Source of the DNA: Betaproteobacteria bacterium
GTDB lineage: Bacteria > Pseudomonadota > Gammaproteobacteria > Burkholderiales > SG8-41
DNA length: 64,000 nt
Direction: 5' to 3'
Assembly (NCBI GenBank): GCA_016192825.1
Contig: JACPTK010000053.1
Span: forward strand, 2,173 to 66,172
This document shows, piece by piece, positions 1 through 64,000 of this stretch; positions within the stretch are counted from its first letter, which is position 1, and every line of letters begins with the position of its first letter. The position numbers and the translations under genes were made by a program. Under the pieces are notes generated by a model. That model saw only the letters and a program-made list of their open reading frames with translations. It was not told where the DNA came from and searched no databases.

Positions 1-524
1 GGGCCGTCCAACGCAGCAATAAACTCAGCGTCCTCTGGATTTCTCTTTCCTATAGACGCTTTTGGTTTGCTGCTTCCTGCATTCTGCTTATGCTTACTGC
101 TATTGGTTGAGTTTGTTGAGTCCTGTTGAGTTTGTTGAGTGTCAACCTTCGCATTTGGGCTGCGCTTCGCGCGCCAGTACGCGCTGTGATACTCGCGCCG
201 CTCCTCCTGGCTCCGTATGGCCCGATACTTGGCATAGTTGACGATGCGCCAGCCCCATGATCGGGTATCGCTGAGCCGGACGATCCGACGCCCGCCCTCA
301 ACCGGGGTGCGGCTGTCAGGGTCCGGTTGCTCCAGCGCCTCGATTCCCGCATGAATGATCTCCAGCGGAATGGTCGTGCGCTTGGAGATGACCTCAGGTG
401 TCCTATCCACAACGCCGTGCTTGTCGGCCAAGATGAGGAATTGCTGGAACGTGACGACTGCCTGCCACGGGCCTTTTGTGGCCAGCGTCCCGTCATACAT
501 CTGCTCGAACACCTTGGCGTACAT
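1..524 (-). CDS. Phage/island replication-associated protein, N-terminal part (gene runs off the window start)
   Basis: The minus-strand frame is open from ATG 524-522 to base 1. It is absent from the ORF track because there is no stop in the window. My translation reads MYAKVFEQMYDGTLATKGPWQAVVTFQQFLILADKHG...SWGWRIVNYAKYRAIRSQEERREY, which resembles prophage replication/O-like N-termini. It has a TGATG overlap with the upstream ORF. Confidence 0.55.
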   Translation of the reverse strand, partial: MYAKVFEQMYDGTLATKGPWQAVVTFQQFLILADKHGVVDRTPEVISKRTTIPLEIIHAGIEALEQPDPDSRTPVEGGRRIVRLSDTRSWGWRIVNYAKYRAIRSQEERREYHSAYWRAKRSPNAKVDTQQTQQDSTNSTNSSKHKQNAGSSKPKASIGKRNPEDAEFIAALDG

Positions 525-766
525 CAGGCCCTCCCGCCGTCGTCGGACTCGTCGGTGCCGGGTTGATAGGGCCGGAACTTCCACAACGGACAACCAAATC
601 CCGTGCAGGAAGCGATTTCCGCCCGCAAGTAGCCCGTACAGGCCAGGCACTGTGCCTTGATCGCGCCGCGAGGGCTTGCAGAGCCGGAAAACGCTTGCCT
701 CAGCGTGTTTTGGCAGCTTGTCGGCGCATCGGCCAGAACACGGCTTACCCTTTCGGCGCGTGTCAT
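524..766 (-). CDS. Small Cys-rich (4-Cys, zinc-finger-like) phage protein
   Basis: This is the internal ATG of ORF 524..931, preceded by AGGCGG. The motif is CLACTG...CTGFGCPLWKFRPY. Its start overlaps the stop of the upstream gene (ATGA), and its stop overlaps the next gene's start (TGATG). Confidence 0.45.
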   Translation of the reverse strand: MTRAERVSRVLADAPTSCQNTLRQAFSGSASPRGAIKAQCLACTGYLRAEIASCTGFGCPLWKFRPYQPGTDESDDGGRA

Positions 767-1047
767 GCAGCCGCCTGTGCTCGGGCCGCCTGGCGTTCTG
801 CCGTCGCGTGTTTGTTGGACTCGATGTGCTCGATCACATCGACTTTTCTGTACAAAACCTGCCGGCCAAACTTGCGGAATGGGATGCCGACGCCGCGCCA
901 GGTATCCCGTTCGAGCTTTGCCATGCTGCAATTGGCTACCACTGCCACAACTGGGCGTTGGAAATAAGCTTCAGCCGGGGCCGCATAGAACTCGGCGATA
1001 AGCGCCGCAGGGTTTGCGGCATCCTCTGTTGCCTGCGTTTCTTTCAC
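763..1047 (-). CDS. Excisionase/AlpA-like helix-turn-helix protein
   Basis: GTG at 1047 is preceded by AGGAGA. The C-terminal segment GIPFRKFGRQVLYRKVDVIEHIE resembles the HTH_17/excisionase family. The longer ORF-track start lies in AT-rich non-coding-looking DNA. Confidence 0.5.
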   Translation of the reverse strand: MKETQATEDAANPAALIAEFYAAPAEAYFQRPVVAVVANCSMAKLERDTWRGVGIPFRKFGRQVLYRKVDVIEHIESNKHATAERQAARAQAAA

Positions 1048-1221
1048 TTCAGTTCTCCTGTTAAAAAGCAGATATGAAAAAATAAAAATCAATCTATTGC
1101 AGTAGCGCGGATTAAAATATAGAGCGCACACGGCGCAATCGTCACGCCGTACTGCGTCTCACTATAGAGCGGAGGGCGAGTCACAGCACAAGAAATGCTG
1201 TGACTGGATGCTGCATTACAT

Positions 1222-2034
1222 TTATTCGGGGGGGTCGAGAAGATCAGCGCTATCGGCGCAGTCTGGGAAGTGCTTCCGGAGGATATTGGCAGCCTGCTTC
1301 TTGGTGAGATGCCCCTTGCTTTCGAGCCAACAGGCAATACGGTCTGGATACCACAGGGAAGGAGTCTTGCCGCGCCCCCTGTTGGCGCGCGATTCACTGA
1401 GACCATACCTCGATGCGTTGCTCATTCGCGTCCGCCACCATTTATTGCTTTCAGGAACGCCACCGATAATGAACTCAGTCTCTATCTTGCGAGCCGTTAC
1501 GGCTTGGGGGTGCTGGCCCTGAGCATCCGTGGCACCATCTCTCCCGACCTCGGCACGCATGTAGGATGGAATAACCCAACTTTGTTGTTCGGCAAGCGCA
1601 ATCCACTTAATAAGCGACAACGAACTCTCGTTATCCTTCTCGCGCGCGATAATTCGCATGTCGTCACTCACTCGCTCGTCGAGTGTCTTGCCGGTGCCGC
1701 CAGGTATGCTATTTCTATCACCCTCGAACTTCCTCGGGTCGTGGACGTGACGAAGAATGCAGAACTCCAGTGCGGTGAGCCTTTTGAGTTTCCGCCAGTA
1801 GGCCCAATCAACGCAGCTCTCGTCCCAAAGCCTTTCGCGCTCGGGTAGCGTTGCTGGATCGTTCTGATAATCCCATTGCTCGGCGACAAGGCGCCGCTGC
1901 GCTGCGTCAAGCACATCCCAAGGCATCGGGGAGAAATCTTGGTTAACCCGATCCTGTAAATACTTCGGCAAGCCGCACAACGGCTTATCAAAGTAATCTT
2001 TCAGGGCTGCCTTCAGCGAATCGAATTTGGCCAT
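1222..2034 (-). CDS. Hypothetical protein (island cargo)
   Basis: ORF 1222..2163 trimmed to ATG 2034 (MAKFDSLK...), which is preceded by GGAGG. I recognise no domain. Confidence 0.5.
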   Translation of the reverse strand: MAKFDSLKAALKDYFDKPLCGLPKYLQDRVNQDFSPMPWDVLDAAQRRLVAEQWDYQNDPATLPERERLWDESCVDWAYWRKLKRLTALEFCILRHVHDPRKFEGDRNSIPGGTGKTLDERVSDDMRIIAREKDNESSLSLIKWIALAEQQSWVIPSYMRAEVGRDGATDAQGQHPQAVTARKIETEFIIGGVPESNKWWRTRMSNASRYGLSESRANRGRGKTPSLWYPDRIACWLESKGHLTKKQAANILRKHFPDCADSADLLDPPE

Positions 2035-2093
2035 ATCATCCTCCGTCTCAATCCCCACCCCACGCCGCCCGGTGGACGGCGCAGGCTGGGGAC

Positions 2094-2477
2094 TCAGGCA
2101 CGAACCTGCTGCGCGATCTGTCGCAGTAATCGCTTGGCGTCCTTGATGGCGATTCTCGAACATTCGTGAGGATAGCTCGGGGTGTAAATTACCAAGTCAT
2201 GTCGCCCGGACACAGACTCGACATCAACCCCCGTGTGCAAACCGAAAGCATCGCCCATCTCGGTTAGGTTCCCTCCGCGCTCGTGGGCTCTCAACATTTC
2301 GTCAGTAAGCAGCCCAGCGCGCTTGAGTGCAGATAGTGGGGCTTGGTAGCGGATTACTTGCTGCCGCGTCCCGTCTTTCATGGTGCCGTAATGAGCCCAA
2401 ACAATCCTCACGCCCGGATAGCGGGCGCGCAGCTTGTCGGCCAGGGGTTGCAATTCGTAGTGGATGTAATCAGGCAT
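2094..2477 (-). CDS. Hypothetical protein (island cargo)
   Basis: 127-aa ORF that overlaps the stop of the upstream ORF. No recognisable motif. Confidence 0.45.
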   Translation of the reverse strand: MPDYIHYELQPLADKLRARYPGVRIVWAHYGTMKDGTRQQVIRYQAPLSALKRAGLLTDEMLRAHERGGNLTEMGDAFGLHTGVDVESVSGRHDLVIYTPSYPHECSRIAIKDAKRLLRQIAQQVRA

Positions 2478-3102
2478 GGCGCGGCCCCGTCCGCGGCTGA
2501 GCGACCGCCTGCCCCTGCCCGATCTGGAGCTTGCCCATGAACCGCTGAAACTGCGGGTCCGACTCCGCTTGCAATGTCGCTTCTAGCCGCTCAAAGTTGA
2601 TCGCGTCTCGCAGCTTGACGATCCTCCCGTCTCGGATCGTCAGCAATATCTCAGCGATGTTCTCGCGTAACGACTCCAGCGCCTCGTCATCGTAGCGATA
2701 GGGGGCGTTCTCCGCATGCCAGCCCGTCAACCTATGCAGGCTGAACAGGAAAGACTTAGCCGCATTCTCGCTATCCCTGCGAAATTCCTGTGCAGTTTTT
2801 GGTTCGTACTTGCAATTCTTAGCGCGCTCGATCTTTACTCGCTCTGAGTCTGTGTAGTGGAAGCGAACGAAGCAACGGCCCGAAGCGGGTAAGGTAGTAT
2901 CGATGCGACGGCCATCAATCAATTGCGTTTTGGAGCGAACAATCTGGCCGCGTTTGTTGCGCTCCTTCGGATCAGTGAACCATGATGGTTTAGCAAGCCC
3001 GGCGGCAATGATCTGCTCTTTCTTGCCTTCAAGGTAATAGCCCCAAGAGCAGTTGATCCGGGTAACTCCTGGTGCAACAGTGATGGGGCAATCATCATTC
3101 AT
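2470..3102 (-). CDS. Hypothetical protein (island cargo)
   Basis: ORF 2470..3117. I prefer ATG 3102 (MNDDCPIT...) because it has a GAGAGG upstream. No recognisable motif. Confidence 0.45.
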   Translation of the reverse strand: MNDDCPITVAPGVTRINCSWGYYLEGKKEQIIAAGLAKPSWFTDPKERNKRGQIVRSKTQLIDGRRIDTTLPASGRCFVRFHYTDSERVKIERAKNCKYEPKTAQEFRRDSENAAKSFLFSLHRLTGWHAENAPYRYDDEALESLRENIAEILLTIRDGRIVKLRDAINFERLEATLQAESDPQFQRFMGKLQIGQGQAVAQPRTGPRHA

Positions 3103-3277
3103 GATGCGGCCTCTCATTAGCTCGACACGCCTTCACAATGCTTACCGCGTTTCGCATGAAAAATTCTTTGCCTCGGGCATCTAGGGCTCTGAAAGCCGAC
3201 AGCAGAAATTGCTCGTCATCGTTGACCTTGCGATGCTGCTTGCTAGCGGTGGTGCGCTTAGAATTAATGCCAGCCAT
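3095..3277 (-). CDS. Small hypothetical protein
   Basis: 60-aa ORF, co-directional with and overlapping the next gene. Weak evidence only. Confidence 0.3.
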   Translation of the reverse strand: MAGINSKRTTASKQHRKVNDDEQFLLSAFRALDARGKEFFMRNAVSIVKACRANERPHHE

Positions 3278-3367
3278 GATGCGATCTCCTATCAGGTTGC
3301 GTTGTGGTCAGGCGCCGCGGGCGGTGATTCGCCCGTTGCACCGCTTCCCGGCAACCGGCCGGGGCGG

Positions 3368-4606
3368 TTACTTCTTCTTGCGCTTCTTCTCTATGCTGAC
3401 GACCTTTGCCGCCGGCTGAATGCCTGCCGCACTGAGGATGAAGCTCTCCAGCTTCTCAATGGCCGGCCGCAGCCGCTCGACATCGGTCACAACGTAGTGC
3501 CGCGCCATCACGTCGCCGGCGCCGGCCTTGTGGCCCATCAGCTTTCTGGCGGCGTACACCGACACGTCCAGCGACTCCAGGAACGTGGCAAACGTGCGGC
3601 GCAGATCGTGCAGGGTGTGCGTGACCCCTGATTTCTTGGTGACCTCCTGCAGCGCGTTTCGCGGCTCGATCAGGTGCTTTCGAGCATTCAGAGAGGAGGG
3701 GAAAACATAGGGCGATCCGGCCACGGCGATGAACCGCGCGTTTAGCAGCTTCACCATATACGGCCCTAGTGGCAACGTCTTTGGCTCGTAGTTCTTGGTC
3801 TTATGAATGGTCAGGGTCTTGCCGTCCAGATCAACGCTTTCCCACTTCAGCGTCAACGCCTCGGAGCGTCGCAGGCCGAGCAACAGGAGCGTCTGCAGCA
3901 GATCGCGCACGGTCTCCCGGTCCTGGCTGACCTTGTCGTTCTTCAGTGCCAGCACCGCCTTAAACCAGTCGGGCAATTCGGTGGCCTTGATGACGTTCTG
4001 ACGGGGCAATTCACGAAACCACTGCCGCTTGTGGCCAAGGACCGTGACCGGATTGGTCGGGATGACATCCTGGCCATACTCGGCCTGACAGAAATAGAGC
4101 AGGCTACGCAGAAACCGCATGCCAGCGTTCGCCTGGGCTTGCCCGTGCTTGTGCTGGATCTCCAAGTGCCGCTTGGACACCATGCCGGGGGTGATGTCGG
4201 TTACGGCCTTGGTGCGCCACGTCGGGAAATAGACCCGCAGGTAACGGTCATAATCGTAGATGGTGCGCTCGGCCAGCCCCTGTTCGCGGGCCTTCTTGAA
4301 AGCCGTGAAGGCGTCCTCAAGCGCCGCGACGGGCAGGCCCTTCTTCCTGGGGTCAGTGCCCCGCTCCATGTCCAGTAGTAGTCCCTTGGCGTCCTCACGC
4401 GCCTTCTCGGCGGTGATCCGGGGGAAGATGCCAATCGTGTAGCGGATGGTCCGGCGATCAACCTTCGCCTCGGCAAAGAATGCCTTGGTCTTGAGGCCCA
4501 CGCGCAGCCCGAAGCCGGGGAGGTCGCTATCCCATACCAGAACCTGCCCCGACTTGGTGTAAGGCAGTCTCTCGATGGATTGCTTGGTCAGTTTCTGAGT
4601 CGGCAT
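3368..4606 (-). CDS. int: Tyrosine recombinase / phage integrase (P4-like, with an N-terminal arm-binding domain)
   Basis: 412 aa. The N-terminus LVWDSDLPGFGLRVGLKTKAFFAE is DUF4102-type. The C-terminus carries HDLRRTFATFL...GH...MARHY, the catalytic R..HxxR..Y pattern. Confidence 0.9.
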   Translation of the reverse strand: MPTQKLTKQSIERLPYTKSGQVLVWDSDLPGFGLRVGLKTKAFFAEAKVDRRTIRYTIGIFPRITAEKAREDAKGLLLDMERGTDPRKKGLPVAALEDAFTAFKKAREQGLAERTIYDYDRYLRVYFPTWRTKAVTDITPGMVSKRHLEIQHKHGQAQANAGMRFLRSLLYFCQAEYGQDVIPTNPVTVLGHKRQWFRELPRQNVIKATELPDWFKAVLALKNDKVSQDRETVRDLLQTLLLLGLRRSEALTLKWESVDLDGKTLTIHKTKNYEPKTLPLGPYMVKLLNARFIAVAGSPYVFPSSLNARKHLIEPRNALQEVTKKSGVTHTLHDLRRTFATFLESLDVSVYAARKLMGHKAGAGDVMARHYVVTDVERLRPAIEKLESFILSAAGIQPAAKVVSIEKKRKKK

Positions 4607-4800
4607 TTTGGCTACTATCGTCCCTGCCTATTACATGATGTCGGTCGGGTTAAAACCGGAATAATAGGCCAGTAGTAGGATAGCTGTTTCAAAGTCCTTC
4701 GCAACCGTTGAATGTAATTATGCCTCAGATTCCCCCTTATTCATGCGGATGTCAAGCTCTTTAGGATTTAATAGGACAGGATAAAACAGTTAAATTAGAA

Positions 4801-4845
4801 TTCGCAATGCGAAGGTCGGGAGTTCGATCCTCCTCGTCTCCACCA
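4801..4845 (+). tRNA. 3' half of a tRNA-Ala(CGC)-like gene (att-type repeat, not a complete tRNA)
   Basis: The sequence TTCGCAA-TGCGA-AGGTC-GGGAG-TTCGATC-CTCCT-CGTCTCC-A-CCA reads as anticodon loop (CGC), anticodon-stem 3' strand, variable loop, T arm, and acceptor 3' strand with U70 (Ala identity) plus CCA. No matching 5' half lies upstream; the expected stem partner and the GGGGACG acceptor strand are absent. Confidence 0.55.
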
Positions 4846-4853
4846 AATTCAAC

Positions 4854-4876
4854 AGGCCGCCGCCGGGCGGCCTTTT
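4854..4876 (+). terminator. Rho-independent terminator after the tRNA-like 3' end
   Basis: AGGCCGCC-GCCG-GGCGGCCT followed by TTTT. Confidence 0.65.
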
Positions 4877-4985
4877 GAATTTGTGGGGTCGAGGCGGTAA
4901 TTCCCGGGGAATCACGCCGGGCCTTCTGGCACAATAGCGCCGGCCGCGCCGTCGCGGCCCTTCCCCCCCACGACCCGCTACGACG

Positions 4986-5612
4986 ATGCTCAACAAGCTG
5001 ATGCCCCGCGAGGGCCGGTTTTTCGACCTGTTCAACGCCCACGCCGCGCAGATCGTCGAGGGCGGCCGCGCGCTCGCGCAGCTCTTCGCCAATTTCGACG
5101 CCTCGGCCATGCACGCGGAGCACATCGACGCGGCCGAGCGCAACGCCGACAAGATCACGCACGACACGATCACGTTGCTGCACAGGACGTTCATCACCCC
5201 GATCGACCGCGACCAGATCCATCAACTCATCACCAACATGGATGACGTCCTTGACCTTATCCAGGACACGGCCGAGTCGATCGTGCTCTACGACATCCGG
5301 CGCGTCAGCCCGGAGGCGCAGCAACTGGCGCAAATTTGCCAGATGACCTGCGATCGCGTGAAGATTGCGGTCGGGCTGCTTGCCGACCTGCGCCACCCGG
5401 AAGCGATTCTCAAGACGTGCGAGGAGATCGACCGCCTGGAGTCCGATGCGGACCGGGTGATGCGCTCCGCCATGTCGCGGCTGTTCCGCGAGGAGTCCGA
5501 CGTGAAGCAATTGATCAAGCTGCGCACGATCTACGAGCTGCTCGAGCTGATCACCGACCGCTGCGAGGACGTGGCCAATATCGTCGAAGGCATCGTGCTG
5601 GAGCACTCATAG
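4986..5612 (+). CDS. DUF47/PhoU-like protein associated with the PiT phosphate transporter
   Basis: 208 aa, N-terminus MLNKLMPREGRFFDLFNAHA. It lies directly upstream of a PiT transporter, which is the typical pairing. Confidence 0.8.
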   Translation: MLNKLMPREGRFFDLFNAHAAQIVEGGRALAQLFANFDASAMHAEHIDAAERNADKITHDTITLLHRTFITPIDRDQIHQLITNMDDVLDLIQDTAESIVLYDIRRVSPEAQQLAQICQMTCDRVKIAVGLLADLRHPEAILKTCEEIDRLESDADRVMRSAMSRLFREESDVKQLIKLRTIYELLELITDRCEDVANIVEGIVLEHS

Positions 5613-5817
5613 CCGGATGCCAGGTTTGCACCGTCCGGCACCCGGCTATTCACAAAACCGCCCGCGTTTTTCGATCTGAATGAAGTCAACCCGCGCTGCG
5701 ACCTGGAACAGGGCATGCGATCAGGAGAGGACAGAAAGTCCGGCTGCTTCCCGTGTTCGACGTTGCGGGCGGTTTTGCATAAGGAGTTTGTCGGACTAGC
5801 GTCCGGCAAAGTCCTCG

Positions 5818-6822
5818 ATGGAAGCCGTCCCGATCAGCCTGGCCGTGGTCGTCGTGCTGGTGCTTATTGCGCTTGCGTTCGACTTCATGAACGGATTTCA
5901 CGACGCGGCGAACGCGATCGCGACCGTCGTCTCGACCCGCGTGCTCAAGCCGCACCAGGCGGTAATGCTGGCCGCGTTTTTCAATTTCGCCGCGCTGTTC
6001 GTGTTCCAGCTGAAGGTCGCGACCACCGTCGGCAGGGGCATTATCGATCCGGGCGTGGTGGACCATTACGTCGTGTTCGGGGCGCTTGTCGGCGCAATCG
6101 CCTGGAACGTGATTACGTGGTACTACGGCATCCCGTCCTCCTCTTCGCACGCGCTGATCGGCGGGCTGGTCGGCGCGGCGGTCGCCAAGGCCGGCATCTG
6201 GTCGCTCATCGCGCCGGGACTGCTGAAGACCGTCGCCTTCATCGTCATTGCGCCGTTGCTGGGCTTTGCCCTGGGCGCGGCGTTCCTGCTGACCGTTTCA
6301 TGGCTGTTCGTGCGCTCCACGCCGGCGCGCACCGACAAGTGGTTCCGGCGCATGCAGCTCGTCACCTGCTCGCTCTACAGCCTTGGCCACGGCGGCAACG
6401 ACGCCCAGAAGACGGTGGGCATCATCTGGATGCTCTTGATCGCGGCGGGATTGGCCGCGCCGGATTCGGTGCCGAGATGGGTGGTCATCGCCTGCTACCT
6501 GACGATCGCGCTCGGCACCGCGTTCGGCGGCTGGCGCATCGTCAAGACCATGGGCCAGCGCATCACCAAGTTGAAGCCCTACAATGCCGTGTGCGCGGAA
6601 CTGTCCGGTTCGGCCACATTATTCGTTGCCACGGGCCTGGGCATACCGGTGTCGACCACCCACACCATCGCCGGGGCCATTACAGGCGTGGGCGCGGCGC
6701 AATCCGTGTCGGCGGTGCGTTGGGGCATCGCGGGCAATCTCGTGCTCGCGTGGGTGCTGACCATTCCGTGCTCCGCCTTCATCGCCGCGGTCGCGTGGTG
6801 GCTGGGGCTGCAGGTGTTCTGA
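5818..6822 (+). CDS. pit: Inorganic phosphate transporter, PiT family
   Basis: 334 aa and polytopic. The FDFMNGFHDAANAIATVVSTRVL motif is typical of the PHO4/PiT family. Confidence 0.9.
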   Translation: MEAVPISLAVVVVLVLIALAFDFMNGFHDAANAIATVVSTRVLKPHQAVMLAAFFNFAALFVFQLKVATTVGRGIIDPGVVDHYVVFGALVGAIAWNVITWYYGIPSSSSHALIGGLVGAAVAKAGIWSLIAPGLLKTVAFIVIAPLLGFALGAAFLLTVSWLFVRSTPARTDKWFRRMQLVTCSLYSLGHGGNDAQKTVGIIWMLLIAAGLAAPDSVPRWVVIACYLTIALGTAFGGWRIVKTMGQRITKLKPYNAVCAELSGSATLFVATGLGIPVSTTHTIAGAITGVGAAQSVSAVRWGIAGNLVLAWVLTIPCSAFIAAVAWWLGLQVF

Positions 6823-6831
6823 TCGGAGCGA

Positions 6832-8025
6832 ATGATGTCGGGTAACGCTGCTTCCGTGGACGAACATCGGGCATTGCTTGCCGAGAGCGTCGCCGATTTT
6901 ACCGCGCGCGGCACCACGATCGCGCGGGTGCGAAAGCTTCGAGGTACGCCGCAGGAATACGATCGCGCCGTGTGGAAGCAAATGGCGACGCTCGGCTGGC
7001 TCGGCATCCTGGTGCCCGAGCCCTACGGCGGGCTCGGTCTGGGATTGACCGAGATGGCGATCGTCGCCCGGGGACTCGCCCGCGCGCTGGTTCCGGAGCC
7101 GCTCACCGCCACGGCGGTGCTGGCGGCGAGCGCGCTCGCGGCGGGCGAGAACGAGGCGCTGAAGCGCAGGGAATTGCCGCGCCTCGCGGCCGGAGAGACG
7201 CTGCCCGCGCTGGCGTGGCAGGAGGCGGCGGGCGTGCTCGACCCCGCGGCGATCACCACCCGCGCCGAGCCGATTGAGGGAGGCTACAAGCTGAACGGCC
7301 TCAAGCGGTTCATTGCCGGCTCGGCGCAGGCCGACGCCTTCCTGGTCAGCGCGCGGGCCGGGGCCGGCATCGTGCTGTTGTGGCTGCCGCGGGACACGGC
7401 GGGCGCGCGGCTCGCGCTCGAGCCGCTTGCCGATGGACGCGCCTTCGGCGCGCTCGCGCTGGAAGACGCGCTGATTCCCGCGGACGGCGTCGCGGCGAGC
7501 GGTGCGGTCGCCGCCGAGGCGCTCGCCCGCGCCTTCGACCACGGCGCCGCGATCGCGGGCGCGGAGCTCGCGGGCGTGATGGACCGGGCGCTCGAGATGA
7601 GCCTCGATTACCTCAAAACGCGCGTTCAGTTCGGAAAACCGATCGGGGCCTTCCAGGCGCTGCAGCACCGCGCGGTGGACCTCTACATCCAGAAGGAGCT
7701 TGCGGGCGCGGCGCTCGGCGAAGCGCTTGCCGTGCTGGACCGTCACCCCGGCGCCGGCACGCGCGCGGCGCTCGCGAGCCGCGTGAAGGCGCGCTGCACG
7801 GACGCCGCGCTGAGAATCACGCGCGAGGCGATCCAGCTCCACGGGGCGATCGGCTTCACCGACGAGTACGACGTGGGGCTCTATCTCAAACGCGCGCTCA
7901 CGCTGGCGGCGTGGCTCGGCCAGCCGACCTGGCATCGCCGGCGCTACGCCAGCCTGACGGCCCGTGAGATGGCGGATGGCGGATGGCGGATGGCGGATGG
8001 AGTCCGCTCCGGGGGCGTGCCATGA
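6832..8025 (+). CDS. Acyl-CoA dehydrogenase family protein
   Basis: 397 aa with an ACAD-like C-terminus (QLHGAIGFTDEYDVGLYLKRA). Paired with a second ACAD gene. Confidence 0.8.
   Translation: MMSGNAASVDEHRALLAESVADFTARGTTIARVRKLRGTPQEYDRAVWKQMATLGWLGILVPEPYGGLGLGLTEMAIVARGLARALVPEPLTATAVLAASALAAGENEALKRRELPRLAAGETLPALAWQEAAGVLDPAAITTRAEPIEGGYKLNGLKRFIAGSAQADAFLVSARAGAGIVLLWLPRDTAGARLALEPLADGRAFGALALEDALIPADGVAASGAVAAEALARAFDHGAAIAGAELAGVMDRALEMSLDYLKTRVQFGKPIGAFQALQHRAVDLYIQKELAGAALGEALAVLDRHPGAGTRAALASRVKARCTDAALRITREAIQLHGAIGFTDEYDVGLYLKRALTLAAWLGQPTWHRRRYASLTAREMADGGWRMADGVRSGGVP
7968..8000. repeat. 7-bp tandem repeat (GATGGCG), about 4.7 units
   Basis: Read directly as gatggcg gatggcg gatggcg gatggcg gatgg. 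It lies inside the last ~19 codons of the first ACAD gene, 22 bp before the next gene's ATG. Confidence 0.9.
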
Positions 8026-9170
8026 CCGACTGGAATGCCATGGCGGACGAGGACTTCCGCCGGGAAGTGCGCGCGTTCTTCGAGTGGCAGTACCCGCCGC
8101 AGCTGCGCTACATCCTGCACCGCGCACGCTGGCACGAGATGAAGGACTGGTGGCGCAAGCTGTGCGAGAAGGGCTGGATCGCGCCCAACTGGCCGCGCGA
8201 ATGGGGCGGCATGGCGCTCGACGCCGGCAAGATGGTGATCTACCTCGAGGAGCTGGAGCGCCACGGCGTCGCGCGCCCGCCGGACCAGGGCATCACCCAG
8301 GTCGGCCCGCTCATCATGCGCTTCGGCACCGAGGCGCAGAAGGCCCATTACCTGCCGCGCACGCTCTCCGGCGAGTACATCTGGTGCCAGGGCTATTCCG
8401 AGCCCAACGCGGGTTCCGACCTGGCGAGCCTGCAGACCACTGCGGTGCTCGAGGGCGATCACTTTGCCGTCAACGGCAGCAAGATCTGGACCTCGCTCGC
8501 CGACGACGCGACCCACATCTATCTTCTCGCGCGCACCGATCGGCGGGCGAAGCAGCAGCAGGGCATCAGCTTCCTGCTGGTGGATCTCAAGACGCCGGGC
8601 ATCACGCTGCGGCCGATCCGCAACCTCGCCGGCCACGAGGAGTTCTCCCAGGTGTTCTTCGACAACGCGCGCGTGCCGCGCGAGGGCCTCGTGGGCGCGC
8701 TGAACGATGGCTGGACCGTGGCCAAGGCGCTGCTCGGCTTCGAGCGGCTCAACATCGGCAGCCCGCGCCGCCCGCAGTACGCGTTGAACCGCCTGGAAAT
8801 GCTCGCGCGCGCGAAGGGACTGCTCGACGACGCCGGGTTCCTCGACCGTTTCATCGCGCTCAAGCTCGACATCGAGGACGGCGCGGCGCTCTACCGGCGC
8901 TTCGTCGAGCAGGTCAAGCGCGGCGAGCCGCTCGGGCAGGACGTCTCGATGCTCAAGATCTGGACGATGGAGACGTGGCAGCGCCTGGCCGAGCTGCTGG
9001 TCGAGGCCGGCGCCGAGCAGGGCGTCATCGCGGGCGTGCACGACGTGGCCGGCGTCGAGACCGATTTCCTGAACCCGTTCTACTACTCGCGCCCCGCCAC
9101 CATCTACGGCGGCTCGAGCGAGATCCAGCGCAACATCCTCGCCAAGTACGTGCTCAAGCTGCCCAGTTGA
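8022..9170 (+). CDS. Acyl-CoA dehydrogenase family protein
   Basis: ORF 7983..9170 trimmed to ATG 8022 (MTDWNAMADEDFRREV...), which makes an ATGA overlap with the upstream stop. ACAD motifs are YIWCQGYSEPNAGSDLASL and GGSSEIQRNILAK. Confidence 0.85.
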   Translation: MTDWNAMADEDFRREVRAFFEWQYPPQLRYILHRARWHEMKDWWRKLCEKGWIAPNWPREWGGMALDAGKMVIYLEELERHGVARPPDQGITQVGPLIMRFGTEAQKAHYLPRTLSGEYIWCQGYSEPNAGSDLASLQTTAVLEGDHFAVNGSKIWTSLADDATHIYLLARTDRRAKQQQGISFLLVDLKTPGITLRPIRNLAGHEEFSQVFFDNARVPREGLVGALNDGWTVAKALLGFERLNIGSPRRPQYALNRLEMLARAKGLLDDAGFLDRFIALKLDIEDGAALYRRFVEQVKRGEPLGQDVSMLKIWTMETWQRLAELLVEAGAEQGVIAGVHDVAGVETDFLNPFYYSRPATIYGGSSEIQRNILAKYVLKLPS

Positions 9171-9209
9171 TGCTTGTGCAAACGGCCAACTCCCGTTTGC
9201 GCCTCGAAT

Positions 9210-9247
9210 CTCCCCTCTCCGCTCGGGAGAGGGGCGGGGGTGAGGGA
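9210..9247. repeat. REP-like palindromic element (CCCCTCTCC-GCTCG-GGAGAGGGG-CGGGGGTGAGGG)
   Basis: Intergenic palindrome. The same unit recurs at 39377-39414, and related units lie at 34738-34775 and 34992-35030. Confidence 0.7.
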
Positions 9248-9342
9248 CAATGCGCGGGAGTCGCCCACGATTGAATTCCGCCGCCCGGCGATTCATCATT
9301 GAGCCTTTTCCGCGTGCCACGATCCCGACGGAGGACGCAAGC

Positions 9343-9723
9343 ATGGCCAAGAGCATCATTCATACCGATAGCGCGCCGAAGGCGATCGGGACGTACTCGC
9401 AGGCGGTGCGGTGCGGCGCCACGGCGTACCTGGCGGGCCAGATCGGGCTCGATCCGGCGACCATGGAGATGGTCGCCGGCGTCGGGCCGCAGATTCACCG
9501 CGTGTTTCAGAACCTGCAGGCGGTGGCGCGGGCGGCAGGCGGCGACCTCAAGGACGTCGTCAAGCTCACCGTCTACCTGACCGACCTCGGCAACTTCGCG
9601 CTGGTGAACGAGATCATGGCGACCTATTTCCAGGCGCCCTACCCCGCGCGCGCCGCGGTCGGCGTCGCGAGCCTGCCGCGGGGGGCGCAGGTGGAGATCG
9701 ACGCCATCATGCATCTTGAGTAA
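9343..9723 (+). CDS. ridA: RidA/YjgF-family reactive intermediate deaminase
   Basis: ORF 9250..9723 trimmed to ATG 9343 (GGAGGA upstream). [22 protein letters not shown]...[22 protein letters not shown] is a typical RidA sequence. Confidence 0.85.
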
Positions 9724-9724
9724 C

Positions 9725-9836
9725 GAGTGCAAAGTGCTGAGTGCAGAGCAAGCAGCGTGAATGCGAAGGCCATCCGCGACTCAGCACTCAGCACCCGGCA
9801 CTCGGCACTGTCAGGGTTGAGCGAGTCAACCCTGAC
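9725..9836. repeat. Opposed heptamer arrays (GAGTGCA/AAGTGCT x4, then TCAGCAC/YCGGCAC x4) plus a perfect 11-bp hairpin
   Basis: Read directly: 9725-9752, 9781-9808, and the hairpin GTCAGGGTTGA-gcgag-TCAACCCTGAC at 9810-9836. They lie at the ridA/recG junction and inside the predicted recG 5' end. Confidence 0.8.
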
Positions 9837-11844
9837 CCGGCTTGCCAAGCTCGGGATCGCCAGCAAGTTCGATTTCGTCCTCCACCTGCCGCTGCGCTAC
9901 GACGATGAGACGCGGCTTTATTCGCTGAACGAGGCGCCTGCGGGCCAGCCGGTGCTGGTCGAAGGCTCGGTGGTCGAAACCGATATCCGGTACCGCCCCC
10001 GGCGCCAGCTCGTCTGCCACATACAGGACGGCAGCGGGGTGCTGACGTTGCGGTTCTTCAATTTCTATCAAAGCCAGTTGCAGCAGCTCGCCACGGGAGC
10101 CCGCGTGCGCGCCTTCGGCGAGATCCGGCACGGCTTCCATGGTCCGGAGATGGTGCACCCCAAGTACCGCCTGGTGCAGGAAGGCGCGCCGATCGCGCGT
10201 GCGCTGACACCGGTCTATCCGACCACCGCAGGCCTCGCGCAGGATGCGCTGCGCCGCCTGATCGCGCACGCGCTCGCCGATTGCGACCTCTCGGACACGC
10301 TTCCCCGGCCGCTGCGGGAGAGCCTCGGGCTGCCGCCGTTCCGGGAATCGGTGCTGCTGCTGCACAATCCACCACCGCAGACGCCGCAGGATGCGCTCGC
10401 AGGCAGGACCCACCCTGCGTGGTGTCGCGTCAAATTCGATGAGTTGCTCGCGCAGCAGCTCTCGATGCGGGAGCATTACCGCCGGCGCAAAGCGGCGGGC
10501 GCGCCGGCGCTCAAGCCGCGCGGCAAGCTGGCGCAGGCGTTGCTGTCCCGGCTGCCCTTCAAGCTCACCACGGCGCAGAACAAGGCGCTCGCGCAGATAC
10601 GCCACGATCTCGCCCTGCCGCACCCCATGCAGCGCCTCCTGCAGGGCGATGTCGGCAGCGGCAAAACCGTGGTGGCGGCGCTGGCGGCGCTGCAAAGCGT
10701 GGAAAACGGCCGCCAGGTGGCGGTGATGGCGCCCACCGAGATCCTCGCCGAACAGCACTACCGGAAATTCGCCGCGTGGCTCGATCCGCTTGGGGTCCGG
10801 GTGGCGTGGCTCTATGGCGGGCTCGGGCGCAGGGAGAAGCGCGCGGCGCTCGCCGCCGTCGCGAAGGGCGAGGCGAGCGTCGCGGTGGGCACCCACGCTT
10901 TGATCGAGGAGGAAGTCGAATTCGCCGACCTCGCGCTCGCGATCGTGGACGAGCAGCACCGCTTCGGCGTGCACCAGCGCCTTGCCCTGCGCATGAAGGG
11001 CTCCCGTCCCAATCAGGGCGCGCAGCCGCACCAGCTCATGATGAGCGCCACGCCCATCCCGCGCACGCTCGCGATGAGCTATTACGCCGACCTCGACGTG
11101 TCCGTGATCGATGAGCTGCCACCGGGGCGCGCACCGGTCACGACCAGGCTCGTGTCGGATACGCGGCGTGCCGAGGTGATCCGGCGCGTGCGCGACGCCT
11201 GCATGGCGGGCAGCCAGGCCTACTGGGTATGCCCTCTGATAGAGGAATCCGAGACATTGCAGCTGAAAACTGCGCTCGATACACATGCAGCGCTCGCCGC
11301 GACCTTTCCCGAGTTGAAGCTGGGGCTCGTCCACGGCCGCCTCAAGGGCGATGAAAAGGCGCTCGTCATGGAGGCTTTTCGCGGCGGCGCGATCCAGCTG
11401 CTGGTCGCCACCACGGTGATCGAGGTGGGCGTGGACGTGCCGAACGCGACCCTCATGGTGATCGAGCACGCCGAGCGCATGGGGCTCGCGCAGCTGCACC
11501 AGTTGCGCGGCCGCGTCGGCCGCGGGGCGGCCGCGGCCGCCTGCATCCTGGTCTATGCCAACCCGCTCACGCCGGGCGCGCGCGAGCGGCTCAAGATCAT
11601 CTACGAGAACCGGGACGGCTTCGAGATCGCGCGCCACGACCTCAAGCTGCGCGGTCCGGGCGAGCTGCTCGGCGCGCGCCAGAGCGGGATCCCGATGCTG
11701 CGCTTCGCCGACCTCGATGCCGACCTCGACCTGCTCGATCGCGCGCGCGCGGCCGCGGGGACGCTCCTGCGCGAGCGGCCCGATTGCGCGCAAGCCCATC
11801 TCGCGCGCTGGCTGGGTGCACGCCATGAATTCCTAAAGGCGTGA
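9727..11844 (+). CDS. recG: ATP-dependent DNA helicase RecG
   Basis: 705 aa. It has the wedge-domain start LHLPLRYDDETR, Walker A GDVGSGKT, DEQHRFG, and the C-terminal QLHQLRGRVGRG. The exact start is uncertain: GTG 9727 or GTG 9757. Confidence 0.9.
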   Translation: MQSAECRASSVNAKAIRDSALSTRHSALSGLSESTLTRLAKLGIASKFDFVLHLPLRYDDETRLYSLNEAPAGQPVLVEGSVVETDIRYRPRRQLVCHIQDGSGVLTLRFFNFYQSQLQQLATGARVRAFGEIRHGFHGPEMVHPKYRLVQEGAPIARALTPVYPTTAGLAQDALRRLIAHALADCDLSDTLPRPLRESLGLPPFRESVLLLHNPPPQTPQDALAGRTHPAWCRVKFDELLAQQLSMREHYRRRKAAGAPALKPRGKLAQALLSRLPFKLTTAQNKALAQIRHDLALPHPMQRLLQGDVGSGKTVVAALAALQSVENGRQVAVMAPTEILAEQHYRKFAAWLDPLGVRVAWLYGGLGRREKRAALAAVAKGEASVAVGTHALIEEEVEFADLALAIVDEQHRFGVHQRLALRMKGSRPNQGAQPHQLMMSATPIPRTLAMSYYADLDVSVIDELPPGRAPVTTRLVSDTRRAEVIRRVRDACMAGSQAYWVCPLIEESETLQLKTALDTHAALAATFPELKLGLVHGRLKGDEKALVMEAFRGGAIQLLVATTVIEVGVDVPNATLMVIEHAERMGLAQLHQLRGRVGRGAAAAACILVYANPLTPGARERLKIIYENRDGFEIARHDLKLRGPGELLGARQSGIPMLRFADLDADLDLLDRARAAAGTLLRERPDCAQAHLARWLGARHEFLKA

Positions 11845-11962
11845 CGTGTTGGTGCGTGACATGATAGAGCGTGACATGGTGCTGCGTGACATGATGAATC
11901 GTGACAAGTGTACGCACGCCGTATCACGTCACGCTTGTTCATGTCACGACTCACCACGTCAC
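11840..11962. repeat. Array of 15-bp units (CGTGACRTG-N6): 5 direct, then 3 inverted
   Basis: GTGAC occurs at 11841, 11856, 11871, 11886 and 11901, an exact 15-bp period. GTCAC occurs at 11927, 11943 and 11958. The array starts on the recG stop codon and fills the recG-ubiA spacer. Confidence 0.85.
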
Positions 11963-12021
11963 GCATCATCAAATCGCCTATACTTGATGGCCGAAGTTTT
12001 CCTCTCCGGACTGTTTGAACC

Positions 12022-12912
12022 TTGACCCTCAAGGAGCGCCTCGACGCGTACGAGCGGCTGATGCGGCTCGACAAGCCGATCGGCATCCTGCTGCTGCTGT
12101 GGCCGACGCTGTGGGCGTTGTGGTTGTCGGCGCCGGGCGCGATACGCCTCGATGTCCTGCTCATTTTCGTGCTGGGGACGGCGCTGATGCGCTCCGCCGG
12201 CTGCATCATCAACGATTTCGCCGACCGGGAATTCGATCCGCACGTGGAGCGTACCCGGGACCGGCCGCTCGCCTCGGGCCTGGTGAGCCTCCGCGAAGCG
12301 TTCGTGCTCACCGGCGTGCTGCTGCTGCTCGCCTTCGCACTGGTGCTGCAGCTCAACCGGCTTGCCGTGTACCTGTCCTTTTTCGCGGTGGCGATCACGG
12401 TGATTTATCCGTTCCTCAAGCGCGTTTTCGTGTTTCCGCAGGCCGGGCTCGGCATCGCGTTCAGTTTCGGCGTCCCGATGGCGTATGCCGCCCAGAAGGG
12501 CGCGCTGCCGGCGGCGGCGTGGGTGCTGATGCTCGCCACTTTTTTCTGGATCATCGCTTACGATACCGAGTACGCCATGGTGGACCGCAACGACGATATC
12601 AAGCTCGGCGTCCACTCTTCGGCGATCCTGCTCGGCCGCCGCGATATCGCGGCCGTCATGACGTGCCACGCCCTGTTCATCGGCATCCTGGGCGCGTTCG
12701 GCGCCTGGCAGCGGCTCGGCGCCCCGTATTACGGCGGATTGCTGGTGGCGGCGGGGCTTGCGGTGTATCAGTACCGCCTCATCCAGGATCGCGGCAGGGA
12801 CGGTTGTTTCCGGGCTTTCCTCCATAACAACTGGATGGGCGCCGCGGTCTTCGCCGGCATCTTGTTCGCCCGCATGATTGAACCTTACATTGTGGTGATG
12901 CCCGCGCGATGA
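12022..12912 (+). CDS. ubiA: 4-hydroxybenzoate polyprenyltransferase
   Basis: 296 aa with a TTG start. [23 protein letters not shown] and NDFADREFD are UbiA motifs. Confidence 0.9.
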
Positions 12913-14381
12913 AATACAAGGACCTGCGCGATTTCCTGAACCAGCTCGAGGCGCGCGGCGAGCTGAAACGCATCGCCGCGACGGTCGATCCCCGTCTCGA
13001 GATGACCGAGATCTGCGACCGTGTGCTCAAGGCGGGCGGGCCTGCGCTGCTGTTCGAAAGGCCCAAAGGGCACGCGCTGCCCGTGCTCGGCAACCTGTTC
13101 GGCACGGTGCGGCGCGTCGCGCTGGGCATGGGGGTGGACGCCGAGGACCCCACCGCGGCGCTGCGCGACCTCGGCCGCCTGCTCGCCCGTCTCAAGGAGC
13201 CGGAGCCGCCCACGGGCTGGAAGGATGCGTGGGAGAAACTGCCGCTCTTGAGGCAGGTCCTCGCCATGGCGCCGCACGCGGTGTCGAGCGCGCCCTGCCA
13301 GGCGACCGTGTGGGAGGGCCCCGACGTGGATCTCGGACGCCTGCCGGTCCAGACCTGCTGGCCGGGGGACGCCGCGCCGCTCATCACCTGGGGATTGACG
13401 GTCACCCGCGGGCCCAGCCGGCGCCGCCAGAACCTCGGCATCTACCGCCAGCAGGTGATCGCTAAAAACAAGGTGACCGTGCGCTGGCTCGCGCAGCGCG
13501 GCGGCGCGCTCGACCACCGCGACCATTGCCTGGCGCGCCCGCGCGAGCCGTTCCCGGTCGCGGTGGCGCTGGGGGCCGACCCCGCCACGATCCTCGGCGC
13601 GGTGACGCCGGTGCCCGACGCGCTTTCCGAGTACCAGTTCGCCGGGCTGCTGCGGGGGTCGAAGACCGAGATCGTGAAATGCCTCGGCCACGACCTGCAG
13701 GTGCCGGCCGGCGCCGAGATCGTGCTCGAAGGCTGGATTCGCCCCGGCGAGACCGCGCTCGAAGGCCCGTTCGGCGACCACACGGGCTACTACAATGAAC
13801 AGGCGCGCTTTCCGGTTTTCACCATCGAGCGGATCACGGCGCGCCGCGACCCGATCTATCACTCGACCTATACCGGCAAGCCGCCCGACGAGCCGGCGGT
13901 GCTGGGGATGGCGCTGAACGAAGTGTTCGTGCCGCTGCTCGCGCGCCAGTTTCCCGAAATCGCGGATTTCTACCTGCCGCCGGAGGGTTGCTCCTACCGC
14001 ATCGCGTGCGTCAGCATCAACAAGCAGTATCCGGGACACGCCCGGCGCGTGATGTTCGGCATCTGGTCGTATCTGCGCCAGTTCCTCTACACCAAGTTCG
14101 TCATCGTCACCGACGCCGACGTCAACGTGCGTGACTGGAAGGAAGTGATCTGGGCGCTCGCAACCCGGGTGGACCCGCGGCGCGATGTCCTCATCACGGA
14201 GCACACGCCGGTCGACATCCTCGATTTCGCGAGCCCGGTGCCGGGACTGGGTTCCAAGATGGGGATAGACGCGACCAACAAGTGGCCCGGCGAGACCGAC
14301 CGGCGCTGGGGCGAGTCGATCGCGATGAGCGAGGACGTGAAACGCCGGGTGGACGCGCTGTGGGGCGAGCTGGGGCTCTGA
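12909..14381 (+). CDS. ubiD: UbiD-family decarboxylase (3-octaprenyl-4-hydroxybenzoate carboxy-lyase)
   Basis: 490 aa, N-terminus [26 protein letters not shown] overlap with ubiA. Confidence 0.9.
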
Positions 14382-14504
14382 GAACCCGCTATTCGAAGTT
14401 GTAGCGGATGCCGACGTTGAACAGGCCCAACCGCGGCATGCGCGGCTGACCCGGCACCTTGCCGCCGAAACGCACCTGGGTTTCCCTCTCGCTGTCGAGC
14501 GGGC

Positions 14505-16016
14505 TCAGCGACCCGGACGGCAGCAGGTGTCGTCAGCGCGGCGGTAGATCCATCCCAGCAGCGCGTCCTGCACGGGCTGCGCGTTGCCGGCGTTGGCGTG
14601 ATTGATGATGAAGACCACCACCACGCGCCGTCCCTGCGCGTCGAGCACGTAGCCGGCGATCGCGCGCACGCCCGCGAGCGAGCCGGTCTTGATGTGCGCC
14701 TGGCCCGCCACGGCCGCGCCCGACAGGCGCTTCCTCATGGTGCCGTCCACCGCCGCGAGCGGCAGCGAGGCGACCAGCTCGGGCATCACCGCGCTCTTGA
14801 ACGCGGCCAGCAGCAGCTGGCCGAGGTTTCTGGCGCTGATGCGCTCGCGGCGCGAGAGGCCGGAGCCGTTTTCCAGCACCAGCTCCGGGAACGAGAGGCC
14901 CTTGCCCGCCAGCCACTGGCGGAGGACGCGCCCCGACTTGTCATAAGTCGCCGGCGCACCCGCCCCCGCCGCGCCCAGTGTCAGGAACAGCTGGCGCGCC
15001 ATCAGGTTGTTGGAGAACTTGTTGATGTCGCGCACCACCTCGGCCAGCGCCGGCGACTCCACGGAGGCGAGCGGCCGCGCCTCCGGCGCGGCCGCGCCGT
15101 CGCGCACGGTGCCAGCCAGCGTGCCGCCCAGCTCGCGCCACAGCTCGCGGAACAGCCCGAGGACGTACTGGGCGTGGCCCAGCACGCTGAAATTGCGCGT
15201 CCGCTCCCCGCAGCTCGCGGGAAAAACTCCGTTGAAGGCAAGGCGCGCCGCAGTCGAATTGCCCTGCGCGTCGAGCCTGAGCTTGCCGACCCAGTCGCCG
15301 CAGGCGCCGTTTGCATCGAGCGCGAGCTGGTTGACGACCTGCACCTGGGGCAGCACCGGCAGCGTGACGATGCGCACTGAGCGGGCGTCGGTGTCCGGGA
15401 TGAATTGCAGCCGCACCGCCTTGAAATTGACCAGCAGGGCGCTGGGCCCGGTGTTGTAGGGGCGGGTCGGCTGGTCGTCGAAGCGCGAGGGGTCGTACCC
15501 CTCGACGGCGAAATACCCGCGGTCGAGCACGAGGTCGCCGCGGATGTCGCGCAATCCCCGCGCGCGCAGGTCCCGCAGCAGCAGCCAGAAATTCTCGACG
15601 GTGAGCTTGGGATCACCGTTGCCCCGGAGCACGAGGTCGCCAGACAGGACCTCGTCCTTCAGCGTCCCGGCGGCGTAGGCGGCGGTCGCCCACTTGTAGG
15701 CCGGGCCCAGCAGCTCGAGGCCGGCATAGGTGGTGAGGAGCTTGATCGTCGAGGCGGGATTTAGGACGCGGTCGGCGCCCGCCGCCAGCAGTGGGCGCTC
15801 ACTTCCGATTTCGTGCACGTAGAATCCCGCTGCGCTCTCGGGTATGCCGGCCTGCGATAGCGCGCGGGCGACCGGCTCCGGCAGTTTTGCCGGGGCCTGC
15901 AGCGGCAGCACCGCCGCGAGCAGCGCCAGCGCCGCCAGCAACCCCCCGCGGAGACGCCCCGCTCTTACCGCCGCCCCGCCCGATCGGATCAGACTTGTCA
16001 TGCCCGTTGGCGGCAT
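14505..16016 (-). CDS. dacB: D-alanyl-D-alanine carboxypeptidase/endopeptidase (PBP4 family)
   Basis: 503 aa with a signal peptide. NPASTIKLLT (SxxK), SNN and KTG motifs are present. Confidence 0.85.
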   Translation of the reverse strand: MPPTGMTSLIRSGGAAVRAGRLRGGLLAALALLAAVLPLQAPAKLPEPVARALSQAGIPESAAGFYVHEIGSERPLLAAGADRVLNPASTIKLLTTYAGLELLGPAYKWATAAYAAGTLKDEVLSGDLVLRGNGDPKLTVENFWLLLRDLRARGLRDIRGDLVLDRGYFAVEGYDPSRFDDQPTRPYNTGPSALLVNFKAVRLQFIPDTDARSVRIVTLPVLPQVQVVNQLALDANGACGDWVGKLRLDAQGNSTAARLAFNGVFPASCGERTRNFSVLGHAQYVLGLFRELWRELGGTLAGTVRDGAAAPEARPLASVESPALAEVVRDINKFSNNLMARQLFLTLGAAGAGAPATYDKSGRVLRQWLAGKGLSFPELVLENGSGLSRRERISARNLGQLLLAAFKSAVMPELVASLPLAAVDGTMRKRLSGAAVAGQAHIKTGSLAGVRAIAGYVLDAQGRRVVVVFIINHANAGNAQPVQDALLGWIYRRADDTCCRPGR

Positions 16017-16213
16017 TATGCCGCAAGGAGCTTGTCGGATCGGGTTCCGACAAGCTCCTTAGGCAAAACCGCCCCCACGAACGGGTAATAAACATCAAAG
16101 TACACTCGGTCCAGCCTGACTTGTCCTGGAATTATCCGAGGTGTCATTCTGTGTGACTCCAGCAGCAATCTGGGGCGGTTTTGCTATTAACAACCCGTCG
16201 GACCGACGGGTTG

Positions 16214-17551
16214 TTAAGCGGGCAGCGCATCGAGAATGCCGGCGGTACGCCGGACGAGCAGCTCGATCTCGTCCTCGCCGATCACGTAGGGCGGCATGAA
16301 ATAAACCGTGTTGCCGAGCGGACGCAGCAGGAGCTCGCCCTCGAGCGCCCGGGCAAAGAAGCGGGAGGCGAAGCGCGGGTCGGCGGTCTCGACGTCGAAT
16401 GCCCAGATCATGCCGGTGTTGCGGAAGTTCCTGACGCGGGGGTGCTGCGCGAGATCTCGCGCGGCGGTCCCGATCCGCGCGCTCTTGGTCCGGTTGGATT
16501 CGATGACCCGATCCTGCTCGAAGATGTCGAGCGTGGCGAGGGCCGCGCGGCAGGCAAGGGCGTTGCCGGTGTAGGAATGCGAGTGCAGAAAGCCCCGCGT
16601 CACGTCGTCGTCGTAGAACGCCTGGAACACGGCGTCGCGCGCCATCACGGCCGAGAGCGGAAGGTAGCCGCCGGTGATGCCCTTGGACAGGCACAGGAAA
16701 TCCGGCGTGATGCCCGCCTGCTCGTGCGCGAAGAAGCTCCCGGTGCGCCCGAACCCGGTCATGATCTCGTCGGCGATCAGGTGCACGCCGTAGCGGTCGC
16801 AGGCCGCCCGCGCGCGGCGCAGGTACTCCGCGTCGTGCATCGCCATGCCGCACGCGCCCTGCACCAGCGGCTCCACGATCAGCGCCGCGGTCTCGTCGTA
16901 GTGGCGCTCGAGGTGCTGCTCGAGCGCGCGCGCGCAGCGCGCCGCGTAATCGCGCGGCGACTCGCCTTTTTCCGCGAGCCGCCAGTCGGGACTGGCGACC
17001 GGGCTGCTCGTCATGAGCAGCGGCGCGTAGGTGTCCTTGAACAGGCGCACGTCGGTTACCGCCAGCGCGCCGAGGGTCTCGCCGTGATAGCTGCCGGCAA
17101 GGCTCACGAAACGCGTCTTTCCCGGCTGGCCGCTGTTGCGCCAGTAATGAAAGCTCATCTTGAGCGCGATCTCGACCGCGGACGCCCCGTCGCTCGCGTA
17201 AAAGCAGTGGCCGAGCGCGCCACCGGTCGCCCGGGCGAGGCGCTCCGAGAGGGCCACCGCCGGCTCATGGCTGAACCCGGCGAGCAGCACGTGCTCGAGC
17301 CTGCCCAGCTGGTCCGCGATCGCGGCGTTGATGCGCGGATTGCAGTGCCCGAACAGGTTGACCCACCACGAGCTGATGGCGTCCAGGTAGCGCCGGCCGT
17401 CGAAATCGTAGAGCCAGCAGCCGGCTGCCCGCGCCACCGGCACGAGCGGCAGCCACTCGTGCTGCTTCATCTGGGTGCACGGATGCCAGACGGCGGCGAG
17501 GCTGCGCTTTAGCAGCACATCGCTGCGAGTGCTAGTTTGCATTTTGTCCAC
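16214..17551 (-). CDS. bioA: Adenosylmethionine-8-amino-7-oxononanoate aminotransferase
   Basis: 445 aa. WHPCTQMK..., DEIMTGFGRTG and LSKGITGGYLPLSA are class-III aminotransferase/BioA motifs. Confidence 0.9.
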   Translation of the reverse strand: MDKMQTSTRSDVLLKRSLAAVWHPCTQMKQHEWLPLVPVARAAGCWLYDFDGRRYLDAISSWWVNLFGHCNPRINAAIADQLGRLEHVLLAGFSHEPAVALSERLARATGGALGHCFYASDGASAVEIALKMSFHYWRNSGQPGKTRFVSLAGSYHGETLGALAVTDVRLFKDTYAPLLMTSSPVASPDWRLAEKGESPRDYAARCARALEQHLERHYDETAALIVEPLVQGACGMAMHDAEYLRRARAACDRYGVHLIADEIMTGFGRTGSFFAHEQAGITPDFLCLSKGITGGYLPLSAVMARDAVFQAFYDDDVTRGFLHSHSYTGNALACRAALATLDIFEQDRVIESNRTKSARIGTAARDLAQHPRVRNFRNTGMIWAFDVETADPRFASRFFARALEGELLLRPLGNTVYFMPPYVIGEDEIELLVRRTAGILDALPA

Positions 17552-17854
17552 GGAGGTCTTAAATAAGCCGGAAGGATGACGAAAAGGAGTCGGCTTTCTT
17601 CATTCAGGCGTTACGCAGCTTCAGTCACGTGCCGTGGGTGCTGGCCCGACGCGCTGCATCCGCTCCCGCCTCGTCAACCGCAGCTTCTCCCGCAACGTTG
17701 GAAAGGAACGAGTGGCATCGTTCTTGCACTTGCCGCTGCAGGCGATGTCCGCCGGTAGGGCGGCGGGCATTCGTCCGCTCCGACCGGCGGATTTCGTCCG
17801 GCGCGGCGCGTCCGGACGAAAGCAGTGTAGCACTCGCATAGGAGCAGACCCGGC

Positions 17855-18496
17855 ATGGAGCTGCTTGAGCGCATCGAGAACCAGATCTCCGCAACCGGCT
17901 TGCCGCTGGTGGGCATCACGCTCGCGGCGATCCCCTGCCCCGACACGCCCGTGATCCTCACGCTGCACTGGCACGGGTTCATCAAGGAAAAGCTTGCCGA
18001 CACGCCGCGCGCCGAAGCGGTGTCGTACACGCCGGTGCCGAGCTCCGCGCTGCAGCTGAACGACCGCTGGCGCGATCTCGTGGCGGTGGACCGGGCGGCG
18101 ATGGAGGCGGCCTGGGAACTGGGCGCCTGGGACGTCGCGCGCGCCGAGCGCCGGGGCTGCATGCGGCCGGGCACCTCGTCCACTGAGGCGCTCGAATGCC
18201 TGCAGGCGTTTGGATCGTTCCCGTTCGGCATCAACGGCAGCCAGGTGGTCGTAGCGGACGCGCCCGACGCCGGCGAACTGGTGCAGCTGGCCGCCACGCG
18301 CGGCTACCTGTTGTGGCTGTTCCGGCCGGTCAGCGGCGGCATCTGGGCTGACGTTGCCGATGACGCCACCCTGACCTCGGGCGGACGGCGTTCCCCTCCC
18401 TGCCCGCATCGTCCCATCCCGCCCCGCTGCGACGGGAATCGCAGGACCGTCTACCGCTTCGGCATTGGCGCCCACGCGCCGCTCGATCTCGACTAA
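17855..18496 (+). CDS. Hypothetical protein
   Basis: 213-aa ORF with plausible codon usage. No recognisable domain. Confidence 0.45.
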   Translation: MELLERIENQISATGLPLVGITLAAIPCPDTPVILTLHWHGFIKEKLADTPRAEAVSYTPVPSSALQLNDRWRDLVAVDRAAMEAAWELGAWDVARAERRGCMRPGTSSTEALECLQAFGSFPFGINGSQVVVADAPDAGELVQLAATRGYLLWLFRPVSGGIWADVADDATLTSGGRRSPPCPHRPIPPRCDGNRRTVYRFGIGAHAPLDLD

Positions 18497-18590
18497 CCCA
18501 CTGTTTGTACAGGCTTTGTTTATTCGAGAGCCCGCACGACCGCCAGTCAGCCGACGCTGACTGACGCTCGTTTCAGCGGCCGACCGCAAG

Positions 18591-18595
18591 CTAAC
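18591..18595. repeat. Target-site duplication CTAAC (left copy)
   Basis: CTAAC directly abuts the TG terminus at 18596. An identical pentamer abuts the CA terminus at 32303-32307. Confidence 0.85.
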
Positions 18596-18773
18596 TGAAG
18601 GGGAGCACCTGGTTTGCAAACTGCGGGAAGTGGTCGGGCTATTCGGGAAGATTCCGGATAGAGGGATGGGAATCAAGGGGTTGCGGCAACGGGTGGCGGG
18701 CGAAAACAGCGGATCAGCATGATTGCAAATTTCCCCGAAAACGGCCGCCGGGATCAGCTAGTTTGCAAATTCG
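18596..18773 (+). repeat. Left-end transposase-binding-type repeats (three sites)
   Basis: Site 1 is TGAAGGGGAGCACCTGGTTTGCAAAC (18596-). Site 2 is GGATCAGCATGATTGCAAAT (about 18711-18730). Site 3 is GGATCAGCTAGTTTGCAAATTCG (about 18751-18773). Confidence 0.75.
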
Positions 18774-18855
18774 GCGCGCGGCTACAGCTACCAGATAACA
18801 GACTGATACGGCGAAATTAAGGGGCTAATAATGGCCGGGGAAAGCGGCCCTGGGA

Positions 18856-18888
18856 GGTCCGCAATCAATGCCCGATTGCGGACCTTTT
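18856..18888 (+). terminator. Hairpin plus T-run inside the left arm
   Basis: GGTCCGCAATC-aatgccc-GATTGCGGACC-TTTT. A second hairpin, GGACCCCC-ggtgcct-GGGGGTCC, follows at 18891-18913. GGTCCGCAAT recurs at 18909. Confidence 0.45.
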
Positions 18889-19034
18889 GAGGACCCCCGG
18901 TGCCTGGGGGTCCGCAATGCTCAAAACGTACGCAGCTGTAGTGGATGTGCGTACGCAGCAAATAGGTGTAGGTCGAGCCGCCATCCAATATGGCGCGCCT
19001 CGGGTCGGTGATCCCGACGTCCCTGCCTACGCGG

Positions 19035-19280
19035 CTAGTCGATGTAGCGCAGGTAGGCGGCGGCGCGGGTGAGCCCGTCGTGGAGGGTGATCGCCTGGTC
19101 CTTGCCGAGCGCGAAGGCCCGCTCCCCGCCTCTCGGGTCGGCGAGCCTGAGGTAGATCAAGGGCTCACCGGAAAAGGAACTGACAATGACCTCGAAGGTC
19201 GTCTTCGGGGCGTACGGGTCGGGCTTTCCATTCTGGCCGACCGGGGAGAGTATCTCCAGAACATAGGATGTCGTCGCCAT
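19035..19280 (-). CDS. Small hypothetical protein (left-arm accessory ORF)
   Basis: ORF 19035..19352 trimmed to ATG 19280 (MATTSYVLEIL...), with GGAGAT 5 nt upstream. Confidence 0.5.
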   Translation of the reverse strand: MATTSYVLEILSPVGQNGKPDPYAPKTTFEVIVSSFSGEPLIYLRLADPRGGERAFALGKDQAITLHDGLTRAAAYLRYID

Positions 19281-19447
19281 GCTGATCTCCTCGCCGGGAC
19301 GCCAGACAGCCGGTTGAGCGGCCATTCTATTCCCAAATAGCGGAAGCCCCACACGGCGCGGAAATTAGCCCGGCCGGTCGTTGGTGATAGCAGATCGGAG
19401 TAAGAAGGCGGAGGCGGCAGCGCCGCCCCGCCTGGTGCGGCACAGAC

Positions 19448-19636
19448 TTACTCTCCGCCCTCCAGCTGCGCGAGGCGACCGCAGAGCGATTGCAGCTCGC
19501 GGCGCACGTCGGTGATGAGGGGCGGGATGCGCGACTTGTGCTGCTGCGGGTCGCCGATGCTGAGCGCCAGGCGCTCGATGCGCCGCAGCTTCGCATCGAC
19601 GCCGACCACGACGTTGATGATCAGGTCGCGGTTCAT
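19448..19636 (-). CDS. Small hypothetical protein (left-arm accessory ORF)
   Basis: 62 aa. Its ATG overlaps the stop of the upstream ORF (ATGA). Confidence 0.45.
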   Translation of the reverse strand: MNRDLIINVVVGVDAKLRRIERLALSIGDPQQHKSRIPPLITDVRRELQSLCGRLAQLEGGE

Positions 19637-19914
19637 GCGGCCGCCTCGCGGTCCCTCCCCAGCATGCGGCCGTGTGCGTCCAGCAGCGTCTCGCGAGCCG
19701 CCTCGATCTCATCATGCATCATGCCGAATACCACCTGGAAAGACTCGGCTGGCAGTTCATCAAGTTGCCACGGCTTCTCGTGCGCAGTGACATTCCCAGC
19801 GAGAGCGCTCATGAGCTTACACAGATGACCGACCTGATACAGGCGGTAATCGGCGGACTCGATCTGCGTGAAGGTGGCGTTGCCGAGAACGGGCGTGGGG
19901 GTGTTGCTGACCAT
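19633..19914 (-). CDS. Small hypothetical protein (left-arm accessory ORF)
   Basis: ORF 19633..20031 trimmed to ATG 19914 (MVSNTPTPVLG...), preceded by GGAGG. Confidence 0.5.
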   Translation of the reverse strand: MVSNTPTPVLGNATFTQIESADYRLYQVGHLCKLMSALAGNVTAHEKPWQLDELPAESFQVVFGMMHDEIEAARETLLDAHGRMLGRDREAAA

Positions 19915-20141
19915 GAGGGCCTCCAAGAGTTTAGAGAGGCCACCACCAATGCGAGGTGGCCGGGCGCACTCTCGGCCTCTTGGAAGCCGCGTCGAGCCTT
20001 CCCCTTGCGGGTCTTTTATAGCTCGTCTCAACCCCGGCCAGTAAGGGACGAAAAAAAGCCGCTGCTGACGGGGCGGACAACCGCCAAGAGTTTCGAGAGG
20101 AGTTCAGAATACAGCGGACGGCGGGCGGGGTCAAACTACCG

Positions 20142-20327
20142 CTAGGGCATCGAGCGCTTCAGCGCATCGCACTCGCCCCTGAGGAGCTTGGTTTGGCATT
20201 CGCTGCAGAGGTCGAGCGGATCGGTGGCGGCGCGTTCTTTTCGCTCTTCGTATTCGTCTGTCGGCCAGGCTTGGCAGTTCTGGCAGAAGTGCCATTGGTA
20301 GGTGTTGATCCGCCTCCTGTAAATCAC
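20142..20327 (-). CDS. Small zinc-ribbon protein (CxxC...CxxC)
   Basis: 61 aa with FCQNCQ and CSECQ pairs. It lies immediately downstream of the repressor gene and runs the same way. Confidence 0.5.
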   Translation of the reverse strand: MIYRRRINTYQWHFCQNCQAWPTDEYEERKERAATDPLDLCSECQTKLLRGECDALKRSMP

Positions 20328-20345
20328 CCCGCCCTCACGCAGCGA

Positions 20346-20972
20346 TCACGGCAATGCGGCCTTGACGGTCATCGCGACGATCTTCTTGTCGGCGTGCGCG
20401 GGTCCTTTGAATACATCATAGAGCGAGAGAATCAATTTAGCCTTCTTAACCGGAGGCAGCGACTTGCTCAGCGCGCGAAGTGTGTCATTGACCGCGGAGA
20501 AAATTTCCTCGAGGAGGTTGCCATTCTCTAATAGAGCGTCGATCAAATCCTCAACGTGTTCGTACTCAACAATCGTTCCTCGCGGCATCGACGACGCGAC
20601 CCGGTTAGTTCGGTAATTCAAAACCTCGTCTTCCACGACCAAATCTATCAGGCCATACAGCGCCTCCGCATTTATTCCAAATCGCTTGGCGATTGGATTC
20701 AAGACGCGATGAGTACCTAGCCCGAAAAGATTTCGAGGCGTGGAAGCTTCCGCGAACAGGACAAATCCGGCGTCGCCGCCGGCCTCTGCAAATGCTCTTA
20801 GATATTCCCCGTCAGGGCGGCGCTTTCCCGTCTCATAGTTGACCTGCGTCCCCCTGGTAATTCCCAGCTTCCGAGCAAGGGTCGCCTGTGTGAGCCCGAG
20901 CCTTTTCCTCTCAGTCTGAATGCGCGCCCCCCGCTGTTTGTCAACATTCGATGACATGGTATACAATCGCAT
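20346..20972 (-). CDS. Phage repressor, XRE-family HTH (Mu c-like position)
   Basis: 208 aa. The HTH is RLGLTQATLARKLGITRGTQVNYETGKR. It is divergent from ner/A/B across a 45-bp spacer. Start is either 20972 or 20957. Confidence 0.75.
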   Translation of the reverse strand: MRLYTMSSNVDKQRGARIQTERKRLGLTQATLARKLGITRGTQVNYETGKRRPDGEYLRAFAEAGGDAGFVLFAEASTPRNLFGLGTHRVLNPIAKRFGINAEALYGLIDLVVEDEVLNYRTNRVASSMPRGTIVEYEHVEDLIDALLENGNLLEEIFSAVNDTLRALSKSLPPVKKAKLILSLYDVFKGPAHADKKIVAMTVKAALP

Positions 20973-21017
20973 ACACTACGCTTTTGAAATTGAGGAATCG
21001 TAACAGGAGGTGATCGG

Positions 21018-21227
21018 ATGGCAAAGAAAGTGGGCCCCAGGAGCGCGGAGGATGTGCGCCGCGAATTCGAGCGGAAGGGAACGAGCATCGCGGAATGGGC
21101 GCGCGAGCACGGCGTATCCAGCCAGCTCGTTAGCGGTGTCCTCAGCGGGCGCATTCGTGGGCGGATCGGGCGCAGCCACCGCATTGCGGTTTTGCTCGGC
21201 ATGAAAGACGGGGAAATCGCTAGCTGA
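21018..21227 (+). CDS. ner: Ner-like DNA-binding protein
   Basis: 69 aa with AGGAGG upstream. The HTH is GTSIAEWAREHGVSSQLVSGVL. It sits between the repressor and the transposase, as in Mu. Confidence 0.65.
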   Translation: MAKKVGPRSAEDVRREFERKGTSIAEWAREHGVSSQLVSGVLSGRIRGRIGRSHRIAVLLGMKDGEIAS

Positions 21228-21228
21228 C

Positions 21229-23280
21229 ATGACGACCATCCAAAACAAGAAGCGCGAAACAGCGCTCGTTCGCAAGCTGGGGGACTCAGCGCAGCCTGGC
21301 GCCCGCTGGATTCCAATCGCCGTTTTCTCGCAACTCGCCGGCATCACAAAGCGCGTCGCTCGAAAGATCGCACGACGAACCACCTGGCGCGGCGCCCAGC
21401 TGCAAGTTCGCAAGGTACCCGGCCGGGGCGGCGCGAGCGGCATGCTGCACGAAGTCCTCATCTCATCGCTGCCGCCTGCGTTGCAGGTCAAATGGCACAA
21501 GCTGCAGCAGCCAGCCAGTCTGCCGGCCGGCGTGGAGGAGCAGCTCGCGGAACTCAGAGAAAAATACTCCCCGGCCGAGCCCCGTCCCTGGACACAGGAG
21601 GAGCGCGAGGCGCGGCACGCGGCGCATTCACGGCTGCCGACATCCGTTCAGCTGAGGGGAAAGCGCCGGTTCCAGGCGGTGATCCTGTTTGACTCGCTCA
21701 GCGCGATCGGCTCGCCAGCCGCCGAGCGCTACGCAGTAGCGGCGAAAGAGGCGGGCGTTTCGCCGGACAGCGTGCGCCGCTGGGTGGAATTGTGCCGCGG
21801 CCTCGATCGAGGCGACTGGATAGTGGCGCTCGCGCCAAGGCACCGGGACCGGGAGCTGACAGCGCAAGCACCGTTTGATCAGGAGGCGCTCGAATATATT
21901 TGGACCGAGTATTTCCGCCTCACAAAACCGAACTTAAAGGCCGTTTGTCGGCGCGCGGTTCGATTCGGCAAAGAGCGCGGATGGGCGATCCCCTCTTACA
22001 CCACCGTGAAGCGCCGCGTTAATGCCGAGCCGCACCCCTTCCGCGTCTTGATGCGCGAAGGACAAGAGGCTTTCGAGAAGCTCTACCCCACGCAGCAGCG
22101 CGACTACAGCACGCTGCGCTTGCACGAAATTTGGTGCTGTGACGGAAGGCGCGCCGACGTTTTCTGCCGCTGGGAGGATGGGACGGTCAGCCGGCCTATC
22201 GTGATCACCTGGCAAGAGGTGCGCAGCAGGGTGATCCTCGCGTATCTAGTCGCTCGCACGGAGAGCGCGGACTCAATCCGGCTCGCCTTCAAAGACGCCG
22301 CGGAAAAGTATCGCGTGATCCCCGCGCACGCGTTGCTCGATAATTCGAGGGCGTTCGGCTCGAAGCTCTTGACGGGCGGCGCGCCCAATCGCTTCCGCTT
22401 CAAGGTGCGCGAAGAGGAACTCCCCGGAATTCTCACCCAGATGGGAATCGGGGTGATCTGGACGCTGCCCTTTGCCGGGCGCAGCAAGCCGATCGAGAGC
22501 TTTCACCGGCAATACGCTGAAGCCGAGAAGCGCCTCGCCGGGGCTTATTGCGGCAACCGTCCCGACGCTCGCCCCGAAGATTTTGATGAGGCGAAGGCGG
22601 TGCCGATCGAACAATACCGCAAGCTCATCGAGGAAACGCTCGCCGAATACCACGCCCGAGCGCATCGCGGCGACTCGATGGAGGGGCGCAGCCCGCGCGA
22701 AGTGTACGAGGCGCTGCTACCGCAATGCGCGCCCCGCCAGCCGTCCCGCGATCAGCTCAGGCTTTGCCTTCTTGCGGCGGACAGCGTCAAACTCGATCCG
22801 GACACCGGCGCGGTGCGGCTCCTGGGGAACCGCTACTGGTGCGAGAAGCTCGCCCAGCAGCCCCGTGATCGCGCATACGTCGTGCGGTTCAATCCGCAGG
22901 ATCTGACCGAAGAGGTGGCGATCTACGACGGCGAGCGCTTCGTTTGCGAGGCGCCGATCATCGCGCGCACGGGCTTCAAGGATTCGCAGTCCGCCAGGAA
23001 CGAGCAGCGCGCGAGGCGGCAATTCTTGAAGAGCCAGAAGCGGCAGGTTGTCGCCCGCGGTGACATGAGCAAGGCGCGCGCATGGATCACGCCGCCGGAC
23101 GTTTCTGACGCCCTGCAGGCTGAAGTCGAGAAAGCGGTGCTGCCCGCGCCGAAAGTCGTTACACCGCTGCGTCCGGTTCGAGACTATCGCCCCGAAAAAC
23201 CGGAGGAGCCGATCATCTCGAAAGACGATTTCCTGCAGATCATCCTCGATCACGACCAGCGCCGCGCCGGCGAAGGATAA
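21229..23280 (+). CDS. Mu-type DDE transposase (A protein)
   Basis: 683 aa. The candidate DDE triad is WCCDGRRADV / LLDNSRAFG / KPIESFHRQ. The size and the position upstream of an AAA+ partner fit an A protein. Confidence 0.85.
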   Translation: MTTIQNKKRETALVRKLGDSAQPGARWIPIAVFSQLAGITKRVARKIARRTTWRGAQLQVRKVPGRGGASGMLHEVLISSLPPALQVKWHKLQQPASLPAGVEEQLAELREKYSPAEPRPWTQEEREARHAAHSRLPTSVQLRGKRRFQAVILFDSLSAIGSPAAERYAVAAKEAGVSPDSVRRWVELCRGLDRGDWIVALAPRHRDRELTAQAPFDQEALEYIWTEYFRLTKPNLKAVCRRAVRFGKERGWAIPSYTTVKRRVNAEPHPFRVLMREGQEAFEKLYPTQQRDYSTLRLHEIWCCDGRRADVFCRWEDGTVSRPIVITWQEVRSRVILAYLVARTESADSIRLAFKDAAEKYRVIPAHALLDNSRAFGSKLLTGGAPNRFRFKVREEELPGILTQMGIGVIWTLPFAGRSKPIESFHRQYAEAEKRLAGAYCGNRPDARPEDFDEAKAVPIEQYRKLIEETLAEYHARAHRGDSMEGRSPREVYEALLPQCAPRQPSRDQLRLCLLAADSVKLDPDTGAVRLLGNRYWCEKLAQQPRDRAYVVRFNPQDLTEEVAIYDGERFVCEAPIIARTGFKDSQSARNEQRARRQFLKSQKRQVVARGDMSKARAWITPPDVSDALQAEVEKAVLPAPKVVTPLRPVRDYRPEKPEEPIISKDDFLQIILDHDQRRAGEG

Positions 23281-23285
23281 CAACA

Positions 23286-24095
23286 ATGACCGCCATCAAA
23301 CGCTTGCACGAGGTTTCCATCGAGGACGCCGCGCCGGCTCCAATCAAGACCGCCGCCGCCGATGGGCCAGCGCCCGCGTGGGTCGAGACCCCGACCTCCA
23401 AGAAAATCTATCAGGCGATCTTGCATGCACAGACCACGCCCACGCTCGTGCTGATCTACGGTGCGCCGGGGGTTTCAAAGACGACGACGGCGGCCCGTTA
23501 CGTGGAAGAGCGCGACCCGCGCTGGCATGAGCGCGGCGCCTATCACATCAATCTGCTGGGCGTGAAGTCCTCGGCCTCGATGCTCCAGACGATTCACGCG
23601 GTGATCCGCACGCCCAGGTATATCGACGCCTACCGTAACGTGACGCTGATGCGCTCGCTCGCCAATTGCCTCGAGCCGGGATCGTTGCTGATTCTCGATG
23701 AGGCGCAATCGCTGCGCCCGGACGCGCTCGACGCCGTGCGGTTTTTTCTCGACGAGCGGGACGTCGGCCTCGTTCTGATGGGCAACGAGATCGTGTACGG
23801 CGCCATTGCCAGCAAGAGCGCGCGGGCACATTTCGCGCAGCTGAGCAGCCGCATCGGCCTCAAGCTCCACCTTCCGCATCCCACCGAAGCCGATGCAGAC
23901 GCGGTTCTCAAGGCTTGGGGCGTGACTGATGACGCCGGGCGCGAATACGGCCGGAAGATCGCGCTCGGGCCGGGCGGCCTGCGGCAACTTGCCCAGCTGC
24001 TAAGGCACGCACGGACTGCGGCTGCCGCGACGAGGCGGTCATTGGATCACCGGCTGATGCACGCCGCGGCCAGCGCCTTGGGATTAATCGAGTGA
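23286..24095 (+). CDS. Transposition ATPase (MuB/TniB-like AAA+)
   Basis: 269 aa. Walker A is GAPGVSKTT and Walker B is LLILDEAQ. Confidence 0.8.
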
Positions 24096-24096
24096 A

Positions 24097-24648
24097 ATGC
24101 GCGTGAGGCATACCTGGAGATCTGCTAAGGCCCGACCCGTGGCCAGGGCGATGGAAACGCTAATCGCTGTTTCGCCTGAGACCGTACGCCAGATCAGACA
24201 GCAATACGGTGAAGATGTCGCGCTGATTAGCGCCGCAATGGAATGCCTCGCGGCGCGCTTCCGAGAAAAAGGCGCAGCGCTGTCCTCGCCGAGCGCCGTG
24301 CGAGATTACCTTCGGTTGTTACTTACGCCGCTGCAGCATGAAGTGTTCATGGGGATATTTGTTGACGCGCAGAACCACGTGCTGGCGGTGGAGGAGTTAT
24401 TCCGCGGCACCCTTACCAAGACCAGCGTCTACCCGCGCGAGGTGGTGAAGCGCGCGCTCCAACACAACGCCGCCGCGCTGATCTTTGCCCACAACCACCC
24501 CTCGGGCACCGCGGAGCCGAGCGGGTCCGACGTGGTCCTGACCCGGACCCTTCAGCAAGCGCTTGCGCTGGTGGACGTCAAGGTGCTTGATCACTTCGTC
24601 ATCGGCGCACGGGCGGCGACATCATTAGTTGAGCGCGGGTTATTTTGA
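24097..24648 (+). CDS. RadC-like JAB-domain protein
   Basis: [16 protein letters not shown] is the JAMM/RadC signature. The start could be ATG 24151. Confidence 0.75.
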
Positions 24649-24667
24649 AACGGCAAGTCTCGAAGGC

Positions 24668-25117
24668 ATGGGTAATCTCGGCGCAATAATCTCCAAGGAG
24701 CGCAAGGCGGTGATCCACGTCGCGAAGGCGCAACTCGCCATGACGGACGAGGATTACCGCGCGCTCCTGGCGCGCGTGGCAGGCGTCAGCTCGTCGGCCG
24801 ATCTCGATGACCCCGGCTTCGAGGCAGTGATGGCTGAGTTCGAGCGGCTGGGATTCCGGTCGGCGAAACACCGCGCGCCGGCTGGGCAACGCGAGGGCAT
24901 GGCAACACCCGCCCAGGTCGGCAGGATCCGGGCGCTGTGGAAGGCATACACGGGTGACTATGACGAGCCAGGCTTGGAACGCTGGCTCGAAGTTCACCTC
25001 CACGCATCGAGCCTGCGATTTCTCGATGCGTGGCGCGCCGGCAAAGCGGTTGCGATTCTTGAGGGCATGGTTGCCAAGAAGCGCGCGAAGGCCGGGACAG
25101 GAGAATCGCTGTCATGA
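24668..25117 (+). CDS. gemA: Mu gp16/GemA-like (DUF1018-type) regulatory protein
   Basis: ORF 24629..25117 trimmed to ATG 24668. KAVIHVAKAQLAMTDEDYRALL...ATPAQVGRIRALW resembles the GemA family, and the position is Mu-like. Confidence 0.55.
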   Translation: MGNLGAIISKERKAVIHVAKAQLAMTDEDYRALLARVAGVSSSADLDDPGFEAVMAEFERLGFRSAKHRAPAGQREGMATPAQVGRIRALWKAYTGDYDEPGLERWLEVHLHASSLRFLDAWRAGKAVAILEGMVAKKRAKAGTGESLS

Positions 25118-25404
25118 AACGCCGAGCGGGTCCGGTCGAGATCACCGCCGCCAAGTGGCGCCGGCTTCATTTGCTAGGCAACCCGCCGAGAATCGCGGGC
25201 GACCCGGAGGTGCGGGAATTCCTGAAGAAGGCGCTGCGCACCATGTCGTTCAAACGGGCGGCCGAGGCATGCGGGCAGCGATTCGGCGCCAGGGCGCCGG
25301 GAAAGTCCGCGATTCATCGCTACTGGAAAAAGTACTGGCAAGAACCCCGCCAGAATCGCGCTGGGGTGGCCTGCGCCGGCCGGGTCGCTACCACCCTACG
25401 CTAA
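25114..25404 (+). CDS. Hypothetical early-region protein
   Basis: 96 aa with an ATGA overlap onto the gemA-like gene. Confidence 0.45.
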   Translation: MKRRAGPVEITAAKWRRLHLLGNPPRIAGDPEVREFLKKALRTMSFKRAAEACGQRFGARAPGKSAIHRYWKKYWQEPRQNRAGVACAGRVATTLR

Positions 25405-25587
25405 AAACCAACCCCCCTCTAAAGACCCTCTCAAAAACGCTCCTAGTGGCCTTCTTGAGGCGATTTTCGTGAAAAGGACCCCTCAAAAAGCCGGAGGCCC
25501 GACGCTATTAGCGGCCCACCATGCCGTTGGAGCCGGGCTCGACGGCCGGGGTTGGGATGTCCAGGGCACCGGGACCCCTGTTAAGCG

Positions 25588-25611
25588 CCTGTTAACTGCG
25601 TTTTTAACAGG
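25588..25611. promoter_or_regulatory. Perfect dyad CCTGTTAA-N8-TTAACAGG upstream of the mor-like gene
   Basis: Read directly. An extra CCTGTTAAG copy lies at 25577-25585. The dyad is 40 bp upstream of ATG 25651. Confidence 0.35.
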
Positions 25612-25650
25612 CATCCCAGAGGCCGGAACACCCCACATAGGCTGCTCGCA

Positions 25651-25995
25651 ATGACTCTCCCCCCCGTACAGCAGGGCGCCGGCCGGTCCGGACGCTACCC
25701 CGAAATCCTGGCGAGCCTGGCGGAAACCGTGACCGAGATACTGATCCGCAAAGGCATCGAACCCGAGATCGCGCGCTCGACCGGCGAGGAAACTGTCGAG
25801 CACGTGCGCAAGCGCTTCGGCGGCGAGCTGGTCTACATCCCGATGGGCCTCGGCTACGATCTCGATCAGCGCAACCGAGAAATCCGCCGCCGGCTCGCCG
25901 CGGGCGAGCCGCGCGATGAAGTCCGCCGCGAGTTCAATCTCTCCGACACGACGATGCGGCGAATCGAAAACGGCGACGCGCCGCGTCGCCGCTGA
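25651..25995 (+). CDS. mor: Mor-family transcription activator
   Basis: 114 aa. It has FGGELVYIPMG plus a C-terminal HTH (EFNLSDTTMRRI), which is the Mor pattern. Confidence 0.7.
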   Translation: MTLPPVQQGAGRSGRYPEILASLAETVTEILIRKGIEPEIARSTGEETVEHVRKRFGGELVYIPMGLGYDLDQRNREIRRRLAAGEPRDEVRREFNLSDTTMRRIENGDAPRRR

Positions 25996-26210
25996 TCTAT
26001 AACGTACGTTGAAAGACTTGGCGGCCTCTCACCGCTAGCATCGTCCCCGGTGTTGCGTACAGGAAGTGAGGGGCCAGGTGGTGGGACGGGTCGGCGCTTT
26101 TCCGGACGGAGGGCCGCACCCGAGTCCCGTCAAGCCGCTGATTTCGTCCCACCTCTTGGCCCTTTCCTTCATGAACGCCGACAAGCGAAGACTTCGAGCG
26201 AGGTAAGAAC

Positions 26211-26942
26211 ATGAGCGCCGCCGGAACACTCAAGCGATTGGCCGCAGCTGTCTTTGGAGGGGCAGGAGACTCACCGATTCCGCAGGGGCTGGCGAGCCTG
26301 CCGAGCCTGATCACCGCGCAGAAAACCATCGCCCAGATCCGCAAGGTGATGGATGAACGCAGCCGCCTCTTCGCGCTGAGAGATCAGGAGCTGGAAAAAC
26401 TCGACTCGCTCGGCCGCCGCGCGAGCGAACTCGACGCCGCGCGGGTTGAAGCGCTCACCGAGCATCGCGTCAGCGCCGACTCCGCGGCGGGCGAGAAAGC
26501 TGGCGGGCTCCTCAAGCAGGTCGCCGAGATTCGGCAGGAAATGAACGACGCGGATGCCGTCGCGGCGCGTCTGGACAAGCGCGCGAAGGAGCTCGACATC
26601 GAGATCGAGCCGCTCAAGCGGATGTATCAGGGCGATCTTGGGCTCTTCCTGTGCGAAGTCTACGGGCGCCTGTCGGAGCACTACGAGAAACACGCCAGGG
26701 AAGCGGGCGAGGCGGTCGTCACAATCGCCGCGCTGCACCGGGTGATGATGCGGTACCAGACGGGGAACAGCAACGGCTGGGACGGCAGCCTGCAGCTGCC
26801 CAGCATCGTCCCCGGCCAGGGCAACACGATCCCGCCGCTCTTCGCGGCTGGTTCCTCGAATTTCAGTCGGGCCGCGAGCGAGCGCATGGAGGAGATCATC
26901 GAACAGATGCGGGCCGCCGGGTTCATCTGGAAATTCGATTGA
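26211..26942 (+). CDS. Coiled-coil protein, possible head scaffold
   Basis: 243 aa with a long charged helical stretch. It lies immediately upstream of the capsid-like gene. The functional call rests on position only. Confidence 0.4.
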   Translation: MSAAGTLKRLAAAVFGGAGDSPIPQGLASLPSLITAQKTIAQIRKVMDERSRLFALRDQELEKLDSLGRRASELDAARVEALTEHRVSADSAAGEKAGGLLKQVAEIRQEMNDADAVAARLDKRAKELDIEIEPLKRMYQGDLGLFLCEVYGRLSEHYEKHAREAGEAVVTIAALHRVMMRYQTGNSNGWDGSLQLPSIVPGQGNTIPPLFAAGSSNFSRAASERMEEIIEQMRAAGFIWKFD

Positions 26943-26974
26943 CCCGCGCCGCGTTTACCCCGGAGATAGTGCAG

Positions 26975-28015
26975 ATGCCAAACGTGCCCTGCAAAGCAGC
27001 TGTGTTGCTAGATCGATTCTTTTCGCGCGAGGGGGGAGTACGATCATTCCGCGAGTGCTACATCGAGATTACCGGCGACAAGCGGCTCACCGGCCGTATC
27101 GAGAACTGCGACCTCGTGAGGATGCGCGAGTCGCTCGACACTGACCTCTGGTCCAACGTGTTCGCGAACTCGGTCAACCGGCGCATGGTGGCGGAGTACC
27201 GGCGCGGCGGCGTGTACTCCGTATGGCGGAAGCTGGTGAAGATCGCCGGCAACGTGAATGATTTCCGCACCCAGGAGCGGGTGCGCTATGGCGGCTATGG
27301 CGCATTGCCCACGGTGAACCAGGGCGCGGCCTATCTCGCGCTTCCCTCGCCGCCCGGCGAGAAGGCGTCGTACGCCGTCAGCAAGCGCGGCGGTATCGAA
27401 TCTCTCACGCTGGAGATGGTCAAGAACGACGACGTGCAGGCGATTCGCGCGATCCCGACGCGCCTGTCGGAAGCGGCGCAGCGCACGCTCAACGATTTCG
27501 TGATGGACTTCCTCCGGACTAACCCAGTGATCTATGACGGCGTGGCCCTCTTTGACGCCGCGCACGGCAACCTCGGCAACGCAGCTCTCTCGGCGGTCGG
27601 GATGGAGGGCGCGCGCACCGCAATGCGCAAGCAGACGGAACTCGGCAGCGGTCAGCGGCTGCGCATTACCCCGCGTTTCTTGTGGGTGCCGTTGGACCAG
27701 GAGGAAACCGGCTTCAATATCTTTCGGCGAGGCACCAACAACGACAAAACCTTCGTTCAAAGCATGGACGTTGAGGTCGTTCCGGTGCTGGACTGGACCG
27801 ATACCAACGACTGGTGCGCCTCGGCCGATCCGGAGAGCTGTCCCACGATCGAGCTTGCTTTCCTCGACGGGCAAGAAGAACCGGAACTCTTCATGCAGGA
27901 TCATCCGAGCGCCGGCTCGCTGTTCTCGCACGATCAGGTGACCATGAAGATCCGCCACATCTACGGCGGCGCCGTCGTAGACTATCGCGGGCTCTATAAG
28001 TCGGTCGTCGTGTAG
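26975..28015 (+). CDS. Major capsid-like protein (HK97-fold type)
   Basis: ORF 26651..28015 trimmed to ATG 26975, with GGAGAT 7 nt upstream. It is 346 aa. ALFDAAHGNL...RFLWVPLDQEE...DWCASADP...IELAFLDGQEEPELF follows the pattern I associate with Mu gpT-like and other major head proteins. Confidence 0.55.
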   Translation: MPNVPCKAAVLLDRFFSREGGVRSFRECYIEITGDKRLTGRIENCDLVRMRESLDTDLWSNVFANSVNRRMVAEYRRGGVYSVWRKLVKIAGNVNDFRTQERVRYGGYGALPTVNQGAAYLALPSPPGEKASYAVSKRGGIESLTLEMVKNDDVQAIRAIPTRLSEAAQRTLNDFVMDFLRTNPVIYDGVALFDAAHGNLGNAALSAVGMEGARTAMRKQTELGSGQRLRITPRFLWVPLDQEETGFNIFRRGTNNDKTFVQSMDVEVVPVLDWTDTNDWCASADPESCPTIELAFLDGQEEPELFMQDHPSAGSLFSHDQVTMKIRHIYGGAVVDYRGLYKSVVV

Positions 28016-28037
28016 GCGGCGGCTCCTACAGGCCCTC

Positions 28038-31000
28038 GTGAACGAAATCGTCCTCGGAATCCGCCTCACCGCCGACGGCAAGGCCGTCGTCACCGAGGTG
28101 CGCGCAGCGACCGAGGAAGTCAAGAAGCTCGGCCAGGCGGCGGGCCGGTCGAACGCCCAGGCCGCGGCCGAGGGCGAGAAGTTCACCGGGTCGCTCAAGC
28201 GCCAGGCCGACACGCTCGGCATGACGAAGTCGCAGACGCTCGCCTACGAAGCCTCGCAGCATCAGCTGACCACCGCGCAGAAGGAGTCGGTCGCGCAGTC
28301 GATCCGCGCGATCGGCGCGCACGAACAACATCAGATGGTGCTCGGCCGCGTCAAGGTCGCGGCGGCTGCCGCCGGCGCGGCGGTCACGGCGATGGCGATC
28401 GGTGGCTTGAAGGCGATGATCACCGAGACCGCGCGCGCCGAGCAGGCGAATCTCAAGCTCGAGGCGGTGCTGCGCGCGACCGGCAACGCGGCGGGATTTA
28501 CCAAGGCGCAGCTCGACGCAGAGGCCGAGTCCCTCAAACGCAGCACCGGCTTCGACGACGACCAGGTGCGCGCCAGCATGGCGGTGATGCTGACCTTCAA
28601 GCAGATCACCGGCGACACCTTCAGTGAATCCATGAGGATGGCCGCGGACCTGTCCCGGCTCCTCGGCCAGGATCTGCAAAGCTCGGTACTTCAGCTCGGC
28701 AAGGCGCTCGAGAATCCGGAGACAGGCTTGACCATGCTGAGCCGCTCCGGCGTCTCGTTCAACGATACTCAAAAGGAAACGATCAAACGCCTGGTTGACG
28801 TTGGCCGCCAGGCCGAGGCCCTGACGCTCATTCTCCAGACCATGAAACACCAAGGCATCGATCGAGTAGCCGAGAGCATGAACGTGGGCCTTACGGCGGC
28901 GATGCGCAATGCGGGGCTCGCATGGGACGACCTGCTCAAGGAGATCGGGAAAACCCCGCAAGTAAGGGGTCCCGTGGAGGCCACCTTTAACCACATCGAG
29001 AAGGTGCTGCTCAAGACCAAGGATCTCGTCGAACAGCCGTGGACCGAGCGGCTCAAGATCATCATGAGCGGCGGCCTTTACAGCGGCGCGCCGCCGGCGC
29101 GGGGGGAGTACGTCGGCGGCACCGAGGGGCGGCTCGCGCGCGAAGGCGCGCAGCGCCAGGCCGAAGAGCAGGCGCGCGCGCAGGCGCGCGCGGGGCTGGC
29201 TTCGTTCATGACGCCGTTCCAGGGCGAGGAGCAGAAGATGCTCATCGCGATGCGGGATTTTCTGGCGCGGTCCGAAGGTGCCGGGCTCTCGGATGACGAA
29301 GTGCAGCGTGGCATCCGGACGATCCGCTCGAAATTCATGGGCAAGGAAGAAGCGTCCGCGGCAATGCGCGCGGCGGAGGAGCTGCGCAATCTCTACGATC
29401 AGCTCGACAACACCGGCACGACGGTCAACGCGGCATTCCGCAAGCAGCTCGGGATGCTGCACGGCGAATACGAGAAAGGCGGCATGACGCTGGAGGTCTA
29501 TCAGGCCCGCGTCACGGAGCTCATCAACCGGACCGGTTTTGCTACGAAGCTCAAGGAGCAAGAGAAGGTCGCGCTCGACGCCTATCTCAAGTCCGAAGAA
29601 TTCCACGCGGATGTCATGAGGGAGATCAACGAGCTGACCGCGCAGCAGGGCAAGCTCCGCGCGGAGGCGCTTCGCGGCAGCCAGGGGGCGGCGGATCTCG
29701 CGCGCGACGAGCAGCAAATCGCCGAGCGCGAGCTATCCCTCATGGGTGCGAGCGTGCGCGAGCGTACCGCGGTAATCGAACAGTTAAAGGCGGAGCAGCA
29801 AGTGCGGCGCCAAATCGAGGACCTCAAGAATAAAGGGGTCTACCTCGATGAGACCGATCAGGAACACATGATGCAAAAAGCCCGGGAGGCCGCCGCGGCG
29901 AGGGCACGCACCGGGGAAATCCGCGAGACGCAGCAGGCGTGGCAGCGCACCGCGGACAACATCGAGCGCTCGCTCACCGATGCGCTCATGCGCGGCTTCG
30001 AGCGCGGCGAGAACATCGCTCAGAATTTCTGGCACAGCGTCAGAAACATATTTTTGACGCAGGCGTTGCAGATCCCGGTGCGCTTCGTCGCCGGGACGAT
30101 GGCGAGCGCGATCGGCTCGCTCGGCATCCCCGGCCTGGCGAACGCCGGCGGCGGCGCTTCCAGTCTGCTCGGCATGGGGAACCTGGTCTCCGGCGCTGGC
30201 GCGTTATCGAAGCTCGGGTTCGGGTTTGGCCAGACGATGGCTGACTTCGGCAACTTCTTCGGCTCGATCGGCTCGCTCACCGAGTCCGGCGCCACCTTCG
30301 GCCTGATGGACGCGATTGGCGGCTTCGCGGCGGCGAACCCGGTCACCGCCGCGCTGATGGTGGCGGGGCTCGCGCTCGGCGGGTCGAGCCTGCTCGGCAA
30401 CAAGCGGCCTTCGGCGCAGCTCACCGGCCGCCAGCTCTCGGGAAACGTCGCCGGCTACGGCGGCCTCAACGCCGCGCCCGACTTGACCTTCAACACCGGT
30501 TTCACGCCGGCCTCGGCCGGCTGGGAATACATGGGCGGGCTGTTCCAGACCGAGATCCGCGCGCTCTACGACCAGGTCGCGCAGCTCGGGCAGACGCTCG
30601 GGCGCGACACCAGCGGGCTGCGCGGTTTCACCGCGAGCGTCAGCACGCCTAAATTCCTGGACTACTCGGAGATCCTCGGCACGACGCTCCAGCAGATCAG
30701 CGACCAGCTCGCGACACAGTTGCTGCCCGACCTGCAGGACCTGGCCAAGGCCGGCGAGAGCGCCACGCAAACGCTGGTGCGGCTCGCGAACGAGGCCCAG
30801 CAGCAGCGGCTGGGCGAGATTTTCGGGCGCATGGGCGCAGCGGTGCAGCTCCAGGATGCGACGCGCGACCTGTGGCTCTCCGATCTGTCGCCGCTCACGG
30901 CGCGCCAGCGCCTCGATGCCTCGAACGCGCGCTACAGCGAGCTGCTCGGCCTGGCGCGCGGCGGCGATATCGGCGCCTATCAGGAGCTGCAGGGGTTCGT

Positions 31001-31385
31001 GCGCGGCAACCTGGAGGAGAACCGCGGCTACTACGCCGGCGCGAGCCCGGAGTACGTCGCGACGTTCCGGCAGCGCATGGAGGAGATTCAGGACCTCACT
31101 AGCAACACGATCACCGAGCAGTCCATCCAATTCGCGGAGCTGGGGCTTACAATGCGGAGCATCGATACAAGGCTCGCCAATATGGATCAGCGCATCGAGC
31201 AAGCGCTCGAAAGGGCGGTAGGGGCCCGCCTGGATGCGCTGCGCGCGACGGCGGAAGCGGGGAACGACCAGATCACCGACGCGATCGTGAGCACCCCGAT
31301 CGCCGTGGCCAACAACGCCGCGGGCGCCAGCGGGGCGCTGTTCCTCGACGACAGCACGATCGATCCGACCTACATGACCGACTAA
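28038..31385 (+). CDS. Tail tape-measure protein
   Basis: 1115 aa with a GTG start. It has coiled-coil N and C parts and the core LGKALENPETGLTMLSRSGVSFNDTQKETIKRLV, which is typical of tape-measure proteins. A Gly-rich hydrophobic segment follows (about 30090-30420). Confidence 0.75.
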   Translation: MNEIVLGIRLTADGKAVVTEVRAATEEVKKLGQAAGRSNAQAAAEGEKFTGSLKRQADTLGMTKSQTLAYEASQHQLTTAQKESVAQSIRAIGAHEQHQMVLGRVKVAAAAAGAAVTAMAIGGLKAMITETARAEQANLKLEAVLRATGNAAGFTKAQLDAEAESLKRSTGFDDDQVRASMAVMLTFKQITGDTFSESMRMAADLSRLLGQDLQSSVLQLGKALENPETGLTMLSRSGVSFNDTQKETIKRLVDVGRQAEALTLILQTMKHQGIDRVAESMNVGLTAAMRNAGLAWDDLLKEIGKTPQVRGPVEATFNHIEKVLLKTKDLVEQPWTERLKIIMSGGLYSGAPPARGEYVGGTEGRLAREGAQRQAEEQARAQARAGLASFMTPFQGEEQKMLIAMRDFLARSEGAGLSDDEVQRGIRTIRSKFMGKEEASAAMRAAEELRNLYDQLDNTGTTVNAAFRKQLGMLHGEYEKGGMTLEVYQARVTELINRTGFATKLKEQEKVALDAYLKSEEFHADVMREINELTAQQGKLRAEALRGSQGAADLARDEQQIAERELSLMGASVRERTAVIEQLKAEQQVRRQIEDLKNKGVYLDETDQEHMMQKAREAAAARARTGEIRETQQAWQRTADNIERSLTDALMRGFERGENIAQNFWHSVRNIFLTQALQIPVRFVAGTMASAIGSLGIPGLANAGGGASSLLGMGNLVSGAGALSKLGFGFGQTMADFGNFFGSIGSLTESGATFGLMDAIGGFAAANPVTAALMVAGLALGGSSLLGNKRPSAQLTGRQLSGNVAGYGGLNAAPDLTFNTGFTPASAGWEYMGGLFQTEIRALYDQVAQLGQTLGRDTSGLRGFTASVSTPKFLDYSEILGTTLQQISDQLATQLLPDLQDLAKAGESATQTLVRLANEAQQQRLGEIFGRMGAAVQLQDATRDLWLSDLSPLTARQRLDASNARYSELLGLARGGDIGAYQELQGFVRGNLEENRGYYAGASPEYVATFRQRMEEIQDLTSNTITEQSIQFAELGLTMRSIDTRLANMDQRIEQALERAVGARLDALRATAEAGNDQITDAIVSTPIAVANNAAGASGALFLDDSTIDPTYMTD

Positions 31386-31406
31386 CAACTAGAGACGCGA
31401 ACTACT

Positions 31407-31730
31407 ATGCAGGACCTCGCAAAGGCAGTTGAACAATGCAAAGTTCTGCTGAGGCAGATTGACGAGCAAGTGAAGGTGCTCGTCGGGCTGAAGGAACTGG
31501 AGGCGCTCTTCTCGCTGAAGGAGCGAGACCCGTCGATCTTGAGCGGGGTTGACGGCATATTGAAGGAGCTGCGGGAGATGAAGCTCCGCGTTAGCGGGGC
31601 TGTGAAAGTTTTCAGCGCGGTACCCGGCGCGATCGAGGACATCAATCAGGCGCTGTTGCTGTTTACTCGCGCGAAGGATTTCGCGGAGACGGTCGCGCAG
31701 CGCCGCAAGCGCGCCGGGGGCCAAGGCTGA
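31407..31730 (+). CDS. Hypothetical protein
   Basis: 107 aa, helical. No motif recognised. Confidence 0.4.
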   Translation: MQDLAKAVEQCKVLLRQIDEQVKVLVGLKELEALFSLKERDPSILSGVDGILKELREMKLRVSGAVKVFSAVPGAIEDINQALLLFTRAKDFAETVAQRRKRAGGQG

Positions 31731-31735
31731 CAGCG

Positions 31736-32086
31736 ATGGCTGGCCCCGCGCTTGAATACACCGGCTTTCTCCCTGAACTGGCGGACAAACTAATCGCATT
31801 TCTTATTGCGGCGGGCTGGTCGCGCGAGCGCGCCGAGGCGCTTGCACGAGCGCTCGTTGACAGCATGAGGCGCAATTGGGGCGGCACTCAGGTCTACATT
31901 CCATCGCAACGACCGATCGACAGATTGCTTCGCGATGCAGAGATCGCGCGCAGATGGAACGGGCGTAACACACTCGAGTTGTGCCGCGAGTTCGGGATCA
32001 GCGACGAGCGGGTGCGGCAGATCTATGACGAAGCGCGACGCAAGGCCAAATCGGTTTCAGCCGGGGCCCAGGCGGCGCGTAAATAA
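31736..32086 (+). CDS. Second Mor/C-family activator paralog
   Basis: 116 aa. WGGTQVYIPS plus ELCREFGISDERVRQIY fit the Mor/C family. It is the last gene before the right end. Confidence 0.65.
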   Translation: MAGPALEYTGFLPELADKLIAFLIAAGWSRERAEALARALVDSMRRNWGGTQVYIPSQRPIDRLLRDAEIARRWNGRNTLELCREFGISDERVRQIYDEARRKAKSVSAGAQAARK

Positions 32087-32252
32087 GCGTTAACGGCCCA
32101 TTAAATTCCGGGCTGTTGCGCCGCAACAAATCCCTTTCTTTCACCCCGATGGCGACACGTCGAGAAGGGCGCGAAAGGCATCAAAGAGGCCGCCCGATTG
32201 CGGCAATGAAAAAACGACGTATCCTCCGAGAATCAATCGTTTAGCCGATTTC

Positions 32253-32302
32253 GAATTTGCAAATTACCTGATCCGGATTTGCAAATTGGGTGATCCCCGT
32301 CA
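32253..32302 (-). repeat. Right-end transposase-binding-type repeats (two sites)
   Basis: The reverse complement reads TGACGGGGATCACCCAATTTGCAAATCC and then GGATCAGGTAATTTGCAAATTCGA. Both match the left-end sites. Confidence 0.8.
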
Positions 32303-32307
32303 CTAAC
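32303..32307. repeat. Target-site duplication CTAAC (right copy)
   Basis: Identical to 18591-18595 and directly abutting the CA terminus. Confidence 0.85.
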
Positions 32308-32310
32308 CTG

Positions 32311-32338
32311 TTGTCTTTGCGGGCTCTTGTCGGTATTA

Positions 32339-32339
<1 letters not shown>
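32311..32339 (+). promoter_or_regulatory. Sigma70-type groESL promoter
   Basis: TTGTCT, a 17-nt spacer, then TATTAT, immediately followed by CIRCE. Confidence 0.55.
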
Positions 32340-34373
<2,034 letters not shown>

Positions 34374-34424
34374 CGAGCCCGTCAGGGCGAGTCATTCCCG
34401 CGAAAGCGGGGACCCAGAAGAAGA

Positions 34425-34450
34425 CCCCGCTCCGGCGGGGTTTTCTTTTT
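34425..34450 (+). terminator. groEL rho-independent terminator
   Basis: CCCCGC-tccg-GCGGGG followed by TTTTCTTTTT. Confidence 0.75.
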
Positions 34451-34470
34451 CCAGCTTAGGGGTCAGAAAT

Positions 34471-34570
34471 GGACAGGATTAACAGGATTAACAAGATTCA
34501 AACAGAAAACCGGAATGCATTTCGACATTCCTTGTTCTGATCGTGCAAATCTTGTGAATCCTGTCTATTT
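34471..34570. repeat. Inverted repeat built on the GGACAGGATTAAC / ACAAGATT motif
   Basis: GGACAGGATTAACAGGATTAACAAGATT (34471-34498) faces AATCTTGTGAATCCTGTCTATTT (34548-34570). Related copies lie at 4774-4789 and 55582-55602. Confidence 0.6.
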
Positions 34571-34574
34571 GTTC

Positions 34575-34603
34575 TTGACGCTCGGGGTGGTTAACGCTTA
34601 AAT
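34575..34603 (+). promoter_or_regulatory. Strong sigma70-like promoter with a GC-rich discriminator (tRNA-type)
   Basis: TTGACG, a 17-nt spacer, then TTAAAT followed by TGCGCGC. It points into the tRNA-Phe array. Confidence 0.5.
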
Positions 34604-34676
34604 TGCGCGCTTCCCGGCAGGGCGGTCGCATCAGTTTGCCGGAGAATCCAGCCTCTTCGTTTTCGTGGTTCCCGGG

Positions 34677-34912
34677 GGCCAGGTAGCTCGATCATTCCGG
34701 TGCGGAAATGGTTGGCCCCATTTCCGCACAGTACATTCCCCCTCGCCCTTCGGGAGAGGGGAAGGGGTGAGGGTAAGGTAGAGCAGAGGACTGAAAGCGA
34801 GCTGCAATCTAGCTCGCTTCAGTGAAGGCTAACATTCACGGCGGAAACGCCGTTAATGTTAAGTGCCGAAAGGCGCGGCCGGAACTAAAATCTCTGTGTC
34901 AGGCGGTTCAAC
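34677..34912 (+). pseudogene. tRNA-Phe pseudo-copy 1, interrupted in the D loop and anticodon loop and truncated in the T loop
   Basis: GGCCAGGTAGCTC, then an 87-nt insert, GGTAGAGCAGAGGACTGAAA, a 90-nt insert, and AAAATCTCTGTGTCAGGCGGTTCAAC. The T-stem 3' strand and the acceptor 3' strand are missing. Confidence 0.8.
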
Positions 34913-34928
34913 GGTTTTTGCAGCAAGT

Positions 34929-35222
34929 GGCCGGGTAGCTCGATCATTCCGGTGCGGAAATGATTGATCTCACATTTCCGCACTGTACATTTCCCCTCGC
35001 CCCTTGGGAGAGGGGGAAGGGGTGAGGGTAAGGTAGAGCAGAGGACTGAAAACGAGCCGCGGACTTCGCTTCAGCGAAGTCGGACCGGCAGGTCATATGG
35101 GAGATTCATCCCCATTTGCGCGGCTCGTTTCGGCGTAGGCTAACATTCATGGGCGCAGGCCCGTTAATGTTAAGGCTGACGAAAAGTCAGCCGGCCGGAG
35201 CCAAAATCCTTGTGTCGGCGGG
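34929..35222 (+). pseudogene. tRNA-Phe pseudo-copy 2, with the same two insertion points, truncated after the T-stem 5' strand
   Basis: GGCCGGGTAGCTC, then a 90-nt insert, GGTAGAGCAGAGGACTGAAAA, a 150-nt insert, and AAAATCCTTGTGTCGGCGG. The upstream flank GCAGYAA(A)GT is also shared with copy 3. Confidence 0.8.
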
Positions 35223-35244
35223 ACCGTGTTGTGTGCAGTAAAGT

Positions 35245-35320
<76 letters not shown>

Positions 35321-35332
35321 TTCGATTTCCCC

Positions 35333-35353
35333 CCAACTGAGCTACTCGGCCAC
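35333..35353 (-). repeat. Inverted copy of the tRNA-Phe 5' end
   Basis: The reverse complement GTGGCCGAGTAGCTCAGTTGG matches 35243-35263 at 20 of 21 positions. It starts 12 nt after the tRNA CCA end. Confidence 0.85.
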
Positions 35354-35492
35354 CTCTGCGTCCCCGGGCTTGCCTTGGACGTGAGCGTCCGCCCGGCCGC
35401 GAGAACGCGTTATCGTGGCCATCGTTCGCGCCATCTCCATCTGGCGCCCTCGCCTTCACAGCCCTTTTCGTCACTGCCTTCCCACTCCCCAG

Positions 35493-35912
35493 TTACCCAC
35501 TCCGCCTGCGCAGCGACTCGATCATCTTCCAACTTGCTTCCCCAGGCAATCGGGCTTCCCAGAACCGCCAGCCGTTGACTGCGCTTCCGGTGATTGAGAC
35601 TGCCGCCGAAGACGGCGAATCGTACCGCTTGCCGTTGAGCACAAGCGCGCCCGCGTCCACGCGCGCCAGGTGGGTCTGCCCTTTATAGTGCGCCCGGAAC
35701 TCGGTGCCGACGGGGAACCGCACGCCCTTGGTGATCCAGTCACCCGGGGCAGGGGTCGCCGGCGCCGCGCTCGGCCCCTTCTTGCGCGGGAGCTGGAGCA
35801 AATCGCGCAGCACGTCATTCTCGGTGACGTCCTCGGACGGCCGCCGCACCATTAGCGCCTTATACACGTCAAAATCCACTTCGATGGTCCGCATAAGAAT
35901 CTCCACTGGCAA
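35493..35912 (-). CDS. Hypothetical protein with a SeqA-N-terminal-like start
   Basis: 139 aa. TIEVDFDVYKALMVRR...NDVLRDLL resembles the SeqA N-terminal motif. The C-terminal part (YDSPSSAAVSITGSAVNGWRFW) is unassigned. Confidence 0.4.
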   Translation of the reverse strand: MPVEILMRTIEVDFDVYKALMVRRPSEDVTENDVLRDLLQLPRKKGPSAAPATPAPGDWITKGVRFPVGTEFRAHYKGQTHLARVDAGALVLNGKRYDSPSSAAVSITGSAVNGWRFWEARLPGEASWKMIESLRRRSG

Positions 35913-35974
35913 CGTTAGAGCCTAATAGTCTTGCAGACTTTAAGGTCTGTCAAGTATAGCTCAGGCAATCGTCT

Positions 35975-36003
35975 TTGACATCCCCCCTAGGGCTCTGTAA
36001 TGT
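35975..36003 (+). promoter_or_regulatory. Sigma70-like promoter for the XRE/nucleotidyltransferase operon
   Basis: TTGACA, a 17-nt spacer, then TAATGT, ending 28 bp upstream of GTG 36032. Confidence 0.5.
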
Positions 36004-36031
36004 TGCATATATCTAATATTCAAGAAAAACC

Positions 36032-36529
36032 GTGCGAATCCAGGAGCTGGGGAGCGAGATCCGGAGGGCCCGTCAGGCGCGAGGGCTGACGCAGGCGCAA
36101 CTCGCCCGCGCAGCAGGGGTTTCCCGCGAGACTCTCAACCTGCTGGAGAGCGGCCTTGTGCGGGACTTGGGCATCCGGAAGGTGTTTGCCGTGCTTGAGC
36201 ACCTCGGGCTGAGCGTGACGCTGCAGCAGGGAATGCGACCCGGCCGGCCGGACTACGTGCGCATGGCGTGCACGACCGCGAGCGTGAGTTTCAAGAGTGC
36301 GCTCACGGAAAAGGAGCTGATCCACGCTCTCGTGACGGGCAAGGTCCCCGCAAAGCGGGCCCCGCATTTGCGGACACTGCTCGAGGAGGCACCGGCGCCC
36401 TTGCTGCAAAGGCTGGCGGAGGAAGCGGCCGGATGGACGAAGCCCGGAAAACTGGAGAAGAACCTGCGCAAACTGGCAAGCGACTTGGGCGTGTCGCGGA
36501 GCGTCGAGAGATGGCTGAGGATCGGCTGA
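36032..36529 (+). CDS. XRE-family HTH protein, putative antitoxin
   Basis: 165 aa. The HTH is GLTQAQLARAAGVSRETLNLLESG. It overlaps the downstream nucleotidyltransferase gene by 19 nt. Confidence 0.7.
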   Translation: MRIQELGSEIRRARQARGLTQAQLARAAGVSRETLNLLESGLVRDLGIRKVFAVLEHLGLSVTLQQGMRPGRPDYVRMACTTASVSFKSALTEKELIHALVTGKVPAKRAPHLRTLLEEAPAPLLQRLAEEAAGWTKPGKLEKNLRKLASDLGVSRSVERWLRIG

Positions 36530-37149
36530 GGGTTTGGGAGACGCTGTTTCAGCGCGCGCTTGAGCTGATCGATTCGGTCAGCTACGCAGGCATCACGATT
36601 GAAGACTGGAGTTTCGGGGGTGGGACGGTCCTGATGCGACGGCACCACCATCGGTTCAGCAAGGACATAGACATCTTCGTCCCCGATCCGCAGTACCTGG
36701 GATATCTGAACCCCAGACTCAATACCAGAGCCGAGTTGCTGACAACGAAATATGTTGAGCAGTCGAACTCTCTCAAGCTCATTTTCCCGGAAGGGGAAAT
36801 CGACTTCGTTGCATCCGCGCCGCTGACGGAAGATCCTACAATCACGGAGCAGTTGCTTGGGCGCCCGGTCCAAGTCGAAACATCCACCGAAATCGTTGCA
36901 AAGAAAGTCTGGCACCGCGGGGTTGAGTTCACCGCTCGGGACATTTTCGACTTTGCGATGGTGACAGAGAGGGAACCGAAGGCGCTATGGAGGATCGAGC
37001 CTGTCCTCCGCGATCGTAGAGACGCAGTCCTTCACAGAATCATCTCACAGGACGCGTTTCTGAGAGATGCTTTCGCCGAACTCGAAGTGCTCGATTACCG
37101 GCGAAGCTTCGATGAATGCGTCGCGCTAGTCAGGAAAGCTTTCGGATAG
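36511..37149 (+). CDS. AbiEii/DUF1814-like nucleotidyltransferase, putative type IV toxin
   Basis: ORF 36268..37149 trimmed to ATG 36511. FGGGTVLMRRHHHRFSKDIDIFV matches the GGTAL...HR.S.DiD signature of AbiEii-type nucleotidyltransferases. Confidence 0.65.
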   Translation: MAEDRLRVWETLFQRALELIDSVSYAGITIEDWSFGGGTVLMRRHHHRFSKDIDIFVPDPQYLGYLNPRLNTRAELLTTKYVEQSNSLKLIFPEGEIDFVASAPLTEDPTITEQLLGRPVQVETSTEIVAKKVWHRGVEFTARDIFDFAMVTEREPKALWRIEPVLRDRRDAVLHRIISQDAFLRDAFAELEVLDYRRSFDECVALVRKAFG

Positions 37150-37181
37150 TCAAGGTCAACGCAGGTTGACCGGCCGAAGCT

Positions 37182-37222
37182 AAAACCCTTTGTCGGCGGT
37201 TCAATTCCGTCCCCGGCCACCA
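37182..37222 (+). repeat. Direct repeat of the tRNA-Phe 3' half (att-type)
   Basis: AAAACCCTTTGTCGGCGGTTCAATTCCGTCCCCGGCCACCA aligned by hand to tRNA positions 35279-35320. There are 2 mismatches and one 1-nt gap. Confidence 0.85.
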
Positions 37223-37301
37223 TTTCCTTGACCGCGCGATGAACGGCGGCTTTGCCGTACGTTCGAACGCGTGGAATTAAACCGGCGCGCAGCGTCCGGA
37301 T

Positions 37302-38225
37302 TTAATCCGACTTCAGGATCTCCATCCCCGCCTGCAGGCAGCGCTCGATGCGTGCCTTCTCCTTCGCGATCGAGTCGTCCGTCCACTCCCAGAAGCCGCG
37401 CTTCGTTTTCATGCCGAGGCGGCCCTGCTTCACCATGTCCTTGACGGCCGCCGGAAACTCCGGCGTGGCGTAGAGGTGGGGGTAGAGCGCGGTCCCGACG
37501 AGGGCGTTGGTGTCCCACCCCGACATCTCCTTCTGCAGGATCGGGCCGCAGGCGATGAAGCGGAAGCCGAAGCCGTAGCGCACCGCGGTGTCGACGCCCT
37601 CCGGCGAGACGATGCCGTCCTGGATGAGATAGAGCGCCTCGCGCAGCATGGCGTGCTGCAAGCGGTTGCCGACGAAGCCCGGCACGTCCTTTTTCACCCA
37701 CACCGGCGCCTTGTCGAGCGCCTTCATCAGCGCGACCAGGCCCTCGGCCACTTTCGGGTCGGTGAATTCCGCGCTCACCACCTCGACCAGCGGCACCAGG
37801 TGCGCCGGCATGAAAAAGTGCAGGCCCGCGACCCGCGCGCGGCGCTTCAACGCCCTGCCGATCTCGCCGATGGGGAAGTTGGACGTATTGCTCGTCAGCG
37901 GGATCTCGGGACGCGCGAGCGCTTCGAGCTCACCGAACAGTCTTTGCTTGAGGGGCAGATCCTCGACCGCGGCCTCGACCGCGATGTCGACGTCGCGCCA
38001 TGGCAAGTCCTCGAGCTTCGCGTAGTCTTTCAGACCACGCGCCGCGTCCGGGCTCGCCTTGAGCTTTTTCAGGCCCGCTTCGATGCGCGCGGGCAGCGCA
38101 TCGCGCGTCTTCTGCGACGGGCTCATCACGTGCACGTTCCAGCCGCCCGCGGCGAAGACGACCGCGATGTCCCCGCCCATGATGCCGCCGCCGACGATCG
38201 CCACATGGGATTTCCGCGCTGCCAT
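37302..38225 (-). CDS. 3-hydroxyacyl-CoA dehydrogenase family protein
   Basis: 307 aa. The N-terminal Rossmann motif is VAIVGGGIMGGDIAVVFA. Confidence 0.8.
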   Translation of the reverse strand: MAARKSHVAIVGGGIMGGDIAVVFAAGGWNVHVMSPSQKTRDALPARIEAGLKKLKASPDAARGLKDYAKLEDLPWRDVDIAVEAAVEDLPLKQRLFGELEALARPEIPLTSNTSNFPIGEIGRALKRRARVAGLHFFMPAHLVPLVEVVSAEFTDPKVAEGLVALMKALDKAPVWVKKDVPGFVGNRLQHAMLREALYLIQDGIVSPEGVDTAVRYGFGFRFIACGPILQKEMSGWDTNALVGTALYPHLYATPEFPAAVKDMVKQGRLGMKTKRGFWEWTDDSIAKEKARIERCLQAGMEILKSD

Positions 38226-38320
38226 GGATCACGCTCCGGGTAGACCCCAGTGAGTTGAGGGATGTGACGGTTGGATGGGACGGGATTGAATTATCCGGAA
38301 TCCCGAGGCGGGATTCCGGA

Positions 38321-39199
38321 TCAGTCGACGCGGGTCGCGCTCCACTTCACTTCGCCCGCGCCGTCGGGCAGCTTCATCACGCCCTGCAGGGTGTTGCCGG
38401 AGACGCGCCCGGTGAAGTCCCTGCGCACGGTGCCGCTCGTGCCGGTGATTTCGTGTATCGAGAAGCTGATCCGGTCGCCCTGCAGCTTCACGTCGCGCAG
38501 TTGCCCCATCTTGCCGTCGAGCCGGGCAAGACCCTCTACCTGTTGGTACTGCTGGCGCAGCGCGAGCTCGTAGTTCCTCGGTCCAGGACCCGAAACGCTC
38601 CACCGCCACGTGCCCTCCACCGGAGCCGGCACGATCCACAGGTAGGCCGTGCGCCCTTCGACGTTGGCGGTCTGGTCGGGCTGCCAGTCGTCCATGCTGA
38701 AGGCGTGCGATACCACGCGCGTGCCCGGCTTCATCCGCAGGATCGTCGGCCGGAGCTTCACGTTGAGGCTCGGCAGGAGGTAGAGCGTGAGGACGGTGGC
38801 CCGGGTGAAATCGGTCTCGAAGATGTCGCCGCGGATGAATTTTACCTTGTCGGCGACGCCCTCCTTGGCGGCGGCGCGCTCGGAGAGGGCGACCATATCG
38901 GGGTTGTACTCGACGCCGAAGGCCTGGGCACCGCGCTTGGCGGCGGTGATCACGGTGCGGCCATCGCCGCTGCCCAGATCGTAGTGGATATCGTTGGCCG
39001 TGAGCTTCGCCATGTCGAGCATGCGTTCGACCAGCGCCTGCGGCGTCGGCACCCAGATGACGTCCTTGCCTTCCTGGCCGACGTGCGGCGTGTAATCCTT
39101 GGCGGCGTTTTGCGCCGCGGCAGCCGTCGGCAGCGCGAACGCGGCGGCGGCGAGCAACGCGGCGAAAATACGGGTACCGACCAGCTTCAAGCGGTGCAT
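38321..39199 (-). CDS. Secreted class I SAM-dependent methyltransferase-like protein
   Basis: ORF 38321..39265 trimmed to ATG 39199 (GGAGAG upstream). It has a signal peptide (MHRLKLVGTRIFAALLAAAAFALPTAAAAQ) and the SAM motif YDLGSGDGR. Confidence 0.65.
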   Translation of the reverse strand: MHRLKLVGTRIFAALLAAAAFALPTAAAAQNAAKDYTPHVGQEGKDVIWVPTPQALVERMLDMAKLTANDIHYDLGSGDGRTVITAAKRGAQAFGVEYNPDMVALSERAAAKEGVADKVKFIRGDIFETDFTRATVLTLYLLPSLNVKLRPTILRMKPGTRVVSHAFSMDDWQPDQTANVEGRTAYLWIVPAPVEGTWRWSVSGPGPRNYELALRQQYQQVEGLARLDGKMGQLRDVKLQGDRISFSIHEITGTSGTVRRDFTGRVSGNTLQGVMKLPDGAGEVKWSATRVD

Positions 39200-39276
39200 G
39201 AGACTCTCCGTGGTGAGTTGCGAAAGGATGGGGGATTTGCCGATTAACGTTCCGCGGGCGGCCATCGATTATTGTG

Positions 39277-39440
39277 GAACCGGTGGATAAACCGGTTCCG
39301 CTCCGTACATTTCCCCTCGCCCCTCGATCCCCTCATCCCTTCCCCTTCTCCCAAGTGGAGAAGGGGAAGCTCGAGCCTCCCCTCTCCGCTCGGGAGAGGG
39401 GCGGGGGTGAGGGATGGAGGGGGAAGGGGTGAGGGTCGAG
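39277..39440. repeat. Composite REP/MITE-like element
   Basis: The hairpin GGAACCGG-tggataa-ACCGGTTCC is followed by GTACATTTCCCCTCGCCCC...GGGGAAGGGGTGAGGGT, with a nested CCCCTCTCCGCTCGGGAGAGGGGCGGGGGTGAGGG unit. The architecture matches the D-loop inserts of the tRNA-Phe pseudo-copies. Confidence 0.7.
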
Positions 39441-39563
39441 CGGCGGCAGGCATTTTCACAAAGCTCGCTAGTTTACAGCACGTGTCCGCGGCCTATTCCC
39501 GCGGGCACAATCTACGGGAGGAGCGGGACCGCTGAAGACCAGTCACCCGTCACGAGCCACCAG

Positions 39564-40778
39564 TCACGGCTTCTTGAGGCGGCCGTCCGCGGTGACGCCG
39601 CCGGCGATCATCGCCTCGATCTCGGCGTCGTCGTAGCCGATCTCGCGCAGGATCTCGGCGCTTTGCTGGCCGAGCTTGGGCGCCGGGTTCCACTCCCGGC
39701 GCGCGCCGGAAGACCACCGGTTCGGCAGGCCGATGACCCGCGTTTTGCCCTCGGTGGGGTGGTCCTTCAGCTCGAAGAGACCGACCTCCTTGAGGTGCGG
39801 GTCCTCGAGCAGGCTGTCGAGCGAGTTGTAAGCCATGGCGGGCACGTCCAGGCGGTCGAAGATCGCCAGCCACTCGGCGGTGGTCTTCTCCTTCATTGCG
39901 TCCATGCGGACCTGGAAGTACTCCTTCACGTGGGCAAAGCGCGCCGGGACGTTGCAGAAGCGCGGATCGGTCTTCAGCTCCGGCCGCCCGATTGCTTCGA
40001 AGAACGCGAACGCCTGGGCGTCGGTGTTGGCCGACATGCAGATCCAGCCGTCCTTGGTGGGGATCGGCCGGTTGCTGGCGTCGAGGATGCGCGGGTCGCC
40101 GGTCCCGCCGAGCGGCGGCTCGAAGGTCTTGAGGTACATGTGCTCCTCGAGCACGAACTTGGCCAGGTTCTCGAACATCGGGATCTCGATCGAGCAGCCT
40201 TCTCCGGTGCGCTCGCGGCGGTAGAGCGCCATCGCGATCATCTGCACCGCGATCAATCCCACCACCTTGTCGGCGACCACCATCGGCACGAAGCGCGGCT
40301 CGCCCGTCGTGATGTGGTTGAGCGCGGCCATGCCGCCCACGCCCTGGATGATGGTGTCGTAGGCCGGCTTGTCGCGGTAGCGGCCCGCCTGCCCGAAGCC
40401 GAACAGGCCGCAGTAGACGATCTTCGGGTTGATCCGTCGCACGTCCTCGTAGGCGAGCTTCATGCGCGCCATCGAGGCCGGCCGGTTGTTCCAGATCATC
40501 ACGTCCGCGCGCTCGAGCAGCCGCATCAGCGCCGCATGCCCCGCGGGGTGCTTGAGATCGAGCACGATGCTGCGCTTGTTGCGGTTGAGATGGAGGAACT
40601 TGGCGCCCATCCCGGGCGTTACCGACCTGCCGTTCATCACGCGCACGAGATCGCCCGCCTTCGACTCCACCTTGATCACGTCGGCGCCGTGATCGGCGAG
40701 AATCTGGGTGCAGAGCGGCCCCACCACCACCGAGGTGAGGTCGATGACGCGCACGCCTTCGAGCGGGCCGCCCGCCAC
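39564..40778 (-). CDS. Family III CoA-transferase (CaiB/BaiF type)
   Basis: ORF 39564..40868 trimmed to GTG 40778 (GGAG upstream). PLEGVRVIDLTSVVVGPLCTQILADHGADVIKVE is the typical N-terminus. Confidence 0.85.
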   Translation of the reverse strand: MAGGPLEGVRVIDLTSVVVGPLCTQILADHGADVIKVESKAGDLVRVMNGRSVTPGMGAKFLHLNRNKRSIVLDLKHPAGHAALMRLLERADVMIWNNRPASMARMKLAYEDVRRINPKIVYCGLFGFGQAGRYRDKPAYDTIIQGVGGMAALNHITTGEPRFVPMVVADKVVGLIAVQMIAMALYRRERTGEGCSIEIPMFENLAKFVLEEHMYLKTFEPPLGGTGDPRILDASNRPIPTKDGWICMSANTDAQAFAFFEAIGRPELKTDPRFCNVPARFAHVKEYFQVRMDAMKEKTTAEWLAIFDRLDVPAMAYNSLDSLLEDPHLKEVGLFELKDHPTEGKTRVIGLPNRWSSGARREWNPAPKLGQQSAEILREIGYDDAEIEAMIAGGVTADGRLKKP

Positions 40779-40789
40779 GCCTACGCTCC

Positions 40790-40824
40790 AGTGCCGAGTG
40801 CTGAGGACTGAGTGCCGAGTGTCA
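40790..40824. repeat. Heptamer tandem array (AGTGCCG AGTGCTG AGGACTG AGTGCCG AGTGTCA)
   Basis: Read directly. It fills the spacer between two minus-strand genes and covers the upstream gene's stop codon. A related array lies at 39541-39568. Confidence 0.8.
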
Positions 40825-41673
40825 CCGGAATTCAGCCTCCGCGGTGAGGGCCAGCGCGCCATCGGCATTCAGCGCCCAGAGCTTGGCCGACTTATTGTCG
40901 GCCGAGGGTTCGCCGCCGAAGGTGATCGGCTGGTTCACGAACAGCGCGCGCACGTTGCGCGAGGTGATGTGGCGCATCGGCGTGGAGGCGCGGGTGCGCG
41001 CCAGCTCGAACACGAGCAGCGTGGTGAGGCCGCCGTTCATGATCAGGTCCGGATAGCCCTCGGTCTGGGTCACGTACGGCTTGTCGTAATGAATGCGGTG
41101 GCCGTTGAAGGTGAGGGCGGAGTAGCGGAACAGCATCACCGGGTCGGGCGTCACGACGCGGCTCCATACCGCCTTTCCCGGCGCCGGCTGCGGCGGCTGG
41201 GGCGGCGTGCCGGGCGCCGGCGCCTCGCGGTAGACGACGTCCTGCTCCTCGGTGATCGCGAGGCCGCGCGGGCTCGTGATGTCGGTTTTGATCGTCACGA
41301 ACACCATCTGCCCGGTGCGGCCCTGCTTGATGGTGACGTCCTTGATGACGGAATCGCGGCGCACGGCGTCGCCCACCTGTAGATCCGCGTGAAACGTGGT
41401 GCGCTTGCCGGCGAACATGCGCCGCGGCAGCGGCACCGGCGGCAGGAAATCGCCGCGCTGCGGGTGGCCGTCGGGCCCGATCTGCGAGTGGCGCACCACG
41501 CGCGGGAACAGGATCTGGTGCCAGCCGATCGGCAGGGGGTCGCCCATATTCGGCATCGGGTCATCGCGATCGAGCGTCGCGGCGAGCCGGTGCACCGCCG
41601 GCACGGTGACGTAGTCGAGGTCCGACTCCTTGCTGCCGATCCATTGCTTCAGTTGTTCGAGGTCTGCGCCCAT
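40822..41673 (-). CDS. MaoC-like (hot-dog fold) acyl-CoA hydratase
   Basis: 283 aa with a double hot-dog layout. The pattern is PLPIGWHQILFP...FAGKRTTFHADLQVGD. Confidence 0.65.
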   Translation of the reverse strand: MGADLEQLKQWIGSKESDLDYVTVPAVHRLAATLDRDDPMPNMGDPLPIGWHQILFPRVVRHSQIGPDGHPQRGDFLPPVPLPRRMFAGKRTTFHADLQVGDAVRRDSVIKDVTIKQGRTGQMVFVTIKTDITSPRGLAITEEQDVVYREAPAPGTPPQPPQPAPGKAVWSRVVTPDPVMLFRYSALTFNGHRIHYDKPYVTQTEGYPDLIMNGGLTTLLVFELARTRASTPMRHITSRNVRALFVNQPITFGGEPSADNKSAKLWALNADGALALTAEAEFR

Positions 41674-41709
41674 ATGAATGTCCCTTGATCGGGCAACGCC
41701 TTTCCCTGT

Positions 41710-42717
41710 TTAATTGACACGCGCGCCGGACCGCATTATGACGTCGCCCCATTTCACCAACTCGCGCTTGAGATAGGCGCTGAATTGCTCCGGCGTCCCG
41801 CCTACCGGCTCCGCGCCGTAATTCATCAGGCGCTGTCGGGTTTCGGGTGATGACAGCGCCTTGACCGCTTCGCGGTGCAGCCGGCCGATGATGTCCCGCG
41901 GCGTACCTGCGGGCACCACCAGCGCAGTCCACGAAGTTGACTCGGCCGCGGCAAAACCGGCCTCCGCCAACGTCGGCACTTCGGGCAGGGCGGTAGAACG
42001 CTGCGCCGTCGTCACCGCCAGCGCACGCAGACGGTTGGCGCGCACCTGCGGGACCGTCGAGGGTATGCCGTTGAAGAAAGCCTGCACGTGACCGCCGATC
42101 AGATCGTTCAATCCTGGGGTTCCCCCCTTGTAGGGAACGTGCACGACATCGATGCCCGCGACGGACTTGAAGAGCTCCATCGTGAGATGCGAACCCGTGC
42201 CGCTTCCCGCCGAAGCGTAGTTGACCGCGCCGGGCTTGGCCTTGGCGAGGGTTATGAAATCGCGCACCGATTGCGCCGGAACGGCAGGGTGGACGATGAG
42301 AACGTAGGCCGAAGCGGCGAGCTGCGTCACGGGCGCGAAATCACGCACGGGATCGTAGCCGAGCTTCTTGTACAGGTTGGGGCTGATCGCGAGATTGCCG
42401 ATGGTCCCCATCAGCAACGTATAACCGTCGGCCGCGGACCGCGCCACTATTTCGGTGCCGAGTATGCCGCCGGAGCCCGGGCGATTGTCCACCACGATCT
42501 GCTGGCCCAGCGAGTCGCTCATTTTCTGCGCGACCGAGCGCGCCACGAGGTCGGTGGAGCCGCCCATCCCGTTCGGCACGATAAAGCGGACCGGCTTCAC
42601 CGGATAAGACGCGGCATGTCCCGGCGAGGCGAACGCCAGGCCAGAGCACAGCAGCAACAATGCCAACGCCGCGCGGCGCTGGCAGGCGTGATGGTTTTTC
42701 TCTGCAAATTCAGGCAT
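41710..42717 (-). CDS. Bug-family (TctC-like) periplasmic substrate-binding protein
   Basis: 335 aa with a signal peptide. YPVKPVRFIVPNGMGGSTD and NYASAGSGTGSHL are Bug motifs. Confidence 0.85.
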   Translation of the reverse strand: MPEFAEKNHHACQRRAALALLLLCSGLAFASPGHAASYPVKPVRFIVPNGMGGSTDLVARSVAQKMSDSLGQQIVVDNRPGSGGILGTEIVARSAADGYTLLMGTIGNLAISPNLYKKLGYDPVRDFAPVTQLAASAYVLIVHPAVPAQSVRDFITLAKAKPGAVNYASAGSGTGSHLTMELFKSVAGIDVVHVPYKGGTPGLNDLIGGHVQAFFNGIPSTVPQVRANRLRALAVTTAQRSTALPEVPTLAEAGFAAAESTSWTALVVPAGTPRDIIGRLHREAVKALSSPETRQRLMNYGAEPVGGTPEQFSAYLKRELVKWGDVIMRSGARVN

Positions 42718-43946
42718 CAGTTTAACCCATGATAGTTAACGTTGACCCAAGACCGTGTGCCGACCGACTGCTCCGCGGCGTCCCAAATGTAATGGATTTT
42801 CAGCTTATCGCGAAAGCTCGGCGCGCATTCGTGCCCGTTGTGGATGGCCCGCGCCAGACCGGTCCACATCTGGGCGACCGCAAACGCGGCCCTCGAACGG
42901 TCGATGTTGCGCACGGTGACGTGGTGGTCGGGAACGTCGATCTCCGTGAACTGCCGCTGCAGCCGCTCGGGAGCCGTGGGTTCGGCGATGAGCTTCTCCA
43001 CGTCCACCCGCGTCCCGTAGAGCCGGGATTCGCCTCGCGTTGGATCGCCGGCGCCGCGGCGCTTGTCCCAAAGACCCGGCGTATCGCCAGAGGCGAGCAT
43101 GACCATCCCCTCGGTGCCGTAAACCTCAAAGCGGTTGCCGGTGCCGGACCAGGCCGTGAACGACGTCTGCATCGTGCCCATTGCTCCGTTCTGCATGCGC
43201 AGCAGGTAGTTCATGTTATCTACCTGGTTACTCGCGATCGTGCCGCTGGTGTCAACGGCACGCCGCTCAGGGACCTGCACTGCCATGTCCGCGCAGATCC
43301 GCTCAACGTCGGAACCCAGAACGGCCAGCACGCGCTCCAGGCTGTGCCCACTGCGGTAGCCAGGGTGGCCGCCCATGTCTGACTGGAATAGCCATTGCCG
43401 GTGCGACGGCCGCGGTGTGATGTAGTTGGCGACGAAATAGCTGTGCGAAAAAGCCAGCGGCCTGCCGATGTAACCGCCGCGCACCAGTTCCGTCATGTGC
43501 AGGGCGGCGGGCTCGTAATGACTCTGGTGGCCAATCACGGTGCGCACCCCCTTGCGCTCGGCGAGTTCCTGCATCTCTCGCGCCTGCTCCGTGCTGATGC
43601 CAAGCGGCTGCTCGCAATACACGTGCTTGCCCGTCCTGAGAGCGGCCATGACGACCGCGTGATGGTAGAGCGGCCGCACGCTGCAGCATACGATGTCGAG
43701 GTGCGGCAGCGCACCGAGCATGCGCTCGACGCTGTCGAACGCGTGCGGCACCGAGAAATGGGCGGCCGCCGTCCGGGCCGTCTCCATCCGGGCCGTACAC
43801 ACCGCTTCCACCTCGAACAGATCGGACAGCGCCCTGAGTGCCGGCAAGTGCGCGCGCACGGCCCAGCCTTCGCGGCCGTCCGGGCTGCCCTTGATTCCCG
43901 TGCCGACGACAGCCACCTTGAGTTTGCGTGGTCCGGCCACCCTCAT
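42717..43946 (-). CDS. Gfo/Idh/MocA-family oxidoreductase
   Basis: ORF 42717..44120 trimmed to ATG 43946. KLKVAVVGTGIKG is the Rossmann start. TGATG overlap with the downstream Bug gene. Confidence 0.7.
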   Translation of the reverse strand: MRVAGPRKLKVAVVGTGIKGSPDGREGWAVRAHLPALRALSDLFEVEAVCTARMETARTAAAHFSVPHAFDSVERMLGALPHLDIVCCSVRPLYHHAVVMAALRTGKHVYCEQPLGISTEQAREMQELAERKGVRTVIGHQSHYEPAALHMTELVRGGYIGRPLAFSHSYFVANYITPRPSHRQWLFQSDMGGHPGYRSGHSLERVLAVLGSDVERICADMAVQVPERRAVDTSGTIASNQVDNMNYLLRMQNGAMGTMQTSFTAWSGTGNRFEVYGTEGMVMLASGDTPGLWDKRRGAGDPTRGESRLYGTRVDVEKLIAEPTAPERLQRQFTEIDVPDHHVTVRNIDRSRAAFAVAQMWTGLARAIHNGHECAPSFRDKLKIHYIWDAAEQSVGTRSWVNVNYHGLN

Positions 43947-44241
43947 TTCCCCTGCGGCGCCGCGCCGCCCATGTCCCTCACGCACTGCGTGACGATGCGC
44001 CCAAGGCCGAGGGGTTCGATCGAGCCGGCTTGCATGACGCCGAGGCCGTCGAGCGTAACCTGTTTCGCCATATCGACTGCCGGCCGCGGCAGGTCGTCGT
44101 AGCGCACGCCGAGCAGTCATACCAAAACTTTCGGAGCCTCATGAATCCCTCTGAGTTTGAGTTATACGCGCCGGCGTTGCGATCGAGGATTATGCCATCA
44201 GTGGGCGATTTCCGAATGAGTGTATAGAATGTCCCGCCAGC

Positions 44242-44511
44242 ATGGAAAAGTCACGAGACACTCTTTCGCTCAACGAGGGGCAGGCTCGATACATCCTGAT
44301 CGACCCGGCCTTGCGTGATGCCGGCTGGAATCTGGATGACCGCACGCAAGTAGGTTTTGAAGTTCCCGTCGATGGCTACGACGCCGAACCCTGGAACGGG
44401 GTAACCGACTACGTGCTCCACGATCCGAGCGGAAATGTCCTCGCTGTCGTTGAGGCCAAACGCTGCTCGCGCAATCCGGAAGAAACGGCTTGCGACGGAC
44501 CCCTTAGTTAG
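44242..44511 (+). pseudogene. N-terminal fragment of a type I restriction HsdR-like protein
   Basis: Only 89 aa. NEGQARYILIDPALRDAGW...DYVLHDPSGNVLAVVEAKR is the HsdR N-terminal nuclease-domain pattern. No helicase part follows. Confidence 0.55.
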
Positions 44512-44553
44512 TCTAATCTAGTCTGAACGGGTCTAAATCGAGGGAGGTGCGCC

Positions 44554-44826
44554 ATGCGCGAAATCGGGGCCTATGAGGCCAAGACACATCTGCCTAAACT
44601 ACTCGAACGGGTGGAGAAGGGCGAGCGTTTTATCATCACCCGACACGGCCGCCCCGTGGCCGAGCTTGCGCCGGTCGGCAAGCGGGACGGGGACAGCATC
44701 CGGCGCGCAATCGGAGACTTGCGTTCTTTCAGGGACGAACTGGCGCGCCGCGGGGTGGGGGTGCGCGATCTTCTGCGCAAGGGTGAAACCGTGCGCGACC
44801 TGGCCCACAAGGGGCATCGCTACTGA
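44554..44826 (+). CDS. Phd/YefM-type antitoxin
   Basis: 90 aa, N-terminus MREIGAYEAKTHLPKLLERVEKGERFIITRHGRPVAEL. TGATG overlap with the PIN gene. Confidence 0.85.
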   Translation: MREIGAYEAKTHLPKLLERVEKGERFIITRHGRPVAELAPVGKRDGDSIRRAIGDLRSFRDELARRGVGVRDLLRKGETVRDLAHKGHRY

Positions 44827-45233
44827 TGGCGTTCGTGCTGGACTGTTCGGTGGCGCTTGCCTGGGTCTTGCCGGACGAAGGCAGCACGTACGCGGACGCG
44901 CTCCTTGATCGCCTGGTTGCGGAGGGCGCCGTAGTGCCCCCGGTCTGGCCGCTCGAGGTGGGCAACGTCCTGCTCGCCGCGCTGCGCCAGCGCCGCATCC
45001 GGCAAACCGAACTTGAACCGATAATCGAGCGGCTCGGGCGCCTGCCCATCGAGGTGGATATCGGCGCGACCGATCATGCACTTGCAGGTGTCCTGGTGCT
45101 TGCCGGGCAGCATGGCTTGACCACCTACGATGCATCCTATCTCGATCTGGCCCAGCGCCGGCAATTGCCGCTGGCCACCCTGGACAAGCAGTTGCGGGCC
45201 GCCTGCCGCGCGGCGAAAGTCGAGGTGTTGTGA
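44826..45233 (+). CDS. vapC: PIN-domain toxin VapC
   Basis: 135 aa with the conserved acidic residues: FVLDCS..., ...EVGNVL, ...YDASYLDLA. Confidence 0.85.
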   Translation: MAFVLDCSVALAWVLPDEGSTYADALLDRLVAEGAVVPPVWPLEVGNVLLAALRQRRIRQTELEPIIERLGRLPIEVDIGATDHALAGVLVLAGQHGLTTYDASYLDLAQRRQLPLATLDKQLRAACRAAKVEVL

Positions 45234-45294
45234 CGAGCCGCAATTCGGGGTTGGCGGGCATGCGTCGAGAACACTCATCCGCAGATTGACGCAG

Positions 45295-45663
45295 ATGAAC
45301 GCCGATTTACAGAAAGCCGACGAGCAGACTTATGCGATTATTGGCGCGGCCATGGAGGCACATCGGGAACTGGGGTTCGGTTTTCTCGAAGCGGTGTACC
45401 AAGATGCGCTCGCGGTCGAGTTGGCTTCGCGGCAGATCCCCTTCCGGCGCGAGGTAACGCTTCCCGTCTTTTACAAAGGACAGAAGCTCCCCTCCAGTTA
45501 CCGTGCGGACTTCATTTGCTTTGACGAGGTGTTGGTAGAAATCAAAGCGCTTGGCCGGCTCACGGGGGTCGAGGAAGCTCAGACTATCAAGAAAGCAAAT
45601 GGCCGAACCTATCGCGGGAAAATTTGCGACTCCATGCCGGACGTAGTTCCAGCGATTGCCTGA
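45295..45663 (+). CDS. GxxExxY-family (PDDEXK-like) protein, 3' end possibly degenerate
   Basis: ORF 45130..45663 trimmed to ATG 45295. GFGFLEAVYQDAL...YRADFICFDEVLVEIKA fits the family. The C-terminus diverges from the usual ending. Confidence 0.6.
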   Translation: MNADLQKADEQTYAIIGAAMEAHRELGFGFLEAVYQDALAVELASRQIPFRREVTLPVFYKGQKLPSSYRADFICFDEVLVEIKALGRLTGVEEAQTIKKANGRTYRGKICDSMPDVVPAIA

Positions 45664-45700
45664 GGGGTCGCGCAATCCGCGACCACATCGTCGCGCGCGG

Positions 45701-46018
45701 TCAGATTCCGGTAATAAGCAGGTCCAGTGCCGCAACGATCGAATAGCGTTCGTTTGACAGATTGCCGACCCGCTCGCCGAGTATTTTTCTGGACACACCC
45801 GCGAGTTCGGGTGTCAGCATGGCCATCCTGCGGCCTTCGACCTCGAACACAGGATTAAGCCGTTCGGCCAGCTTGCCCTTGAGCACTTCGGGTTTGCACA
45901 GTGGCACGACAACCCGTGTTGTCAGAGGGTCGAGCAGGTCGGACTGAACATCGAGCAGGTAGGGGATACGATCGCGAGTGGCGGGGTTGGCGTTGCGGCA
46001 GTCGTCGAACTGCGACAT
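45701..46018 (-). CDS. ccdB: CcdB-family toxin
   Basis: 105 aa. IPYLLDVQSDLLDPLTTRVVVPL...LSNERYSIVAALDLLITGI matches the CcdB pattern. Confidence 0.8.
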   Translation of the reverse strand: MSQFDDCRNANPATRDRIPYLLDVQSDLLDPLTTRVVVPLCKPEVLKGKLAERLNPVFEVEGRRMAMLTPELAGVSRKILGERVGNLSNERYSIVAALDLLITGI

Positions 46019-46191
46019 CAGAACGAGCGCAGCACGTCGCTGAATACGCCGTGTTCTTCAATGTGCTCGTTGTAGGCGTCGAGGGCGGCGCGATTTTTTC
46101 TAAGCCATTCTTCGCGCAGGCGCTGGCGGATGGCTTCGCTCGGGTTGGCGGCTTTCTTGCGCCGGCGTGGTGTGTTGGTTCGAGTGACCAT
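46018..46191 (-). CDS. ccdA: CcdA-family antitoxin (57 aa, below the ORF-track cutoff)
   Basis: My translation is MVTRTNTPRRRKKAANPSEAIRQRLREEWLRKNRAALDAYNEHIEEHGVFSDVLRSF. W..N..A...YN..IE.HGVFSD is the CcdA signature. Its TGA overlaps the ccdB ATG. Confidence 0.75.
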   Translation of the reverse strand: MVTRTNTPRRRKKAANPSEAIRQRLREEWLRKNRAALDAYNEHIEEHGVFSDVLRSF

Positions 46192-46227
46192 GGACGGACT
46201 GTAAGCAGATCGATGCGCGCCGGGGCG

Positions 46228-47139
46228 CTATCCGCGCGCGGCGGCGAGCGTCCTTGCTTCCCGCGTCTTGATCGCCTCGTAGCGCCGGATCAGGCGCTCG
46301 GCGCGCACCACCACCGGGATGTCGATCATCTTGCCGTCGATCTGGAACGAGCCGCGCCCGGCCGCCTGCGCTTCCTTGTCCAGCTGGATCACCTTGCGGG
46401 CATAGGCGACTTCCTCGGCGCTCGGAGTGTATTCCTCGTTCACGATCTTGACCTGACCGGGGTGGATGCAGCCGGCGCCGTCGAAGCCGAAGCGGCGCGC
46501 GCGGCGCACCATCAGCCGGAACCGGTCCCAGTCGCTGAAATCCGCCACCGTGCCGATGAACCCGAGCGGCATCACGCCGGCGGCGCGCGCGGCGACGATC
46601 ATGCGCGCCTTGGGGGCGAGCAGCACCTCGTCGTCCGGCTGTGCGTTGAGATCGAGCGCGAAATCCTCGCCGCCGATGTTCATCGCCGCCACGCGCGCGC
46701 TCGCGCGCGGGATCTCGTCGATGCGCGTGAAGGCGTCCGCCGTCTCGATCATCACGATGAACTTCGTGTGCCCCGATTTCATGCCGCGCTTCTCCTCGAG
46801 CTCGGTGACGAGCTGGTCGATGAGCTTCACGTGGGAGGCGCTGTCCACCTTGGTAATGGCGATGCCGTCCACGTCGGGACAGATGCTGTGCTCGATGTCG
46901 CGCACCGCGAGCGACAGCGGCTGGTTGATGCGCACCACCACGTCCGCGCCGCCCTTCCTCACGCGCGCGGCGTTCTTCTCGACCAGCGTGCGCGCTTTCT
47001 CCTTCTCGGCGGGCGGGACGGCGTCCTCGAGGTCGAGCTGGATCACGTCCGCCGCGCGCATGTGCGCCTTCTCGACGAATTTCTCGACGTTGACCGGCAC
47101 GTAGAGCAGGGAGCGCCATACCGGCAGATCGGATTTCAT
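46228..47139 (-). CDS. HpcH/HpaI aldolase / CitE-like acyl-CoA lyase
   Basis: ORF 46228..47178 trimmed to ATG 47139 (ATGA overlap). RSLLYVPVN...DVIQLDLEDAV is the CitE-type motif. Confidence 0.8.
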   Translation of the reverse strand: MKSDLPVWRSLLYVPVNVEKFVEKAHMRAADVIQLDLEDAVPPAEKEKARTLVEKNAARVRKGGADVVVRINQPLSLAVRDIEHSICPDVDGIAITKVDSASHVKLIDQLVTELEEKRGMKSGHTKFIVMIETADAFTRIDEIPRASARVAAMNIGGEDFALDLNAQPDDEVLLAPKARMIVAARAAGVMPLGFIGTVADFSDWDRFRLMVRRARRFGFDGAGCIHPGQVKIVNEEYTPSAEEVAYARKVIQLDKEAQAAGRGSFQIDGKMIDIPVVVRAERLIRRYEAIKTREARTLAAARG

Positions 47140-48404
47140 GCCTCTTCCTCCTGTTTGGTCGGGGCCGCGCCTTCGCACACGGCGCCGGCGGAGAGCAGTT
47201 GCTCGTAGGCGGCGGCGTTCACGCCGATCTCGGCGAGGAGCAGCCGGTTGTGCTCGCCGAGCCGCGGGGCCGGCGTGCGGATCGAGCCGGGCGTGCCCGA
47301 CAGCCGCGGCACCACGTGGTGCATCGGGAACGCGCCCATGTCGGGGTCGGGATAATCCGCGACCAGCTCGCGCGCGAGCGCGTGCGGGTCCTCGAGGATC
47401 TGCCGGATATCGTAGATCGGTCCGATCGTCACCTCGACCCGCTCGAAAAACGCGACGTTCTCCGCCTGCGTTCGCCGCGCGACGAACGCGCCGATGATGG
47501 CGTCGAGCTCCTCGGGGTGCTTCAGCCGGTCGGCATTGGTGCGGTAGCGCGGGTCCTCGATCAGTTGCGGCCGGCCGATCGAGCGGAACAGGCGCTCGGC
47601 CATTTTCTGCGTGGACGAGGACAGGCAGACGTAGAGGCCGTCGCTGCAGCGGTAGGCGTTGCGCGGGCCGGCGTTGGTCGAGCGGCTGCCCGTGCGCGGC
47701 TTGACCTTGCCGGTCAGGCGGTAGTTGGCGGCCTGGGGCCCGAGCACGGCGAACAGCGGATCGAGCAGCGGCAGATCGATCACCTGGCCGTGGCCGCCGT
47801 TGGTCTCCACTTCGCGCAGCGCGATCATCACGGCGGCGGCGCCGTAGAGGCCCGCCACGGTGTCCGCGAGGTACATCGGCGGCAGCACCGGCTCGCGGTC
47901 GGCGAAGCCGTTGAACGAGGCGAAGCCGGACATGCCCTCGACCAGCGTGCCGAAGCCGGGACGCCGCCTGTAAGGGCCGTCCTGTCCCCAGCCGGAGATG
48001 CGGGCGATGACGAGCTTCGGGTTGATGTGGAGCAGCGCGTCGGGGCCGAGCCCCATCTTCTCGAGCGTGCCGGGACGGAAGCTCTCGACCAGCATCGCCG
48101 CCGAGGGCACCAGCCTCGCGAACAGCTCACGGGCGTCCGGGTTGCGCAGCTCGAGGCCGAGGCTCTTCTTGTTGCGGGCGTAGATCTTCCAGTTGGTCTG
48201 CACGCCCTCGGTCTGCCACGCGCGCAGGGTGTCGCCCGCCGGCGGCTCGACCTTGACCACTTCCGCGCCGAAGTCGCCGAGCACCTGGGTCAGCATGTTG
48301 CCGGCGACGAGGCGGGAGAGGTCGAGCACGCGCACGCCGGCGAGCGGTCCCTTCGCCGACGGATCGTAGGATTTCCGGGGCAATGGCATGGGCGTCATTG
48401 GCAA
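47136..48404 (-). CDS. Family III CoA-transferase
   Basis: 422 aa with PLAGVRVLDLSRLVAGNMLTQVLGDFGAEVVKVE. Confidence 0.85.
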   Translation of the reverse strand: MPMTPMPLPRKSYDPSAKGPLAGVRVLDLSRLVAGNMLTQVLGDFGAEVVKVEPPAGDTLRAWQTEGVQTNWKIYARNKKSLGLELRNPDARELFARLVPSAAMLVESFRPGTLEKMGLGPDALLHINPKLVIARISGWGQDGPYRRRPGFGTLVEGMSGFASFNGFADREPVLPPMYLADTVAGLYGAAAVMIALREVETNGGHGQVIDLPLLDPLFAVLGPQAANYRLTGKVKPRTGSRSTNAGPRNAYRCSDGLYVCLSSSTQKMAERLFRSIGRPQLIEDPRYRTNADRLKHPEELDAIIGAFVARRTQAENVAFFERVEVTIGPIYDIRQILEDPHALARELVADYPDPDMGAFPMHHVVPRLSGTPGSIRTPAPRLGEHNRLLLAEIGVNAAAYEQLLSAGAVCEGAAPTKQEEEA

Positions 48405-48470
48405 TGCCCGATTCCTGTCACGCGACCCTCGCGTACGGAGTGTGGCGGACGAAGACCGTCACCTTCTCCC

Positions 48471-49436
48471 TCATTCGGCCCGGATATTGGCGTCGCGCGC
48501 GACCTTGCGCCAGCGGGTGATCTCGTTGGCGATGAAACGGGTGAACTGCTCGCGCGTCAAGGGGCTGGGCTCGGCGCCTTCGGTGGCGAATTTCTGCTTC
48601 AGCTCGGACGATTGCAGTGCCTTGCCCAGTTCGGAAGCGAGCCGGTCGAGGATCGGGGCCGGCGTCTTTGCCGGCGCCGCGATGCCCCACCAGAATTCGG
48701 CGAAATAGCCGGGCACGCCGGACTCGCTGATCGTCGGCATCTCCGGCATGAACGACGAGCGCTTCTCGCTGCCGACGGCGATCGCCTTCAGCCGCCCGGC
48801 CTTCACCTGGTTCATGGCCGAGGGCAGGCTCGTCATCACCATCTGCGTGTGGCCGCCCATGAGGTCGGTCAGCGCGGGCGCGACGCCTTTGTACGGGATG
48901 TGCACGATCCTGATCGCGGCCATCCGCGCGAAGAGTTCGGTCGCCATGTGGTTGTGGCCGCCGGTGCCGGTCGAGCCGTAATTGATTTGCCCGGGCCTGG
49001 CGCGCGCGAGCGCGATCAGATCCTTGACATTCTTCACCGGCAGCGACGGGTGCACCACCGCGAGCAGCGGTCCCCGCGCCATCATGCCGATGTAGGCGAA
49101 GTCGCCCAGCGGGTCGTAGGCCAGCTTCGCGCGCAACGCCGCGTTGGCGGTGAACGATGCCTGCACGTTCACCAGGGTGTAGCCGTCCGGCGCCGATTTT
49201 GCGACGTGATCCGCGCCGATCATGCCGCCGGCGCCGCCGCGGTTGTCGATGACGACGGGCTGGCCGAGCCCGGGGGTCATGGCCTGCGCGGTGATGCGCG
49301 AGAGCACGTCGTTGCTGCCGCCGGGCGGGTAGGGCACCACCAGCCGCACCGGCTTGGCGGGGTAAGTTTGCGCGCCGGCGCCAGGCACAAGCGCCAGTGC
49401 GCACAGCGCCAGGCACAAGGACCGTAGATTGCTCAT
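48471..49436 (-). CDS. Bug-family (TctC-like) substrate-binding protein
   Basis: 321 aa with a signal peptide. YPAKPVRLVVPYPPGGSND and NYGSTGTGGHNH are Bug motifs. Confidence 0.85.
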   Translation of the reverse strand: MSNLRSLCLALCALALVPGAGAQTYPAKPVRLVVPYPPGGSNDVLSRITAQAMTPGLGQPVVIDNRGGAGGMIGADHVAKSAPDGYTLVNVQASFTANAALRAKLAYDPLGDFAYIGMMARGPLLAVVHPSLPVKNVKDLIALARARPGQINYGSTGTGGHNHMATELFARMAAIRIVHIPYKGVAPALTDLMGGHTQMVMTSLPSAMNQVKAGRLKAIAVGSEKRSSFMPEMPTISESGVPGYFAEFWWGIAAPAKTPAPILDRLASELGKALQSSELKQKFATEGAEPSPLTREQFTRFIANEITRWRKVARDANIRAE

Positions 49437-49601
49437 CGCTTTCCTCCTCGATGTGAGACGAAAAGAAACGTGGAAACGTGAACCCGCGCCACGTTAGTCG
49501 AATATCGCCGGCTCAATGGGGGTTATTCAATAATCGTTCATGCCCGCTTGCAGGCAGTCTTGCTGATAACAGCCTGTCGGAGCGTCCAGCCCGACAGGCT
49601 G

Positions 49602-50405
49602 TTATCGGTGCTCGGCGCCGCTCGTGAGCTGGCGCTCGATCTGGCGCGACTCGCTCTTCAGCAGCAGGGCGACCTCGGTCGCGCGCTTGTCGTTCATCCG
49701 GCTGGTGATGGTGGAAACCGACAGCGCCGCGAATGCGATGCCGCTCTGGTTGCGCAGCGGCTGGCCCACGGAGCGGACGCCGGCGAGCCCCGGCACCTCG
49801 CGCATGGCGTAGCCCAGCTTCTGCGAGCGCTTGACCTGCGTGAGGAGCGCGTTGGGGTTGAGGCCGTATTCGGGCAGGCGCACCGCGTTGGCGCCGACGA
49901 CCTTCTGGATCTCGTCCTCCGGCAGCGCCGAGAGGATCGCGAGCGAGCCGGTGCCCACGCCGAGCGGGCGCCGCATGCCGATCTCCAGCGTAAAGGTCTT
50001 GATCGGGAACGCGCCTTCGCGCCGGTCGAGGCACACCGAGTCGAGCCCGCTGCGCTGGGTGAGGAACACCGTGTCGCCAGTGGCCTCGGCAATGCGCGTC
50101 AGCGCCGGGTGGCAGATCTCCCTCAGGTTGAAGCGCGGCGTGGCGGTGAGGCCGAGCTCGAACACCATCGGCCCGAGAAAATAGCGGTGCGTGTCCGGGT
50201 CCTGCTGCACCACGCTTTCCGTGGCGAGGCATTTCAGCATCCGGTGCACCGTCGGGCGCTGCAGCCCGGTGCGCGTGGCGAGGTCGAGCAACCGCGATCC
50301 GCCGCGGTTGTGCGCGGCGATCTCGCGCAGCAGCGTGAGCGCCCGCTCGATGCTCTGGGTGCCGGTGAGGCGGCTGCCATCCCCGGCTTCGGTTTTGCGT
50401 GGCAT
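49602..50405 (-). CDS. IclR-family transcriptional regulator
   Basis: 267 aa. It has the N-terminal wHTH (SIERALTLLREIA...LLDLATRTGLQRPTVHRML) and an IclR effector domain. Confidence 0.85.
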   Translation of the reverse strand: MPRKTEAGDGSRLTGTQSIERALTLLREIAAHNRGGSRLLDLATRTGLQRPTVHRMLKCLATESVVQQDPDTHRYFLGPMVFELGLTATPRFNLREICHPALTRIAEATGDTVFLTQRSGLDSVCLDRREGAFPIKTFTLEIGMRRPLGVGTGSLAILSALPEDEIQKVVGANAVRLPEYGLNPNALLTQVKRSQKLGYAMREVPGLAGVRSVGQPLRNQSGIAFAALSVSTITSRMNDKRATEVALLLKSESRQIERQLTSGAEHR

Positions 50406-50415
50406 AAACGGTCGA

Positions 50416-50491
50416 GTCCGAATCGTGAACGAGGCAGGATTATGCCATCAGTCCCGTGCGGCATGAATCCACAAGTCCGGATCGTGAACGA
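50416..50491. promoter_or_regulatory. Two direct 17-bp repeats GTCCGRATCGTGAACGA in the iclR-prpB spacer (candidate operator)
   Basis: Copies lie at 50416-50432 and 50475-50491 and match at 16 of 17 positions. They bracket a CATAAT-containing 17-mer that recurs at 44186-44202. Confidence 0.35.
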
Positions 50492-50632
50492 ATCTGAAAG
50501 GGGCCGACCCAGCCGGTTCTGGCAAGGCGGGCTGTACTATGCTAACTTTGCCCCATATTCTGGACGCCTCGCAGCCTGTCAAATCATGGACTTCGGGGTC
50601 CGCCCCGCGAACGCTCCCGCCTGAGAACCCCC

Positions 50633-51547
50633 ATGCCCGAACCCACCGCTTCCGCCGCCCGAACCGCCTCCGCCGGCGCGCGCTTTCGCGCCGCGCTCGC
50701 CGAGGAGCGCCCGCTGCAGATCATCGGGACCATCAACGCCTACCACGCGCGCCTGGCCGAGCGCGTCGGCTATCGCGCCATTTACCTGTCCGGAGGCGGG
50801 GTGGCGGCCGGCTCGCTGGGCGTGCCCGACCTCGGCATCAGCGGGCTCGACGACGTGCTGACCGACGTCCGCCGCATCACCGATGCGTGCCCGCTGCCGT
50901 TGCTGGTGGACGTGGATACCGGGTTCGGGGCCAGCGCGTTCAACATCGCGCGCACGGTGAAGTCCCTCGTCAAGTTCGGCGCCGCGGCGATGCACATCGA
51001 GGACCAGGTCGGCGCCAAGCGCTGCGGCCACCGCCCCAACAAGGAGCTGGTGTCGCGGCAGGAGATGGTGGACCGCATCAAGGCGGCGGCGGACGCCAGG
51101 ACCGACTCCGCGTTCGTGGTGATCGCGCGCACCGATGCGCTGGCGGTGGAGGGCCTGCAGGCGGCGGTTGACCGCGCCTGCGCCTGCGTCGAGGCCGGCG
51201 CCGACATGATCTTCCCCGAGGCGATCACCGAGCTTGCCATGTACCGGAAGTTCGCCGCCGCGGTGAAAGTGCCGATCCTCGCCAACATCACCGAATTCGG
51301 CCAGACGCCGCTGTTCACGGTGGACGAGCTGCGCGGCGCCAACGTGGCGATGGTGCTCTACCCATTGTCGGCGTTCCGCGCGATGAACGCGGCGGCGCTG
51401 CGCGTCTATCAGGCGGTCCGCAAGGACGGAACGCAAAAAGGGGTGGTGGAGCTGATGCAGACGCGGGACGATCTCTACGATTACCTCGGCTACCACGCTT
51501 ACGAACGAAAGCTCGACGAGCTGTTTGCCCGCGGCAGGAAGGCCTGA
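50633..51547 (+). CDS. prpB: PEP-mutase/isocitrate-lyase superfamily enzyme, 2-methylisocitrate lyase-like
   Basis: 304 aa. [28 protein letters not shown] and [13 protein letters not shown] are PrpB-type motifs. Confidence 0.7.
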
Positions 51548-51704
51548 AGCCACGCGATACGGGGTGCCGGATGCGGCACGGGTGATGCGGGAAGGCTAAC
51601 CCCATCACCCCCCACAAACTGCGAGGCACGAATTCCGTATCCCGCGTCGCAGATCGTGCGTTAGGCCCTATAATAAAGGCCTATTTTTCACGGCCTTGCG
51701 CCCG

Positions 51705-52958
51705 ATGCAGCTGTTCGCCTTCGGCATCAACCACCAGACCGCGCCGCTCTCGGTGCGCGAGCAGGTGGTATTTCACGCCGAAAACCTGGTCGGCGCGCTG
51801 CGCGAGCTGGTGGACCACCGCCCGGTCAAGGAGGCGGCGATCATCTCCACCTGCAACCGCACCGAGATCTACTGCTCGACCGCCGAGCCACATGCGGCGG
51901 TGGACTGGATGGCCGGCTACCACCACCTCAGGCCCCAGCAGATCGAGCCCTACCTCTACCGGCTGCCGCAGGAGCGCGCGGTGAAACACGCCTTCCGGGT
52001 GGCGAGCGGCCTGGATTCGATGGTGCTCGGCGAGCCGCAGATCCTGGGTCAGTTCAAGCAGGCGGTGCGCACCGCCCAGGCGGCCGGGACGCTGGGCCTG
52101 CTGCTCAACAAGCTGTTCCAGCGCACCTTCGCGGTGGCGAAGACGGTGCGCTCCGAGACCGAGATCGGCGCCGCGACGGTCTCGACGGCCTCCGCCGCCG
52201 TCGGCCTCGCGCAGCGCATCTACCCCACGGTCGCCGAGCAGAGCGTGCTCTTCATCGGGGCGGGCGAGATGATCGAGCTCACCGCAACCCATTTCGCGGC
52301 CCAGCATCCCCGGCGGCTCACGTTCGCCAACCGCACGCTCGAGCGCGCGCAGGGCCTCGCCGACCGCTTCCTCGGCCGAGCCATCACGCTGAACGACCTG
52401 CCCTCGCAGCTCGCCTCCCACGATATCGTCGTGAGCTCGACGGCGAGCACCCTGCCGATCATCGGCAAGGGACTGGTGGAAAGCGCGCTGCGCGCGCGCA
52501 AGCACCGCCCGATTCTGATGTTCGACCTTGCCGTCCCGCGCGACATCGAAGGCGAAGTCGGCGCGCTGGACGACGTCTTCCTCTACACCGTGGACGACCT
52601 CGGCAAGATCGCGCGCGAAGGCATGGACGTGCGCAGCAACGCGGTGGCGCAGGCCGAGGTGATCATCGAGAACCAGGTCACCGATTTCATGCACTGGCTC
52701 GGCAACCGCGAGCTGGTGCCGACGATACGCGCCCTGCGCGATTCGGCCGAGCGCGCGCGGCGCCACGAAATGGAGCGCGCCCTGCGGCGCCTGGCGAAAG
52801 GCGAGGATCCGAAAGCGGTCCTGGAGCAGCTCTCGCACGCACTCGCCGCCAAGCTGCTGCACGCGCCGACCCACGCGCTTTCGCACGCGCGCGACGAAGA
52901 GCGCGAGGCGCTGGCGCAGCTGCTGACCCGCCTCTACCAGATCCCGCGGCCGGAATGA
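51705..52958 (+). CDS. hemA: Glutamyl-tRNA reductase
   Basis: [19 protein letters not shown]..., with STCNRTEIY. The ORF track starts 9 nt earlier at a TTG. Confidence 0.9.
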
Positions 52959-52983
52959 GCGCAAGCCGGGGCGCGAACTGCCG

Positions 52984-54075
52984 ATGAAGCCCAGCATTGC
53001 GGTGAAGCTCGCGCAGCTCTCGGGCCGCCTCGAGGAAATCAGCCGGCTGCTCGCCTCCGAGAACGCGACCGCCGACCTCGACCAGTACCGCAAGCTCGCC
53101 CGCGAGCATGCCGAGATCGCGCCGGTGGTCGAGCTCTACCAGCATTACGTGAAGGGCGAGGCCGACATCCAGGCGGCGCAGGAAATGAGCGGGGATCCCG
53201 CGATGCGCGAGTTCGCCGAGTCCGAGATCAGGCAGACCCGGGAGCGGCTCGCGGGCATCGAGGCCGAGCTGCAGAAGAAGCTGCTGCCCAGGGACCCCAA
53301 TGACGAGCGCAATATCTTTCTCGAGGTGCGCGCCGGCACCGGGGGGAACGAATCCGCGCTGTTCGCGGGCGAGCTGTTCCGCCTGTACTCGCGCTACGCG
53401 GAGCGCAACCGCTGGCAGGTCGAGGTGATCTCGCAGAGCCCCTCGGACCTTGGCGGTTACAGGGAGATCATCGCCAAGATCTCGGGGCCGGGTGCGTATT
53501 CCCGCCTCAAGTTCGAGTCGGGCGGGCACCGCGTGCAGCGCGTGCCGGTGACCGAAACCCAGGGCCGGATCCACACTTCCGCCTGCACCGTGGCGGTGAT
53601 GCCGGAGGCCGACGAGATCGCCGACGTGGTGTTGAGTCCCGCGGAACTGCGCATCGACACCTACCGTGCCTCCGGGGCGGGCGGACAGCACGTCAACAAG
53701 ACCGAGTCGGCGGTGCGCGTCACGCACCTGCCCACCGGCATCGTGGCGGAGTGCCAGGACGACCGCTCGCAGCACAAGAACCGGGCGCGGGCGCTCGCCA
53801 TTCTCGCGGCGCGCATCAAGGACGTGCAGACGCGCGAGCAGCAGGCGAAAACGGCGGCCACGCGCAAATCCCTCATCGGCAGCGGCGACCGCTCCGAGCG
53901 CATTCGCACCTACAACTTCCCGCAGGGGCGGGTGACCGACCACCGCATCAATCTCACGCTCTACAAGATCGACCGGGTCATGGACGGCGAGCTCGACGAG
54001 TTGATCGCGGCGCTGACGACCGAGCACCAGACCGAGCAGCTCGCCCAGCTCGCCGAAGAGACGCAGCCGGCGTAA
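52984..54075 (+). CDS. prfA: Peptide chain release factor 1
   Basis: 363 aa with the PVT tripeptide ([10 protein letters not shown]) and GGQ ([13 protein letters not shown]). Confidence 0.95.
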
Positions 54076-54321
54076 GCCCGGCCGCGCGCCGCACGTGGCG
54101 TCCCCGCCCGAAGCCAGCCTGCACGCCGTCGCCGCGCTGTCCGCGGGCGCTTTCGGCGCAGCGTTAGTGATTACTCACTCCGGCTTGAAGCATCTGGATG
54201 CCATGAGCGGAGCGAAGGTGAGTATCCCAATGGCGACCCTGCTCACTTTCGAGGCCAACCGGCGTCTCGGTCCGACCGTGGCGGGCGCCCCCATGCTATT
54301 GGCGCGCGGGTAGGGGCGCGC

Positions 54322-55137
54322 ATGACCGCAAGCATTGCCGAGTTGTTGCGGGCGGCGGGCATCGCGCTCGTTGACGCGCGCGCGCTGCTGCGCGCGGCGC
54401 TGGGAGTCGATGACGCCTATCTCGCAGCACATTCCGAGCGGGTGCCGGGCGCCGAGGAATGCGAACGTTATTCCGGATTGCTGGAGCGGCGCTGCGCTGG
54501 CGAGCCGGTCGCCTATCTCACCGGCGAGCGCGAGTTCTACAGCCTGGCCTTCAAGGTGACGCCCGCGGTGCTGATCCCGCGGCCGGAGACGGAACTGCTG
54601 GTGGAGATCGCGCTCGAGAAGATCCCGCCGGACGCGCCGCGCCGCGTGCTCGATCTCGCCACCGGCAGCGGCTGCGTGTCGATTGCGATAGCGAAGCATC
54701 GGCCGCGCGCGCGGGTGGTCGCCACCGAAATCGATCGCGCGGCGCTCGACGTCGCGCGCGAGAACGCGCGCCGCCACGCGGCGCGGAATGTGGAGTTCGT
54801 CGAGAGCGACTGGTTCGGCGCGCTCGGCGCGGCGCGCTTCGACGTCATCGTGGCAAACCCGCCGTACATCGCCGCCGGCGACCCGCATCTCGAAGAAGGC
54901 GACCTCTGGTTCGAGCCGCGGCGCGCGCTGGTGGCGGGACCGAGCGGCCTCGAGTGCATCGGTCCGGTCATCGCGCGCGCGCATGCGCACCTCGTCGCGG
55001 GTGGGTGGCTCCTGTTCGAGCACGGCCATGATCAGGCCGCGCGGTGCCGGGCGCTGCTGGAACGCATTGGGTTCCAGCAGGTTGCTTCGTGGCGTGATCT
55101 CGCCGGCATCGAGCGGGTCAGCGGCGGGCAGGTTTGA
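54322..55137 (+). CDS. prmC: Release-factor glutamine N5-methyltransferase
   Basis: 271 aa with LDLATGSGCV and NPPY motifs. It lies downstream of prfA. Confidence 0.9.
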   Translation: MTASIAELLRAAGIALVDARALLRAALGVDDAYLAAHSERVPGAEECERYSGLLERRCAGEPVAYLTGEREFYSLAFKVTPAVLIPRPETELLVEIALEKIPPDAPRRVLDLATGSGCVSIAIAKHRPRARVVATEIDRAALDVARENARRHAARNVEFVESDWFGALGAARFDVIVANPPYIAAGDPHLEEGDLWFEPRRALVAGPSGLECIGPVIARAHAHLVAGGWLLFEHGHDQAARCRALLERIGFQQVASWRDLAGIERVSGGQV

Positions 55138-55200
55138 CGAATTGGCCGGCGAGGCGTTAAACTCATGTCCGAGTAATTTGCTCAGGTATATGGAGAAATC

Positions 55201-55518
55201 ATGGCTATTCAGGATGTTATAAAAGGACAGGTGACGCAAAATCGCGTCGTACTGTACATGAAAGGCTCGCCGGATTTTCCGCAGTGCGGTTTTTCCGCCA
55301 ACGCGGTGCAGATCCTGCGCGCCTGCGGCGTGGAAGACTTCGCGTCGGTCAACGTGCTGGAGAACCCGGAGATTCGCCAGGGCATCAAGGAGTACGCCAA
55401 CTGGCCGACCATCCCGCAGCTTTATATCAACGGCGAGTTCGTCGGCGGCTCCGACATCATGACCGAGATGTTCAGGAGCGGCGAGCTGAAGAAACTGCTG
55501 GAAAAGACCGCCGCCTGA
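55201..55518 (+). CDS. grxD: Monothiol glutaredoxin (Grx4 family)
   Basis: 105 aa with the CGFS active site (FPQCGFSANAV). Confidence 0.9.
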   Translation: MAIQDVIKGQVTQNRVVLYMKGSPDFPQCGFSANAVQILRACGVEDFASVNVLENPEIRQGIKEYANWPTIPQLYINGEFVGGSDIMTEMFRSGELKKLLEKTAA

Positions 55519-55610
55519 GCAGCGCGCGCCTCACGCATAACGGCCGGCATATTGCCGGCCGTTATGTATCGGAGGTCGAAAACAAGATTGGACAGGATTA
55601 ACTTGTTCTT

Positions 55611-56381
55611 TCAAGCGAAGCGCGAGTAGGCGTACTGCGCCAGCAGCACCAGCGCAATGACGAACAGCGCCCGCTTCACCCAGACGCGGAAGGTCTGCGC
55701 GTCGATGCGATGCCGCACGCGCACGCCGATGAGCGAACCGGCCGCGCCGATCGCCACGAACGGCAGCGTGGCCAGCCACTCGTCCATGCCGACGCCGCCG
55801 CGGCTGGTGAGCACCGTGAACTGCGTCGCCTTGCCCACGAAAAAGCAGATGTTGAGCGCCTGCACCAGCATCACCGGCGACAGGCCCAGCGCCAGGTAGA
55901 AGATGATCAGCGGCGGCGCGGCGATGTTGGCCGTGCCCTCGAAGATTCCCGCGGTGAATCCCGGCAGCGGAGCAAATCTCCGCTCATTGCGTTTGACTAC
56001 CGGCCAATTGGCCCGGCCCACCCGGTCGAGGTTGAGGTAAACGAGCGTCATCAGCGCCAGCACGAGCGTGTAAGGCACGTCCGGTGCCGACACGAACAGC
56101 CAGGTGCCGAGGGCCGATCCGGCTGCGGCATAGACCGGCATCATCCAGAAGCGCCCGAGGGTCGCGCGCAGCGACCCGCTCGCAAACAGCGCCACGGCGA
56201 TGGTCGCGAGGGTTGGCAGCAGCACGGCGATGACTGCGGTCCGCATGTCCGTGACCATGGCGATGAGCGGCGTTGCTATGAAAGGAAAGCCGAATCCCAG
56301 CGCGCCCTGGCTGAGTCCGGCGAGCAGGATGACGATCGCCATCCAGGCGAGCAGTCCCGCGGAAAGCGTATCAAGAGGCAT
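55611..56381 (-). CDS. TauE/SafE-family sulfite/anion exporter
   Basis: 256 aa, polytopic, with repeated G-rich TM motifs (GALGFGFPFI..., PPLIIFYLALG). Confidence 0.75.
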   Translation of the reverse strand: MPLDTLSAGLLAWMAIVILLAGLSQGALGFGFPFIATPLIAMVTDMRTAVIAVLLPTLATIAVALFASGSLRATLGRFWMMPVYAAAGSALGTWLFVSAPDVPYTLVLALMTLVYLNLDRVGRANWPVVKRNERRFAPLPGFTAGIFEGTANIAAPPLIIFYLALGLSPVMLVQALNICFFVGKATQFTVLTSRGGVGMDEWLATLPFVAIGAAGSLIGVRVRHRIDAQTFRVWVKRALFVIALVLLAQYAYSRFA

Positions 56382-56591
56382 CGCTTAGCCGCACGCGTTC
56401 GGCATGACCGAGGCAATGGAACGATGGGCAATGCAGGATGGAACCCAGGGGTCTCTCGAGGCGGGAGGCTTCATGCAGGCTTCGCAGTTTAGCAAAACGC
56501 GGGACCGCGCCGCGCTTCGCCTTGCCCATTTGTCATGACGGCGCGATTGCACTAGGATGGGTTTTGTCATTTCTCACCCTGGAGCGCCACC

Positions 56592-57308
56592 ATGAACGAG
56601 GGCACGGTCAGCGGGCGCGCCGTCGGCGCCGGCCAGGGCTGGACCTGGATCGCGGACGGATTCGGCTTGTTCCGGAAAAATCCGGGCATGTGGATCGCGC
56701 TGATCCTGGTGCTGGGCGTCATCCTGATCGTGCTCAGCGTCATACCCGTTATCGGCGCGGTCGCCACCCTGCTGCTGCTGCCGGTCTTCAGCGGCGGCTT
56801 GATGCTCGGCTGCCAGGCGCTGCAGCGCGACGGCGCACTCGAAATGGGCCACTTGTTCGCCGGTTTCAAGACCCAGACGCGCAGCCTGATCGTGCTCGGC
56901 GCGCTGAGCCTCGCCGCGTGGGTCATCGTCGTGCTTCCTGCGCTGCTGATCGTGGGCGGCGGCGCTTTCTTCGGCGCGATGCGGGGCGACGTCGCCGGCA
57001 TCGGGACGATCGGCGCGAGTTTCGTGCTGGCGATGCTCGTCGTGCTGGGGTTGAGCGTGCCCGTTTACATGGCCCTGTGGTTTGCGCCCGCGCTGGTGGT
57101 GCTGCGGGGGCTCGCCCCGCTCGAGGCGATCAAGCGGAGCTTCGCCGGCTGCCTGAAGAACATCGTCCCGTTTCTGGTCTATGGCATCGTGATGCTGGTG
57201 CTGGGCATCCTGGCAACGATCCCGCTGGCGCTCGGATGGCTGGTCCTCGGCCCGGTCCTCGTGGGGTCGGTCTATGTGGCCTATCGCGATATCTACGGCG
57301 ATGCGTGA
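56592..57308 (+). CDS. Integral membrane protein of unknown function
   Basis: 238 aa with about 5 hydrophobic segments. WTWIADGFGLFRKNPGMW is the N-terminal motif. Confidence 0.6.
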   Translation: MNEGTVSGRAVGAGQGWTWIADGFGLFRKNPGMWIALILVLGVILIVLSVIPVIGAVATLLLLPVFSGGLMLGCQALQRDGALEMGHLFAGFKTQTRSLIVLGALSLAAWVIVVLPALLIVGGGAFFGAMRGDVAGIGTIGASFVLAMLVVLGLSVPVYMALWFAPALVVLRGLAPLEAIKRSFAGCLKNIVPFLVYGIVMLVLGILATIPLALGWLVLGPVLVGSVYVAYRDIYGDA

Positions 57309-57510
57309 GTCCCGCGCCGGCGCGTATCGATGCCTGGCAACGCGGGTCAGCCCACACCGTGCCGCAGGCGCCCTCTTTTTAGTCTTAGATACGCGTTAAT
57401 ACAGCTACTTAATGACGTTAATGAAAGCGCTTGCAGCGCTTTCATCAGGGGGTATAATGGCCGCTCCGGCCGCCCCCCCGCGGCCCGATCGTCTTGCACA
57501 GGAGATGCCG

Positions 57511-59286
57511 ATGAACATCATGACCGAAGCGAAGAATCTCACCACGTCGAGCAAGGCCGGGGGCGGCAAGGTGCGCATGACGCCATCCGAGGCGTTCATC
57601 GAAACCCTGGTCGCGCACAAGGTGAAGGACGTGTTCGGCATCGTCGGCTCGGCCTACATGGACGCGCTCGACCTCTTTCCCGGCGGCGGCATCCGGCTCT
57701 ACAGCGTCGCGCACGAGCAGAACGCCGCGCACATGGCCGACGGTTACGGGCGCGTCACCAACCGCCCGACGGTGTGCATCGCGCAAAACGGTCCCGGCGT
57801 CACCAATTTCGTCACCGCGGTGGCGGCGGCGTACTGGGCGCATACCCCGATGGTGGTGGTGACGCCCGAGTCGGGCAGCCTGACGGCGGGGCATGGCGGC
57901 TTCCAGGAAACCGAGCAGATGCCGATCTTCTCGAAGATCACCAAGTGGCAGGTGCACGTGAATTCGCCGCTGCGCATGGCGGAGCTGATGCACCGGGCAT
58001 TCACCATCGCGCTGCACGAGCGCGGGCCCGTGCAGGTGAACATTCCCCGCGACTATTTCTACGGCGAAGGCGAATACGAGATCCTGCCGCCGCTGGTCAT
58101 CGAGCGCGCTGCGGGCGGTTCGAACGCCCTCGACCGGGCGGCGAAGATGCTGGCCGAGGCGAAGTTCCCGGTCATCCTGTCGGGCGGCGGCGTCGTGATG
58201 TCGGACGGCATCGACGAGGTGAAGGCGCTCGCCGAGCACCTCACCGCGCCGGTGGTGAACAGCTATCTCCACAACGACTCGTTCCCGGCGAGCCATCCAC
58301 TCGCGTGCGGTCCGCTCGGCTACCAGGGCTCGAAGGCGGCGATGCGGATCATCTCGCGCGCCGACGTGGTGCTGGCGCTCGGCACGCGTCTGGGGCCGTT
58401 CGGCACCCTGCCGCAACACGGAATCGATTACTGGCCGAAAGACGCGAAGATCATCCAGATCGACGCCGACCATCGCACGCTGGGCCTGGTGAAGAAAGTC
58501 TCGCTCGCGATACAGGGCGACGCCAGACTCGCGGCCGCGGAACTGCTGAAGCGGCTGAAGGCCCGCGGCGCGCGGAAGCCCGAGAAGGCGCGGCTCGTGG
58601 AGGTGCAGCGGGAGAAGGAAGCCTGGATCGCCGAGCTCGCCAACTGGCATTCGCCCAACAAGAAGGGCCAGATCGGCCCGCGCCGGGCGCTCGCGCAACT
58701 GGCGAAGGCGCTGCCGCGCAACGCGATGGTCTCCACCGACATCGGCAACGTGTGCTCGGTCGCGAACAGCTATCTGCGCTTCGAGCAGCCGCTCTCGTTC
58801 CTCGCGGCGATGAGCTGGGGCAATTGCGGCTACGCGTATCCCACGGCGCTCGGCGCCAAGGTGGCGCGTCCCGACCGGCCGGCGATCGCCTACGTCGGCG
58901 ACGGCGCCTGGGGCATGAGCCTCGCCGAAGTGATGACCGCGGTGAAGGAGAAGATTCCGGCGGTGGCGGTGGTGTTCAATAACGGGCAGTGGGGCGCGGA
59001 GAAGAAGAACCAGATCGACTACTTCGACAACCGCTTCGTCGGCACCAATCTGGCGAACCCGGATTTCTCGGAGGTTGCGCGCGTGATGGGCGCCGAAGGC
59101 TACCGCGTGGAGCATGACGACGAGGTCTCCGACGCGCTCAAGGCGGCGCTCAAGTCCGGCAAGCCCTCGGTGGTCGAGATCATGCTGACGCAGGAGCTGG
59201 GCGAGCCGTTCCGCCGCGATGCCTTCCGCAAGCCGCGCCGGCTGCTGCCCAAGTACCGGCGGTACAGCGCCAAAGAGTACCGCTGA
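57511..59286 (+). CDS. xsc: Thiamine-diphosphate enzyme, sulfoacetaldehyde acetyltransferase (Xsc)-like
   Basis: ORF 57412..59286 trimmed to ATG 57511 (AGGAGA upstream), giving 591 aa. IAQNGPGVTNFVTAVAAAYWAHTPMVVVTPE...GGFQETEQM and the ThDP motif GDGAWGMS...NN are present. The family call is firm; the Xsc function rests on similarity of pattern and the tauE neighbour. Confidence 0.65.
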   Translation: MNIMTEAKNLTTSSKAGGGKVRMTPSEAFIETLVAHKVKDVFGIVGSAYMDALDLFPGGGIRLYSVAHEQNAAHMADGYGRVTNRPTVCIAQNGPGVTNFVTAVAAAYWAHTPMVVVTPESGSLTAGHGGFQETEQMPIFSKITKWQVHVNSPLRMAELMHRAFTIALHERGPVQVNIPRDYFYGEGEYEILPPLVIERAAGGSNALDRAAKMLAEAKFPVILSGGGVVMSDGIDEVKALAEHLTAPVVNSYLHNDSFPASHPLACGPLGYQGSKAAMRIISRADVVLALGTRLGPFGTLPQHGIDYWPKDAKIIQIDADHRTLGLVKKVSLAIQGDARLAAAELLKRLKARGARKPEKARLVEVQREKEAWIAELANWHSPNKKGQIGPRRALAQLAKALPRNAMVSTDIGNVCSVANSYLRFEQPLSFLAAMSWGNCGYAYPTALGAKVARPDRPAIAYVGDGAWGMSLAEVMTAVKEKIPAVAVVFNNGQWGAEKKNQIDYFDNRFVGTNLANPDFSEVARVMGAEGYRVEHDDEVSDALKAALKSGKPSVVEIMLTQELGEPFRRDAFRKPRRLLPKYRRYSAKEYR

Positions 59287-59312
59287 CAGGAGCTTGATTG
59301 GAATGGGAAAAA

Positions 59313-59338
59313 AGCCGGCGCCCCGCGCCGGCTTTTTT
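59313..59338 (+). terminator. Rho-independent terminator after the xsc-like gene
   Basis: AGCCGGCG-ccccg-CGCCGGCT followed by TTTTTT. It is preceded by an A-run, so it may work in both directions. Confidence 0.75.
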
Positions 59339-59343
59339 GGTTA

Positions 59344-60402
59344 GTGGGCGCTAACTGGGGGAGCCGCTTGAGCACGCACCAGGGGCCGGGGGCCAAAGCG
59401 GCGAAGTTGAGCGACGTGGCCCGGCTCGCGCGGGTTTCCACCGCCACCGTCTCGCGCGCGCTGACCTGCCCCGACAAGGTCAAGCCGGCGACCGCCGCGC
59501 GCATTCGCCAGGCGGTGCAGACGCTGGGCTACGTCGCGCACGGGGCGGCGCGCGCGCTCGCCTCGCGGCGCACGCGCACCATCGGCGCGGTGATCCCGAC
59601 GCTCGACAACGCGATCTTCGCCAACACCGCCCACGCGCTGCAGAAGACGCTGGACGACGCGGGTTACACCCTGCTGCTCGCGAGCCACGAGTTCGACGCC
59701 GATGTCGAGGCGCGCGTGACGCAGGCGCTGGTCGAGCGCGGCGTGGACGGGCTGGTGCTGCTAGGCACCACGCACCACCCGAGCGTGCTGCGCATGCTGG
59801 ACACGCACCAGATTCCGTACGTGCTGACCTGGGCGCTCGACGCGAGCGGTCGCCATCCCTGCGTCGGCTTCGACAGCCGTGACGCGGCGGTGCGCATCAC
59901 GCGCCACCTGATCGATCTCGGCCACCGCGAGTTCGCGATGATCTCGGGCGTGACCGCCGGCAACGAGCGCGCGGCCGCCCGGCTGGAGGGCGTGCGGCAG
60001 GCCCTCGCCGCGCGCGGCATCGCGCTCGCCCCGGAACGGGTGGTGGAGAAGCCGTACACGCTCACGGCCGGGCGCGAAGGGCTGCGCGAAGTGCTGCGCG
60101 GCCCGCCGCGCCCGACCGCGGTGATCTGCGGCAACGACGTGCTCGCGATCGGCGCGCTCGCGGAGTGCCATGCCCAGGGATTCGCCGTACCGCTCGATAT
60201 CTCGGTGACGGGTTTCGATGACCTGGAAATTGCCGCCGTGGTCACGCCGGCACTCACCACGGTGCACTTTCCGACCGCGGATCTGGGCACCTACGCCGCG
60301 CAGCATTTGCTCGCGCGGCTGGCCGGGAAGCCGTTCGCGATGCGCACGGAATTGCCGGTGGAGCTGGTGGTGCGGGCGAGCACCGCTCCGCCTGCGGCGT
60401 AG
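59344..60402 (+). CDS. LacI-family transcriptional regulator
   Basis: The HTH is KLSDVARLARVSTATVSRAL, followed by a periplasmic-binding-fold domain. The true start is probably a few codons into the ORF. Confidence 0.85.
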   Translation: MGANWGSRLSTHQGPGAKAAKLSDVARLARVSTATVSRALTCPDKVKPATAARIRQAVQTLGYVAHGAARALASRRTRTIGAVIPTLDNAIFANTAHALQKTLDDAGYTLLLASHEFDADVEARVTQALVERGVDGLVLLGTTHHPSVLRMLDTHQIPYVLTWALDASGRHPCVGFDSRDAAVRITRHLIDLGHREFAMISGVTAGNERAAARLEGVRQALAARGIALAPERVVEKPYTLTAGREGLREVLRGPPRPTAVICGNDVLAIGALAECHAQGFAVPLDISVTGFDDLEIAAVVTPALTTVHFPTADLGTYAAQHLLARLAGKPFAMRTELPVELVVRASTAPPAA

Positions 60403-60549
60403 ACTAGGAAATTAGCCGCCAAGACGCAAAGACGCCAAGGAAATCCCAACCCTTTATTCCCTCTTGGCGTTTCATCAGCCGTAGCGTACGGCGGCAAACC
60501 TCGAATTATTGTTTCCGTCTTTGCGCCTTCGCGCCTTTGCGGCTATTTT

Positions 60550-61428
60550 CTAAACATGAGCGAGCAACTGCTCGATCAGGCGCTCCGCCTGCGCGCCGTA
60601 GCCGCCGCCGAAGAGATTGAGGTGGTTCAGGACGTGGTAGAGGTTGTAGAGATGCTTGCGCACCTCGTATCCTGCGTCGAGGGGGTACTCCGTGCGGTAG
60701 GCCTCGTAGAACGACCGCGGGAAGCCGCCGAAGAGCTCGGTCATGGCGAGGTCCGCCTCGCGGTCGCCGTAGTAGACCGCGGGGTCGAACACAACCGGCT
60801 CGCCGCCGGCATCCATTGCGGCGTTGCCTGACCACAGGTCGCCGTGCAGCAGCGAAGGGGGCGGGACGTGGCCCGCGAAAAATGCGGGCAGCTTCTCCAT
60901 CAGCCGTGCCCCGCTCGCCATCAGCCCGCCGCCGCCTTTTGATGCCGCGAGCTTGAGCTGGAAACCCAGCCGCCGCTCGCGCCAGAACGCGATCCAGTCA
61001 TCGGACCAGGCGTTCACCTGCGGCGTGGCGCCGATGGTGTTGTCGCGGTTCCAGCCGTAGCGCCCGCCTTCCACGCGGTGCAGGCGCGCGAGGTTTCGCC
61101 CCAGCGTTCGCATCGCCTTGTCGTCGGCCGCCCTGAGCTCGAAATGCTCCAGCACGATCCAGCTGGCGGCCGGGGACGCGCCGTGACAGAGGGGGCGCGG
61201 CACGCGGACCGTCTTGGTGCGCCCGATCTCGTCCAGACCGGCCGCTTCGGCGGAAAACATTTGGGCCCGGTCCGGCGCATTAAGCTTGACGAAGAAGGCG
61301 CGCCCATGGCCTCGGATGACATGGCTCTCATTGATGCATCCGCCCCCGATTCCGACACGCGACGCGATAGCAAAGGGCGCGCCTGATGCTTCGCGGATCG
61401 ACCGTTCGATATCCGGCCACGGGTTCAT
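60550..61428 (-). CDS. Fructosamine/ketosamine kinase-family protein
   Basis: ORF 60550..61677 trimmed to ATG 61428. LLHGDLWSGN and DPAVYYGDRE are kinase-family motifs. Confidence 0.8.
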   Translation of the reverse strand: MNPWPDIERSIREASGAPFAIASRVGIGGGCINESHVIRGHGRAFFVKLNAPDRAQMFSAEAAGLDEIGRTKTVRVPRPLCHGASPAASWIVLEHFELRAADDKAMRTLGRNLARLHRVEGGRYGWNRDNTIGATPQVNAWSDDWIAFWRERRLGFQLKLAASKGGGGLMASGARLMEKLPAFFAGHVPPPSLLHGDLWSGNAAMDAGGEPVVFDPAVYYGDREADLAMTELFGGFPRSFYEAYRTEYPLDAGYEVRKHLYNLYHVLNHLNLFGGGYGAQAERLIEQLLAHV

Positions 61429-61499
61429 GGCGCTTGTCGGCGGCCCGATAAACCCAAAAGAGCCCGCGAATGAACGCGGTGGAAATCCGTCGGAAATCG

Positions 61500-62894
61500 T
61501 TACGCTAACGATTTCCGCGCCTTGGCGATCGCCGCCTTCACGCGCACCGGCGCAGTGCCGCCGAGGTGGGTGCGGCTCTGCAGCGACCCTTCCAGCGTGA
61601 GCACGGCGAGCGCATCCTTGCCGATCGCCGGCGAGAAGCGCTGCAGTTCCGAGACCTTGAGCTCGGCAAGCTGGCAACCGCGCGACTCAGCGTAGCGCAC
61701 CGCCTGCGCCACCGCTTCGTGCGCTTCCCGGAACGGCACGCCCTTCCTCACCAGGTACTCGGCGAGGTCGGTGGCGGTGGCGTGCCCCTGGCGCGCCGCG
61801 GCCTCCATCTCCTCGCGGTTGACCTTGATGCCCGGGAGCATCTCGGCGAACACCGCAAGACTCAGGGTCAGCGTGTCCACGGCGTCGAACAGCGGCTCCT
61901 TGTCCTCCTGGTTGTCGCGGTTGTAGGCGAGCGGCTGCGCCTTCATGAGCGTCAGCAGCGCCACCACGTGCCCGTTCACGCGTCCGGTCTTGCCGCGGAT
62001 CAGCTCCGCCACGTCCGGGTTCTTCTTCTGCGGCATGATCGAGGAGCCCGTGCAGAAGCGGTCGGCGAGCTCGACGAAGCCGAAGCGCGGGTTCGTCCAG
62101 AGGATGAGCTCCTCGCAAAAGCGCGAGAGGTGCATCATCACGAGCGCCGCCCCGGCACAGAATTCGATGGCGAAGTCGCGGTCGGACACGGCGTCGATCG
62201 AGTTCTCGCACACCCCGTCGAAGCCCAGCTCCTTCGCGACCATGAGGCGGTCGATCTGGAAGGAAGTGCCCGCCAGCGCCGCGGCGCCGAGCGGCAGCCG
62301 GTTCAGCCGCTTCCTGCAGTCGGCGAGGCGCTGCGCATCGCGCGCGAGCATCTCGAAGTAGGCGAGCAGGTGGTGACCAAACGACACCGGCTGCGCCACC
62401 TGCAGGTGCGTGTAACCCGGCATCACGGTCTCGGCGTGCGCGTCGGCGAGCTCGAGCAGCGCGCGCTGCACGGACTTGATGAGGGCGAGCGCCTGGTCGA
62501 TGGCCGCGCGCAGGTAGAGGCGCACGTCGGTCGCCACCTGATCGTTGCGCGAGCGCGCGGTGTGCAGCCGCTTGCCCGGCTCGCCGACGAGCTCGGTCAG
62601 GCGCCTCTCGATGTTGAAGTGCACGTCCTCGTGCGCTTCCGACCACGGGAAGCTGCCGGCGCGGATTTCCGACAGAATCTGCGCCAGCCCCTTCTCGATC
62701 GCCGCCAGGTCGCCCTTCGCGATGACCCCCACCGCGTGCAGCATGCGTGCGTGCGCGACCGAGGCCTCGACGTCGAACTCGGCGAGCCGGCGGTCGAAGC
62801 CGACCGAGGCGGTGAAGCGCTGCACGAGCTCGGTCGCGGGCTCGCCGAACCGTCCCGACCACGGCGCGTTCCTGGTCTTGTCGTTTGCGGGCAT
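61500..62894 (-). CDS. argH: Argininosuccinate lyase
   Basis: 464 aa with WSGRF..., [10 protein letters not shown] and [12 protein letters not shown] (the fumarate-lyase signature). Confidence 0.95.
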
Positions 62895-63061
62895 GCGGCC
62901 TGCTAAAATTTATGCGGTCGTTTCAACAACCGGGCTGAGGCCCGGAGGAATGGATGCCAGCGGTCGTCCGTGAGCCATCAGCAATCAGGTTTCAGCGATC
63001 CGCCGGCGACGCCCGGGTTGAAGCCGGCTGCTGAGAGCCGACCGTCGAGCGCACAATCTAC

Positions 63062-64000
63062 ATGGCGAGAAGTATAAATCAAAACGCCTACACGGGCGCC
63101 CTGCCGAGCTTCCGCAATCTCGGCATCCTGCTGCGCATTCTGATCATCGCCAACGTGCTCGCGTTCGCCGTGGCGGTGGCGAAAAGCAGCGACCTCGGCA
63201 CGCTCTGGCGGCAGACCATCGAGATCTCCTCGCTGGTCGAGCCGATGCTCATCCTGAGCCTGCTCGCCCTGGCGGCGCTGAACGACGTGTTGCGGCGCGC
63301 GCCGTACTGGCTCGGGGCGTTCGCAGTGCTCGCGCTGGAGCTGGCGCTCACGACGGCGCTGTATTTCTCGGGGCGCGCCCTGCTGTGGGCGGAACCCGCG
63401 CCGCTCGTGCGCTACTGGCTGCTGGTCGCGCTCGCCACGGCGGCGCTGCTCGTCTACTTCGACCTGCGCGGCCGGGCGCTGTCGCCCGCGCTCACGGAGG
63501 CGCGTCTGCAGGCGCTCCAGGCGCGCATTCGCCCCCATTTCCTGTTCAACAGCCTCAACGCGGTGCTGTCGCTGATCCGGCAGGACCCCCGCCGCGCGGA
63601 GACGGCGCTGGAGGACATGGCCGATCTGTTCCGCACGCTGATGGCCGACAACCGCGAGCTTGCCCCGCTCGCGCGCGAAGTCGAGCTGTGCCGACAGTAC
63701 CTGGACCTCGAGCAGTTGAGGCTCGGCGAGCGGCTGAAGGTCGAATGGCGCACGGACCGCATGCCGCGCGACGCCGTGGTCCCGCCGCTGGTGCTGCAGC
63801 CGTTGCTCGAGAACGCGGTCTACCACGGCATCGAGCCGCGGGTCGAGCCCGGCGTGGTGAGCATCGAGATCTACGCCGCCGGCGACGAGGTGCACGCGGT
63901 GCTGCGCAACCCCTACCGGCAGGGCGGCAACCACCACGCGGGCAACAAGATGGCGCTCGCCAACATCCGCGAGCGCCTGCAGCTGCATTTCGACGCGGAA
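63062..64000 (+). CDS. LytS/AlgZ(FimS)-type sensor histidine kinase, 5' part (runs off the window end)
   Basis: The frame is open from ATG 63062 to the window end, so it is not in the ORF track. It has a hydrophobic N-terminus, then QARIRPHFLFNSLNAVLSLIR (the His_kinase motif) and LVLQPLLENAVYHG. Confidence 0.8.
   Translation, partial: MARSINQNAYTGALPSFRNLGILLRILIIANVLAFAVAVAKSSDLGTLWRQTIEISSLVEPMLILSLLALAALNDVLRRAPYWLGAFAVLALELALTTALYFSGRALLWAEPAPLVRYWLLVALATAALLVYFDLRGRALSPALTEARLQALQARIRPHFLFNSLNAVLSLIRQDPRRAETALEDMADLFRTLMADNRELAPLAREVELCRQYLDLEQLRLGERLKVEWRTDRMPRDAVVPPLVLQPLLENAVYHGIEPRVEPGVVSIEIYAAGDEVHAVLRNPYRQGGNHHAGNKMALANIRERLQLHFDAE

Follow-up and report, generated by a model that had tools for sequence, protein, structure and literature searches.

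A compact Mu-like element from a lineage that probably directs its transposition to the CIRCE operator

Here, we describe a genuine Mu-type transposable element of 13.7 kb (positions 18,596–32,302) in the genome of a Betaproteobacteria bacterium. It is most probably a reduced, non-autonomous Mu-like element, a member of a lineage whose transposition is CIRCE-directed and orientation-specific. The DNA that we analyzed, called the window, is a 64-kb stretch of contig JACPTK010000053.1 (GCA_016192825.1). The element keeps the whole early module (repressor, Ner, A, B, GemA, and Mor) and few morphogenesis genes (a scaffold-like open reading frame (ORF), a capsid gene, and a tape-measure-like gene). 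Comparison of the sequenced loci shows that the position beside CIRCE is no coincidence: the lineage has inserted there many separate times. We found no prior description of such a CIRCE-targeting element in the literature. The evidence is drawn almost entirely from metagenome assemblies of uncultured Burkholderiales.

Results

The left terminus, TGAAGGGGAGCACCTGGTTTGCAAA, begins at 18,596, and the right terminus, ...GGTGATCCCCGTCA, stops at 32,302. The two form imperfect inverted repeats of the TG...CA type, with 20 of 25 positions identical. The flanking pentamer CTAAC is a target-site duplication (TSD) that can be read in the sequence (left copy 18,591–18,595, right copy 32,303–32,307) and is present as a single CTAAC in the empty sites of relatives. 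An earlier interpretation of the letters alone, hereafter the sequence-only reading, had already described the termini, their match, and the two flanking pentamers, and each of these statements holds. Entry at the site was by Mu-type DDE transposition, which created the 5-bp CTAAC duplication. Phage-related genes beyond 18,596 or 32,302, which that reading had named as a possible refutation, are absent; the left neighbor is a host ORF, and the right neighbors are groES and groEL.

Both arms carry A-site-like repeats. On the plus strand, terminal repeat L1, recognized by repeat match and inverted pairing, lies in the left terminus TGAAGGGGAGCA... (18,596–18,621), followed by L2 (18,712–18,730) and L3 (18,752–18,770), which fit GATCAG-N4-WTTGCAAAT with 0 mismatches each. 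On the minus strand, the right terminus ...CCCCGTCA (32,255–32,302) holds the contiguous repeats R2 (32,255–32,273) and R1 (32,277–32,295). Searching the 64-kb window for GATCA-N5-WTTGCAAAT returned five matches, all in the arms (18,603, 18,712, and 18,752 on the plus strand; 32,255 and 32,277 on the minus strand), bearing out the three left and two right sites proposed earlier. Shuffled sequence gives an expectation of 0.27 per window, and 0 of 100 shuffles reach five. Likewise, TTTGCAAA has four copies in the window, only in the arms (0.41 expected). L007, L009, L214, L220, L172, and L100 have exactly the same 12-nt terminus, TGAAGGGGAGCA. A GC-rich palindrome, GTTGCGCCGCAAC, lies in the right arm (32,115–32,127), 186 bp from the terminus, and the motif recurs in relatives: it is found 122–186 bp from the right terminus in the window element, L004, L009, and L220 (about 0.1 expected by chance per element).

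A repressor-like HTH_3 protein of 208 aa (20,346–20,972, minus strand; Pfam HTH_3, 7.6e-10; PHROG transcriptional regulator/repressor families) is encoded divergently from the early operon. On the plus strand follow a 69-aa Ner-like small DNA-binding protein (21,018–21,227; phrog_925, 1.1e-23), present in 11 of 12 elements, and a 683-aa Mu A-type DDE transposase (21,229–23,280; Pfam DDE_2, HTH_Tnp_Mu_2, and Mu-transpos_C; phrog_310, 1e-106). The transposase matches PDB 4fcy at 1.3e-63, with D305, D371, and E423 aligned to Mu A D269, D336, and E392, and these residues are invariant across 33 homologs. The next gene specifies a 269-aa Mu B-type AAA+ target-capture ATPase (23,286–24,095, plus strand; Pfam AAA_22 and Phage-MuB_C). 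It aligns with Mu B residues 65–282 (PDB 8xvb, 8.6e-22), lacks the N-terminal ~60 residues, and has intact Walker A (GAPGVSKT) and Walker B (LLILDEA) motifs. The sequence-only reading had suggested profile searches against MuA and MuB; A and B do have matches in Pfam, PHROG, and the PDB, and neither the DDE triad nor the Walker motifs are disrupted. Its claim that the A (683 aa), B (269 aa), and 1115-aa frames are uninterrupted is confirmed.

Further along the plus strand are genes for a 183-aa RadC-like JAB-domain protein (24,097–24,648; Pfam RadC, 5.8e-42), a 162-aa homolog of GemA, or Mu gp16 (24,629–25,117; Pfam GemA, 7.6e-22; 11 of 12 elements), and a 96-aa helical, HTH-like conserved protein (25,114–25,404). 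The last of these, found in 12 of 12 elements, is the sole uncharacterized protein common to them all. It has ~190 clusters among 1.8 billion representatives and an AF2 pLDDT of 78.5, and comparison of its predicted structure with the PDB gave no significant fold match. Two Mor-family transcription activators are encoded on the plus strand, one of 114 aa (25,651–25,995; Pfam Mor, 7.1e-17) and one of 116 aa (31,736–32,086; Pfam Mor, 1e-18), the latter being the last gene and reading toward groES. All elements situated 29–33 or 44 bp from CIRCE have a Mor-family gene at their CIRCE-proximal end or close to it; L216, which is not at CIRCE, has none. The left arm contains small minus-strand ORFs (19,035–20,327) of 105 aa (19,035–19,352), 62 aa (19,448–19,636), 132 aa (19,633–20,031), and 61 aa with a CxxC...CxxC pattern (20,142–20,327). 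Pfam and PHROG searches with them gave no match; the 62-aa ORF has homologs in L009, L172, L215, and L220.

The morphogenesis genes are likewise on the plus strand. A stand-alone HK97-type major capsid protein of 346 aa (26,975–28,015; Pfam Phage_capsid_4, 2.7e-45) is 53% identical to residues 421–769 of the 771-aa protease-scaffold-capsid fusion of Microcystis phage Mae-JY22. Just 5' of it is a gene for a charged helical protein of 243 aa (26,211–26,942) with no family match in Pfam or PHROG searches. Its position suggests a scaffold, and genes for homologs (41%) immediately precede that of the capsid in L212, L215, L216, and the fuller phage L314. Abutting the capsid gene is that of the 1115-aa tape-measure-like protein (TMP; 28,038–31,385), which scores 31.6 bits against Pfam TMP_2 (cut-off 30.2 bits) and matches PHROG TMP families down to 7.5e-23, supporting the earlier tape-measure assignment; no relative of it was detectable in IMG/VR. 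A 107-aa ORF (31,407–31,730) has no Pfam or PHROG family match. The capsid-to-TMP interval, which holds ~7 kb of neck and tail genes in L314 and ~3.5 kb in Mae-JY22, holds none here. Pfam and PHROG scans of all element ORFs revealed no large terminase (TerL), portal, tail tube or sheath, baseplate, or lysis gene; therefore, the element would make no particles without help. No helper was found within the 64-kb window. The sequence-only reading was thus right about a DDE element with ends, TSD, A, and B. The element is not, however, a Mu-type phage genome, since at 13.7 kb these late genes are absent.

The insertion lies 3 bp upstream of the groESL −35 element. The host promoter, TTGTCT-17-TATTAT (32,311–32,339), the overlapping CIRCE (HrcA) operator, TTAGCACTC-N9-GAGTGCCAG (32,339–32,365), and the operon (groES, 32,413–32,706, Pfam Cpn10; groEL, 32,736–34,373), all on the plus strand, are uninterrupted. 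The right end is 36 bp from CIRCE, or 31 bp counted after the TSD. In relatives, whose groES and groEL are 82–100% identical to those of the host (tblastn), we aligned 18 empty sites of the form ...G CTAAC CT(R)TTGTCT..., with a single CTAAC immediately 5' of the groESL −35 (for example, L175, GTCGCTAACCTGTTGTCTTAGCG). This is the junction that had been predicted; an exact 31-mer of it was not found in reference genomes. The junction with the groESL promoter had thus been placed correctly and mistakenly treated as incidental: location is the most informative feature.

Among species-level relatives of the host, the site is empty in ~72 of 80 and occupied in 1; therefore, this is not one inherited insertion. 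The left-neighbor host ORF is also conserved beside empty sites, and occupied loci share the order aminotransferase, 213-aa ORF, element, groES. L197, L009, and L220 carry, at this same target, a solo right-end remnant of ~100 bp, which shows an earlier hit on it. The insertion is not datable, so the suggestion that it was recent is not supported. Intact catalytic residues, ends, and ORFs make continued mobility plausible; against it, the identical A protein occurs on six contigs, all six at the same insertion site.

We defined the lineage by the terminus TGAAGGGGAGCA and by A proteins 51–66% identical. Eight fully delimited elements span 11,941–15,555 bp, and the more distant L126 spans 8,067 bp. 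A, B, and the 96-aa ORF are common to all compact elements, and Ner, GemA, and Mor occur in nearly all. The TMP-like protein is encoded in every delimited TGAAGGG-terminus element and is missing from L126. Other cargo varies, comprising capsid/scaffold or portal/hub genes, with a small-terminase-like gp27 in L009, L220, and L172, and its order is shuffled: TMP precedes capsid in L215, and portal follows TMP in L004 and L007. There are two internal gene arrangements, that of the window element and that of L007, in which the early block is inverted. In the delimited elements, the ends, A, and B are intact and coding is dense, with no pseudogene debris. The A protein is at most ~30–35% identical to those of isolated phages; relatives in the genome, IMG/VR, and phage collections reach 42% at most, and no relative with A at ≥50% was seen as a full-length phage. 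Fuller relatives such as L314 do exist, in which the same Mor–scaffold–capsid order is accompanied by neck, tail, and TMP genes; reduction is therefore the probable origin of the compact form.

Eleven separate junctions of the lineage adjoin CIRCE, ten at groESL and only one, L214, at another CIRCE, that of rpoH. Loci were found via A-protein homology rather than position, with L172 the sole exception. From the right TSD copy to CIRCE, direct reads give 29 bp (L007), 30 bp (L220), 31 bp (window), 32 bp (L004, L094, and L302), 33 bp (L214), and 44 bp (L009), and left flanks imply 32 bp (L215), ~35 bp (L093), and ~41 bp (L172). Thus, 9 of 11 junctions fall 29–35 bp from CIRCE. Eight of nine events lie inside a 5-bp window; even if the spacer is taken as 200 bp long, the probability of this is ~4e-10. 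Wherever the junction could be read directly, in eight cases, it is the right end that faces CIRCE. At rpoH, CIRCE lies at an unchanged distance although the promoter is laid out differently. Five complete junctions have perfect TSDs of differing sequence (CTAAC, TCAGC, GGGGG, TCAGG, and GAGTT). Among distant Mu-like loci (A ≤42%), 0 of 80 have groES or groEL within 10 kb. The pattern has its exceptions. Element L216, whose A is 55% identical and whose TSD (GCCGC) is perfect, is inserted upstream of malate synthase, where there is no CIRCE; L126, at 80 bp, is farther out than L009 and L172; L009 and L220 lack a matching TSD; and in L218, whose termini are provisional, the other end apparently faces CIRCE.

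Discussion

We propose that CIRCE directs target capture. A CIRCE-bound protein, either host HrcA or an element protein, would set the distance and polarity of the B filament and transpososome, much as TnsD does at attTn7 (Tn7) or resolvase-bound res sites do for Tn5053. Alternatively, the DNA structure of the palindrome itself could position them. CIRCE is very widely conserved ahead of essential genes and would therefore let the element land safely in any new host. Being palindromic, it requires an additional source of asymmetry for one-sided, single-orientation insertion. One-sidedness could reflect selection because insertion downstream of CIRCE cuts the essential operon from its promoter. 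No ORF has a TniQ/TnsD-like Pfam match that would mark a target selector, and the 96-aa protein is also present in L216, away from CIRCE.

Other histories could place an element here. Were this a decaying prophage, inserted at random at full length and since deprived of its late genes, the groESL site would reflect coincidence or survival at a harmless location. Prophage decay is common, the fuller L314 has the same Mor–scaffold–capsid order, and the CIRCE-proximal terminus of L094, ATA rather than CA, suggests that at least one copy is decaying. We consider decay unlikely in the face of at least 11 separate CIRCE junctions in fixed orientation, nine within 7 bp, since survival alone would not yield 5-bp precision. 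Moreover, eight delimited elements converge on 12–15.6 kb, intact, dense, and free of pseudogene debris, their gene order is shuffled relative to any single ancestor (L215, L004, and L007), and a full-length close relative was not found in the collections searched. A single insertion in a Burkholderiales ancestor, inherited vertically and diverging with its hosts, would fit the shared host synteny and the greater divergence between loci of element proteins than of host flanks. The empty sites in ~72 of 80 related species and the member at rpoH effectively refute it, leaving it scarcely any probability. The TSDs, perfect at each locus yet variable in sequence and position between loci, also argue against it because two copies of one duplication would not change together. 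It is also quite improbable that, instead of repeated transposition, the occupied locus, element and groESL flanks together, was carried between related hosts by transduction or transformation and established there by homologous recombination. From Mu biology, helper headful packaging of a 13-kb element would be expected to co-package groESL, and groES and groEL at the identity seen between hosts are good recombination substrates. Recombination would nonetheless bring the same junction and TSD, whereas junctions differ by 1–4 bp and TSDs differ, as between L093 and L094 despite closely related hosts and between the window and L215; the rpoH insertion could not arise by this route.

Targeting by structure with no protein guide is the most credible competitor, a possibility we hold as distinctly less probable than CIRCE-directed capture. 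The transpososome or B would be attracted beside a strong palindrome (cruciform or bend), and selection would supply side and orientation, in a stronger form of the REP-adjacent hotspots of the D3112 group. In the complete Pseudomonas phages 2P1 and Ab30, Mu-like machinery prefers sites on one side of a REP-like palindrome of 35 bp, at a fixed distance of 55–61 bp (PMC5977238). The CIRCE arms are 9 bp and perfect, and outliers at ~41, 44, 51, and 80 bp hint at a flexible distance. However, those hotspots take only ~5% of replicative events, in both orientations and at many motif copies (PMC5977238), whereas nearly all known lysogenic insertions of the window lineage lie with the end ~34–40 bp from a transcription-factor operator, CIRCE, in one orientation. 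The right end faces CIRCE across both internal gene arrangements, and other genomic palindromes are evidently unused.

With the Mu family (Mu, D108, and SfMu, and the siphovirus-type D3112/B3 group), the window element shares the DDE domains and triad of A, an AAA+ B, GemA, and Mor-family activators. Its ends are likewise of the TG...CA type, with three spaced sites on the left and contiguous ones on the right, its insertion likewise made a 5-bp duplication, and its repressor gene likewise diverges from Ner-A-B. It is about one-third the size, lacks terminase, portal, tail, and lysis genes as well as the Mu B N-terminal domain, and has two Mor paralogs. Insertion by the known transposable phages is close to random and shows a weak 5-bp consensus (PMC5977238), in contrast to the operator-adjacent, orientation-specific insertion of the window lineage.

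The resemblance to Tn7 and Tn5053/Tn402 lies in a DDE transposase of the Mu A/TnsB/TniA superfamily paired with a Mu B/TnsC/TniB AAA+ protein, a 5-bp duplication, and essential neighbors left intact. Like the window lineage, Tn7 (TnsABC+D, at attTn7) and the Tn5053/Tn402 "res hunters" (TniABQ) insert in a single orientation and at a set spacing from a highly conserved site, which is a protein-occupied DNA site for Tn5053 and the 3' end of a gene for attTn7. The window element, by contrast, lacks TnsA and, by Pfam, any TniQ/TnsD-family protein, carries phage regulators and structural genes, and targets a palindromic operator 5' of a gene.

Less certainly, the 8–16-kb elements may be satellite-like: a complete relative, L314 for example, would supply the particles, and assembly would be redirected by the capsid/scaffold, portal, gp27-like, and TMP genes that the elements carry. 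They share with P4-like, PICI/SaPI, and capsid-forming PICI satellites a size of 8–16 kb, their own repressor, activators, and replication function, a partial morphogenesis set (capsid/scaffold, portal, and gp27 in L009/L220/L172), and a fixed chromosomal location. They differ in that the window element has no integrase or replicon and relies on Mu-type transposition for its movement and, presumably, its replication, in that helper dependence is here a prediction, and in the tape-measure-like gene, which to our knowledge is not among described satellite features. Laboratory mini-Mu and Mud elements transpose, and helper Mu can package them; they too combine Mu ends with A and B and lack most late genes. 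The window lineage, unlike these, is natural and diversified, keeps selected structural genes, and is target-specific.

A Mu-type element with a reduced phage gene set

The element at 18596-32302 is Mu-type, yet it is not a phage genome. Its early layout is that of the Mu family: a repressor divergent from Ner, A, and B, with GemA and Mor-type activators present. Specifically, Pfam/PHROGs scans place four small ORFs without assigned function (19035-20327) and an HTH_3 repressor-like protein (20346-20972) on the minus strand. All the other genes lie on the plus strand. A Ner-like protein (21018-21227; PHROGs scan) is followed by the Mu A-type transposase (21229-23280; Pfam, PHROGs, and PDB) and, directly downstream, the Mu B-type ATPase (23286-24095; Pfam and PDB). 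Next come RadC/JAB (24097-24648) and GemA (24629-25117), both from Pfam, a 96-aa helical ORF (25114-25404) recognized as conserved by ORF clustering across elements, and a first copy of Mor (25651-25995; Pfam). The remainder consists of a 243-aa charged ORF (26211-26942; family scan), a stand-alone HK97-type capsid protein (26975-28015; Pfam), a tape-measure-like protein (TMP) of 1115 aa (28038-31385; Pfam and PHROGs), a 107-aa ORF (31407-31730; Pfam/PHROGs scan), and a second copy of Mor (31736-32086; Pfam).

The sequence-only reading had proposed a Mu-type element with uninterrupted frames, and the family and structure matches of A and B, together with the ends and the target-site duplication (TSD), bear this out; the frames of 683, 269, and 1115 aa are all open. 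A carries the Pfam domains DDE_2, HTH_Tnp_Mu_2, and Mu-transpos_C and matches the Mu transpososome structure (PDB 4fcy; 1.3e-63), with D305, D371, and E423 falling on the Mu A triad D269, D336, and E392. B carries AAA_22 and Phage-MuB_C (Pfam) and has intact Walker A and B motifs. Its alignment to PDB 8xvb (8.6e-22) is confined to Mu B residues 65-282; thus, the protein is without the Mu B N-terminal domain. A search of genomes with A gave a best relative only 33% identical.

Complete phages of the Mu, D3112, and B3 types possess a full virion and lysis module, whereas Pfam and PHROGs scans of all ORFs found no large terminase, portal, neck, tail tube, baseplate, or lysis gene in the element. 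By the same scans, its virion-type genes are the capsid, a scaffold-like ORF, and the TMP-like protein only. The element is a non-autonomous mini-element, not a prophage. The end of the capsid gene lies 22 bp from the start of the TMP gene. In Microcystis phage Mae-JY22, the nearest isolated phage with the same capsid type (53% identity), the capsid makes up the C-terminal portion of a 771-aa fusion, and ~3.5 kb of genes separate the fusion from the TMP. The 243-aa ORF was considered as the N-terminal part of a protease-scaffold-capsid fusion and ruled out, as it shows no similarity. An Rfam scan of the element matched no RNA family.

Element ends and empty sites

Inspection of the sequence places CTAAC at 18591-95 and 32303-07, abutting both ends of the element. 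The element opens at 18596 with the left terminus TGAAGGGGAGCACCTGGTTTGCAAA and closes at 32302 with ...TTTGCAAATTGGGTGATCCCCGTCA on the right arm. The inverted termini are identical at 20 of 25 positions, and the ends are TG...CA. Both arms carry subterminal repeats that are predicted transposase sites: GATCA-N5-WTTGCAAAT matches five times in the 64-kb window (0.27 expected in shuffles), three times on the left arm and twice on the right in opposite orientations, and the octamer TTTGCAAA occurs four times in the window, in the arms only. These features are as originally described, and every defining feature of the Mu transposition module that was tested is present, the 5-bp TSD included. The right arm also contains a GC-rich palindrome, (C/G)TGCGCCGCA(G/A)C, at 32115-32127; it recurs in L004, L009, and L220, which with the window's element are of the window type, 122-186 bp from the right terminus, is expected ~0.1 times per element by chance, and is absent from L007-type elements. 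A role as a terminator stem or protein site is conceivable.

Empty sites were sought among relatives carrying the host gene to the left of the element, which encodes a 213-aa protein. The set comprises 80 species-level relatives, all uncultured Burkholderiales/Betaproteobacteria MAGs. In 68, groES lies 150-730 bp past the 213-aa ORF, and four further contigs end within the empty site, so that ~72 are empty. A Mu-like element occupies one of the 80 loci (L172), and five have no groES nearby and a different synteny. The exact empty-site 31-mer predicted earlier has no match among reference genomes; the junction itself nevertheless stood, in that diverged empty sites align as ...G-CTAAC-CT(R)TTGTCT..., with one CTAAC only, just upstream of the groESL -35, -10, and CIRCE, the heat-shock operator of HrcA. 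Thus, the CTAAC pair is a genuine TSD, and the insertion is derived, not ancestral. We regard the identity of the element and its TSD as virtually certain. In one host subgroup (L161, L170, L180, L192, and L193), a small gene separates the 213-aa ORF from the groESL promoter; its product is putatively secreted or lipoprotein-like, and its presence explains "empty" spacers of 650-730 bp. In one host, L184, the spacer between the 213-aa ORF and groES is filled, upstream of the groESL promoter, by ~3.5 tandem copies of a ~115-bp unit.

Recurrent insertion beside CIRCE

The groESL promoter, TTGTCT-17-TATTAT (32311-32339), and CIRCE, TTAGCACTC-N9-GAGTGCCAG (32339-32365), are intact beside the element, whose right end lies 36 bp from CIRCE (31 bp counted after the TSD). 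Compared with the canonical TTAGCACTC-N9-GAGTGCTAA, the CIRCE at the flanking-gene promoter has two mismatches in the window and none in L004, L007, L094, L214, L302, and L126. The sequence-only reading located the insertion correctly at the groESL promoter; what needs correction is its meaning, which lies in a preference for CIRCE across the lineage. We are confident, short of certainty, that this targeting is CIRCE-linked and non-random.

Specifically, junctions in the TGAAGGG lineage (close relatives with A 51-66% identical and a left end of the TGAAGGGGAGCA type) are CIRCE-adjacent in eleven cases versus one elsewhere, and nine fall within 29-35 bp after the TSD. Read directly, the distance from TSD to CIRCE is 29 bp in L007 (TSD GGGGG), 30 bp in L220 (no matching TSD), 31 bp in the window (CTAAC), 32 bp in L004 (TCAGC), L094 (TCAGG), and L302 (left end off the contig), 33 bp in L214 (GAGTT), and 44 bp in L009 (no matching TSD). 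Deduced from the left flank (TSD n/a), it is 32 bp in L215, about 35 bp in L093, and about 41 bp in L172. The flanking gene is rpoH in L214 and groESL in all the others. In 8/8 directly readable junctions, the CIRCE-facing end is the right, Mor-proximal end. Eight of nine events share one 5-bp window, for which the chance is ~4e-10 given the same 200-bp spacer and negligible genome-wide. With the exception of L172, the CIRCE-adjacent loci were found via A-protein homology and not by position. Insertion is at a fixed distance and in a single orientation beside a conserved landmark, in contrast to the near-random site choice of complete transposable phages. Among 80 distant Mu-like loci, none has groES or groEL within 10 kb.

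The L214 element sits between ftsYEX and an rpoH-like sigma gene. Between its TSD and CIRCE there is no groES-like sigma-70 promoter; by eye, a sigma-E-like GGAACT-N16-TCCAA overlaps CIRCE. Since this junction keeps the CIRCE distance without such a promoter at that spacing, the sigma-70 -35 hexamer was rejected as the landmark, and the constant landmark is CIRCE. A CIRCE upstream of rpoH has a precedent in Geobacter (PMC545781).

TSDs are perfect within complete loci and differ between loci, which excludes a single inherited insertion or simple allelic transfer. In one host lineage, a solo right end of ~100 bp left by an older element is fixed just upstream of the groESL promoter, namely in L197, which is otherwise empty, in L009 (~7030-7094), and in L220 (~2180-2280); it records an earlier insertion at the same spot. 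In L009 and L220, the newer element directly adjoins the remnant and has no matching TSD, possibly owing to small adjacent deletions or GCC-repeat slippage. Three elements depart from the pattern. L216, bounded by a perfect TSD (GCCGC), is inserted upstream of malate synthase, where there is no CIRCE, and is without a Mor gene. In L126, the distance from the TSD to a downstream groESL CIRCE is 80 bp. L218, whose sequence gave no clear termini or TSD, is close to a groES CIRCE and seemingly has its other end proximal.

How CIRCE could guide transposition

These elements move by Mu-type DDE transposition with a 5-bp duplication, and their recurrent, polar insertion beside CIRCE preserves the host promoter, operator, and operon. 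We infer that target capture is steered by CIRCE. At attTn7, TnsD, TnsC, and TnsB work by bound-protein guidance, and Tn5053-type elements hunt resolvase-bound res sites. By analogy with these, our favored route is a protein-guided one, to which we give slightly less than even credence: host HrcA or a protein of the element would bind CIRCE as a dimer and fix the edge of a B-protein filament, leaving A to act at a set distance and polarity from CIRCE.

The main mechanistic rival is that the palindrome's structure, and not a guiding protein, draws transposition. Phages 2P1 and Ab30 offer an analog in their REP-adjacent hotspots, which, however, account for only ~5% of events and show no orientation bias (PMC5977238). 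Insertion in the present lineage is polar and recurrent. Because CIRCE is symmetric, selection may reinforce the one-sidedness: an insertion on the downstream side would separate the promoter from the essential operon that it drives. Selection leaves the fixed orientation unexplained. The elements share fixed-distance, single-orientation insertion with Tn7- and Tn5053-like transposons, but a TniQ/TnsD-like domain or TnsA had no Pfam match among the ORFs of the window and of those related elements that were examined, a search that a very divergent selector could escape.

Candidate correlates of targeting were considered. The right-end-proximal Mor paralog correlates with CIRCE-adjacent insertion in a small sample. 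By predicted structure, the 96-aa protein is helical and HTH-like, and its family is rare, with about 190 clusters counted by an exhaustive search that replaced a word-indexed one yielding two matches. Its role as target selector is unsupported, as it also occurs in the non-CIRCE L216 and no known fold matches its model significantly. B length was rejected because ORF-start calls were inconsistent.

Compact relatives and a satellite-like lifestyle

A homologs at 51-66% identity are metagenome-derived almost without exception; reference genomes, IMG/VR, and isolated phages hold only A relatives of at most 42%, mostly on 30-44 kb contigs. Every close relative with a sufficiently long contig is a delimited element. 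The window's element measures 13,707 bp, L004 14,011 bp, L007 12,798 bp, L009 14,166 bp, L094 11,941 bp, L214 12,723 bp, L220 14,303 bp, and L216 15,555 bp. ORF clustering finds A, B, and the 96-aa ORF in 12/12 elements, Ner and GemA in 11/12 each, and Mor in nearly all. A TMP-like protein (467-1538 aa) is present in every TGAAGGG-lineage element, and the cargo alternates between "243 aa + capsid" and a "~246-aa family," with Portal_Mu, a gpD/gp44-type hub, a Mu gp27-like protein, and a protease fragment as optional extras. Gene order is non-collinear among elements, and the repressor-A-B-GemA block is inverted relative to the ends in the L007/L094/L214 subgroup. RadC/JAB, between B and GemA in the window, lies on the left arm and other strand in L009 and L220. 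We also note a 463-aa DUF7830/DUF6035 protein on the left arm of L212 (4574-5965) and L215 (2324-3715), and an Hfq-like gene between the TMP and scaffold genes in L216/L217 (L216 12294-12530).

The minimal Mu-like element, L126 (8507-16573; 8,067 bp), has a perfect TSD, CTTAC, and an A 35% identical to the window's; it carries early genes, Mor, a gpI-type protease/scaffold, and a gpT-type capsid only. A stretch in it that looked tRNA-like by eye was rejected, as ARAGORN made no call. A fuller relative, L314, has the order GemA, 96-aa ORF, Mor, 246-aa ORF, capsid, Neck1, tail proteins, tail terminator, major tail protein, and TMP. Given that such a relative exists, the compact forms are probably reduced descendants of siphovirus-type transposable phages. 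They then spread as compact units, since each has its own ends and its own TSD. One further contig, L303 (16,775 bp), is palindromic, with two inverted Mu A-containing early regions and the same OMP and UbiD flank on both sides; this is either an assembly artifact or an inverted duplication of the replicative-transposition kind.

In these 8-16 kb elements, the regulatory and transposition modules are complete, and the head, portal, gp27-like, and TMP genes are partial and variable; terminase, tail tube, and lysis genes are absent from all compact elements examined. Satellites likewise span ~8-18 kb and combine an incomplete virion set with regulators, a replication function, and some assembly-redirecting genes. 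A fixed chromosomal site and partial virion genes are phage-satellite hallmarks, and a satellite lifestyle is a real possibility, slightly short of an even call. Judging from gene content, the elements would depend on helpers, for which L314, with its neck and tail genes, exemplifies a candidate type. The 64-kb window contains no helper phage; its remaining genes are those of ordinary host metabolism and an AbiEii toxin. No TMP relative was detectable in IMG/VR. The element behaves like both Tn7-type transposons and satellites, and its features place it in neither family.

Implications

CIRCE is a very widely conserved bacterial operator, found in many phyla, with groESL as the constant member of its regulon. 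Conserved and placed before groESL, it offers a safe, portable landing site. Tentatively, and with somewhat more doubt than belief, we combine these threads into a Mu-derived mini-element lineage with operator-guided transposition that would also supply the first transposable-phage-derived satellites. The notion is that a protein-CIRCE complex (HrcA or an element-encoded reader) would nucleate or cap a truncated Mu B-type filament, the transpososome would insert ~36 bp upstream of CIRCE with the right end proximal, and the element's own capsid/scaffold, portal, gp27-like, and tape-measure genes would serve to parasitize complete relatives.

In textbooks, Mu stands for near-random transposition, and its B protein is portrayed as capturing targets non-specifically. 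If true, a natural Mu A/B lineage acting at a defined operator distance and polarity would mean that Mu machinery is steerable, and would link Mu to the guided insertion of Tn7, Tn5053, and CAST without a recognizable TniQ/TnsD. It would also yield a compact system of two proteins whose landing pad is nearly universal among bacteria, CIRCE being conserved before groESL across many phyla. The elements suggest an undescribed satellite-like kind derived from transposable phages, one that virus-detection pipelines seem to miss; IMG/VR holds no close relative. In the full-text literature searched, nothing describes Mu-like elements associated with CIRCE or groESL, Mu-type transposition that is targeted beyond hotspots, or satellites derived from Mu; subscription journals may hold prior work.

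From the host side, all DNA upstream of the main chaperonin operon's -35 is now phage-end DNA and a Mor-type activator gene. Chaperonin expression may become coupled to the element's life cycle, and we speculate that the element influences chaperonin supply for the folding of its HK97-type capsid. Just past groEL lies tRNA-Phe (35245-35320) and, ~1 kb downstream of it, an AbiEii-family toxin gene (36268-37149) of the type IV toxin-antitoxin/abortive infection kind; the region 35245-37149 may be a small island at the tRNA.

What the first reader, a model, noticed from the sequence alone, without database searches (positions are those of the whole stretch)
25997..32302. Late region reduced to scaffold-like, capsid-like and tape-measure genes while regulation and transposition stay complete
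A Mu-like genome normally carries lysis, terminase, portal, protease, head completion, sheath/tube, baseplate and fibre genes in roughly 25 kb of late DNA. Here, after mor (25651-25995), I find only five ORFs:
- a coiled-coil ORF (26211-26942)
- a capsid-like ORF (26975-28015)
- a 1115-aa tape-measure ORF starting 22 bp later (28038-31385)
- a 107-aa ORF
- a second Mor/C paralog abutting the right end

None of these ORFs looks frameshifted. This pattern fits either a neatly deleted prophage or a satellite-like mini-Mu. A satellite would keep its own transposition and regulatory cascade plus a few structural genes, and borrow the rest from a helper. A transposable-phage satellite of this kind is not something I know to be described.
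Basis: inference. Interest (0 to 1): 0.7.

Follow-up and report, generated by a model that had tools for sequence, protein, structure and literature searches.

The report
Mu-like transposable phage satellite family
A 13.7-kb jumping element keeps phage Mu's full transposition and control genes but only three virus-particle genes, and it belongs to a conserved, recurring family of such mini-Mu elements that most likely borrow the rest of the particle from a full-size phage, a kind of phage parasite I found no description of.

Summary
The element spans 18596-32302 (13,707 bp) with TG...CA ends and a 5-bp target duplication, CTAAC. After mor it carries only five genes: a coiled-coil gene (cc), an HK97-fold capsid gene, a tape-measure gene, a 107-aa ORF and a second Mor/C gene.

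It is not a one-off deletion.
- Across 171 related loci, every short capsid gene has a cc homologue directly upstream (17/17). None of 141 normal protease-scaffold-capsid fusion genes does.
- In a capsid-domain NJ tree, 14 of the 15 distinct short capsid sequences form one pure clade.
- cc and the capsid gene are under purifying selection (dN/dS about 0.2 and 0.15).
- Four other complete Mu-type elements of 10.6-15.6 kb share the layout at different insertion sites. Three have their own 5-bp duplications.
- None encodes a large terminase, portal, protease, tail tube or lysis gene.
- Full-length relatives are 35-47 kb.
- The same cc-capsid pair sits in an 11.7-kb integrase/primase island in a cultured bacterium.

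Best reading: a helper-dependent, Mu-type transposable satellite that builds or reshapes capsids with its own capsid protein and scaffold. No helper was identified and packaging is untested. Four independent elements lie 32-40 bp upstream of the groESL operator. Literature searches found no Mu-type satellite.

The parts
18591..18595 (.). left copy of the 5-bp target-site duplication, CTAAC
   Evidence: read from the sequence; best-scoring end pair in an automatic search
18596..32302 (+). whole element, 13,707 bp, with TG...CA termini
   Evidence: imperfect terminal inverted repeat TGAAGGGGAGCACC / TGACGGGGATCACC (12 of 14 match); TSD on both sides
18596..18775 (+). left end with subterminal TTTGCAAA-type repeats, candidate MuA binding sites
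   Evidence: all 4 exact TTTGCAAA copies in the 64-kb window lie in the two ends (18613, 18762, 32256, 32278); 0.41 expected by chance
19035..20327 (-). four small left-arm ORFs (105, 62, 132 and 61 aa), function unknown, cargo position
   Evidence: GC3-supported ORFs; no Pfam or PADLOC hits
20346..20972 (-). repressor (HTH_3, 208 aa)
   Evidence: Pfam 7.6e-10; divergent sigma70-like promoters at 20938-20967 (+) and 21024-20997 (-)
21018..21227 (+). Ner-like small HTH protein
   Evidence: position and weak HTH hits
21229..23280 (+). MuA transposase, 683 aa
   Evidence: Pfam DDE_2 2.1e-34, HTH_Tnp_Mu_2, Mu-transpos_C; the DDE triad aligns with D108 A D268/D335/E391
23286..24095 (+). MuB ATPase, 269 aa
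   Evidence: Pfam Phage-MuB_C 7.3e-14 and AAA_22; Walker A GAPGVSKT and Walker B LILDE read in the translation
24097..24648 (+). RadC-like JAB protein
   Evidence: Pfam RadC 5.8e-42
24629..25117 (+). GemA
   Evidence: Pfam GemA 7.6e-22
25114..25404 (+). 96-aa ORF resembling the N-terminal HTH of Mu Gp27; candidate pac-recognition (small-terminase-like) protein; weak call
   Evidence: PF11985 E 0.012 and phrog_426 'terminase small subunit' E 0.024; 5 of 7 aligned family members (the window ORF included) match PF11985, best 1.3e-50
25651..25995 (+). Mor (middle-gene activator)
   Evidence: Pfam Mor 7.1e-17
26211..26942 (+). cc: 243-aa coiled-coil protein with a conserved C-terminal AAGFIW(R/K)FD motif; proposed capsid scaffold or size determinant
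   Evidence: 72 clusters of standalone proteins of about 240 aa; always directly upstream of a short MCP; dN/dS 0.22-0.24; helical hairpin model
26975..28015 (+). short major capsid protein (HK97 fold) lacking the protease and scaffold domains of its relatives
   Evidence: dN/dS 0.13-0.16
28038..31385 (+). tail tape-measure protein, 1115 aa
   Evidence: Pfam TMP_2 above cutoff; PHROG TMP families; its N-terminal part matches TMPs of full-length relatives
31407..31730 (+). 107-aa helical ORF, unknown function
   Evidence: GC3-supported ORF; no homologue in family members or HMM libraries
31736..32086 (+). second Mor/C-family activator, last gene of the operon
   Evidence: Pfam Mor 1e-18; phrog_532 'late transcriptional activator' 7.1e-22
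32250..32302 (+). right end with two TTTGCAAA repeats 22 bp apart
   Evidence: aligns with the right ends of L006 and L012
32303..32307 (.). right copy of the target-site duplication, CTAAC
32311..32365 (+). host groESL promoter-like site and CIRCE operator (TTAGCACTC-N9-GAGTGCCAG, 32339-32365), left intact just outside the element
   Evidence: groES/groEL ORFs read

Best explanation
The element is a complete member of a conserved lineage of reduced Mu-type transposable elements that behave as phage satellites.

Shown:
- It has intact Mu-type ends and a 5-bp target duplication.
- It has an intact MuA (DDE triad present) and MuB, a repressor/Ner switch, GemA and two Mor/C activators.
- Its only virion genes are a short HK97-fold capsid protein, an obligatorily linked coiled-coil protein (cc) and a tape-measure protein.
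- This layout recurs, under purifying selection, in many diverged elements of 10.6-15.6 kb.

Inferred mechanism:
1. After derepression the element amplifies by MuA/MuB replicative transposition.
2. Mor turns on one operon, cc-MCP-TMP-o107-Mor2. This sits where Mu has its middle operon, so the element's capsid protein and scaffold would be made before a helper's late proteins.
3. The C-like Mor2 at the end of the operon has no late genes of its own to activate. It probably trans-activates the late genes of a full-size Mu-like helper prophage, as P4 delta does for P2.
4. cc replaces the missing in-cis scaffold domain. Together with the 'pre-trimmed' capsid protein it assembles on helper portal into small heads. 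These heads would hold about 12-16 kb, roughly one third of the 35-47 kb genomes of full-length relatives.
5. Helper terminase fills them by Mu-type headful packaging from the element's end. A Gp27-like HTH protein may steer the terminase.
6. The element's own, fast-changing TMP is built into helper tails.
7. Lysis, portal, terminase and the rest of the tail come from the helper.
For: Boundaries and transposition genes.

Virion gene calls.

Nothing else virion-like in the element or in the 64-kb window.

Recurrence:
- cc homologues at 42-59% identity were always found next to a short MCP and Mor.
- Across 171 loci, 17/17 short MCPs have cc upstream, against 0/141 fused MCPs. L004/L092 is an intermediate form.
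- In an NJ tree of 149 MCP domains, 14 of the 15 distinct short MCPs form one pure clade.
- The top ~46 MCP database hits are nearly all 342-398 aa.

Complete elements with different flanks:
- L006: 15,643 bp, TSD GGGCT.
- L176: 12,237 bp, TSD GCCAA.
- L182: 15,356 bp, TSD GCGTG.
- L180: 10,615 bp, 45-bp TIR.
None has an ORF that could be a TerL or a portal.

Selection: dN/dS is 0.22-0.24 for cc and 0.13-0.16 for MCP, at unsaturated dS.

Size contrast: full-length relatives with fused MCP are 35-47 kb contigs, and Mae-JY22 is 41.4 kb.

Same module on a classical satellite backbone: an 11.7-kb island in Plasticicumulans acidivorans DSM 23606 carries integrase, Toprim primase, cc, MCP and a Mor-like gene, bounded by 67-nt direct repeats.

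Recent mobility: one element with an identical MCP occurs in 24 contigs, and two long contigs carry different genes beyond its last shared gene.

Promoter: there is no sigma70-like promoter upstream of cc, which fits an activator-dependent operon.
Against: - No helper was identified. There is none in the 64-kb window. Full-length phages from the same metagenome samples are not close relatives (MCP 54-56%).
- Only one locus was returned for the P. acidivorans genome.
- No packaging, particle or induction data exist.
- cc has no detectable homology to any scaffold or size-determination protein. Foldseek's best hit has E 0.12-0.14. hhalign against the scaffold part of fused MCPs gives probability 0.4%.
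- The role of the TMP in a satellite is unexplained, and two family members lack it (L173 and L180).
- Larger relatives keep many tail genes (L134), so the family grades into bigger elements whose autonomy was not settled.
- The Gp27-like call in the window is below threshold.
Confidence: 0.6

Rival explanations
1. A lineage of non-packaged Mu-type transposons or domesticated prophage remnants. Its capsid, cc and TMP genes are kept because they poison the assembly of incoming related phages (a decoy or dominant-negative defence). The element spreads only by transposition and by whatever vehicle happens to carry it.
For: No helper was found. The structural genes are under purifying selection whatever their use. 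TMP evolves fast and is swapped between Pfam families, as expected in an arms race. Tail-assembly interference is a known defence theme (title seen).
Against: Known satellites also interfere with their helpers, so this reading overlaps with the main one. Element sizes cluster at about one third of the relatives' genomes. The same module sits in an integrase/primase island of classical satellite design. A Gp27/TerS-like gene is retained in several members. No PADLOC hit for cc, o107, RadC or the left-arm ORFs (MCP and TMP were not scanned).
Confidence: 0.25
2. A unique, neatly deleted Mu-like prophage: a decaying remnant specific to this genome.
For: Its size and gene content could in principle arise from two internal deletions. 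A TSD survives internal deletion.
Against: The same gene set and order recur at 40-70% protein identity, with different TSDs and different sites. Short MCPs are monophyletic and always paired with cc, a gene absent from full-length relatives. ORFs are intact and dN/dS is well below 1.
Confidence: 0.02
3. An autonomous minimal virus, or an encapsulin-like compartment system that makes shells from MCP plus cc without any helper.
For: The MCP model also matches encapsulin shells, which share the HK97 fold. cc has a conserved extreme C-terminal motif that could act like a cargo or scaffold targeting peptide.
Against: The MCP is 53% identical to a bona fide phage capsid domain and nests inside a phage MCP tree. 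DNA packaging needs a portal and a terminase, and neither is present. A tape-measure gene makes no sense for an encapsulin.
Confidence: 0.03

Closest known systems
Satellite phage P4 with helper P2 (Sid, Psu, delta)
   Same: A small element at about one third of the helper's genome size. No own portal, terminase or tail. Own regulators, including an activator that could switch on helper late genes. A helical protein proposed to set a small capsid size. The family member in P. acidivorans even has a P4-style integrase plus Toprim primase backbone.
   Different: P4 integrates by a tyrosine recombinase and replicates as a plasmid. The window element uses MuA/MuB transposition with a 5-bp TSD. P4 encodes no capsid protein and no TMP. 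cc shows no significant similarity to Sid (7jw1_E, E 0.51).
SaPIs and other PICIs (CpmA/CpmB, own TerS; SaPIbov5 Ccm, an MCP homologue)
   Same: Satellite-encoded capsid-size redirection, in SaPIbov5 by a satellite copy of an HK97-fold capsid protein (own knowledge). Satellite-encoded small terminase to redirect packaging, compared here with the Gp27-like ORF. Similar size, about 15 kb.
   Different: PICIs excise and replicate from an ori. No transposase. No TMP. The satellite MCP here is paired with a dedicated new partner protein.
Capsid-forming PICIs (cf-PICIs)
   Same: Satellites that make capsids from their own HK97-fold MCP. The cf-PICI EcCI2 capsid 9gyi_A is among the fold matches (abstract listed).
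   Different: cf-PICIs encode the whole head and packaging set and steal only tails. This element has only MCP plus cc, and it additionally carries a tail gene (TMP).
Engineered mini-Mu (Mud) elements with helper Mu
   Same: Mu ends plus A and B (and c), transposing on their own and packaged headful by a helper Mu (own knowledge). The window element is a natural counterpart.
   Different: Laboratory mini-Mu elements carry no structural genes. They are packaged into full-size heads together with about 25 kb of flanking host DNA. The natural family carries MCP, cc and TMP and is proposed to make matching small heads.
Full-length Mu-like siphophages with a fused protease-scaffold-MCP gene (e.g. 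Microcystis phage Mae-JY22, and 141 related prophage or viral loci)
   Same: Mae-JY22 shares the MCP domain at 53% identity plus GemA and Mor homologues. TMP N-terminal similarity to the element's TMP is seen in several of the other full-length loci. These phages are the likely ancestors and the likely type of helper.
   Different: 35-47 kb with a full late region. The MCP is fused to protease and scaffold domains. There is no cc gene.

Membership tests
Mu-like transposable element (transposition module) | MuA-family DDE transposase with an intact catalytic triad | tested here: met
   Pfam DDE_2 2.1e-34, HTH_Tnp_Mu_2, Mu-transpos_C; D/D/E columns invariant with D108 A
Mu-like transposable element (transposition module) | MuB-type AAA+ target-capture protein next to A | tested here: met
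   Phage-MuB_C 7.3e-14 and AAA_22
Mu-like transposable element (transposition module) | TG...CA termini, subterminal repeated sites and a 5-bp target duplication | tested here: met
   the same in L006, L176 and L182
Mu-like transposable element (transposition module) | divergent repressor/Ner switch and Mor/C-type activators | tested here: met
   (function of the switch not tested)
Autonomous Mu-like phage | complete late region (lysis, terminase, portal, protease, head completion, tail) | tested here: not met
   only MCP and TMP are present
Phage satellite (general) | lacks the genes to build a virion but has its own mobility/replication and regulation | tested here: met
Phage satellite (general) | a recurrent, selected architecture rather than decay of individual prophages | tested here: met
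Phage satellite (general) | mobilised and packaged by a specific helper phage | not testable with these tools
   no helper identified; needs induction and virion sequencing
Phage satellite (general) | genome about one third of the helper's, matched to small capsids | tested here: inconclusive
   10.6-15.6 kb against 35-47 kb for full-length relatives, but the true helper and the capsid size are unknown
P4-like satellites | integrase, alpha primase-helicase, Sid, Psu, delta, AlpA | tested here: not met
   none of these is in the window; only the relative L067 has an integrase and a Toprim protein
cf-PICI | own MCP plus portal, protease, head-tail adaptors and packaging genes; no tail genes | tested here: not met
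   MCP only, and a TMP is present
Encapsulin system | HK97-fold shell protein of the encapsulin families with cargo, outside a phage context | tested here: not met
   the MCP nests in a phage MCP clade and lies in a Mu-type element next to a TMP; the fold match alone is non-specific

The most novel reading that the evidence does not exclude
This is a previously undescribed class of phage satellite that multiplies by Mu-type replicative transposition rather than by excision and plasmid-like replication. It carries a 'capsid kit': a protease- and scaffold-free capsid protein plus a new coiled-coil partner that arose once and then spread, even onto integrase/primase islands. It also carries an interchangeable tape-measure gene that customises stolen tails. 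One sublineage homes to a 9-bp window just upstream of the groESL promoter.
Probability: 0.5. Interest if true: 0.85.

Novelty: new variant of a known kind. Interest (0 to 1): 0.78.

Why it matters
The known phage satellites (P4-like, PICI, cf-PICI, PLE, as far as I know and as far as four full-text searches showed) integrate by site-specific recombination (own knowledge). A satellite that uses Mu-type transposition would have several consequences.
- It would add a new replication and mobility mode to satellite biology.
- It would be a natural analogue of laboratory mini-Mu elements.
- Mu-type headful packaging carries flanking host DNA, so it would be a possible new route of host-gene transduction.

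The strict pairing of a truncated capsid protein with a new partner protein is a clean, testable system for how capsid size or assembly is reprogrammed.

A satellite-borne tape-measure gene is unusual and points to an unknown interaction with helper tails or with DNA entry.

The repeated insertion next to the groESL promoter suggests target-site selection by a Mu-family transposition system. I did not search the literature on this point.

The markers (cc family, short Phage_capsid_4 MCP) allow genome-wide detection of the family.

Tried and rejected
- Is cc the scaffold part of a frameshifted fusion gene? Rejected. BLASTP against the Mae-JY22 fusion finds nothing. hhalign against 112 scaffold segments gives probability 0.4%. 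cc is a standalone protein of about 240 aa in 72 clusters.
- The 454-aa ORF 26651-28015 as the real MCP gene. Rejected. The upstream frame is closed in all homologues, and BLAST extension into it is gap-ridden.
- Fold search of cc against PDB and BFVD: only generic coiled coils, best E 0.12-0.14. PDB sequence search: nothing.
- cc-profile scan of the GTDB species genomes: no hit. The MCP-alignment scan did work.
- Helper hunt: none in the window. No close phage in INPHARED for MCP, TMP or MuA. Same-sample full-length phages are not close.
- A diagnostic indel in the MCP domain separating short from fused forms: none.
- PADLOC on the left-arm ORFs, RadC, o107 and cc: nothing. Rfam: nothing.
- L021 (groESL 7 kb downstream of an MCP at a contig edge): no Mu-type end next to groES, so not counted.
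- Literature: four searches found no Mu-type satellite. The Pseudomonas AH14b satellite is integrase/primase-type.
Full report
**1. What is in the window**

The element runs from a TG at 18596 to a CA at 32302, which is 13,707 bp. It has an imperfect terminal inverted repeat, TGAAGGGGAGCACC / TGACGGGGATCACC. The pentamer CTAAC is duplicated on both sides. An unbiased search for TG...CA pairs with a 5-bp duplication ranks this pair first. All four exact copies of TTTGCAAA in the 64 kb lie inside the two ends, against 0.41 expected by chance.

Gene content:
- four small unknown ORFs on the minus strand;
- an HTH repressor (20346-20972, minus strand), divergent from a Ner-like gene, with sigma70-like promoters between them;
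- MuA (Pfam DDE_2, 2.1e-34), with the D/D/E triad aligned to D108 A;
- MuB, RadC, GemA;
- a 96-aa ORF weakly like the N-terminal HTH of Mu Gp27;
- Mor;
- then, tightly packed, cc (26211-26942), MCP (26975-28015), TMP (28038-31385), a 107-aa ORF and a second Mor/C gene (31736-32086).

**2. The three structural calls**

*MCP.* Pfam Phage_capsid_4 scores 2.7e-45. The protein matches positions 520-891 of an 893-position PHROG profile, and the C-terminal parts of 'major head and protease' families. It is 53% identical to residues 421-769 of the 771-aa protease-scaffold-capsid fusion of the Mu-like Microcystis phage Mae-JY22. The AF2 model (pLDDT 87) has an HK97 fold, with 346 PDB matches at E<=0.001. 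So the gene corresponds only to the capsid part of a gene that is normally a fusion.

*TMP.* The Pfam TMP_2 hit is above the gathering score, and PHROG tape-measure families score down to 7.5e-23.

*cc.* The model is a long helical hairpin plus a C-terminal helix. No family, fold or PDB match is significant. It is not related to the scaffold segment of the fused genes.

**3. Nothing else virion-like**

I ran tblastn with 15,262 ORFs taken from about 140 full-length relatives. Against the element they match only the MCP, the N-terminal part of the TMP and fragments of early genes. Nothing else matches in the 64-kb window. Every ORF over 200 aa in the element is accounted for.

**4. The architecture recurs**

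cc has homologues at 42-59% identity. Each one examined sits between a Mor gene and a short Phage_capsid_4 gene.

Scans of GTDB species genomes and IMG/VR with an MCP alignment gave 160 more loci. Over all 171 loci the split is clean:
- 17 of 17 short MCP genes have a cc homologue directly upstream;
- none of 141 long fused genes (median 446 codons upstream of the capsid domain) has one;
- one contig (L004/L092) is intermediate. It has cc plus a 529-aa MCP that keeps the N-terminal protease-like domain but has lost the scaffold segment.

In an NJ tree of 149 distinct capsid domains, 14 of the 15 distinct short MCP sequences form a single pure clade of 14. L134 falls outside it. The protein database adds scale. 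The top ~46 MCP hits are nearly all 342-398 aa. The cc family comprises 72 clusters at 50% identity, and the full-length ones are standalone proteins of about 200-260 aa.

Purifying selection is clear. dN/dS is 0.22-0.24 for cc and 0.13-0.16 for MCP, at dS 0.4-0.9.

**5. Complete relatives**

Four further Mu-type elements have both ends:

| Locus | Size | Ends | Flank |
|---|---|---|---|
| L006 | 15,643 bp | TSD GGGCT | groESL |
| L176 | 12,237 bp | TSD GCCAA | between an S4/PseudoU_synth_2 gene and a Cu-oxidase_4 gene (rluD- and pgeF-like) |
| L182 | 15,356 bp | TSD GCGTG | next to a GATase_6/7 amidotransferase gene (purF-like) and a Colicin_V-family gene |
| L180 | 10,615 bp | 45-bp perfect inverted repeats, no TSD | groESL |

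Their gene lists are repressor, Ner, MuA, MuB, GemA, a few small ORFs, Mor, cc, short MCP, usually a TMP and usually a second Mor. No ORF could be a large terminase or a portal. One element with an identical MCP occurs in 24 contigs, and two long contigs carry different genes beyond its last shared gene. Full-length relatives are 35-47 kb. A one-off deletion is therefore excluded. This is a lineage that moves as a unit of 10-16 kb.

**6. The module also rides a classical satellite backbone**

In Plasticicumulans acidivorans DSM 23606, cc and a short MCP lie in an 11.7-kb island. The island is bounded by 67-nt direct repeats. It carries a tyrosine integrase, an 888-aa Toprim protein and a Mor-like gene. 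That is a P4/PICI-like design. This is independent support that the cc-MCP pair is a satellite tool.

**7. The TMP**

A TMP is present in most members, but at different positions: before cc in L174, after Mor2 in L006, after the MCP in the window. Lengths range from 689 to 1538 aa. The Pfam family differs, TMP_2 in some and TMP_3 in others. L173 and L180 lack it. It diverges far faster than its neighbours. Between L006 and L007 the TMP is 37% identical, against 79% for MCP and 83% for cc.

I infer repeated replacement to match local helpers or to escape something that targets the TMP. Possible roles, all untested:
- escape from helper-encoded injection blocks that act on the TMP;
- a Mu-N-like end-protection role on entry;
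- poisoning of helper tails.

**8. Mechanism proposed**

The steps are listed under 'best explanation'.

Shown: the parts list, the boundaries, the recurrence and the selection.

Inferred: helper dependence, small-capsid formation by cc plus MCP, trans-activation by Mor2, packaging steered by the Gp27-like protein, and the TMP role.

The operon position (Mor, then structural genes, then the C-like gene, with no sigma70 promoter) mirrors Mu's middle operon. This would express the satellite's capsid kit early. The Gp27 link rests on relatives: 5 of 7 aligned members (the window ORF included) match PF11985, with 1.3e-50 in L173. The window ORF itself scores only E 0.012.

**9. Weak points**

No helper was found in the window, in phage collections or in the same samples. 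L134 and L014 keep several tail genes, so the family grades into larger elements whose status is open. All functional steps need experiments.

**10. Comparison and novelty**

The closest systems are:
- P4/P2 (size redirection, trans-activation);
- SaPIs, including SaPIbov5 Ccm (a satellite MCP homologue; own knowledge);
- cf-PICIs (own capsids);
- laboratory mini-Mu with helper Mu.

None combines Mu-type transposition with its own MCP, a dedicated partner protein and a TMP. Four full-text searches found no Mu-type satellite. The AH14b satellite is integrase/primase-type. I rate this a new variant of a known kind (phage satellites), with interest 0.78.

**11. Side finding**

Four independent elements abut the groESL promoter: the window, L006 and L012 by their right ends, and L180 by its left end. 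They lie 36, 38, 32 and 40 bp upstream of the CIRCE operator. Their flanking pentamers differ, and the hosts' groES genes are only 75-83% identical at the DNA level. Five other family members with a known flank are elsewhere. For a Mu-family system this looks like target preference and deserves a test.

Noticed in passing
window 32303-32365; L006 17975-18040; L012 6898-6960; L180 940-1001: Four independent family members are inserted 32-40 bp upstream of the CIRCE operator, just upstream of the -35 of groESL, in both orientations. Their flanking pentamers differ (CTAAC, GGGCT, AGACT?, none). The hosts' groES genes are only 75-83% identical at the DNA level. Five other members with a known flank are elsewhere. 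This suggests a target-site preference, or selection for this site. Transcription from Mor2 (window), or from the repressor gene (L180), points into groESL with no terminator-like site between.
   Followed up: partly
window 25114-25404: The 96-aa ORF between GemA and Mor belongs to a family whose longer members are clear Mu Gp27 (PF11985, 1.3e-50 in L173). The window copy keeps only the N-terminal HTH (E 0.012; phrog 'terminase small subunit' E 0.024). It is a candidate satellite-encoded pac-recognition protein.
   Followed up: partly
L067 5316-17094 (Plasticicumulans acidivorans DSM 23606, NZ_QGTJ01000002): An 11.7-kb island bounded by 67-nt direct repeats carries a tyrosine integrase, cc, a short MCP, an 888-aa Toprim protein, a Mor-like gene and a ProQ gene. 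The cc-MCP module has moved onto a P4/PICI-like backbone in a cultured strain, which makes it an experimental entry point.
   Followed up: partly
L004/L092 10669-12258; proteins P0014, P0017, P0033: Intermediate capsid genes of 526-560 aa keep the N-terminal protease-like domain fused to the capsid domain but lack the scaffold segment. In L004/L092 (= P0014), the one whose context I read, cc lies directly upstream; the contexts of P0017 and P0033 were not checked. This is a possible evolutionary intermediate between fused and short forms.
   Followed up: partly
L134 3340-14993: The one short MCP outside the main clade sits in a larger element. After cc and MCP it carries a tail terminator, a major tail protein, a chaperone and a 992-aa TMP. 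No terminase or portal lies upstream, and the contig end was not reached.
   Followed up: partly
L010 (Logan SRR12113419), contig end: A contig carrying a 100%-identical copy of the window element stops 5 bp before the element's right end. L177 is a 12.4-kb contig that is almost exactly the L176 element. Assembly breaks at element ends may reflect several flanks in the population.
   Followed up: no
L180 11617-11640: Immediately outside the right end of this TSD-less element lies a third copy of the subterminal repeat GTGGCCAAATAATTTCC. It may be a remnant of an adjacent or rearranged copy.
   Followed up: no
window 19035-20327 (-); L006 2760-4151; L182 1175-2521: The left arms, downstream of the repressor, carry variable cargo. 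The window has four unknown small ORFs. L006 and L182 have a DUF7830/DUF6035 protein, with a CoiA-nuclease-like hit in L006. No PADLOC hits.
   Followed up: partly
window 26651-26974: The MCP reading frame stays open 108 codons upstream of the ATG (from GTG 26651) and overlaps the 3' end of cc. Some fused MCPs give a weak, gap-rich BLAST extension into it (an 'ESGR..GG' motif). It is probably a GC-rich artefact, possibly a relic.
   Followed up: partly
window 1-6000: G+C content is clearly lower (0.54-0.59) than in the rest of the window (about 0.65). Not examined.
   Followed up: no
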